The position numbers and the translations under genes were made by a program. This document shows, piece after piece, positions 1-33,235 of a stretch of DNA of 33,235 bases (position 1 is the first letter of the stretch; each line of letters starts with the position of its first letter). The DNA comes from an uncultured Spirochaetota bacterium. GTDB taxonomy: Bacteria; Spirochaetota; Spirochaetia; SZUA-6; Fen-1364. The notes below the pieces were generated by a model. That model saw only the letters and a list, made by a program, of their open reading frames with translations, did no database searches and was not told where the DNA came from. Where the stretch lies: positions 1-33,235 of the forward strand of contig CAVUXE010000030.1 in NCBI GenBank assembly GCA_963745235.1, in the 5' to 3' direction.

Positions 1-1
1 T

Positions 2-843
2 TGCGGGAAGAGCTACCAGTCGAAAGGCATCCAGGTCCTCAGTCTAGGATGGAAGCAGCTCTATTCCTCTTTGAAGCCCAAAGACGAACAACCCGACGAA
101 CATGAGCCTCAGGACCAGGATAATAAGACCCTTCCTGCCTTGGTCGAAGGAGAGATCCTCAATACTTTCGATCCGCAAATACTGGAAAAAAAGACCAAGC
201 CCCCCGCACCGTTCACCGAAGCCTCTCTTCTGACTTTCATGGAAAAGAACGGCCTCGGAACGGAAGCAACCCGCGCAGAAATAATAGAGCGGCTTCTTAT
301 CAGAGAGTACACGCTCAGAGTAAAGCGCTCTATCTCAGCAACCGACAAGGGCATTTTTCTTATTCATACGATCCACTAATTCCCGCAGAACGAGTCAAGA
401 ACTTTATCAGCGTTGAAGAAACCGCCAGATGGGAAGCACTTTTGAACAGCTCTCCGGAGGCTTTCTACACATCAATAAAAATCTCCGTCGAACAGGCAAT
501 AGAAAGCCTCCGTAGCCTGGAGCTCCCGGAGTACCAGAAAAAGCCCGTGGGAGTCTGCCCGCACTGTGGCTGCCCTGTGAGAGGCTTCGAGAACTCTTAC
601 AGATGCGACTCACGGAACGGATGCCCCTTTGAAATCCCCAAGAGAATCGCCGGCCACACAATCACGGAAAAGGAACTTGCAAAGATCATCGCCCTTGAGG
701 AAACCCACCTTATTTCGAACCTCAAGAACCAGAGAACCGGAGACAGTTTCAAGGCCAAACTTCGCTACGACCCGAGTCTCAAGAAATTGGTGTTTGTCTA
801 TCCCAATCCCCCCGTCAGCTCTCAAACAGGAGGCAAAACATGA
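2..843 (+). CDS. topB: DNA topoisomerase III (type IA), C-terminal part; runs in from the window edge and is split by a frameshift near 360-376
   Basis: Frame 2 is open from base 2 (CGKSYQSKGIQVLSLGWKQLY...TKPPAPFTEASLL...GLGTEATRAEIIERL...TDKG). Frame 1 continues IPAERVKNFISVEETARWEALL, then a CPHC..C..C Zn ribbon and a Toprim C-terminal-repeat-like tail (FKAKL). These are typical TopB motifs. Confidence 0.88.
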
Positions 844-2044
844 TTCGCAAAGCTCTCAAACGCGGATCTTCTAGCGCTCCCCGCTGGAAGCGGCCCCTTT
901 TCCCAGCTCTCGGCGTCCTTGTCTTTGCTCTTGCCGTTTTCCTCATTCTCGTAGGCGTTATCGGCCTTTCCTCATGCTCTAGCCCGGTGCCGGCCCAGCT
1001 GGCGGGAACAACGGCAACAACGGCAGCACCGGGGAATCTGGCAAGGTCATTAAGACTTTCGCAGGAACAGGCTCGCCCGGATCCACTGGAGACAATGCGT
1101 CCGCTCTCAAGGCCACACTCAACACCCCAATGGGGCTTTACGTTGATAAGCTTGGCTACGTGTACATCGCTGACGCAGGGAACAACGAAGTCCGCTTTGT
1201 CAATCTATCCGGCATCATTCAACCCGCCGCAGGAGAGTATTCACCAGGCTACACCAGTGACGGTGTTGCCCCCACTTCGTCCAAACTCTACACCCCTACC
1301 GCCGTTGCACTCGATCCAAGCGGCAATATGTATATCGCCGACTCCTTTAATGACCGTATAAGGGAAGTCACCAGCACGATCAGCACCTATGCAGGAAACG
1401 GCACTCCCACATTCGCAGGAGACACTGGCCTTGCCACCGCCGCCTCCGTTGCCTTCCCATCCGGCGTTTGCTTTGACACTCAGGGCAATTGCTATATCGC
1501 TGACAGCTCAAACCACCGCGTCCGCGTGGTTTCGGCAAGCACTCTCAAAATCACAACCTATGCGGGAAACGGAACCTCCGGATCCACCGGCAACAACGGC
1601 CCTGCCACCTCCGCAGCACTCATCGACCCCTACGCCGTAGTAATGGACAGCTCTGGCAACCTGTATATCTCTGACTCAACCGCAAACATTGTGCGCAAAG
1701 TCAATTCTTCGGGCATGATCACCACCTACGCGGGAACCGGCACCGCAAACTACAGCGGCGACAACGGTCCCGCAAACCAGGCAGCCCTTGACGGACCGGC
1801 CGGACTCGCACTCGATTCAAGCGGCAATCTTTACATCGCGGACTCCTACAACAATCGAATACGGATGGTGAGCACGAGCGGAACAATCACAACCGTCGCT
1901 GGCAACGGAACTCCTGGCTACTCTCCTGATGGCACGGTGGCAACGTCCGCTTCGCTTTTGGTCCCTATGGGCGTAGCTGTGGATTCCTCTGGAACGATCT
2001 ATATCGCCGATACTGGCAACAGCGTCGTTCGCACCGTGAAGTAA
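840..2044 (+). CDS. NHL-repeat (beta-propeller) lipoprotein, split by a single-base frameshift at about 983-985
   Basis: ORF 840 gives a basic N-region, a hydrophobic stretch and an LSSC lipobox. Adding one C to CCC at 983-985 joins it to frame 2 (PGAGPAGGNNGNNGSTG...), which carries repeated PxGvAvDssGNlYIADs.NnrIR units. Confidence 0.82.
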
Positions 2045-2240
2045 AGAAGGGAGTCCCACGCCGTGGCCCCTCTTTATGGTAACCTCCCCCCAACCCCCCC
2101 CTTTTTTTCCGATCGCTCGCGCGACCGAAGGGGAGGGCTTGAACTCCAAGCGCCGCGGAGTAAAGCCCTGCCGCAGCGCAGTCCAAACCTTCGCGGCGCA
2201 GCACCAGGGACACACTCGATGCCGTGTGTCGAGCGTGTCC
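2045..2240. other. Structured intergenic region (C-rich tract and imperfect hairpins)
   Basis: GGACACACTCGA...TCGAGCGTGTCC inverted repeat at about 2208-2240; C/T homopolymer tract at 2081-2110. Confidence 0.45.
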
Positions 2241-2269
2241 CGCGCCGCGTCTATCACAGGGAGCTTTTT

Positions 2270-2629
2270 ATGCTACCGCTAAACGGCGATTTGATTCTAA
2301 TGCTCGCAGCGTCCCAGGAAGCACAGCAGTATTTCCAGGAAGCTAGCCAAGGACATTTTCAGGACAAAAACTATCACGACCTATGTTACGACCATTCCTC
2401 AGATCAGTTTCTAACACAGACTTTCCACTACAAACACGAATACGAGCCTAATGGACAGCTTCAACCTATATGCCGGATTACAGAGAGCACACTGAAAGAC
2501 TATGAGCAGTTTCTAGGCCAGCCAATGGAGATTTCAAATATGGGCGCGTGGTACAAGTTTGCCTTACATGAGGAACAGATTCTAGAACGAGAATTGACTC
2601 TTGACCAGGAGCCGGAGCTTAAACGCTAG
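2270..2629 (+). CDS. Hypothetical protein (119 aa)
   Basis: ATG at 2270 is preceded by ACAGGGAG. Composition is protein-like, unlike the upstream extension of the listed ORF. Confidence 0.65.
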   Translation: MLPLNGDLILMLAASQEAQQYFQEASQGHFQDKNYHDLCYDHSSDQFLTQTFHYKHEYEPNGQLQPICRITESTLKDYEQFLGQPMEISNMGAWYKFALHEEQILERELTLDQEPELKR

Positions 2630-2649
2630 GTTTGGCAGAACCAAAGCAA

Positions 2650-2900
2650 CTTATTGGGCGCACCCCCCGGGGCGAAAGCCCCAGGGGCGGGCTCTGCGCT
2701 TCAAGTCCTCGCTTGCCTCGAGCGCGAGTACACGCAAGAGGCAAGCTGTGGGCTTTCCGCTGCGATCCCTTGCGCTTCTAACTCGATGCTCTCTCTCTGG
2801 GTTGCCTGGCATTCTCGGCTAGCTGCGCTTCTCCGGCAAATACGGGTTACGAGGGGGGTGATCTGTGATGGCGGGGGGGGCGGGGGAGGGGCGAACTTCG
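2650..2900. other. Structured intergenic region (GAAA-tetraloop hairpin, further inverted repeats, G-rich tract)
   Basis: GGGGC-GAAA-GCCCC at 2669-2682; GCTTGCCTC...GAGGCAAGC at about 2711-2746; G tracts at 2851-2891. Confidence 0.5.
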
Positions 2901-3028
2901 AGTTTTCTGCGGTCGGAGTGAGCGCGGCACAAAAACGGTTGTGGTTGCTTGCGCAAGGAGGAACAAAAGCACTATACAAACGTGGCGAAGATTCTCCAAC
3001 CTTTCTTGCGTTTTCTGCATTTTTTCAC

Positions 3029-3057
3029 TTGACAAAACCAATAGGATGCTATATATT
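3029..3057 (+). promoter_or_regulatory. Sigma70-type promoter for the ardC-like gene
   Basis: TTGACA (3029-3034), 17-bp spacer, TATATT (3052-3057), then RBS AGGAGG at 3067-3072. Confidence 0.75.
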
Positions 3058-3081
3058 ATGTCTCATAGGAGGATGCAGAAA

Positions 3082-3909
3082 ATGACAACTACGGAGAATG
3101 CGAAAAGGCTTTTGAGCGATCTGGTCGAAAGACTGGACACGCAGACGATTGCCGCGTTTTGCCGCAAACGGCTTTTCGCCAGCGAGGCAAATCTCCCCAT
3201 GAACAAATGGAGCCGCCTTAACCAGTTCTCGGCGTTCCTGACCGGCACCAGTGACGCGCGTGGCGTGAATCAGTGGCGGGAGGTTGGACGGTGGCCGCGC
3301 AAGGGCTCCCATGCTTTTTATATCCTTGTGCCGATGTTCCGCACCGTCACCAACGACAAGCAGAGCCACAGCCAGGACGACGACCAGGCCCCGGATGAAA
3401 AGCAGATTCTTTCGGGTTTTCGCTGCATGCCAGTGTTTCGCGCTGAAGATACCGATGGAAAGGAGCTTGATTATCAGATCGCCTTGAAGGCGTTTGACCC
3501 GAGCCGCTTCCCCTTGTATCAGCTTTCCGTCAAAATGGGTGTCACTATTCGCGCGGGACTGACGCAAGGCGCCTACGGCTATTTTACCCCTGACGAGAAA
3601 GCGATTACCCTTGGCACCGACGATCCAACGACTTACTTTCATGAGCTTTCACACGCTATTGACGACGCGCTCCCCAACAAGAACGAGGATTACAACTTCA
3701 ACGAAGTAGTCGCGGAATTGTCCTCTTGCTTCCTTTGCTCGCTCTATAACCTTCCACATCATGAAGAGCATACAAAAGCGTACATCGAATCGTATCAGGG
3801 CAAGAGCCCCGTCGCCTTCCAGATCATGAAGGCGGTTGACCGGGTTCTTGAGATTTATGCTTTTATCGAGTCCTCCGAGCAGGAGCCGACCGAAAAAGCC
3901 GCGCAGTAA
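3082..3909 (+). CDS. ardC: ArdC-like antirestriction protein (ssDNA-binding domain + zincin metallopeptidase)
   Basis: N-terminal WSRLNQ...QWREVGRWPRKGSHAFYILVP...PVF..EDTDG; C-terminal HELSH (HExxH), then EVVAELSS and AYIESY. Confidence 0.8.
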   Translation: MTTTENAKRLLSDLVERLDTQTIAAFCRKRLFASEANLPMNKWSRLNQFSAFLTGTSDARGVNQWREVGRWPRKGSHAFYILVPMFRTVTNDKQSHSQDDDQAPDEKQILSGFRCMPVFRAEDTDGKELDYQIALKAFDPSRFPLYQLSVKMGVTIRAGLTQGAYGYFTPDEKAITLGTDDPTTYFHELSHAIDDALPNKNEDYNFNEVVAELSSCFLCSLYNLPHHEEHTKAYIESYQGKSPVAFQIMKAVDRVLEIYAFIESSEQEPTEKAAQ

Positions 3910-3917
3910 GGGGAACA

Positions 3918-3967
3918 GCGCGGGGGAGGGTAGGAGCCTTCCCTCGCGCGCGGGGGGATACCCCCCG
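3918..3967. terminator. GC-rich hairpins after the ardC-like gene
   Basis: Perfect CGGGGGG-ATA-CCCCCCG at 3951-3967, preceded by an imperfect GCGCG..GAGGG/CCCTC..CGCGC stem. There is no U tract, so the terminator role is uncertain. Confidence 0.35.
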
Positions 3968-3989
3968 TACCCCCGAGAAAGGTTAGGAT

Positions 3990-4631
3990 ATGCTGGAAGG
4001 AACCCCGCAGCTCCCCGTCGGACAGGTCAGCCTTTACGATGGCCTTCCCGACTGGCTCACCAAGGGCCTGGACGACGACACAACAAGACCTGTTACGCTT
4101 ACCGCACTGATTCTCTGCATTGCCCTCGTTGTCGGCTTTCCCGCGCGAGCGAACGCGCAGCAGCAGCCCGCCACTGTCTCTCTTACCCCCGGTACAATGT
4201 TGGAAGTGGGCTTTTCCCCCGGGGGATCCGCCCGCAAGGTCGTGCTTGACGCTGTTGCGTCTGCGAAGGATTCAATTCACGTGGCTTGCTACGAGTTTAC
4301 AAGCCGCCCTATCGCGGAAGCGCTGATAAACGCCGCCAATAACGGGATTAAAGTATCAGTAGTCGCCGATTACAAAGCGAGCTTACAGCGCTACTCACTA
4401 ATCCCTTACATAGAGAAGCACGGCATACCCGTCCGGCGCGACGCTCAACATGAAATTACCCATGATAAGTACCTTGTTCTGGATACGAGCAGCGTTGAAA
4501 CGGGCAGCTACAATTACACAAGTGCCGCAGATAAGGCCAATGCTGAAAACTGCGTAGCGCTCTACGGCGTTCCCTATATCGCTTCGCAATACCTTGCTGA
4601 CTGGCAGAAACTCTGGAACGAATCACGCTGA
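3990..4631 (+). CDS. nuc: Phospholipase D-family (Nuc-like) endonuclease, probably exported
   Basis: EVGFSPGG, a single HxKxxxxD motif (HDKYLVLD), then GSYNYT and NAEN. Hydrophobic signal-like segment ending ARANA. Start uncertain. Confidence 0.85.
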   Translation: MLEGTPQLPVGQVSLYDGLPDWLTKGLDDDTTRPVTLTALILCIALVVGFPARANAQQQPATVSLTPGTMLEVGFSPGGSARKVVLDAVASAKDSIHVACYEFTSRPIAEALINAANNGIKVSVVADYKASLQRYSLIPYIEKHGIPVRRDAQHEITHDKYLVLDTSSVETGSYNYTSAADKANAENCVALYGVPYIASQYLADWQKLWNESR

Positions 4632-4646
4632 ACAGAAGGACACGAA

Positions 4647-4874
4647 ATGCTTAAGGCCCTTGTAAACTGGACAGTCCATCATGAGACGTGCTTCCTCATC
4701 GAAGGCCGTGCTTCAAAAGACCTTATTGACCAGCTCGACGACCAACGTGCTTCAGAACTTGCTGCCGCCGCGACAGCGAGCTTTGACCAAGACGGTTCAA
4801 TCCATACGAGAAGTAGCAGCTTTTCGTACCGACGAAGTATTCAGGGAACAGCAAGCCACCGAAGGAGGGCTTGA
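4647..4874 (+). CDS. Hypothetical protein
   Basis: AGAAGGA RBS before ATG; co-oriented, and its stop overlaps the ssb start. Confidence 0.5.
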   Translation: MLKALVNWTVHHETCFLIEGRASKDLIDQLDDQRASELAAAATASFDQDGSIHTRSSSFSYRRSIQGTASHRRRA

Positions 4875-5320
4875 ACGTGAACGACCTTAATCAGTGTATT
4901 TTGACCGGACGAGTTACGAAAACTCCACTACTCGCCCATACGCCCAAAGGAACTGCCTATTGCGAAATGTCATTGGCTGTCAACCGAACGTACAGAGATG
5001 GCAACGGCGCGGAAAAGAAAGACGTTGCCTTCATTAACGTCATGACCTGGACTACTCTCGCAGAAACTTGCGCGGCGCAAGCCCTGAAGGGAAGCGCATT
5101 GCGCTTGGAAGGCTCGATCAAACAAGATCGTTGGCAGACACCCGAAGGCCCCCGCAGTAGGCTCTACGTCCTAGCGCATCATGTCGAATTCAAGCCCTAC
5201 AGCGGCAAGGACGCACCCCAGGAAGCCTTTGCTGAGAGCGAGCAGCCGCCGGAAGAACTTCCCCCCGCTGCACACGAAGCGGACGCCACGCGGGAAACAC
5301 AGAGGGAGAGTCAGTCATGA
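4871..5320 (+). CDS. ssb: Single-stranded DNA-binding protein
   Basis: LNQCILTGRVTKTP, LAVNR, FINVMTW..LAE, KGS...EGSIKQDRW OB-fold motifs; GGAGGG RBS. The usual acidic DDIPF tip is absent. Confidence 0.92.
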   Translation: MNVNDLNQCILTGRVTKTPLLAHTPKGTAYCEMSLAVNRTYRDGNGAEKKDVAFINVMTWTTLAETCAAQALKGSALRLEGSIKQDRWQTPEGPRSRLYVLAHHVEFKPYSGKDAPQEAFAESEQPPEELPPAAHEADATRETQRESQS

Positions 5321-5505
5321 AGAAAGCCAACCAACAGAGGGCAGCCGAGATGCAATTCCAAAGCCAGCAAGCAATTTTTAAGATCCTGTGCCAGGGTTGT
5401 CCTTATAAAGCTATGCCGGGCGCGCGCGGCAGAATATGCGAAACCGTCGACACGCTTACTGACGTTGACGCGGAAGAAATACCGTCAACACCGCAGACCG
5501 CGTAG
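5317..5505 (+). CDS. Small hypothetical protein (CxxC-containing)
   Basis: ATGA overlap with the ssb stop; GGGAGAG upstream. Confidence 0.45.
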   Translation: MKKANQQRAAEMQFQSQQAIFKILCQGCPYKAMPGARGRICETVDTLTDVDAEEIPSTPQTA

Positions 5506-5509
5506 CGTC

Positions 5510-6136
5510 ATGCAAAACGATAAAGATAAACGAATTGCGGACCTTGAAGCACAGCTCGCGGAGCGCGATATCGTCCTCGATGAGATAAAGCAACGGATGG
5601 CAGAATATGCTGCGCGCATTGAAGCTTTCGACAAAGACTTGTCCAATCTTCGCGCTATGCCGGAAATTCCCACCGTGGTTATTTTTGCGTTCGCAAATTG
5701 CATAGAAAAGATCATTACCGATGTTCCTAATCTTGTATGCGTTCTCCTGGACGACGATCTAGACTCCCTAGGCAGTGTCGGCATTGCTCCCGAGGACATG
5801 CCCTTAGTTCTTGTCCCGCTCCCCGAGGGAAGCGATGTTTGGGCTTACTCATTCGAGAAGGCCCAATATGATCCTAATACTGTTAGCCACATCGTCAGCT
5901 CCACGGGCGTTTCACTGACTGACGTTCTCGACGCTCTCGACGCACTAGAGAATAATGATCAGAGCCTACGAGCCATGAACGCAGAACAGATCCGGATGCG
6001 CTACCCAAGTGCTTCGCAGATCAAACGGGGCCGCATAGTAACGGCGCAGGGGTGCGCCCGCGTGTCGTCAAGCCGAAACAGCGATACGCCAGTGCGGCCT
6101 CTTTCTAACGCAGACAAACTTTTTCTATTCGGCTAA
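5510..6136 (+). CDS. Hypothetical protein with N-terminal coiled coil
   Basis: ATG at 5510; heptad-like RIADLEAQLAERDIVLDEIKQRM. Confidence 0.65.
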   Translation: MQNDKDKRIADLEAQLAERDIVLDEIKQRMAEYAARIEAFDKDLSNLRAMPEIPTVVIFAFANCIEKIITDVPNLVCVLLDDDLDSLGSVGIAPEDMPLVLVPLPEGSDVWAYSFEKAQYDPNTVSHIVSSTGVSLTDVLDALDALENNDQSLRAMNAEQIRMRYPSASQIKRGRIVTAQGCARVSSSRNSDTPVRPLSNADKLFLFG

Positions 6137-6145
6137 TATCTCTCT

Positions 6146-6415
6146 ATGCCAAAGACACGCAAAGCTTCTTCTAAGATCGGCACCAAACGCCGTCCACCGA
6201 AAAGCCCCGCAGCCAAGAAAGTCACCGGCACTGTCCTTAAGATCATCAACGGCAAGCCCTCCAACATCAAGCTTGACGCGGCGGAAGCTTTCAGCGATAT
6301 CGACCAGGCCCGCGCGCAAGTCCTTTATGTCGAGAGGCACGGCACAGCAGAAGAAAAGCGCCTTGTTCGCCTTGCCTTTCGGCAGTATCAGGGCATGAAA
6401 TTTCGCAGCAAATAG
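6146..6415 (+). CDS. Small basic (Lys/Arg-rich) hypothetical protein
   Basis: Co-oriented 89-aa ORF with a very basic N-terminus. Confidence 0.55.
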   Translation: MPKTRKASSKIGTKRRPPKSPAAKKVTGTVLKIINGKPSNIKLDAAEAFSDIDQARAQVLYVERHGTAEEKRLVRLAFRQYQGMKFRSK

Positions 6416-6425
6416 TCCCTCTCTC

Positions 6426-6594
6426 ATGACTCCGGAGCAAATCCGTAGCAGCCGTCTCTATCCGAAGTTTCCCGACGCGCCCGCCGACATCTGGCGCGCC
6501 GCCGTCCGCCGTCCGCGCCGTTGCCGACCGGATCAAAGCAGATGCCAGACAAAGAGCTTGTCTCCATGGGAGGCTCACGGTTAGCATTGCGTAA
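6426..6594 (+). CDS. Possible small ORF containing a 7-bp tandem duplication (GCCGTCC x2 at 6501-6514)
   Basis: MTPEQIRSSRLYPKFPDAPADIWRAAVR; removing the duplication continues as AVADRIKADARQR..., ending at TAA 6594. Confidence 0.3.
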
Positions 6595-6639
6595 TCTTGT
6601 CGCCGTCCAACTAGGGGTAGAGCCCTATGATGGAATGGG

Positions 6640-6950
6640 AAGTTCCTACGGCAATCGAGTCCTGGACATCACGTGGCGCTGACCCAAGGTGGAAGTTTTT
6701 ATGATGCAGTCCCTAGTTTCCTGGAGGGCGTTGATGATCATGGTGGTGGGTGGCTGTATACTGCATTCCTCGATGACCCGGGGACTCCAAGAGGAGGACG
6801 GTAGATGGCCTTCCGCATACTTGTGGCGCCCAAGCGGTGACCACGCGTGAAAGTTTGGCAGGTCACCCACCGCCGTTCCGTACCAAAAACTTGGCACGCC
6901 ACTGGCGATGCCGGATAGTAGTATGGAGTCAACAGCGCCTTCCAGGAAGT
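6640..6950 (+). ncRNA. Candidate IS110 bridge RNA
   Basis: 16-bp stem 6718-6733/6933-6948 and 11-bp stem 6742-6752/6864-6874. Every non-Watson-Crick position in these stems is a G-U pair on the + strand. A further stem-loop with an internal loop lies at about 6877-6927. Confidence 0.6.
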
Positions 6951-6991
6951 CTCCTCGTTTGGATCCAAGGTTTTCGAGACTGGAGGAGGGC

Positions 6992-8089
6992 ATGAGGTAT
7001 CACGGAGTGGATCTGCACAAGAAGTACGCCACGATCTCGGTGCGTAATGAAGAAGGCTCGGAAGAGAAGTTCGTGCGAGCCCAGGCGGACATCAAGGGCT
7101 ATGTCGCGAGCCTAGGCAGTGAAGACGCACTTGTGCTCGAGGCCTCTGCAGGAGCCATGTATTGGGCGGAAAGAATACAGAGCCAGGGGGCCAGCTGCAT
7201 GGTGATCGACGCCTACCGCTTCCGCATCATCCGCGACTCCTGGCAGAAGACGGACAAACGCGACGCTGCCAATCTGTCCCTAGCGTTGTGGCTGGCCTCA
7301 CGAAGCGGGGAGATGAAGCTGCCAGAAGTCTGGCAGCCGGGACCGGTGGTGCGGGAGTTGAGGAGACTATTCGGATTGTATGAGTTGTTGAACAAGCAGA
7401 TCCGTCAGCTGAAAAACGAGATTCACGGGGTGCTGTTGGATAGCGGGGTGAGGGATCATGCGCTGGGCAAGCGCCTTGCGGACAATCCCGCCAAAGCAGA
7501 CGAGCTACTGAAGACGGTGGAACTTTCCGCGGCCAGTCGTGTATGCATCACGACCAGTCTGGCACTTCTGGCGAGCATGCAGGAGCAGAAGGAAAGTCTC
7601 AAACGCGAGATCTACCAGTCGGGCCGGCCGCTGGAGGCCGAATTGAAGCTGCTCATCGGCATCCGCGGGGTGACCCCACTCCTGGCTCTGGTCTTCCTCT
7701 CCGAGGTGGGAGACATCACAAGGTTCAAAAGTGCCCGGCGGCTACAGTCATATCTGGGGACGGTGCCCACGGTGCGCTCCAGCGGCGGGGTGACGCACAA
7801 CGGAGCGATCAACCGACGCAGCCGGGGACTTGCCCGCAGCCTTTTCACCCAGGCGGTGAGCCACTTGGCGGACTCCTCTCCTGTACTGGCTCGGTTCTAC
7901 CGCGAGTTGGCGAGTCGAAAGGGGTACGGGCGAGCTCGTATCGCGCTCCTTCGCAAGGTCTTTTCCATGATGCGCCGAATGCTGTTAGCGGGCGAGCCCT
8001 ATCGCTGGGTTGAGCAGAAGCTCTACGAAGCGAAGCTCAGAGACTACGCGAAGGAGATCAAAAGGTGGGAAAAGGTGCATGCGGCTTGA
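6992..8089 (+). CDS. IS110-family transposase/recombinase (DEDD RuvC-like + C-terminal Tnp domain)
   Basis: GVDLHK, VLEAS, KTDKRDA (DEDD); GDITRFKSARRLQSYLGTVP..RSSGG; RBS GGAGGAGG before ATG 6992. Confidence 0.95.
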   Translation: MRYHGVDLHKKYATISVRNEEGSEEKFVRAQADIKGYVASLGSEDALVLEASAGAMYWAERIQSQGASCMVIDAYRFRIIRDSWQKTDKRDAANLSLALWLASRSGEMKLPEVWQPGPVVRELRRLFGLYELLNKQIRQLKNEIHGVLLDSGVRDHALGKRLADNPAKADELLKTVELSAASRVCITTSLALLASMQEQKESLKREIYQSGRPLEAELKLLIGIRGVTPLLALVFLSEVGDITRFKSARRLQSYLGTVPTVRSSGGVTHNGAINRRSRGLARSLFTQAVSHLADSSPVLARFYRELASRKGYGRARIALLRKVFSMMRRMLLAGEPYRWVEQKLYEAKLRDYAKEIKRWEKVHAA

Positions 8090-8183
8090 CACGCACCATA
8101 GTCGGCGTTTTCGCTGCTCGCAGCGTGCCACCAACGCGTTTTCTCGAAGGGCGGAGCAACTCGAAGCGCGATGGGGGTCTAAC

Positions 8184-8257
8184 GGGGGGTATAAAGACAC
8201 GGCAAGCTCTCGCCGCGTTCGTCCTACGCAATCCTAGCGTGTAGGATTTTGGAGATT
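8184..8257 (+). repeat. ACACGGC-N10-CGCGTT element, copy A (upstream of ankyrin gene 1)
   Basis: GGGGGGTATAAAG ACACGGC aagctctcgc CGCGTTCG ... GATTTTGGAGATT; homologous to the copies at 18966, 20164, 25999(-) and 29150. Confidence 0.75.
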
Positions 8258-8293
8258 TACAGTGAAGCAGGCGTTTGGCCACGGAGGCACAAC

Positions 8294-9358
8294 GTGAAAA
8301 AGAGAATAGTCGTAGTAGTAGCTCTCGCGGTCCTTATGGTAGCTTCGGCGTACGCACAGGCGACGGATTTCTTTGAGCTTGTAAAGGCAGGAACCCCTCA
8401 GACGGTACAGACCGCGATCGACAAGGGCGCGAGGGTGAATGCGCAGGACAAACACGGCAACACTCCCCTCAAATATGCTGCTGAGATGAACCCTGAGGTA
8501 ATTACTACGCTTCTGAAAGCCGGCGCGAACATCAACACCCAAAACAACGATGGTGTGACTGCGCTTATGGCTGCCGCTGAAAAACAGAACGCCGTGGCAA
8601 TCACTACGCTCCTGAAAGCTGGCGCCAACGTCAACACGCAGAATAAAGACGGTGGTACCGCGCTGCTCGTCGCTGCTGGGTACGATCAGAACGCCGAGGT
8701 GATCACTACGCTCCTGAAAGCTGGCGCTAACGTCAACACGCAGAATAAAGATGGCGTGACTGCGTTGATGAATGCCGCTACGAATAACCAGAATGCTGAG
8801 GTAATCACCACGCTCCTGAAGGCTGGCGCCGACATCAATATTCAGGACAAGGCCGGCCAGACTGCGTTGATCTACGCCGCGGCGGCTAACCACAACCCTG
8901 AGGTGATCACCACGCTCCTGAAAGCCGGCGCGGACATCAATACTCGAAACAAGGATGGCGTGACCGCGCTGCTCTACGCCGCCGCGACTAACCACAGCCC
9001 TGAGGTGATCACCACGCTGCTGAAGGCCGGCGCGGACATCAATAACCGGGACAAGTACGGCCAGACTGCGTTGATGGTTGCCGCCGGAAAAAAACAGAAC
9101 GCCGAGATAATCACCACGCTCCTGAAGGCTGGCGCAGACGTCAACGCCTATAGCGACAACGGATCTACCGCATTGATGATTTCGGCTGCCAAAAACCCAT
9201 ACCCCGAGGTGATTGCGGCACTGCTTAAAGCTGGCGCGAACGCCAAAGGGAAGGACCGAGTGGGGAAAACTGCTTATGACTACGCTCGACAAAACGAGAA
9301 GCTGACAGGAACTGACGCCTATCGGCAGCTTGAAGAAGCGTCCAAGCGGGCTCCATAG
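8294..9358 (+). CDS. Secreted ankyrin-repeat protein (signal peptide, N-cap, 8 internal repeats, C-cap)
   Basis: GTG at 8294 after GGAGG; signal peptide ending ASAYA; eight GxTaLmxAA..N.EVITTLLKAGA repeats. Confidence 0.93.
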   Translation: MKKRIVVVVALAVLMVASAYAQATDFFELVKAGTPQTVQTAIDKGARVNAQDKHGNTPLKYAAEMNPEVITTLLKAGANINTQNNDGVTALMAAAEKQNAVAITTLLKAGANVNTQNKDGGTALLVAAGYDQNAEVITTLLKAGANVNTQNKDGVTALMNAATNNQNAEVITTLLKAGADINIQDKAGQTALIYAAAANHNPEVITTLLKAGADINTRNKDGVTALLYAAATNHSPEVITTLLKAGADINNRDKYGQTALMVAAGKKQNAEIITTLLKAGADVNAYSDNGSTALMISAAKNPYPEVIAALLKAGANAKGKDRVGKTAYDYARQNEKLTGTDAYRQLEEASKRAP

Positions 9359-9545
9359 AGTGAGCAAACAATCGGCGGAGAGGAGGTGAGGGCACAGCGG
9401 CTTGACGCGCATCATAGTAGAAGCGTCCAAGCGGGCTCCATAGAGTGAGCAAACAATCGGCGGAGAGGAGGTGAGGGCACAGCGGCTTGACGCGCATCAT
9501 AGTAGAGGAGGTGAGGGCACAGCGGCTTGACGCGCATCATAGTAG
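9334..9545 (+). repeat. Nested tandem duplication (85 bp x2 plus an extra 40-bp copy) ending in an IS110-like right end
   Basis: 9334-9418 equals 9419-9503, and 9504-9543 repeats the last 40 bp. Each unit ends GCGGCTTGACGCGCATCATAGT, versus GCGGCTTGACACGCACCATAGT at 8081-8102. Confidence 0.9.
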
Positions 9546-9546
9546 T

Positions 9547-10050
9547 ATGAAGAGCCGAAAGTATATATCTCTGTCGTTTTTGTTGATCCTGAGCGTCACA
9601 GCGTTGGGATGCTCCCCAAAAACGCAAAGCAGTAGTGGGTCTGCTCAAGGGAATCAAGCGACTAACACGAGTAGTTCTGGGAAGCTTCGAGAGGTTCAGC
9701 TTGATTTTGGCGGCCATTTATCCGAAGGAGGGATGATTTCCGCGTACTATGATGACAAAGACAAGCTGGCCTATTTTGAGGTGTACCTGGCCGGTGAGCG
9801 GGGGAAAGTTACGTATCACTTTGAGAATCTTGATTCTGATCAGATCTCAATTCAACGCACAGAGTACGCTTACGATAAGTCAATCAGTGAGGGGCAAGTC
9901 AGTATCGTTTCGCAGAAAGAGGAGAAATTCCTCCTCGAGAATGGCAAACAGTACAAAATAGAGGACGGAAAAAAGACTGAGCAAACCAATAAGAACTACA
10001 TTCTTTTGTACAACGAGGCGATGCGGACGATCAAGGAAGGTAAGAAATAA
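9547..10050 (+). CDS. Lipoprotein of unknown function
   Basis: MKSRKYISLSFLLILSVTALGC lipobox, Ser-rich linker, globular domain; ATG at 9547. Confidence 0.8.
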   Translation: MKSRKYISLSFLLILSVTALGCSPKTQSSSGSAQGNQATNTSSSGKLREVQLDFGGHLSEGGMISAYYDDKDKLAYFEVYLAGERGKVTYHFENLDSDQISIQRTEYAYDKSISEGQVSIVSQKEEKFLLENGKQYKIEDGKKTEQTNKNYILLYNEAMRTIKEGKK

Positions 10051-10502
10051 CACCCGTGAAGGAAGCGGCTTCGGGACGGCGGGGGATCTAGTAAGACGGC
10101 TCGGGCATCCCTGCCATCGCCGTTGCGTGGAATTGTAGTGTCACCCTGCCGCTGCCGCGCGGAGCGCTGACCGCTGGGGCCGGCCGTGCGCCGAAGGCGC
10201 CGTCACCTTCCGTCGCGGCCGAGCACAAAGGAGCAAGGGCTTTCTGTAGGGAAGAGCTGTGAGCCAGGACGGCGAAGCGGCGATGAGCGTACAGAAACCG
10301 TGGCCCCCCTGAGAGTCTCCCCCTCCCAGACGTCTGGAGGGTACCATAGCCGGTGGGTGTGCAGAGCGGGTAGGACGGGGAGGGCGGAGACGGCAGGGGG
10401 GCGAGGGAAGCCTGAAGCGATGAGCAGGGCAAAGACCTGCGAGATTAGTCCTTCCCGGACGCGCGTGGTGGGCCTCCGGTTGCCGTATCTTTTTCCATGG
10501 CC

Positions 10503-10559
10503 CCGTTGTACGGTTGTTCGGCGGCCGAGTATCGCCGGCGATACTCATTTCTGGGCTGA
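10503..10559. repeat. ~55-bp direct repeat, copy 1, containing a perfect 20-bp palindrome
   Basis: CCGTTGTACGGTTGTTCGG...GAGTATCGCCGGCGATACTC (10527-10546)...TTCTGG. Confidence 0.8.
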
Positions 10560-10576
10560 TGCTGTAGGGCAAGATT

Positions 10577-10891
10577 GTGAAAATCAACTGGGATAACTGG
10601 ACTCCTCGGGCATGGATGACAGAGAAGTTTCTCGACTGGATTGCGAAAAGGCGAGGAAAGCCTACCATGGCGGAGGAGCACGAAGAATCTGACAAAGCCT
10701 TGCAGTACGCGAAGATTCGCAAGCGATATCCGACTGATTCCTGGAACAGATTGTTGGGGAAATTCCCTGAGCTCAGAAGACTGGAGGAGCGTGCGCGCAA
10801 CTACGACCCAAACAAAGTTGAGAAGCGACGCGCGCTGACAGAGGTTATTGCCTGGTTCAAAAAGAACGACTCTGTCTTGCCGAAGAAGTAA
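10577..10891 (+). CDS. Small basic hypothetical protein between the two palindrome repeats
   Basis: 104-aa charged helical ORF; start is either GTG 10577 or a downstream ATG. Confidence 0.6.
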   Translation: MKINWDNWTPRAWMTEKFLDWIAKRRGKPTMAEEHEESDKALQYAKIRKRYPTDSWNRLLGKFPELRRLEERARNYDPNKVEKRRALTEVIAWFKKNDSVLPKK

Positions 10892-10945
10892 GAAAAGTAA
10901 AGAGGAGAAAGGCCTGGGATGCAAGAATGCATGCGTTGCCCTTAT

Positions 10946-10999
10946 CCGTTGAACGCTTGTTCGGTGGGTGAGTATCGCCGGCGATACTTTCTGGATGAC
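10946..10999. repeat. ~55-bp direct repeat, copy 2, containing an 18-bp palindrome
   Basis: CCGTTGAACGCTTGTTCGG...AGTATCGCCGGCGATACT (10971-10988) TTCTGG. Confidence 0.8.
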
Positions 11000-11436
11000 T
11001 CCGGAAGGAGGACAAGATAAAGAGTGTAAACAGATTTCGATATCTGTTTTCTGCATAGAGAGTTATAGCGTAAACGGGCCTTCGTGCTGTATACAAAAAC
11101 TCTCCAATTCATTACCGGTGGTAAGTTGGCTGTAAACACCTATTTAAGGCGGTTGGACTGCTTGGCTGCCCTCCTATACTCTGGACGCTATCATGAATGA
11201 GAAAGCTTTTCTCATGAATATGAATGAACATAAAACGATTCCTGAGCTTATCAACAGGACTCGCGTTAGCGATCAAAGCGATGCTTGCGGTCTCGCGGTG
11301 ATCGGGCTCATCTATTTGATTTGACTCCTCCCCTCGCATGTTAGACAATATGAGATTATATAACATTTTGGTCTTCTTTAGAATGTGACATCATAGGGAA
11401 ATTCCGAATTCCTTAACGACTTCAAATGATTCAGAT

Positions 11437-11868
11437 TTATTCGCCGGCTTCTTTCCGATCCCGCCTTGGCAAAAGTACGAATCCAAATGTTGTCGCAGAA
11501 TCACGCAAGCGGGAGTCCAAGCAGGCAATCTCGATTGGCTCCTGAATTGCGTCCCTGATCTCACAGGCTGTCGCAAGGTGAATCGCGTCAAGGCTGCGTA
11601 GGCGCCCAAATTTCCTGTCAGCCCTGATGCGTGCGGTAATACGCTCGTCAAGGATGCGAAACTGCACCGCTTTCATCAGAGAGTCCATAAAGCGCCAAAC
11701 GTCGACGCGGACTTTGTGACGATGAAGGGCGACCAGAGTCTCAGCTTGCAGGAGGATAGATGAGAAGCGGAGGTGCGTCGCGTCCCAATACGCTTTGTAA
11801 TCATCCGACCCCTGTTCAGCGAACAGAAACGAGAGCACAAAACTGGTATCGATGTAGACCGCCTTCAC
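11437..11868 (-). CDS. vapC: PIN-domain (VapC-like) toxin
   Basis: YIDTS, AET and LRSLDAIHLATA PIN motifs; overlaps the antitoxin stop. Confidence 0.88.
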   Translation of the reverse strand: MKAVYIDTSFVLSFLFAEQGSDDYKAYWDATHLRFSSILLQAETLVALHRHKVRVDVWRFMDSLMKAVQFRILDERITARIRADRKFGRLRSLDAIHLATACEIRDAIQEPIEIACLDSRLRDSATTFGFVLLPRRDRKEAGE

Positions 11869-12176
11869 GTAAAACGCTCCTCTCGTTGTTCGTTGAGAGT
11901 TGGACGCCAGTCCCCGCGCGGCTTGGAGATGCGAGCTTTCCGGAAGAGTTCTTCGAAGTTGAGAACGCTGTCTGTCGTGGCCGGTGTAAGCAGACCTCGC
12001 GCAGTGAGCTCTGTGATATAGCGGTCAATCCGCTCTGAGGAGAGGCTCGTTGACCGAGCACGGATCTCGGCAATTGGAGCATTGCGATCCAGTACGATAA
12101 CTGTTTCTCCCCCGCGCACAATACCCAGATAATGAGAAAGGCGATTTTTGAGCTCTCGGATTTTGACAGTGACCAT
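11865..12176 (-). CDS. Phd/YefM-family antitoxin
   Basis: MVTVKIRELKNRLSHYLGIVRGGETVIVLDRNAPIAEI is a Phd/YefM signature. Confidence 0.88.
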   Translation of the reverse strand: MVTVKIRELKNRLSHYLGIVRGGETVIVLDRNAPIAEIRARSTSLSSERIDRYITELTARGLLTPATTDSVLNFEELFRKARISKPRGDWRPTLNEQREERFT

Positions 12177-12182
12177 ATAATA

Positions 12183-12211
12183 AATGTAGCCACCGAAGCT
12201 ACAGGTGTCAA
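12183..12211 (-). promoter_or_regulatory. TA promoter with overlapping palindromic operator; leaderless
   Basis: Minus strand TTGACA-17-TACATT, 6 nt before ATG; TGTAGC-N7-GCTACA at 12185-12203. Confidence 0.75.
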
Positions 12212-12331
12212 GATGCGACGGCGACCCGTCTCGAAAAGGATTTGAGACTTCCAAGCGTTGGCATCATCGCAGATCGAAGGCTTCTGCGAGCGCCGGGCTC
12301 CTTTCGCAACTTAAACATACTTTCTCAACGA

Positions 12332-12721
12332 CTACCGCAGTTTCAGGCTCGTCTTGAGGGTTGCAACGAGGGTCTTGGGATCCGCTGGTTTTTGGAAAAT
12401 GCCTGCGAGTCCCAGCTGCTGGGTGTCGATGTTGTACCGCACCGAATCCCCGGCGGCGCTCAGGAGGTAGATTGGGCAGGTGAAACCAGCACTCTTCAGC
12501 TTGGTGGAGACCTTGCTGCCAGCGTCCACCGTCTCCATCATCAAGTCCAGGATGATTGCATCCAGCCTTATTTTCTCAGCTATTTTCATCCCCGCAGTCC
12601 CCTCCGCGGCCTCCCCTACCGTAAATCCCGCCGATTCGAGAATGATGCGCAAGGTCGCGCGCACGTCGGGGTCATCGTCGATGACGAGGATTGTCTTTAT
12701 CACTTCTTTTGTTTCCGCCAT
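12332..12721 (-). CDS. Single-domain response regulator (REC)
   Basis: ILVIDDD, IILDLMM, LLSA, QKP; RBS AGGAGGTGA. Confidence 0.88.
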   Translation of the reverse strand: MAETKEVIKTILVIDDDPDVRATLRIILESAGFTVGEAAEGTAGMKIAEKIRLDAIILDLMMETVDAGSKVSTKLKSAGFTCPIYLLSAAGDSVRYNIDTQQLGLAGIFQKPADPKTLVATLKTSLKLR

Positions 12722-12724
12722 AAA

Positions 12725-13211
12725 AGCCTCACCTCCTCTTGCGAGCAGCACGTCAAGGAGCTCAATGACAGCGCGAGCATTCCGCTGCGCTTTCCTGCTC
12801 AGTCCCCTCACCGCCGCCAAAATTATATCCACGGACACCTACCAGCCATGCCAACGGTCGCGCCGCGAGGCTCGATTCGCAAAGAGCCAGCAGGACCTCC
12901 GGGCTCGAGAGGTGCGTCGTAAACCCGACGTCGATCATCGGCAGCGAGCCTGATGCTGCTGCGCCCAACTGCCTGACTTTGAACGGCTCAGGTCCGACGC
13001 GGGCCGCATCCAGAAAAAGAACAACCTTGTGGCGCGCCATATCGACACAGCATTCGATTCCGAGCTGAAAGTCCGTCTGGACCGTCATACGCTCGCCGTG
13101 TCGTCGCTGCATCTCCTGGGCAATCCACGGCCCCAAACCGTCGTCCCGCCTGCCAGGGTTCCCATACCCCAAAAGAAGAACCGAGGCTCCTTTCCCTTGG
13201 CGGTTGTTCAC
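12725..13211 (-). CDS. Hydrogenase maturation protease (HoxW/HycI-like), frameshift near 12805; 3' end uncertain
   Basis: LLGYGNPGRRDDGLG, LFLDAA, TH; the C-terminus GEGLSRKAQRNARAVIELL lies in the neighbouring frame. GTG overlaps the hoxH stop. Confidence 0.82.
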
Positions 13212-14070
13212 GTTTGTCCGCGGACCTTTCTGTCCACGACCCGACCGCGCGAATCGACGAGTGACCCTTCGAGGGCCATCCTGCCCAGCGCGTGCGTCGC
13301 GCAACTCAAACAGGGATCGAAGGCCCGGATGGCGACTTCCACCTTGTTGAGCAGGCCCTCCGTGATCTGTCGGCCGGAAAGCTCCTCCTGGGCTACCCTC
13401 TGAACCGCCCTGTTCATTGGCTCGTTATTGCTCGTCGTTGATACGATGAGATTCGCCATCTCAATCGTGTCGTCACTGCGGACACGGTAGTGATGAAAGA
13501 GGGTCCCTCGAGGCGCCTCGATGCATGCCGCACCTTCGCCGCGACGGGTCCCGCTCACCACAAGGTCTACGCCCTGGAGATCGGGGTCGGAGAGCAACTC
13601 CTTCATTTTCTCCGCGGCATGGAGGGTCTCGATGAGCCGCGCCCAGTGGTAGGCGAGGGTCGCATGCACCGGCCTACCCTCTCCAAGCTTCAAGAACTCC
13701 CTTCGCTCCTCTTCAGCAAGCGGCGTGTCGATGAAATCGCAATTGTTCAGCCGCGCCAGCGGCCCCACGCGGTACCAACCCTTCTCTTTCCCGAGGGGAT
13801 GGATAAACGGAAACTTCATGTAGCTCCAAGGACGGACTTCCTCGCGGATCACGCTGAGGTAGTCGCGCGGCTGGACCTTGTCGAAGATGATTCTGCCGTC
13901 CGAATCTTTCGCTCGAAGAAGTCTGTCATACAGGTCCAAGGCGCCGTCAGAGCGCACGAGGCTCACGAAGTTGCTCTCGAAGCTCGCAAAATCGAGGAAG
14001 TACTTCCTGTTCTCTCGAAACAGTTTTTTGAACAGCTCCAGGGCCTCCCCCGCCCAAGGGATCATCGCCG
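13208..14070 (-). pseudogene. hoxH: Group 3 [NiFe]-hydrogenase large subunit (HoxH-like), 3' portion only
   Basis: WSYMKFP, YRVGPLARLN, EAPRGTLFHHY, and L2 motif DPCLSCATH. The L1 RICGxC motif is absent and homology stops at about 14070. Confidence 0.88.
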
Positions 14071-14105
14071 ACCGACACGAGGACGCGGGTCGCCTTTCGA
14101 CGATA

Positions 14106-14480
14106 TCAAGCCGCGCTGCACGGGATACGGCGGCCTGTCTCGAGGCGCGCCCCTTTTCCGTGCAGTACGACGAGAACGTGCATGTGCTGCGCTTGTTGTC
14201 GACTGATTTGGAGCACAGCCGCGCCTGGGAGGGCACACCGGAGGATCTCACGGAGGTCCGAATCTTGCACGTTCGGACTGGGGCGAGCTGTTGTGAGGAT
14301 CGGCAAGATATTCATCAGGGTGCGACCGGCATTTACACGGCCGGAAATGCACTCCCCGGATGCAAAATTAAACCTGGGGCGAATGGAGAATCTCTGTCTC
14401 TCCTCGCCCCCTACCCTCAAGGAGCGAAGAAGTGTGCCAAGCGAACAATCCCGCACCCTGCCGTTCACCTTTCCCTCCAC
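14106..14480 (-). CDS. Hypothetical ORF translationally coupled to the recombinase (may be degraded)
   Basis: GTG overlaps the recombinase TAG; no recognisable motif. Confidence 0.3.
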   Translation of the reverse strand: MEGKVNGRVRDCSLGTLLRSLRVGGEERQRFSIRPRFNFASGECISGRVNAGRTLMNILPILTTARPSPNVQDSDLREILRCALPGAAVLQISRQQAQHMHVLVVLHGKGARLETGRRIPCSAA

Positions 14481-15361
14481 TACAACTCCTCCCCGTTGAA
14501 AAGCTCGTCATCAGTGAGAGAGTCCCGCACATAGAATCGCGCCGTTGTAGCGGTGGAAGCGTGGCCCAGCATCTCGGATACTCCTTTGAGGCGTCTGGTC
14601 TTCTGAAACAGGTCCGTGGCCCGTGAGTGCCGTAGATTGTGCGCTGTGATCCGCCGATTCAACACCCTTCGGGCTGCCCTGGCAATCTCCCGCGTCACGT
14701 ATTGTCTCGAGAAGGGGCCACCATTGTGGCTCTCGAACAGGTACACCCTCCCCTTCTTCCCATACTCTCCCTCGATCTCTTCAAACAAACTAACAGGGAT
14801 TCTCACCCAACGCTCCTTGCGGCCCTTCCCATGGAAGCGTAGGAGTACACGGTCTCCATCGTCCTTGAGGTCCGTGAGCCTTACCTTGAGGCCCTCGGTA
14901 ACCCGCGCAGCGGTCGCGTAGAGGAAGCGTGCGATAAGGCGCACCCGTAGGGGCAGCGCTGCGATCAGGCGCGCGCGCTCCTCGGGTGAGATCACCCTAA
15001 TCTCGGGCGTGTTCGTCTTTGCCCCAGGGATAGAGTCCAGGGCAATTTTCAGCATGGCAAGCTCGCGGCTGCTCATGCCCTGGCGCTGAGCGGCTTGTAG
15101 AATGGCCGCCTTGCCGCCGTAGAGGTCGCGGTTGAGCTTGGAGGCTGATCCTCCCGCTTGGCGTGAATACTCGATGTAAGCGGCGAAGAGCTCAGCGGTT
15201 GGAGAGCGAAGTTCCGCCCAGGCCAGGAAGGCGCGAACAGCGCGCCGGTAGGCATCGGTTGAGAGTGACCCGCGGGCTCGGACTTTCAGCAGCTCGGCGG
15301 CGGGAATGCCCGGAAGGCGTGCGATAATGATGCCCGAAGTACCCTTGGGATTTGTTTCCAT
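14480..15361 (-). CDS. Tyrosine recombinase/resolvase (intact, 293 aa)
   Basis: TAARVTE (R), GKGRKER (K), HNLRH (HxxR), LGHAS (H), TTARFY (Y). There is no obvious integron-integrase insertion before HxLR. Confidence 0.93.
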   Translation of the reverse strand: METNPKGTSGIIIARLPGIPAAELLKVRARGSLSTDAYRRAVRAFLAWAELRSPTAELFAAYIEYSRQAGGSASKLNRDLYGGKAAILQAAQRQGMSSRELAMLKIALDSIPGAKTNTPEIRVISPEERARLIAALPLRVRLIARFLYATAARVTEGLKVRLTDLKDDGDRVLLRFHGKGRKERWVRIPVSLFEEIEGEYGKKGRVYLFESHNGGPFSRQYVTREIARAARRVLNRRITAHNLRHSRATDLFQKTRRLKGVSEMLGHASTATTARFYVRDSLTDDELFNGEEL

Positions 15362-15497
15362 AAGAAAAACTTCGGTGCGACATCAGGCCTCCTGAAGACA
15401 TCGCTGAACAGGTGCAACACGTCAATAGCCGAATCTCCTGTGCAATGCCTCAGCTTCAGTAGAAAGCCAAATGGAGGGACTCCCGCAATCCTCGCTC

Positions 15498-15565
15498 TTC
15501 TAATGCGCTATTTTAGCCCTCTCCGGGCCCCTCCGTAAAGCCATGAAAGGCGCAATGTGCGCGAT
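15498..15565. repeat. ~68-bp direct repeat, copy 1 (candidate recombination/resolution site)
   Basis: TTCTAATGCGCTATTTTAG (19 bp identical)...GTAAAG...AAGGCGCAATGTG.GCGAT, shared with 20681-20748. Confidence 0.8.
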
Positions 15566-15669
15566 CTGGCGCTTCTGTTCGCGCGTGGCGGGGCATGGCG
15601 AGACTTTCTGGAGGCCTGCCGCGTAGTTTATACTCCCTTGGAACGACCATCGAAAGCAGGGGGGCTCTT

Positions 15670-15855
15670 ATGGCGGAGTATCGGCGTTGTCCTTGGTGCG
15701 GTGTGGATGTCACACCGACGGCTCCCATGAAGATAGCGCCAGGGGTTGGCTCGGTCCCCCAGAGCAGCCCGCCGGGCGTATTCTGGGACAGAAATGCTGG
15801 CCAGCACACCGAAAAAGGCTGTCCCTCCATGAAGCGCCTCAAAACCTCAAGGTAA
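15670..15855 (+). CDS. Small putative Zn-binding protein (CPWC...HxxxxC), copy 1
   Basis: Conserved with 30594-30797 and the remnant at about 17977-18080. Confidence 0.6.
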   Translation: MAEYRRCPWCGVDVTPTAPMKIAPGVGSVPQSSPPGVFWDRNAGQHTEKGCPSMKRLKTSR

Positions 15856-15890
15856 CCCCTGGCGCCTTTCCGCTGACGGATAAGAGAATC

Positions 15891-16073
15891 ATGGAAGAGC
15901 AAATTGTTGTGGGAGATGTCGTGAGGTTTAAGGGCGGCGGATCGCCGATGACCGTTGAGAAGATAGAGGGTGACGAAGCTCTCTGTGTCTTTTCACTTGG
16001 CGGTAAACAACGCCTAAAACTTGATGTCCTTGAGAAGGTTGCAGATGAGCCACATTGGTGGGACCGGGGATAG
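15891..16073 (+). CDS. YodC/DUF2158-family protein, copy 1
   Basis: VGDVVRFKGGGSPMTVEKI...CVF matches the YodC pattern GDvVxLKSGGPxMTV. Confidence 0.8.
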   Translation: MEEQIVVGDVVRFKGGGSPMTVEKIEGDEALCVFSLGGKQRLKLDVLEKVADEPHWWDRG

Positions 16074-16326
16074 GGAGGGACGCCCTACCGTCACCAGAGC
16101 CACTTTCATTTTTGACTCACCGTGGAGTAGCACTTGTGGGCCCCTCGCCGGACGGAAATGAAGTCCGGGGGCACGACTCGCGACATAAGATCGGAACTGC
16201 TGGGGGCTGTTCGGGGTCCGGCGTTAGAGTGAAGCCCTCCGAGTCCTAAACTACTGTTGCGACTCTTCAGGCGTGTAACGGCAGTCCTCGTAGTACTGAT
16301 TGACCGCGAAGATGGTAGCGGATGTG

Positions 16327-16557
16327 ACGGCCCATAAATCGGAAGTAGGAGAAAGGAGCAGTCACTTGTGCGTGTGCTGGCATCGCCGCGGCTCCCGCCT
16401 GGACGCTAACCATTGCAACTCCACGCACACGAAGACCGTCGACGACTCGCTTTCGATACCAATCGCTTCGGTTGAACTCGATTGCAAGAGGAAGTTCTTT
16501 TAAACAGTCGCACAACGCTGCGAGTTGCTTCCGGGATGACTGCGAATATTGAAACCA
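16327..16557 (-). pseudogene. DUF72 (YecE-like) internal fragment
   Basis: PLAIEFNRSDW ... VTAPFSYFRFMGR resemble the DUF72 motifs AVEFRhxsW and YxRfHGR. Confidence 0.65.
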
Positions 16558-16890
16558 CCCAGCCCTTGCGCGCTTGCCAAAACGCCGCTCCTTGCCATCC
16601 TCCTGTTCTCTCTGAAGGAGTCTCCCAAGATGCAGGGGTAGGGCGATAGAGCGAACCGCTTCGTCATCATCCACGAAAAGGACAGTGGCGTTCGTGACCG
16701 CGGCGGTCGATTGGGTCGGCAGGGAGTCTCCGCCGCTGGGCATCGCTTCCCATCGCGGTGCGCTATTCCTGCTCTGTCTCTCGCTGCTTGCGCTCCGCCT
16801 GGAGCAAGCTCAAGTCGAGCCGGGGCCGTTTCTGTCTCGACACGAAAGCTGTTCCCAGGAAGATCCGGTGATGGGACGCATGTCGGCAAT

Positions 16891-17058
16891 GACACGCGCG
16901 CCAAAGCCTACGTAAATCGTCGCCTCACCTGGGCGCGAATGGGCAACTATGAGAACGCGAAGGCAGATTTCGACACGGCGATTGAATTAGACCGAAGAGA
17001 TCCGAATGCCTACGACGGTCGTGCGTTTGTTTTTTCAAAAATGGGAAGGAACGACGAA
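16891..17058 (+). pseudogene. TPR-repeat fragment
   Basis: AKAYVNR.L...MGNYENAKADFDTAIELDRRDPNAYDGRA. Confidence 0.7.
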
Positions 17059-17233
17059 CATAAAGAACGATCAAGCAAGAGCCTCAGAACTCAGGTCCGG
17101 AAAGTAGTTGTACCCAGAGTCGTACAGTGCAATCGAAAAGCTGCCCGGCCAAGTAAGCAAGATCCCCACAAACGACGCTCATGGCGGGCCTGTAGCGAGG
17201 TTTTCTGCGGACCTGTCGTGTCTTTTCACGAGG

Positions 17234-17975
17234 TCAAGTCCCGGTGAAAAGGTCGCGAGGACGGCCAGGGTAGGGTACGTGGAGGGCCTTTGCGGCCTTG
17301 CGCTTTGCGTCTTCGCCTCGCCTGTCATACTTTGCAGTGGTCAGAACGCTCGCGTGTCCCGCCATCTTCGAAACCGTGGTCACGTCGATCCCGGCATCCA
17401 GCAGGTCCGAGACGAAAGACCGCCTCAGGTCGTGTGGGGAGACGTCCGTCACCCCGGCCAGCTTCGCGCGCTTCTCGATAAGGCGCCACACCGCATCGTC
17501 GGTCATCCCTTGGTGGACCAGCTTCCCGCCCTTGCGAGCCTGCCAAAAGAGGCCACCGGCCTCCGCCCCCCTAATCTGCATGTAATCGTGCAGCGCATCT
17601 CGCGCTCCGTTATCCAAGTAGACAACCCGCTCGCGCCCGCCCTTGGCGTGTCGGACTTTCACCGCGAAGCCTTCCCCCTCGCTTGTGACATCCTCGATTT
17701 CGAGAGCGGCAATCTCCGCTCGGCGCAGGCCGGCTCCGTACCCCAGAGCAAGCACCGCTGCGTCTCGGTAGCCAGAGGGCGTTCCGTCGACGCAGGCCAA
17801 AAGAAGAGCTCGTAGCTCCCCTGATGATAGCCCGCGCCCTGCAGGCACCGAGGATCCTGAAACAGACTTTATGTCGCGCACCCGCTCGAGCTCCTCGCTA
17901 GGAAACTGACCCAGGCGCCAAGCTTCCCGCAGCGTTCCCTTGATCGCAGCCAGGTATCGGTTGGCCGTTGCTGGG
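17234..17975 (-). pseudogene. Tyrosine recombinase, 5'-truncated
   Basis: GLRRAE, KGGRER, PHDLRR, AGHAS and TTAKYDRR are intact. Upstream of PATANRY (about 17975) the DNA switches to the antisense of the Zn-finger/YodC module. Confidence 0.88.
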
Positions 17976-17976
17976 C

Positions 17977-18080
17977 AGTCGCCCAAAGCAGCCGGCCTCG
18001 GGTGTTCTGGGATAGACATGGCGGCCAGCACACCGAAAAAGGCTGTCCCTCTACGAAGCGCCCGAAAACTCAAATGTAAA
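17977..18080 (+). pseudogene. 3' remnant of the Zn-binding ORF, copy 2
   Basis: TTCTGGGA...GGCCAGCACACCGAAAAAGGCTGTCCCTC, shared with copies 1 and 3. Confidence 0.75.
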
Positions 18081-18121
18081 GCCAGGGAACTTACCCTTAA
18101 CTGCTGAGGAACAAGAGAGTC

Positions 18122-18304
18122 ATGGAAGAGCAAATCGTTGCAGGAGATGTCGTGCGGTTTAAGGGCGGCGGATCGTCGATGACTGTTGAGAAAATAGAGG
18201 GTGACGAAGCTATCTGTGTCTTTTCCCTTGGTGGTAAGCAACGCTTAAGACTTGATGTCCTTGAGAAGGTTCCTGATGAACCTCATTGGTGGGACCGAGG
18301 ATAG
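18122..18304 (+). CDS. YodC/DUF2158-family protein, copy 2
   Basis: Nearly identical to copies 1 and 3. Confidence 0.8.
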   Translation: MEEQIVAGDVVRFKGGGSSMTVEKIEGDEAICVFSLGGKQRLRLDVLEKVPDEPHWWDRG

Positions 18305-18365
18305 GAGGTAAACACGGCAGGGCCGTGGAGCCTAACTGAGAGAGTCGTCAGAGACCGTCCCAGGC

Positions 18366-18442
18366 CCGCCACGCGCGAGGTCTTAGGCTGTTTTCCCCTG
18401 CACATGGTGTGTGTGTCCTTGAGCCTGCTATAATGGCTTGGA
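18366..18442 (+). promoter_or_regulatory. Conserved upstream/promoter region of ankyrin gene 2
   Basis: CCGCCACGCGCGA...AGGCTGT.TTCCCC...CATGG...TATAATG.CTTGGA, shared with 19398-19468; extended -10 TGCTATAAT. Confidence 0.7.
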
Positions 18443-18450
18443 TGGGACAT

Positions 18451-18948
18451 GTGACTGAACAGATTGCCTTCTTTGATCTTGTGATAACCGGAACCCCAGA
18501 GAGCGTGCAAGCCGCCATCAGTAATGGCGCGGATGTGAATGCGCGCAACAGCTACGACAAGACCCCGCTGATGTGCGCCGCCGAGTACAACCAACACCCC
18601 GAGGTGATCACAACGCTCCTGGATGCAGGCGTGGACATCGAGGCTCGGGACGACCACGGCGAGACCTCGCTGATGTACGCTGCCCGGTTCAACCCGAACC
18701 CCGAGGTGACAGTTGCCTTCCTAAAGGCTGGCGCGGACGTCAATGCTCAGAACAACCGCGGCGGGACCCCGCTGATGTTTGCCGTCATGTACAACAAGAA
18801 TCCCGAGGTGGTCAACACGCTCCTGACTGCTGGCGCTGACGTGAAAGCGAAAGATCTCCGGGGAAAGACAGCTTTCGATTACGCGCAGACGAAGGCACGT
18901 CTTGAAGGCACCGCCGCTTATCGACGGCTTCAGGAAGCGTCTAACTGA
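18451..18948 (+). CDS. Ankyrin-repeat protein, no signal peptide (3 internal repeats)
   Basis: FFDLVITGTPESVQAAI N-cap, three repeats, GKTAFDYAQ...LQEAS C-cap; GTG start at 18451 inferred. Confidence 0.9.
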   Translation: MTEQIAFFDLVITGTPESVQAAISNGADVNARNSYDKTPLMCAAEYNQHPEVITTLLDAGVDIEARDDHGETSLMYAARFNPNPEVTVAFLKAGADVNAQNNRGGTPLMFAVMYNKNPEVVNTLLTAGADVKAKDLRGKTAFDYAQTKARLEGTAAYRRLQEASN

Positions 18949-18965
18949 ATGGGGCGTGTTGTTTT

Positions 18966-19002
18966 ACACGGCAGGCTCTTCGCGCGTTCGCCCGCTACGC
19001 AA
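18966..19002 (+). repeat. ACACGGC-N10-CGCGTT element, copy B (between ankyrin gene 2 and the DUF1488 gene)
   Basis: ACACGGC aggctcttcg CGCGTTCG cccg CTACGCAA. Confidence 0.75.
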
Positions 19003-19020
19003 AAGGTTGGGAGGTGTAAT

Positions 19021-19314
19021 ATGCAGATTTCATTTCCCCGAGAACAACAGCTGACCTTTGACAATAGCGGTGTCGACTTCCCAGCAATTGTGGACGGTCG
19101 CCGAATCCCGTGCAAGATTTCAGCTGAGGCTCTGGACGATCACTTCAACGCCGAGAGAGAAGGTACACTGCACGCATTCCTGCGACACCGCGGCGAAGTC
19201 GAGGTGAAGGCGAGGGAGCTGATAGAACAGCAGAAGTCTCAACCGGATGGCTCGATACTCATAAACACGTTTGATATAGGGCCCATACAAAGCCAGTACT
19301 ACAGGCCACTTTGA
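19021..19314 (+). CDS. DUF1488-family protein
   Basis: VDFPAIVDGRRIPCKISAEALDDHF...AF..HR..VE..A..LI; RBS GGGAGGT. Confidence 0.8.
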   Translation: MQISFPREQQLTFDNSGVDFPAIVDGRRIPCKISAEALDDHFNAEREGTLHAFLRHRGEVEVKARELIEQQKSQPDGSILINTFDIGPIQSQYYRPL

Positions 19315-19397
19315 CCTTTAGCTAATCGGTGCACCGAAGGTGAACTCAGCGCATGATTAAAGACACTTTTCTGTTCAGTCGGGGATCGATCCTAAGG

Positions 19398-19468
19398 CCG
19401 CCACGCGCGACATGTCAGGCTGTATTCCCCCGTGCATGGCGTTTGCGCCCCTAGTATAATGTCTTGGA
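19398..19468 (+). promoter_or_regulatory. Conserved upstream/promoter region of ankyrin gene 3
   Basis: Homologous to 18366-18442; contains TATAAT at 19455-19460. Confidence 0.7.
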
Positions 19469-19477
19469 GAGAACAAT

Positions 19478-20134
19478 GTGAGAAGGCGAATAGTCGTCGC
19501 CGTAATTCTTGTGGTCCTCTTGGCGGCTTCGATGTATGCGCAGACGACAAACTTCTTCGAGCTGGCAAAGACCGGAACACCACAAGCTGTACAAACCGCA
19601 ATCAACCAAGGCGCGGACATCAGCGCGCGGAACAACTACGGCCGGACACCACTGATGCATGCGGCCACCTCCAACCGAAACCCTGAGGTCATCAGCACGC
19701 TCCTAAAGGCAGGGGCCAATGTCAACGCACGGGACAACTACGGCTGGACAGCGCTGATGTTGGCGGCTTCGGGGAATCAGAATCCTGAGGTGATTTTCGC
19801 TCTTGTGCAAGCGGGAGCCGATTTCGACGCTCGAGACAGATACGGTCTGACCCCACTTACGTTGGCGGCCTGGGGCAACCAGAATCCTGGAGTAATTTTC
19901 GCTCTTGTGCAAGCGGGAGCCGATCTCAACGCACGAGATAGATACACGCTAACTGCGCTGATGTTTGCCGCCCGGTACAACCAGAATCCCGAGGTGATCA
20001 TAACGCTGTTGAAAGCAGGCGCAGACGCGAAAAAGAAAGACAACGAAGGAAAGACAGCTTTCGATTACGCTCAGAAGAACGCAAGTCTTAAGGGCACAGA
20101 CGCCTATCAAAGGCTTCAGGAAGCGTCGCGGTAG
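19478..20134 (+). CDS. Secreted ankyrin-repeat protein (signal peptide, 4 internal repeats)
   Basis: MRRRIVVAVILVVLLAASMYA-QTTNFFELAKTGTPQ; four repeats; same C-cap as the paralogues. Confidence 0.93.
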   Translation: MRRRIVVAVILVVLLAASMYAQTTNFFELAKTGTPQAVQTAINQGADISARNNYGRTPLMHAATSNRNPEVISTLLKAGANVNARDNYGWTALMLAASGNQNPEVIFALVQAGADFDARDRYGLTPLTLAAWGNQNPGVIFALVQAGADLNARDRYTLTALMFAARYNQNPEVIITLLKAGADAKKKDNEGKTAFDYAQKNASLKGTDAYQRLQEASR

Positions 20135-20163
20135 CAAAGGTGGCCGTTCCGAGGAGTGCAATC

Positions 20164-20219
20164 ATACGGCGGGCTCGTCGCGCGTTGGCTGTAGTGCCGC
20201 TACAAGCGTCGTTTTTGGA
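20164..20219 (+). repeat. ACACGGC-N10-CGCGTT element, copy G (after ankyrin gene 3)
   Basis: ATACGGC gggctcgtcg CGCGTTGG ... CCGCTAC .. GCGTCGTTTTTGGA. Confidence 0.65.
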
Positions 20220-20261
20220 CGAAAGACGTCAGCCACGAAATCGGGAGAAACTGCGGACCAA

Positions 20262-20557
20262 CGGACTCGAAGGAGCCGCAAACGCTTGACACGCTCCACG
20301 GCGACGCCGACCCGTCTGCTGTCCGGGCCCTCATGGAAGGAACGCTCCTCATCTACAATGGGTCGATTGCGTTTGCCATAACCGGCCTGTTCCTGGCAGC
20401 GGCAGGCTACGCGACGTTCGCGACGGGGTTGCTATCTCGGTGGACTGGGTGGGTCGCCTATGCCGGCGCTGCGCTCTGTGCCGGGTCGGTTCTTGCGATG
20501 TACGGAGGACCCGTCGACACGGGCTTCTACTGCCCAGGAGGCCCCAGTCCCGGATGA
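20262..20557 (+). pseudogene. Fragment of a multi-pass membrane protein
   Basis: GLEGAA/TLDTLHGDADPSAVRALMEG...TGLLSRWTGWVAY hydrophobic helices; no clear 5' end. Confidence 0.55.
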
Positions 20558-20680
20558 GCATGGCCGGATTGTACGGCTAGTATAAGGTTATCCAACATTT
20601 CGGCACTCCTTTGCTCAGAACGCGCAGGCAACCCGGGCACCCGGCGGGTGGTCGGGAGGGCCTGCACGTCCCGCCTGTAG

Positions 20681-20748
20681 TTCTAATGCGCTATTTTAGG
20701 TCCCCAGGGGCCCTCTGTAAAGGCTACGAAGGCGCAATGTGGCGCGAT
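20681..20748. repeat. ~68-bp direct repeat, copy 2 (candidate recombination/resolution site)
   Basis: Same orientation and core as 15498-15565. Confidence 0.8.
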
Positions 20749-20771
20749 TTCGTGCACGGAAACCCCTATCG

Positions 20772-22520
20772 TCACGCGAATAGATCTTCACTTGCTCGTA
20801 GCTCGCCGCGCCCTGTAACGAGCTCGAGCGTCCGCAGCTTTCCAATCGCGTTGTTGAATGCACCCCCGCTTGGCTCATAGCCGGTGGCGACGCCGAGATC
20901 TTCTTTCGATGCCGCCGCAGGATAGATCTCGGTCAAACGCGAGAGAATCAGGCGTTCGGCTTTTCCGAGCTGCTTCAGCCAGTGCTCCAAGAGCTCGCGC
21001 CCAGTCGGGAGTGGATCGTAGGGCCCGAGCGCAGCCAGGCCTGCTTCAGTGATACGGAGAAGGTCCCTGCCCTCGATCATTCCCTTGCTGCGCAGAGCCC
21101 CCAGATAGTTGGCGAAGGCTCCGCCCCTTGCGGCGTAGGCAGTCAGGATCGCGACCTGGGTCTTTGATCGGCCCTGCAGGTACTGGGCCAGGGCCGTCAA
21201 GATCTTTCGCTCTCCCCCTGGGATCGATGAAGACAGCGCCGTCGGTCGAACATGCCGCGGAGCAGGTGTTGGGACAACAACGGGGCGGACTGTGGGTGTA
21301 TGCGGATGGCCGGCTACCGGGGGAGTCGAGACCTTACGATTCAAGAGGGAGTGCGCAGAGGCCAAAGCGTCAGAGGCGGCCGCCAGCGCTCTCCGTAGCC
21401 GCGTCTCCTTGCCAGCGGCAGCGCGTTCGGCCTCGATGAACCCTTGAGCATAACTCTCTTTCTGAATTTTCCTGAGCTGTGCGGCATCCACGGTTGCGAT
21501 CGGCATCTTGCCGGATGCCTTCCCCAGCTCCGCCTCAAGGGCGGCGATCTTTTTTCGCAGTTCCCGAGGGTCCTCGGCTTTCGCCCTCTCGATCGTACTC
21601 GCGAGCTCGGCGCGGAGCTTCTCGAGGTCCACGACCGCTGCCGCGGTCGGCCACTTCGCCTTCTCTCCAATCTTCGGCGTGGCGCTTGAGTCGAAGGTCT
21701 TTCGCTCCCGGATCTGAACGCGCTTGAACAAGTCAAGCCACCCAGGGCTCCAGATCCAAGCTTCTCCGATGGCCAAGCTGGCAAGGGATGCCATGAACTC
21801 GCCCTTCTGATCGTGGGCATCATGCGCCTCAACCCAGGCCTCGAGGGCTTTACGGTCCTGAGGGCTGATCGTGCGCAGGCAGATAAGGACCTCAATCTGC
21901 GTCAAGACGTCCTTGTTGATAACGGCCGCCCGTTGGCTGATAAGAGTGACTCCGATTCCAGAAGACCGACCGCGGCGCACCAGACGATCGATCGCACCGA
22001 ACATGCGCTCCTGGCCGGTCTGGATCCGCTGGGGCACAAACTCGTCCGCCTCATCGATGACCACGTGGAGCGGCTGGCGGTACTTATCCTGGCCCTTGCG
22101 ATGATAGAGGCGCTCGCAAAAGTCAGTGACCAGGCGGCGCTGATCCGCCATTGAGAAGTGACGCAAGCTCAGGACCAGAGGGACCCGATTCTCGACGGCG
22201 AAGTCGGCGATGACGGTCCCGCTGGAAGCCTCGAGAGGAAGATCGGCATGCTCGCCGCCAAGAACTGTGATAGGAAAGCCTGGGTCCTTGCCGTCTCGGG
22301 AGGATCGGAGGCCGAACCAGACGTCCAGCGGATCCAGGATCACCACCTGCTGATCAGCCGTGAGCAGCTCCTCGGTGATCACGACTGCTGTGTGCGTTTT
22401 TCCGACGCCGCGCTTCGCCAGGATCGCGGCCGTCTGAGTCACCATTTCAACGGGAAGGGAGAGACCTTTTGCTATCCGCAGCTGGTTCACTTCAGCACCC
22501 AGAGCTACCAAAACCGCCAA
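20772..22520 (-). CDS. HerA/FtsK-superfamily (DUF87-like) P-loop ATPase with coiled coil and C-terminal tandem winged-helix-like repeats
   Basis: Walker A AKRGVGKT, Walker B VVIDEAD, RRGRSSGIGVTLISQR; two C-terminal ERxIL...GGAFxNxxGxLR repeats. The start may be GTG 22490. Confidence 0.82.
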   Translation of the reverse strand: MAVLVALGAEVNQLRIAKGLSLPVEMVTQTAAILAKRGVGKTHTAVVITEELLTADQQVVILDPLDVWFGLRSSRDGKDPGFPITVLGGEHADLPLEASSGTVIADFAVENRVPLVLSLRHFSMADQRRLVTDFCERLYHRKGQDKYRQPLHVVIDEADEFVPQRIQTGQERMFGAIDRLVRRGRSSGIGVTLISQRAAVINKDVLTQIEVLICLRTISPQDRKALEAWVEAHDAHDQKGEFMASLASLAIGEAWIWSPGWLDLFKRVQIRERKTFDSSATPKIGEKAKWPTAAAVVDLEKLRAELASTIERAKAEDPRELRKKIAALEAELGKASGKMPIATVDAAQLRKIQKESYAQGFIEAERAAAGKETRLRRALAAASDALASAHSLLNRKVSTPPVAGHPHTPTVRPVVVPTPAPRHVRPTALSSSIPGGERKILTALAQYLQGRSKTQVAILTAYAARGGAFANYLGALRSKGMIEGRDLLRITEAGLAALGPYDPLPTGRELLEHWLKQLGKAERLILSRLTEIYPAAASKEDLGVATGYEPSGGAFNNAIGKLRTLELVTGRGELRASEDLFA

Positions 22521-22617
22521 TGTTTTCCTGACGCCGCTCTTTTAGTAGCAACCGCTATTTTTCGCATCCTGTTCCCCTCCCCTCGAAACCATAGCATCCT
22601 GCTGAGTCGTTCGACGG

Positions 22618-22902
22618 CTAGTTCGATGTTCGCCTCTTTCCGGCCACCGATTCCCTCCTAAGCCATTGACGGAGTATGCTTGAAACTAGGGTTTGATAGG
22701 GAACTCCCCGCTCCAAGGCGCGAGTCTTGAGAGCCATCATATCTCGGCGATTCATGCGGATGTTCATCCGCTCATCTTTGGCCCCGGTCGCCCTGGCGAT
22801 CGCTCGTGCCTTCTCTATCTCTTTGTCGAGATTGTCAATCGATCGCCATTCCCCGTTTTCAATGCTCTTGAGAAGTTCCTTCTCCTCTTTGTCTAGCTTC
22901 AT
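22618..22902 (-). CDS. BrnA/CopG-like ribbon-helix-helix antitoxin
   Basis: KDERMNIRM...LK.RA...GVPYQTLVSSIL. Confidence 0.85.
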   Translation of the reverse strand: MKLDKEEKELLKSIENGEWRSIDNLDKEIEKARAIARATGAKDERMNIRMNRRDMMALKTRALERGVPYQTLVSSILRQWLRRESVAGKRRTSN

Positions 22903-23189
22903 TATTTGCTTCCCTCCTCTCGACCTTGGAGATAACGCTTCGTAAGCTTACGGCTGGGGAATGCGGTCATGAGGAATCGAATATCCCCTCTGTCGACAAA
23001 CGGAACGACCCAAGCATAATTGTCGATTGAGACAATGTAGAGCCGTTGTCCTTCGTATCTCGAAGGATTCGGATGTTCCAGAATATCGAGTGTTCCTCTC
23101 TCTTCTATGGCGACAACGATTTCCTCAAACGAAATGCCTCTGGCTGTCCGTAGCCACTTATTCTTCTCCTCGTTCCAATCGAAGATCAC
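22902..23189 (-). CDS. brnT: BrnT-family toxin
   Basis: FDWNEEKN...RGISFEEIV...TAFPSRK. Confidence 0.82.
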   Translation of the reverse strand: MIFDWNEEKNKWLRTARGISFEEIVVAIEERGTLDILEHPNPSRYEGQRLYIVSIDNYAWVVPFVDRGDIRFLMTAFPSRKLTKRYLQGREEGSK

Positions 23190-23194
23190 GAATA

Positions 23195-23223
23195 AAGGTA
23201 TCTTGATGTGTGCCCAATGTCAA
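23195..23223 (-). promoter_or_regulatory. Leaderless sigma70-type promoter of the BrnT operon
   Basis: Minus strand TTGACA-17-TACCTT, 5 nt before GTG. Confidence 0.65.
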
Positions 23224-23326
23224 TACATCATCTTTCATAAGGGCGATTCGGTCTACCACAAGCTCCTGCCTAGTGAACATGGTGTTCTCCCGCGGAGTCC
23301 TGCCGTGTCATTTCATGGGGTAGCGG

Positions 23327-23494
23327 CTATCGCCGCACAAAAGTAAGAACGGCAATCACGATGGCGGCACCCAAGGCAACCGCTGCTACGATGCTTAGCC
23401 ACAGAGCAGCACGTCTCGCTGTCTTCCTCGCCATCACTCGGCCGACAACTAACAGGGCTACGGCGACCAGGACAGGGATTACTGCAATAAGCAT
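23327..23494 (-). CDS. 55-aa two-helix membrane protein (not in the ORF track)
   Basis: GGAGG-N6-ATG; MLIAVIPVLVAVALLVVGRVMARKTARRAALWLSIVAAVALGAAIVIAVLTFVRR*. Confidence 0.65.
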   Translation of the reverse strand: MLIAVIPVLVAVALLVVGRVMARKTARRAALWLSIVAAVALGAAIVIAVLTFVRR

Positions 23495-23838
23495 CGGGAT
23501 CCTCCGGATGAGATACTAACGCTGAGCCGCGAAGGCCGCAACCGCAAAGGAACAAGACGATGGGGTGGAAAGTCCCGGAAATCCGTGAACCGATGGCCCA
23601 AGGACAAGCAGGATCGGAGAATTCCTACGCTATGTCCGAACCTTATGGAGGGAGCTTAATTTAAGCAAGAATCAATGCGTTCTCGCGCGAGCCGTGTGGC
23701 AGCACTGCCGATAACCGGTTTCTGGTCTACTACGGCATGTCCCCGCTCCGCCGCCGGTGGGCGAGCGCATACAGTAGAAACCCCATGGAATACCGATGTT
23801 CTTCCCAAAGATTCATGTAAACGTCAAAGTCGACTATC

Positions 23839-24486
23839 ATGAACTGGTTGTTTTTCGTATTCGTGTTGTGTGCGATCGCGGCAATACCAATTCACTACGT
23901 GTCGGTCGAGCACGCAAGACTGGAACAGAAACATGGACGGATAACGGGCATCAAGGTCGGCGAGCTCTACGGTCACGTGTCGGCCTACATGCTGTTCGCT
24001 TCCCTCATCGGTCTGTGGTTTTCGCCGCAACCGCGGATTACCATTCCGATCCTTCGCCGCGTGTCCCTCGTTGTTCCCGGCATCCACCACGTCATTCCGG
24101 TGGTGCATCTCATGCTGTTCGTGCCGTTCGTGTTCCTGGGCCTCATTCTGTTGTCACGGTCGGTCTCGGACTTGACAAGGAAGGTGTCTGAAGCGCACCG
24201 CCCGGAGCGCGTGGTCACGACCGGAATCTACGCCCGGGTTCGACACCCACAGTATCTGGGGTTTTTGCTCATGCACGTCGGGTTCTCTCTTCTCATGTCG
24301 GGTACATACTCGTTGATTGCCACGCTCTTCATATTCATGATGTTGTATGCTTTCGCACGCAAAGAGGAGGTCGAGCTCGCGCGAGAGTTCGGTGGCGGCG
24401 AGTACGATGGATATCGGAGGAGTGTCCCAATGCTGATTCCGAGACTTCGAGGAGTGACTATGGGTAGAAGAGGCAGACAGCCTTGA
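23839..24486 (+). CDS. Isoprenylcysteine carboxyl methyltransferase/PEMT-family membrane protein
   Basis: VVTTGIYARVRHPQYLG, KEEVEL..EFG..Y..YRRSVP; multiple TM helices. Confidence 0.88.
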   Translation: MNWLFFVFVLCAIAAIPIHYVSVEHARLEQKHGRITGIKVGELYGHVSAYMLFASLIGLWFSPQPRITIPILRRVSLVVPGIHHVIPVVHLMLFVPFVFLGLILLSRSVSDLTRKVSEAHRPERVVTTGIYARVRHPQYLGFLLMHVGFSLLMSGTYSLIATLFIFMMLYAFARKEEVELAREFGGGEYDGYRRSVPMLIPRLRGVTMGRRGRQP

Positions 24487-24509
24487 TCGCGAGGGATTGT
24501 GGGTACTGC

Positions 24510-24717
24510 CGATAGGAGCGTGGTGATTACCTCTGGATTCTTGTTGAACCGGGCGGCATACATCACCGCGGTCCAGCCGAGGAGCTTGTCCTTGGCGTTG
24601 ACATCTTCGCCTTGGTCAATAGCGGCCTGTATCTGCTGCGGTGTTCCAGTTTCTACCAGTTCAATGAAAGTCCGTCGTCTGGACATATGTCGAAGGCAAG
24701 ACAAAGAAAACCAAAAG
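24510..24717 (-). pseudogene. Ankyrin paralogue fragment (end of signal peptide, N-cap, one repeat), cut at its 5' end by IS3
   Basis: LLVFFVLPSTYVQTTDF / IELVETGTPQQIQAAIDQG...NPEVITTLL; one frameshift near 24668. Confidence 0.82.
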
Positions 24718-25170
24718 TGGGCCTACCCCGAAAATCATGACACAAGGTTAAGCAGTATCTTCAAGGGGTAGTCAATGGACATGGGAGACAAAAGGAAGAA
24801 ATACACCAAGGAGTTCAAGCTTGGTGCCATAAGGCTTCTGGAGTCAGGTACGAAGCCAGGGCACGAGATCGAGCATGACCTGGGGATCGGTAGCGGACAG
24901 ATTTACCGCTGGCGGAAGCAATTCAGTCAGGACGGTGCCAGGGCGTTTCCTGGGAACGGCAAGTCCCGTGATGAGGAATTGGCAGCCCTGCGTAAGGAGA
25001 TCAAGGAGCTGCGCGAGGAGCGGGACATCCTGCGAAAAAGCAACCGCCGTCTTCTTCAGACTACAGAAATGAAGTACGCCTTCATGAGTGAGCAACAGGG
25101 TGCCCATAGCGTAGAGAAGATGGCGCAAGTGTTGGGGGTAGCACGCAGTGGGTTCTATGCCTGGGGCGAC
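24718..25170 (+). mobile_element. IS3-family remnant (left end, orfA, start of orfB)
   Basis: TG-initiated end TGGGCCTACCCCGAAAATCATGACAC; RKKYTKEFKLGAI...IYRWRK...LREERDILRK; MKYAFM...VLGVARSGFYAW, then homology stops. Confidence 0.88.
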
Positions 25171-25319
25171 CGGGCCCACCACGTACCTTATTTGAGACAA
25201 GCAAGACGCCACAGAACATGATTGAGCGGGCAAGCAAGCGCGCGCTCGGTCGACCCTCCGCAGTCCGTGCACCATCCAACTAACCCAGTATCTTAACGCT
25301 GGCCGGACCACCGCGCAGA

Positions 25320-25910
25320 TCACTTAGATGCTTCTTCGAGTTCCCTATAGGCGTCGGTGCCTTTCAGCTTTGCGTTGCCTTGCGCGTAATCGAACGCTGT
25401 CTTTCCTGCACTGCTTTTCGCCTTCCCGTCTGCGCCGGCCTTCAGGAGGATGACGATCACTTCGGGATTCTGATTGTCTTGGGCGGAAGCCATGAGTGGA
25501 GACCGACCGTACTTGTCCCGAGCCTTGAGGTCCGCTCCAGCTTTCAGGAGTGTAGTGATCACCTCGGGGTTCTGGTTGTACCTGGCGGCGAACATCAGCG
25601 CGGTACCGCCGTAGTTGTCCTGAACCATGAGGTCCGCTCCAGCTTTCAGGAGCGTGGCGATCACCTCGGGATTCTGATTGTCTCGGGCGGCAGCCATAAG
25701 CGGAGACCGACCGTAGTTGTCCTGAGCCTTGAGGTCCGCTCCAGCTTTCAGGAGCGTGGTAATCACCTCAGGATTCTGGTTGCTATAGGCGGCGGCCATC
25801 AGCGGGGTTCTACCGCCATAGCCCAGAAAATTCACGTCCGCGCCATTACTGATGGCGGCGTGCACACTCTGTGACGTTCCGGTTCTTACAAACTCGAAGA
25901 AGTCTATCAC
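25320..25910 (-). CDS. Ankyrin-repeat protein, no signal peptide (4 internal repeats)
   Basis: DFFEFVRTGTSQSVHAAI N-cap, four repeats, GKTAFDYAQ...LEEASK C-cap. Confidence 0.92.
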   Translation of the reverse strand: MIDFFEFVRTGTSQSVHAAISNGADVNFLGYGGRTPLMAAAYSNQNPEVITTLLKAGADLKAQDNYGRSPLMAAARDNQNPEVIATLLKAGADLMVQDNYGGTALMFAARYNQNPEVITTLLKAGADLKARDKYGRSPLMASAQDNQNPEVIVILLKAGADGKAKSSAGKTAFDYAQGNAKLKGTDAYRELEEASK

Positions 25911-25943
25911 CTTTCTCTCTTTCCCATCTTGCCGTCGTACAGC

Positions 25944-26012
25944 CCGTTAAACGACGCGCCTGGCGGGCCGTAGACGAACGCGCCCAAGGCCAGCCGTGTG
26001 ATTATACCCCCC
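25944..26012 (-). repeat. ACACGGC-N10-CGCGTT element, copy C (upstream of ankyrin gene 5)
   Basis: Minus strand GGGGGGTATAATC ACACGGC tggccttggg CGCGTTCG TCTACGG...GCGTCGTTT. Confidence 0.78.
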
Positions 26013-26161
26013 TGCTTCTTGCCTGACAGGCTTCGAATCCGCCTGCGATGGAGTTGGCAATCTCACGGAGCAAGAAGTTGGGAGAGATGGAAAACAGCGG
26101 AAAGCATTGGACATCCTGCAGGGGAATCGTACCCTTATGAAGGAGGTGAGGCATCGGTTTT

Positions 26162-26821
26162 ATGGATGAGAAAGGCATCGATCTTGTCCCCATGGTCATC
26201 GAGCAGACCGGCCGCGGAGAGCGGGCCTACGACATATACTCCCGTCTCCTCAAGGATAGGATCATCTTCGTCGACGGAGAGATTTACGACCTGAACGCTG
26301 ATCTCGTGGTCGCCCAGCTCCTATTCCTCGAGAGCCAGGATCCCGAGAAGGACATCCACCTCTACATCGACTCTCCGGGTGGCGCGGTGACGGCGGGTCT
26401 CGCCATCTATGACACGATCCAGTACATCAAGCCGGACGTGCAGACCATTTGTCTCGGAGGGGCTGCCTACTCGGCGGCCCTGCTACTCGCCTGCGGCGCC
26501 AAGGGCAAGAGGATGGCCCTACCCTCCTCGCGCATCCTCATCCACCAGCCCTGGGGCGGGGTGTCCGGCCAGGCGGTTGACATCAGCATCCAGGCCCGGG
26601 AGCTCCTCCGGACTAAGAAGCTCATCGTGTCGTACTTCGCCAGACACACAGGCAAGTCCCCCGAAACCGTGGAGAAGGACCTCGAGAGAGACTACTACAT
26701 GTCTGTCGAGGAGGCCGTCGAGTACGGTCTCATCGACAAGATCCTAAGGCCGTCCTCGCCGGAGAAACCAGGGGCAGGAACAGAAGGTGTTCATCCGCCT
26801 CTTGGTCTGCTGGATGGCTGA
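26162..26821 (+). CDS. clpP: ClpP protease proteolytic subunit with atypical active-site motif
   Basis: [50 protein letters not shown] replaces CxGxAASM. RBS AAGGAGGTGA. Confidence 0.95.
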
Positions 26822-26918
26822 ATCGTCCGAAAAGGCCCTGGGCCAGTCCCACGTTAGACGCCCCCGGCGCCGGAGGCCTGCCACGGAATAACACTCGAAC
26901 GCATAGGAGGCACGAGAG

Positions 26919-27119
26919 ATGTACTTTCGTAACTTCTCAGTCAAAGTCATCCAGGGTCCACACAAGGAGCGGACCTTCGCACTGGGCAGAATCTACCTGG
27001 TCCTCGCAGTTCACTTCGAGAACACAGAATCCAACAAAACCCATGTCCTGCTGGAGGACGATAACCATTCACTCCAGTGGGTCCCATCGAACGAAGTCAC
27101 AGTCAACACGATAGAGTAG
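26919..27119 (+). CDS. Small hypothetical protein
   Basis: AGGAGG RBS; 66-aa beta-rich ORF. Confidence 0.65.
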   Translation: MYFRNFSVKVIQGPHKERTFALGRIYLVLAVHFENTESNKTHVLLEDDNHSLQWVPSNEVTVNTIE

Positions 27120-27148
27120 TTTCCCACCGCACGCGGAGGGGGAAGGAA

Positions 27149-27526
27149 ATGGAAGAGTATAGTCAAGAAGATGCGGATGAAGTCTTTAGGCATGTTTACG
27201 CCACACTGAAGGCGGCGATAGACTTCCTTATCGAAATGAAGGTGGCAAACCCCGAAGATGCCAAGCGGTTCTCAGACTTGGATCGTGAAATGATCGACCT
27301 GCATACCTCACTGGAAGAGCTGTGGATAGACTATGACGCCGATGAGCAGGAAGAAAAAGAGCAAGAACACGAAGACATGGAGCGTGCTGACATAAGCAAG
27401 ACCATGAAAGAAGATGCGAAGACTGAGGTGGAAGAGGAGAGCGAGCAAAACGAACGGCTCTTGGAGGAAGAGATCAGAGCTGATTACAAGCTACCTCCCG
27501 GATGGCCTCTCGATTATCCGAAGTGA
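27149..27526 (+). CDS. Highly acidic hypothetical protein
   Basis: ATG 27149 after GGAGGGGGAAGGA; Glu/Asp-rich. Confidence 0.65.
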   Translation: MEEYSQEDADEVFRHVYATLKAAIDFLIEMKVANPEDAKRFSDLDREMIDLHTSLEELWIDYDADEQEEKEQEHEDMERADISKTMKEDAKTEVEEESEQNERLLEEEIRADYKLPPGWPLDYPK

Positions 27527-27611
27527 TCAGAGCGATCAACAAAAGCGGCTTGCTCTCGTTGCAACAGAAGCCAACCCCCGCGGTCACCACGAAAGAGGGA
27601 GACCGGCCGGC

Positions 27612-27779
27612 ATGATCGTCGGGATCATTCTCTGTCTCACATTATTTCTCCTCGGAGTCCGTGTGGGGATGGAAGTAGCGGCCAAGATCTACGGCGTGAG
27701 GAAGGAGCGCGGAAAAGGGGAGATCCTCGTCGAAGAAGCCTACCGGAAATGGCTCGGGAGTAGGAGAGCTCGCCCGTGA
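27612..27779 (+). CDS. Small membrane-anchored protein
   Basis: MIVGIILCLTLFLLGVRVG hydrophobic N-terminus; GAGGGAG upstream. Confidence 0.45.
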   Translation: MIVGIILCLTLFLLGVRVGMEVAAKIYGVRKERGKGEILVEEAYRKWLGSRRARP

Positions 27780-28135
27780 TCGCCTCCTTGATTTCTCTTT
27801 CAAGCGCCAGGTCAAGGGAAGCCCTCAACTTGTCCGCCCGCTACCGCTCGATCTCAGGACCGCCACGCCCTATGCCGGGCAGTCCACCTCGTCCGCCGTC
27901 TCCATCCTGCAGAGCTTTTCGAGTAAAGTACACGATCCGACTGCCGAAAAGGCAGACGGAAATCCACATAGCTCTGACACGGCTCCGGGATCCCGCTCAT
28001 CGAGGGCCGCTTCTTTTCTTCCCCCTGTACTCCCCGCAGGGTGCATACTCTCCCGCGCCAGGCCATGGTGCGCGCTGAGAGGGCGCGACAGGGGATCCTC
28101 CGGTAGTTCCTGAGTGAAACAGCCTGGCGCTTTTC

Positions 28136-28288
28136 TCAACCCGCTTGCCCAAACACCATGATGCAACAGATGACGAATAGCACGCCGATCGTTCCCATGA
28201 TCAGAAGAAGCATCCACCAGCCCTTCTGAAACATCTCAACGTCAAGGCGTTCTCGAAGGAAGTTGCGCACTCTATTGGTTGTGCTCAC
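28136..28288 (-). CDS. Small single-TM peptide (50 aa, or 32 aa from ATG 28234)
   Basis: GGGAGG before GTG 28288; GWWMLLLIMGTIGVLFVICCIMVFG; TTGACT-18-CATACT upstream on the minus strand. Confidence 0.5.
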   Translation of the reverse strand: MSTTNRVRNFLRERLDVEMFQKGWWMLLLIMGTIGVLFVICCIMVFGQAG

Positions 28289-28454
28289 CCGGTCCCTCCC
28301 CAAAAATAGGGGCCAAGGACGGCAACGCCGAGGCCCCCAGCCCCTTTCAGGACACCTCAACGAGTATGCCAGCGGGATCCCGGCCAAGTCAACGCATCCA
28401 GCAATTGGACCGTATGATATACTCAGCTAAATCAAAACGTCACACCTCTGTGAT

Positions 28455-28501
28455 GGCCCGGTCGGCTTGTGGCGCGACAAGTCGCCCGGGCCTTTCTGTT
28501 T
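28455..28501 (+). terminator. Intrinsic terminator of a possible ~70-nt sRNA
   Basis: GGCCCGG.CGGCTTGT...ACAAGTCG.CCGGGCC followed by TTTCTGTTT; extended -10 TGATATACT at 28415-28423. Confidence 0.55.
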
Positions 28502-28689
28502 GTCGGGTCTCGCTTGCCGGCCCTCTGCCCGAGACTGATCTTTCATGCAGCGTTAATGCGCGGGCACGGAGTCCGGTGGCGGTAAGTCGGCGTTGGTGAT
28601 CATCGCTTTCCCTTGGGAACTGTTACCCAACGCAGGAGATCGTCAGCATGAGGAGAGGCCCCCTATACACCATGCCTCCGTGCCTCTCT

Positions 28690-28727
28690 AAGAAATTGCC
28701 CCCGGGAAGGAGGTGAACCGGGGGCAA
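28690..28727 (-). terminator. Perfect 10-bp hairpin with an anti-Shine-Dalgarno loop and U tail (minus strand)
   Basis: TTGCCCCCGG-TTCACCTCCTTC-CCGGGGGCAA-TTTCTT. Confidence 0.55.
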
Positions 28728-28875
28728 CGATCCCCATGAGAAAAGCTAAGTTAAAGCTTATCGCGATCATCGGCCAAAAACAAAAACTCACCCAGCTTCG
28801 CGATACTCCAAGAGTGAATTTTACTCTCTGCCAGACCTCCTGAGAAGCCGGCTTCCTGTGTGTAACCTTTAAGAC

Positions 28876-29079
28876 ATGGGAGTCTGCAATATGGCTTCAG
28901 ACCAGATCTGTTTCGATGCGGCAAATATTGGCTTTGCGGCGTATTACGAAGTCCCCAGAGACGTCTATCTCAAACTGCAGGCCCTGGCGGACCTAATGAA
29001 AAAGAGTCCCAGCTCTGAGGAGTTCGCAACGAGGCTGCTCTCGCTGCTCGGCCAGGTTGAGTGTGTTCTCAAAGACTGA
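28876..29079 (+). CDS. Small hypothetical protein
   Basis: 67-aa ORF; an alternative ATG follows GGGAG. Confidence 0.5.
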   Translation: MGVCNMASDQICFDAANIGFAAYYEVPRDVYLKLQALADLMKKSPSSEEFATRLLSLLGQVECVLKD

Positions 29080-29143
29080 CGCGGCATAGCCCCGGGCTTT
29101 TACGAACAACAGCCTCTTGTCGGTAACGGTGTTTTTCCCTTGG

Positions 29144-29210
29144 TAGAATACACGGCTAGCCCTCTGCGGATCGCACCACGGGGCAGGGCGAGCGTACGAT
29201 TTTGGAGATT
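29144..29210 (+). repeat. ACACGGC element, copy D (no convincing downstream gene)
   Basis: TAGAAT ACACGGC...; GATTTTGGAGATT starts 48 nt after the ACACGGC start, exactly as in copy A. Confidence 0.7.
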
Positions 29211-29362
29211 GCGTGTCTGACAGGTGTTCGAACGGCTATTCTTGCGTACGGGAACTCGGGCGACGGCCTTCCTTCGGCTCATGGGGTAGCCAGAAAGCTA
29301 GACACTTGAGAGATGTTCAAGACGTATGTTTCCGTGATCCCGCTCTCAAAAGAAGAGCGTTG

Positions 29363-30350
29363 CTAAAGGGAGAAATCCCCAGACTCGTTGAAGCTGAGCG
29401 GGACCGGGTCCTTGCGGATCTCATCCGGCAGCTTAATGGAAGCACTGCCCGCCACCGTGAAGGTGCCTCTTCTCTGCGAGAAGAGAGCCCTGACCTCCCG
29501 CGAGAGTCGTGCTGAGCTAATTGTATTCGACACGGTGATGATATCCCTCCCCTGCTCGCTAACAACGTTGGTGCTCTCTCCTGTGACCAGCTTCTGTCCG
29601 TTCACCGAAAGATCATAACCGAGCTTATCGAATGACAGCGGTCCACGTGCCTCGTTACGGATCTCCAGGGTGAAGCTCACGGTGAGAGGAATATCTAGGT
29701 CCGCCGGATCGAATGATCGGCTCAGATAGCTCTTTTCCTGCGAGGATGTCCCTGAAAACACCCAGTGCTTTGTCGGGGTCTGTTTTCCTTCCCGAGCGAG
29801 CAATGGCTTCGGCAACCTGATCCCGGGTTGGCGGCTCCACCCGGAAGCCCACAAGAGCCACCTTCGGCTTGATGGCCGGGATCTTCTTGGCAAAAGAATA
29901 CGTGAAGGTGATATTTCCCGGCAGGCCGGGGAGCTTAGGCAGGGGAATGGTAAGAGTCCCATCGATCACCGTGTTCAGCCAGTCGTGTTGGGTGTAGTCC
30001 TTGATGACCCTGATGATCGACTCGTAGGTTAGGGTCACGGTGAAGGTGTTCGTCTTTTCGCTGTTCGCGGGAACGGAAAAGCCGCCCTGGCTGGCCGCGG
30101 TGAACACCTTCGCGCTTTCCACCGTGAAATTGAGGGTCATCCCGTCGAAACCGATGTTCACCGGGTAGGGATTCTTGACCGCAAGGTCGAAAAGAAACGT
30201 CACGTCCCGCAGGCTGATGGCCTCTAGCTCAAAACGCCTGACCTCAGCGGTTGGCTTGGGAAGGTTGCTGGGTGGGCTCGGCAGATTGAAGGCCCAGAGT
30301 GAAACTGCAAAAGAGAAAAACAAAAGCAAGGAAATCAGTCGTCTGGCCAT
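29363..30350 (-). CDS. Exported LEA type 2 (LEA14/WHy) double-domain protein, frameshift near 29712
   Basis: Signal peptide; FLFDLAVKNPYPVNIGFDG and FTLEIRNEA...LGYDLSVNG domains; ELSEPII/DPADLDIP joins across one extra base. Confidence 0.8.
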
Positions 30351-30593
30351 AAGTAGTCATGTTCTCCCTCCCCGAGTATAGCAGGGAACAGCAGATAAAA
30401 TCCTCCCCCTTTTTTTCGTAGATCTCTCTTCGATAAGCGAAGAAGTGTCGAAGAATTTCTCCTTCCTGACAACACCTTGTTGTCGGTGAAAAACCTCGCA
30501 TAGCGGGCCTGGTGAGGTTTTCCGAAGGTCTGCCGTGCTTTTGTACTCCTCCTAGTTGACAATTGGGCGACAATCAAGGCAAGGGAGACTCTT

Positions 30594-30797
30594 ATGGCGG
30601 AGTACCGACCATGTCCGTGGTGCGGCGTAGATGTCACAACGACGGCTCCCCTGAAGGCAGCCGCAGGGGTTGGCTCGATCCCTCAGAGCAGCCCGCCCGG
30701 CGTGTTCTGGGACAGAAATAGTGGCCAGCACACCGAAAAAGGCTGTCCCTCCACTAAGGCGCCCGAAAACCTCAAGGTAACCCCCCGGGCGCGTTAG
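30594..30797 (+). CDS. Small putative Zn-binding protein, copy 3
   Basis: MAEYRPCPWCGVDV...FWDRNSGQHTEKGCPS; AGGGAG RBS. Confidence 0.62.
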   Translation: MAEYRPCPWCGVDVTTTAPLKAAAGVGSIPQSSPPGVFWDRNSGQHTEKGCPSTKAPENLKVTPRAR

Positions 30798-30826
30798 TAC
30801 CCTGGCGTTGAAGGATAAAAAGAGTC

Positions 30827-31009
30827 ATGGAAGGGCAAATTGTTGTAGGAGATGTCGTGCGGTTTAAGGGCGGCGGATCGCCGATGACTGTTGAGAAGAT
30901 AGAGGGTGACGAAGCTATCTGTGTTTTTTCCCTTGGTGGTAAGCAACGCCTAAAACTTGATGTCCTTGAGAAGGTTCCAGATGAACCTCACTGGTGGGAC
31001 AGAGGATAA
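30827..31009 (+). CDS. YodC/DUF2158-family protein, copy 3
   Basis: Nearly identical to copies 1 and 2. Confidence 0.8.
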   Translation: MEGQIVVGDVVRFKGGGSPMTVEKIEGDEAICVFSLGGKQRLKLDVLEKVPDEPHWWDRG

Positions 31010-31297
31010 GAGCATGACGGTGAGTACAGAATGCCTTTGAGAAGATCGATCAGTTTGTCAATCAAGGCAGGTTACGCATGCGTGACAGCGTAGGGAGGGG
31101 GAACCTTATCCTAGACGCATATCCCCGCCGTGTTGCGCAATGCGAGAGATGGAGTGGCAGACTTTTGCAGTCTGCTCGATGAAGTAATCATCGATGAGAG
31201 TATCGAGGACATCACCTACGAGCCCGAGAACGGCAAAACATGACTCTCCGACCAGGAAGGAAGGATTCTTTTTCGCTTTCGCTAAAGCTATAACGTG

Positions 31298-31560
31298 CTA
31301 TCGGGCTTTTCGGGTCTTCCTAAGCGTGAGAAGAATGGCCTCTCCTGCCTTCTCAGTGCTGATCCTGCAAGTTATGTCGGCCCCTGACCGCTTTTGGATG
31401 CTTGTGAGGATACCGGGGAGCTTCTCACCAGTGATTCGTGACAGTTCAATCGATCGCTTTATATCGCAGTGCAAGCAAGTAGCAGTCTCCCCGCAGCGGC
31501 CCTGCGATGTCACACTCTTGCAGTCCAAAGCCTCACCAATCTTCAGCCTACCGGCTTGCG
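31298..31560 (-). pseudogene. Fragment of a Cys-rich hypothetical protein
   Basis: IGEALDC.....RCGETATCLHCDIKRSI; no clear 5' end. Confidence 0.4.
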
Positions 31561-31679
31561 GTCATGGCGATCGAATGCCCTGCGGAAATGGCCGTTTGAG
31601 CAAAGAACTGTATCGTCGCCGGCGATGAGGGCGACCGGGGAGTCCAGTGACTCCAGATAAGCGGCCAGCCTGATCAGTG

Positions 31680-31885
31680 CTTGCGAACTGCAGACCACCG
31701 ATCCCGGGCATCATGACATCCAGAACGATAAGGTCGGGAAGCTTTCCAGAATGGAGAACACCCAAGGCCGCCTCGGAGCTTGTTGCGCCGAGCACATGGT
31801 GCTCGGCCTTGAGGATTTCCGCCAGCACGGAGGTGTCCAGCGGCGAATCGTCGATGACCAGGAGAGTCGTTTTTTCTGCGCTCAT
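31680..31885 (-). pseudogene. Truncated REC-domain protein
   Basis: LLVIDDSP...PDLIVLDVMMPGIGG, then homology is lost; ATG overlaps the upstream stop. Confidence 0.78.
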
Positions 31886-32999
31886 CCGGATTGCTCGTTC
31901 GTATCGCCAAATTTCCGGGAAATCTCCGGCAGCTGCCCTGCGATCTCCAGGAAGCCATCGACCATGTCCGAGTCGAAATGCGAGCCGGCATCTTCTCGGA
32001 TCATGGAGAGAGCGGTCTCGTGGGGAATCGCCGGCTTGTAGACCCGCTTGCTGAGAAGCGCGTCATAGACATCGACGACTGCCATCAAGCGTCCCGGCAC
32101 AGGGATATCGTTCCCCGAAAGCCCCTGAGGGTAACCCTTGCCATCCCACCTCTCATGATGGGTCCAAGCGATCTCCCGCGCGAGGTGCAGGAAGGTGGTG
32201 GGCGAGTCAAGCAGTCTCTCGGCAGCTATGATGGCATTGCGACCCAGCGTTGTGTGTGTCTTCATGATCTCAAACTCCTCCAGAGTCAACTTGCCAGGTT
32301 TCAAGAGGATGTTATCAGGAATGCCGACCTTCCCGATGTCGTGCAGCGGAGCCGACTTGTAGAGAAGGTCGATCGTGTCAGGAGTAAGATAACCTGCAAG
32401 ACGTGCATGCTCCTTCATCTTGGTGGCGAGCGCCCTTAGGTAGTGTTGGGTGCGCCTGATGTGGTTACCCGTTTCGTTGTCCCTGGTTTCGGCAAGAGAA
32501 CCCATGGCGACCATTGTCGCGTCCTGAATCGCGGAGATCTCCCGGGTCCTGCGTTGAACCTCCTGTTCGAGAAACTCGCTCTTGTCACGCAGGAAATCCC
32601 TCGCGCTCTTGAGCTGGAGGTGGGTGCGCACTCGTGCTGTGACGATGGGAGGGCTGATCGGCTTTGCGATGTAATCGACTGCCCCCAGCTCCAGTCCTCG
32701 CCTTTCGTCCTCCACATCGGACCTCGCGGTGAGAAAGATGACCGGGATGTCCGCGGTTTTTGGATTTTCTTTCAGACGTCGGCACACTTCGTACCCATCC
32801 ATGCCCGGCATCATGACGTCGAGGAGTATGAGGTCAGGCTGACCGTTTATGGAGGCGAGCCGCAGAGCTGTCTCCCCCTCGGTGGCGACCTTCGTCCTGT
32901 ACGCTCCTTGAGGAGCGAACTTATCAGAGCAATGTTCTCCGGCGTGTCATCCACGATCAGAATGGTCGGTCTTCTGGTGCTTTCATCAACTTCTGTCAT
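31882..32999 (-). CDS. REC + HD-GYP c-di-GMP phosphodiesterase response regulator (RpfG-like), frameshift near 32901
   Basis: ILIVDDTPEN / PDLILLDVMMPGMDGYEVC; LHDIGK, HHERWDGKGYP, DVYDAL..KRVYK. Confidence 0.92.
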
Positions 33000-33235
33000 T
33001 AGCTCTCCCCTTCTTGGAGTTTGCTCCATGACTTCCTGGATTAGTTTCAACAAGGAAAGTGCCGTTTTGAAATCGTATGCTTGAAGTCTCTCGCGGAGCT
33101 TCGCCACTTCCTCTCGGGGAGAAACAGCCTCGAGGCTCCTGCACACCGTCTCGAACAGATCGAGCGCTTCGCTGTGGCTTTCCTCGATGAGGGCAGAAAG
33201 CCTCTGGAGGGCGGACAGGATCTCGTGCGGTTTCT
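33000..33235 (-). CDS. C-terminal end of a probable hybrid sensor kinase (post-HPt helical domain); runs off the window
   Basis: LQRLSALIEESHSEALDLF...LQAYDFKTALSLL, directly upstream of an HD-GYP regulator. Confidence 0.55.

Follow-up and report, generated by a model that had tools for sequence, protein, structure and literature searches.

An asymmetric element at gene borders on plasmid-like and integrative DNA of uncultured Spirochaetota resembles a protein-binding control site

Copies and anatomy of the element

In a 33,235-nt stretch of DNA from an uncultured Spirochaetota bacterium (the window, taken at its full length), similar sequences recur at the borders of unrelated genes, raising the question of whether they are recombination sites of a gene-capture system, as originally predicted, or sites that control the genes around them. 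The prediction described a strict motif, AYACGGC-N10-CGCGTTSG, at 8197(+), 18966(+), 20164(+) and 25999(-). A pattern search of the window confirmed all four matches (the last spanning 25975-25999) compared with 0.00 expected in 100 shuffles, and a scan of the 5.85-Mb genome returned no match outside the window. With up to one mismatch, ACACGGCAGG matched the window 10 times (1.91 expected); its exact copies include those described as shorter versions at 18312(+) and 23308(-) (23299-23308). The 29150(+) copy indeed has ACACGGC and, at +48, GATTTTGGAGATT in common with the 8197 copy. The strict motif is one subtype within a looser element family, which has 28 copies in the genome at E<=1e-4. 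Seven of these lie within the window, which represents 0.6% of the genome, and an eighth window copy has an E value of 3.7e-4. The original list had missed 15566-15636(-), 17163-17233(-), 30480-30550(-) and a 3' half at ~19353(+). The window contains:

8185..8255 (+): element copy, CGCGTTCG subtype with GATTTTGGAGATT tail; strict motif (AYACGGC begins at 8197); R1 27.3 bits, E 1.3e-5; nhmmer E 1e-6; upstream of ankyrin gene 8294-9358
15566..15636 (-): element copy, GAAAGTCTC subtype; R1 46.6 bits, E 1.1e-11; paralogous copy on contig C11
17163..17233 (-): element copy; R1 45.1 bits
18300..18390 (+): element copy, centre carrying a 21-nt insertion; R1 22.7 bits, E 3.7e-4, and alignment; upstream of ankyrin gene 18409-18948
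18954..19020 (+): element copy, CGCGTTCG subtype, 3' end shortened; strict motif; R1 25.6 bits; DUF1488 start codon at 19021 (Pfam DUF1488 E 2.7e-19)
19353..19425 (+): partial copy, 3' half only, with GGCCGCCACGCGCG; weak (nhmmer E 0.6, model positions 32-73); upstream of ankyrin gene 19478-20134; also present at a locus in genome G015
20152..20222 (+): element copy, CGCGTTGG subtype; strict motif; R1 32.7 bits; upstream of 74-aa ORF 20333-20557
23250..23320 (-): 5' part only (box and ACACGGCAGG); exact 10-mer; weak (nhmmer E 0.7, model positions 4-28); upstream of BrnT-like gene 22902-23189
25941..26011 (-): element copy, top score in the window; strict motif; R1 50.5 bits, E 6.4e-13; upstream of ankyrin gene 25320-25910 (-)
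29138..29210 (+): variant copy, block 3 replaced, tail GATTTTGGAGATT; weak (nhmmer E 2); homologous to copies on contigs C8, C74 and C103; upstream of ORF 29213-29515, which has no match in Pfam or NCBIfam
30480..30550 (-): element copy; R1 35.8 bits

The element is 60-90 bp long and consists, in order, of a G-run and a TRnAAT box (-14 to -2), the invariant AYACGGCAGG, a variable centre, GGCCCGCCA and a T-run (+48 to +50), followed by a tail that varies with the downstream gene. In a profile of 57 copies AYACGGCAGG is the best-conserved block (1-2 bits per position), with the ACGGCCCGCC block 26 nt on. Each element contains a pair of asymmetric 10-bp direct repeats, at +2 (ACGGCAGGCC) and +28 (ACGGCCCGCC), which are spaced 26 bp apart and identical at 8/10 positions. 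The closest pairs of copies share 80.0% identity over 50 nt and 84.8% over 46 nt.

The element is lineage-restricted: one uncultured Spirochaetota family has it on its plasmid-like and integrative DNA. It was detected in 15/24 relatives of the same family, in none (0/15) of the genomes from the order's other families and in 2/151 genomes of the class; within the family, genomes carry from 0 to 28 copies. Outside the window, copies are found beside integrase remnants or on small contigs that also encode Mob, ParA and integrases.

Gene context, fold and transcription signals

Orientation was tallied by hand from neighbours with Pfam support and some for which homology alone was accepted. The copies are located at gene borders, and about three quarters of the confirmed neighbours are co-oriented with them: downstream genes were co-oriented in 24/31 cases and convergent in 7/31, upstream genes co-oriented in 21/26 and divergent in 5/26, and only one copy (L040 2559) opposes both neighbours. 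The genes that follow are unrelated (ankyrins, DUF1488, HNH, AbiU2, methylase, PLD, LEA_2, BrnT), with ParA directly downstream in three loci. The element also occupies divergent promoter regions (YodC-like/recombinase, YodC-like/LEA_2 and MobA/160-aa gene). Specifically, 15566..15636(-) lies between a YodC-like gene (+) and recombinase gene 14480-15361 (-), and 30480..30550(-) between YodC-like gene 30827-31009 (+) and 29655-30350 (-), assigned to LEA_2 from Pfam. The YodC-like modules comprise three paralogues, 18122-18304, 30827-31009 and one within ORF 15687-16073, which matches Pfam DUF2158 weakly (E 1.8e-4). Other copies closely follow stop codons, at the distances originally described: 18312 after YodC-like gene 18122-18304 (8 nt past the stop), 18966 after ankyrin gene 18409-18948, 20164 after ankyrin gene 19478-20134 (30 nt past the stop) and 23308 after 55-aa ORF 23327-23494(-). 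The orientation bias, together with the 1-2 bits per position kept across genera, points to selection.

TATAAT-like hexamers do precede the 8197, 25999 and 29150 copies, and the 25941..26011(-) copy is the top promoter-like site in a consensus scan (CTGTCA-17-TATAAT). As a promoter, the TRnAAT box is nevertheless weak. In the 57-copy profile it has T at -7 in 37/57 copies, A at -4 in 43/57 and A at -3 in 44/57, but A at -6 in only 20/57; half of the copies have G at this key second position, and nothing is conserved in the -35 region (<0.3 bits). Moreover, at least 10 extended -10 motifs fall at +60 to +99 among 58 copies, compared with 0-2 per other 20-nt bin; several genes thus carry a promoter of their own, located beyond the element. 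The shared promoter-leader that the original prediction offered as its second option comes nearer to our best reading, but its promoter part is at odds with the missing -35 signal, the G at the second box position, the separate extended -10 motifs and the 7/31 convergent downstream genes. A transcription-oriented protein-binding site fits the data better than a plain promoter.

Alternatively, the element could act at the RNA level: as a common 5' leader to which a small RNA or protein binds, as part of a 3' UTR, as a terminator (intrinsic or Rho-dependent) or as a gene for a small RNA. The fixed distance of the box from AYACGGC would suit this, as would the T-run and a co-oriented ORF (>=60 aa, naive call) that ends <=45 nt upstream in 31/59 copies. 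Against it, Rfam yielded 0 matches at the gathering threshold, and when 17100-20400 was scanned permissively none fell on an element. RNAalifold predicted 0 consensus pairs, and no covariation was detected; in the sole plausible stem 75.8% of cells are paired, the same as the mean of the shuffles (75.8%; 277/500 were as high), and fold z-scores of 20 copies averaged -0.1, with one copy below -2. No element coincides with any of the 17 terminator-like sites in 14000-31500 or of the three inverted repeats detected in the window. The element is conserved in primary sequence, not in structure, and since Rfam match, consensus fold and covariation were all lacking, an attC-like site, a riboswitch and a terminator hairpin were ruled out. 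The 5/26 divergent upstream neighbours also speak against a transcript-borne function, which we regard as very improbable. The RNA evidence consists of one metatranscriptome contig, at 20291-20604, which touches no element.

The element could also be a dispersed repeat, selfish or neutral, that has no function of its own: a relic or a mobile sequence that is non-autonomous. Duplication, and recombination between its copies, would maintain it on mobile DNA. Such a repeat would be consistent with the swing in copy number among genomes of a single family, with the many truncated or degenerate copies (19353, 23320, 29138, L027 1587), with the co-occurrence of co-oriented, divergent and convergent contexts and with four matches to Y1 transposase genes in the genome. 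However, those transposase genes reside on contigs without a copy (C28, C57, C75), the element has neither terminal inverted repeats nor a palindrome nor, on average, a fold beyond shuffled sequence, no target-site duplication was seen, and the signs of selection described above count against it. We consider this explanation improbable.

Recombinases and rearrangements near the element

Besides the copies, two recombinase genes and one small gene of the window were characterized:

14480..15361 (-): Xer-like tyrosine recombinase, 293 aa; Pfam Phage_integrase E 1.2e-22; under the cut-off of every NCBIfam model
17234..17986 (-): tyrosine recombinase with its 5' end lost; 91-98% identity to full-length paralogues from residue 5
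18122..18304 (+): YodC-like (DUF2158) small gene; from the ORF list and a three-way alignment

The element might be a double-stranded recombination or attachment site of the co-resident Xer-like tyrosine recombinases in a non-attC cassette or accretion system. One-copy circles would integrate at another copy, building short arrays with single-gene or small-operon modules between direct copies. Such arrays do occur: four to five co-oriented copies lie in 18300-20222 beside a divergent recombinase gene, and contig C117 of genome G010 has four in 1.6 kb, with HNH, ankyrin and unnamed small ORFs between them. A copy lies <=250 nt past the 3' end of 8/48 PF00589 matches in this genome, in the same orientation in 7/8, with the stop codon of such genes in or beside the box, and two tyrosine-recombinase families adjoin copies. 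One copy, 17163..17233(-), begins right after the stop codon of the truncated recombinase, an arrangement also found behind full-length paralogues on C71, C81 and in G007. The listed ORF of this gene, 17234-18241, is 5'-truncated at about 17975 (the breakpoint relative to G007 is at 17974/17975) and extends through the antisense strand of the YodC-like gene. Furthermore, a conserved 86-aa ORF stands in reverse orientation behind the element at three loci that differ in what lies upstream (AbiU2, an ankyrin and unannotated sequence), the gene that adjoins the next copy in L040 is truncated by that copy, centre and tail subtypes assort freely in our reading of the copies, and the distribution is patchy. 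Homology blocks end <=40 nt from an element 9 times compared with 1.6 expected, but this excess comes from two module families and is uncorrected for the intergenic nature of block ends.

Comparison with the relative G007, which is 99.8-100% identical to window 6693-16608, 16600-17974 and 20679-25358 (~16 kb), argues against this role. The predicted synteny breaks at the motif were not borne out, as 0/3 structural differences break at an element: one is an IS-like 5.5-kb insert with a 9-bp overlap, the second is the left end of an IS110 element (ORF 6908-8089 is an IS110-family transposase), and in the third 17975-20678 is replaced. No contig joints at element ends were found in four metagenome runs, a low-power search of contigs only. 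The DUF1488 junctions vary in other contexts, one of which has no upstream element, and the G000 island beside a histidine-kinase gene ends ~330 nt past the element rather than at it. Tyrosine recombinase sites have layouts of the 11-6-11 or 13-8-13 type, and we could read no such dyad in the 57-copy profile. Lack of folding rules the element out as a single-strand substrate. In addition, 40/48 recombinase-domain matches lack a copy, 18/26 confident copies lie >400 nt from any such match, and the adjacent recombinase family was not found, with one query, in 8/15 element-bearing relatives. The recombinases were rejected as integron integrases, scoring 57-70 bits against model cut-offs of 265 and 435. 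What remains of the gene-capture proposal is circumstantial (co-oriented single-gene arrays, copies by two recombinase families and a truncated gene), and we judge it rather unlikely.

A candidate control site among known elements

Our best reading, a tentative one, is an asymmetric cis-regulatory site that acts as double-stranded DNA, comparable to an operator, a "stoperator" or a mobile promoter. The element resembles a control site that several genes share and a protein binds, rather than the recombination hairpin of an integron. We infer both the binding and the effect on transcription. A putative protein, the product of either the mobile element or the host, would bind the double-stranded element, which would act in one orientation relative to transcription, as an operator at promoters and as a roadblock or insulator between gene modules behind stop codons. 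The box may give promoter activity in some copies, and the element would spread together with the modules it flanks, as for putative mobile promoters and phage stoperators. Counting against a regulatory site are its length, four to six times that of known operators and stoperators, and the convergent downstream genes; the copies at recombinase 3' ends and on a truncated gene would be explained more directly by a recombination role.

REP/REPIN, Correia and ERIC repeats occur on chromosomes in hundreds of copies and are either palindromes or bounded by terminal inverted repeats, whereas the element has neither of these structures, reaches at most 28 copies and lies on mobile DNA. Like those repeats (named in the consulted part of PMC3575422, with REPINs in that of PMC8049555), it is short, dispersed and intergenic, and some of them carry promoters. 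As outlined in excerpts of PMC3053210 and PMC2095811, attC sites are palindromic and are recombined as a folded single strand by the integron integrase. Relative to that outline, the element is similar in its position immediately after single genes, in many cases overlapping the stop codon, in forming co-oriented arrays near a divergent tyrosine-recombinase gene and in that a reverse-oriented small operon can sit between sites; it differs in folding no better than shuffled sequence and in the kind of recombinase nearby.

Putative mobile promoters (Nijveen, Matus-Garcia and van Passel 2012; PMC3575422) are, in the sections of that paper used here, similar non-coding sequences before non-paralogous genes, defined at >=80% identity over >=50 nt in the -150 to -50 region; most families lack an Rfam match, and their mode of movement is unknown. 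On that description the element is alike in its closely similar sequence upstream of non-paralogues and absence from Rfam, but its copies are more diverged and also lie behind stop codons and in convergent regions. The stoperators of Cluster A mycobacteriophages, according to portions of PMC3029335 and PMC9283540, are 13-bp sites of a known repressor that work as operators where they lie at promoters and also block elongation. In contrast to the stoperators so described, the element spans 60-90 bp with two related 10-bp repeats, has a putative binder and belongs to plasmids and islands, not phage; both are asymmetric, mainly intergenic, present many times per mobile genome and oriented with transcription.

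Extent and anatomy of the repeat family

The pattern AYACGGC-N10-CGCGTTSG, on which the original prediction was built, occurs four times in the window, with none expected from 100 shuffles:

8197, plus strand, strict match
18966, plus strand, strict match
20164, plus strand, strict match
25975-25999, minus strand, strict match

These are the only strict matches in the whole 5.85-Mb genome, an assembly of 104 contigs of which the window is the entire contig C30. With at most one mismatch allowed, ACACGGCAGG gave 10 matches versus 1.9 expected. The +48 tail proposed to be common to the 29150 and 8197 copies was indeed present in both, and the distances quoted from preceding stop codons were correct. 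The N10-CGCGTTSG rule holds for one centre subtype of a looser family. This family was recovered by nhmmer profiles made from the copies above and was then represented by R1, a sequence-only covariance model trained on 25 copies from the genome under study (G000). At E ≤ 1e-4, R1 found 28 matches in G000, 7 of them in the window. An eighth window copy scored with an E value of 3.7e-4 and three more, partial or variant, lie at 19353, 23320 and 29138, bringing the window's 33 kb to 8 solid copies and 3 weak ones.

When 39 relatives were scanned with R1, the element was present in 15 of 24 genomes of the same family, 12 of them among the 20 genomes of the same genus, and in none of 15 genomes from other families of the order. 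An even sample of the class (151 genomes) yielded matches only in G000 and one same-genus genome. Copies per genome range from 0 to 28. Rfam 15 at gathering scores contained no match to the element, and a permissive Rfam scan of 17100-20400 returned three weak matches, none at an element. The best partial matches in the plasmid collection spanned 26-37 nt with E values of 0.06 or worse. One exact pattern found 41 loci in viral contigs, none of which scored with R1, and one exact pattern found two loci in metagenome contigs, one comprising two real copies near-identical to an array in the relative G001. The family is new to Rfam, to the plasmid collection and, as judged by one exact pattern each, to the viral and metagenome collections. 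As a class, dispersed intergenic repeats or control sites on mobile DNA are already known; what is unusual here is an integron-like layout in which the site does not fold. R1 can be used to annotate the family.

We profiled 57 distinct copies from G000 and relatives, taking the A of AYACGGC as position 0. No position upstream of -14 exceeds 0.3 bits. A G-run occupies -14 to -8 and is followed by a box with T at -7 (37/57 copies), A or G at -6 (20/57 and 29/57, respectively), A at -4 (43/57) and -3 (44/57), and T at -2 (26/57). Conservation is strongest over AYACGGCAGG at positions 0 to 9, with 1-2 bits per position. Next comes a variable centre, with three or more subtypes (CGCGTTCG or GATCGTTCG; GAAAACCTC or GAAAGTCTC; and GCGGATCGCG), then GGCCCnCCA at positions 30 to 38 and a T-run at 48 to 50. 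Positions 2-11 (ACGGCAGGCC) and 28-37 (ACGGCCCGCC) are direct repeats, identical at 8 of 10 positions.

Gene surroundings and orientation

By Pfam and NCBIfam gene content the window is mobile DNA and includes:

topoisomerase fragments, an ArdC-like gene, a PLD nuclease and SSB
an IS110 transposase
PIN/Phd and BrnT/CopG-like pairs
a HerA-like ATPase and ClpP
five ankyrin genes or fragments
two Xer-like tyrosine recombinases, each under the cut-off of every curated model

Outside the window, in G000 and in relatives, the genes downstream of the element are unrelated to one another. ParA is downstream in three loci; the others are DUF1488, HNH, AbiU2, a DNA methylase, PLD, a Phd/YoeB pair, ankyrins and a 160-aa gene divergent from MobA. 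Tyrosine-recombinase, ankyrin, AbiU2 and Mob_Pre genes are found directly upstream. Using naive ORFs, 31 of 59 distinct copies lie no more than 45 nt past the end of a co-oriented ORF of 60 aa or longer, whose stop codon falls within the box in 14 of those 31. We also tallied orientation by hand for neighbours that were Pfam-supported or otherwise confirmed. Downstream, 24/31 were co-oriented and 7/31 convergent; upstream, 21/26 were co-oriented and 5/26 divergent; and a single copy opposed both neighbours. One convergent neighbour, a conserved 86-aa ORF that follows the element on the other strand, recurs in three loci with different upstream genes. Although copies at gene borders are found in co-oriented, divergent and convergent contexts, most neighbours share the orientation of the element.

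A YodC-like (DUF2158) gene and its upstream region form three modules at 83-86% identity (15644-16077, 17980-18308 and 30568-31008), each ending at an element, on the promoter side in two and behind the stop codon in one. Three loci extracted from relatives (L040 2150-2560, L041 2170-2700 and L043 7320-7800) share a conserved two-gene unit on the strand opposite the flanking elements; it consists of a small ORF ending ...VEPDDKRAGYTLA and an ORF of 86-90 aa, neither annotated, and has the layout of a toxin-antitoxin pair. The sole convergent pair of elements seen lies in the relative G010 (L027 1476-1587, contig C213), where the 3' parts of two facing copies overlap in a unit of ~130 nt. Within the mobile region of the window, the ORF 13208-14251 has a C-terminal match to nickel-dependent hydrogenase (Pfam NiFeSe_Hases, E 1.6e-14) and is probably a captured fragment.

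The IS110-family element spans 6693-8150, with its transposase at 6908-8089 (NCBIfam IS110 RNA-guided transposase, E 4e-54) and a 216-nt non-coding left end, and lies ~35 nt upstream of the copy at 8185. It is shared with the relative G007 at ~100% identity, where its left flank differs. Copies in two other relatives, G013 and G015, are 83-87% identical and are not beside listed element matches. Targeting of the repeat by IS110 was rejected: none of the three closest IS copies in relatives was at a listed element match.

Comparisons bearing on gene-cassette recombination

The original prediction interpreted the repeats as recombination sites or ends of a gene-capture system, possibly a non-attC cassette system, or else as a shared promoter-leader. 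Arrays of the kind expected for cassettes exist, with co-oriented sites split by single ORFs beside a recombinase; in the window, 18300-20222 contains 4 to 5 copies next to the recombinase 17234-17986, and the locus L039 has 4 copies in 1.6 kb. Every array seen is short, with no more than five sites. These short arrays count in favour of a double-stranded recombination site, as does a gene truncated by one copy. In addition, the ends of repeated blocks in G000 fall near elements 9 times versus 1.6 expected, a figure that is uncorrected for block ends lying between genes and derives from two module families.

Gain or loss of cassettes with junctions at one fixed position of the site, as in integrons, was not borne out, and several comparisons argue against a recombination site. 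G007 is a different species of the same genus, and its contig C18 matches 6693-16608, 16600-17974 and 20679-25358 of the window collinearly, with 99.8-100% identity. The two sequences differ at the left flank of the IS110 element, by a 5.5-kb insert in G007 with a 9-bp overlap at 16600-16608, and by 338 bp in G007 in place of window 17975-20678, a segment comprising the whole array (the YodC-like gene and three cargo genes, up to a 74-aa ORF). None of these three structural differences is at an element. The breakpoints of the replacement lie at 17974/17975 and 20678/20679; the former is inside the recombinase gene, and the window recombinase is therefore 5'-truncated. Taken together, the ~16 kb of near-identity between window 6693-25358 and C18 (extracted as L030 and L031) points to a mobile element recently transferred between species.

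DUF1488 occurs in five contexts, in four of which it starts just behind an element and in one of which it has no upstream element, and its 3' junctions differ in all five. Where copies have shared flanks, the alignment ends spread from -63 to +72 with no single pile-up position. Contigs from four public sequencing runs covering 7500-27400 showed no joint at an element end, a test of little power since rare variants are lost from contigs. The lone candidate joint in them connects 15609 to 17973 with a shorter side of 22 letters, and a joint from 19237 to 19428 is the G007 form again. In an empty-site comparison, an island at a histidine-kinase locus ends ~330 nt beyond its element; at the DUF2961 locus, divergence was too high for such a comparison.

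Association with recombinases is also partial, which again counts against a recombination site. In G000 a copy lies just past the 3' end of 8 of 48 recombinase-domain matches, and 18 of 26 confident copies have no such match nearby. The adjacent recombinase family is absent from 8 of 15 element-bearing relatives, as searched with one query. A cognate integron integrase was rejected: integron-integrase NCBIfam models matched five of six recombinase sequences at 23-70 bits, under the cut-offs of 265 and 435. A genome-collection scan with the recombinase returned one locus only, on the G007 contig, and relatives of the recombinase at <60% identity are common on plasmids.

On this evidence we regard a double-stranded recombination site as somewhat unlikely. 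We likewise consider unlikely a gene-cassette or accretion system of the non-attC type, in which the element would be the double-stranded site used by Xer-like tyrosine recombinases. In such a system, genes would be stacked singly or as small operons, some of them reversed, between direct 60-90 bp sites by Xer-like recombinases that belong to spirochaete plasmids and islands. Each site would be divided between two modules, its 5' part remaining with the one upstream and its tail with the one downstream. What keeps this proposal alive is a layout like that of integrons, with a site that does not fold. If true, it would represent a second, integron-independent route to gene-cassette arrays, of interest to mobile-DNA research.

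RNA structure, promoter signals and a candidate protein-binding site

An imperfect dyad, GGCAGGCC with GGCCCGCC, is present in the consensus. RNAalifold predicted no base pairs from a 25-copy alignment. A hand-drawn stem on the dyad has 75.8% of cells paired, exactly the mean of shuffles that unlink its two sides, and the changes are therefore not compensated; no covarying base pairs were found in the element. Folded as RNA, 20 copies gave z scores of -2.23 to +1.65 (mean -0.1; 1/20 below -2). No copy has an inverted repeat of at least 18 nt or coincides with any of the 17 terminator-like sites in 14000-31500. Thus, given also the lack of Rfam matches, an attC-like single-strand site (folding no better than shuffles), a riboswitch-like leader and, despite the T-run, a hairpin terminator were ruled out as general descriptions. 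We judge action at the RNA level to be very improbable. A tRNA-derived attachment site was also rejected, there being no tRNA genes in the window and no T-arm-like pairing by eye. REP/REPIN or MITE identity was rejected: there is no palindrome, and no inverted repeat of at least 18 nt, at any copy, and the four Y1_Tnp matches are all on copy-free contigs. That the element is a repeat with no function at all is distinctly improbable in our judgment.

Evidence for a promoter is mixed. The best window copy contains the promoter-like site CTGTCA-17-TATAAT. The 57-copy profile has no -35 signal across the family, and half of the copies carry G at the second box position. Extended -10 motifs (TGnTAnnnT) are concentrated at +60 to +99, with 10 among 58 copies compared with 0-2 in other 20-nt bins. 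The ankyrin genes 18409 and 19478 each have a TATAAT ~25 nt ahead of the start codon, well behind the element. By eye, the GG-N10-GC spacing of a sigma-54 promoter fits some CGCGTTCG-type copies but fails in the GAAAACCTC type, so this reading was dropped. RNA-library evidence in the window comprises one contig from assembled peat metatranscriptome run X14, which matches 20291-20604 at 100% and spans an unnamed 74-aa ORF (20333-20557).

Conservation at the level of primary sequence, asymmetry, two direct repeats, confinement to mobile DNA, position at gene borders and co-orientation are best explained by a putative double-stranded protein-binding site acting in one orientation relative to transcription, a reading that we favour tentatively, at somewhat short of even chances. 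Such a site may serve as an operator at promoters and as a roadblock or insulator behind genes, and some copies may have promoter activity themselves. Candidate DNA-binding genes in the window are the CopG-like gene 22618-22902, the Phd-like gene 11865-12254 and those of the YodC-like type. Among the closest described things are putative mobile promoters, defined by an identity of 80% or more across a minimum of 50 nt ahead of non-paralogous genes (PMC3575422). The best element pairs with unrelated flanks reach 80.0% over 50 nt (C11 14675 and C35 335447) and 84.8% over 46 nt (C30 15636 and C35 335447), all three being contigs of G000. Also among the closest are the stoperators of Cluster A mycobacteriophages (PMC3029335). 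The element resembles these in being asymmetric, intergenic, oriented with transcription and present in many copies in one mobile genome. If it is a shared control site, it would define a regulon of accessory genes spread over plasmids and islands of an uncultured spirochaete lineage from soil and peat. The genes for secreted ankyrins, toxin-antitoxin pairs, partition and recombinases would be among its members, and the element would provide a handle for locating the regulator.

Ahead of the ankyrin gene starting at GTG 8294 is an 11-codon upstream ORF (8262-8297), with a GTG start at 8262 behind GGAG and a TGA stop at 8295-8297 that overlaps the ankyrin start as GTGA; the two may be translationally coupled. 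The ankyrin gene at 24228-25910 is apparently split by an IS3-type orfA fragment (24775-25221, HTH_Tnp_1), and a contig from public run X2 joins 24573 to 25428 with 26 other letters in between. In the ankyrin gene 19478-20134, a contig from run X1 skips 102 nt (19792-19895), corresponding to one ankyrin repeat unit, which suggests that repeat number varies in the population.
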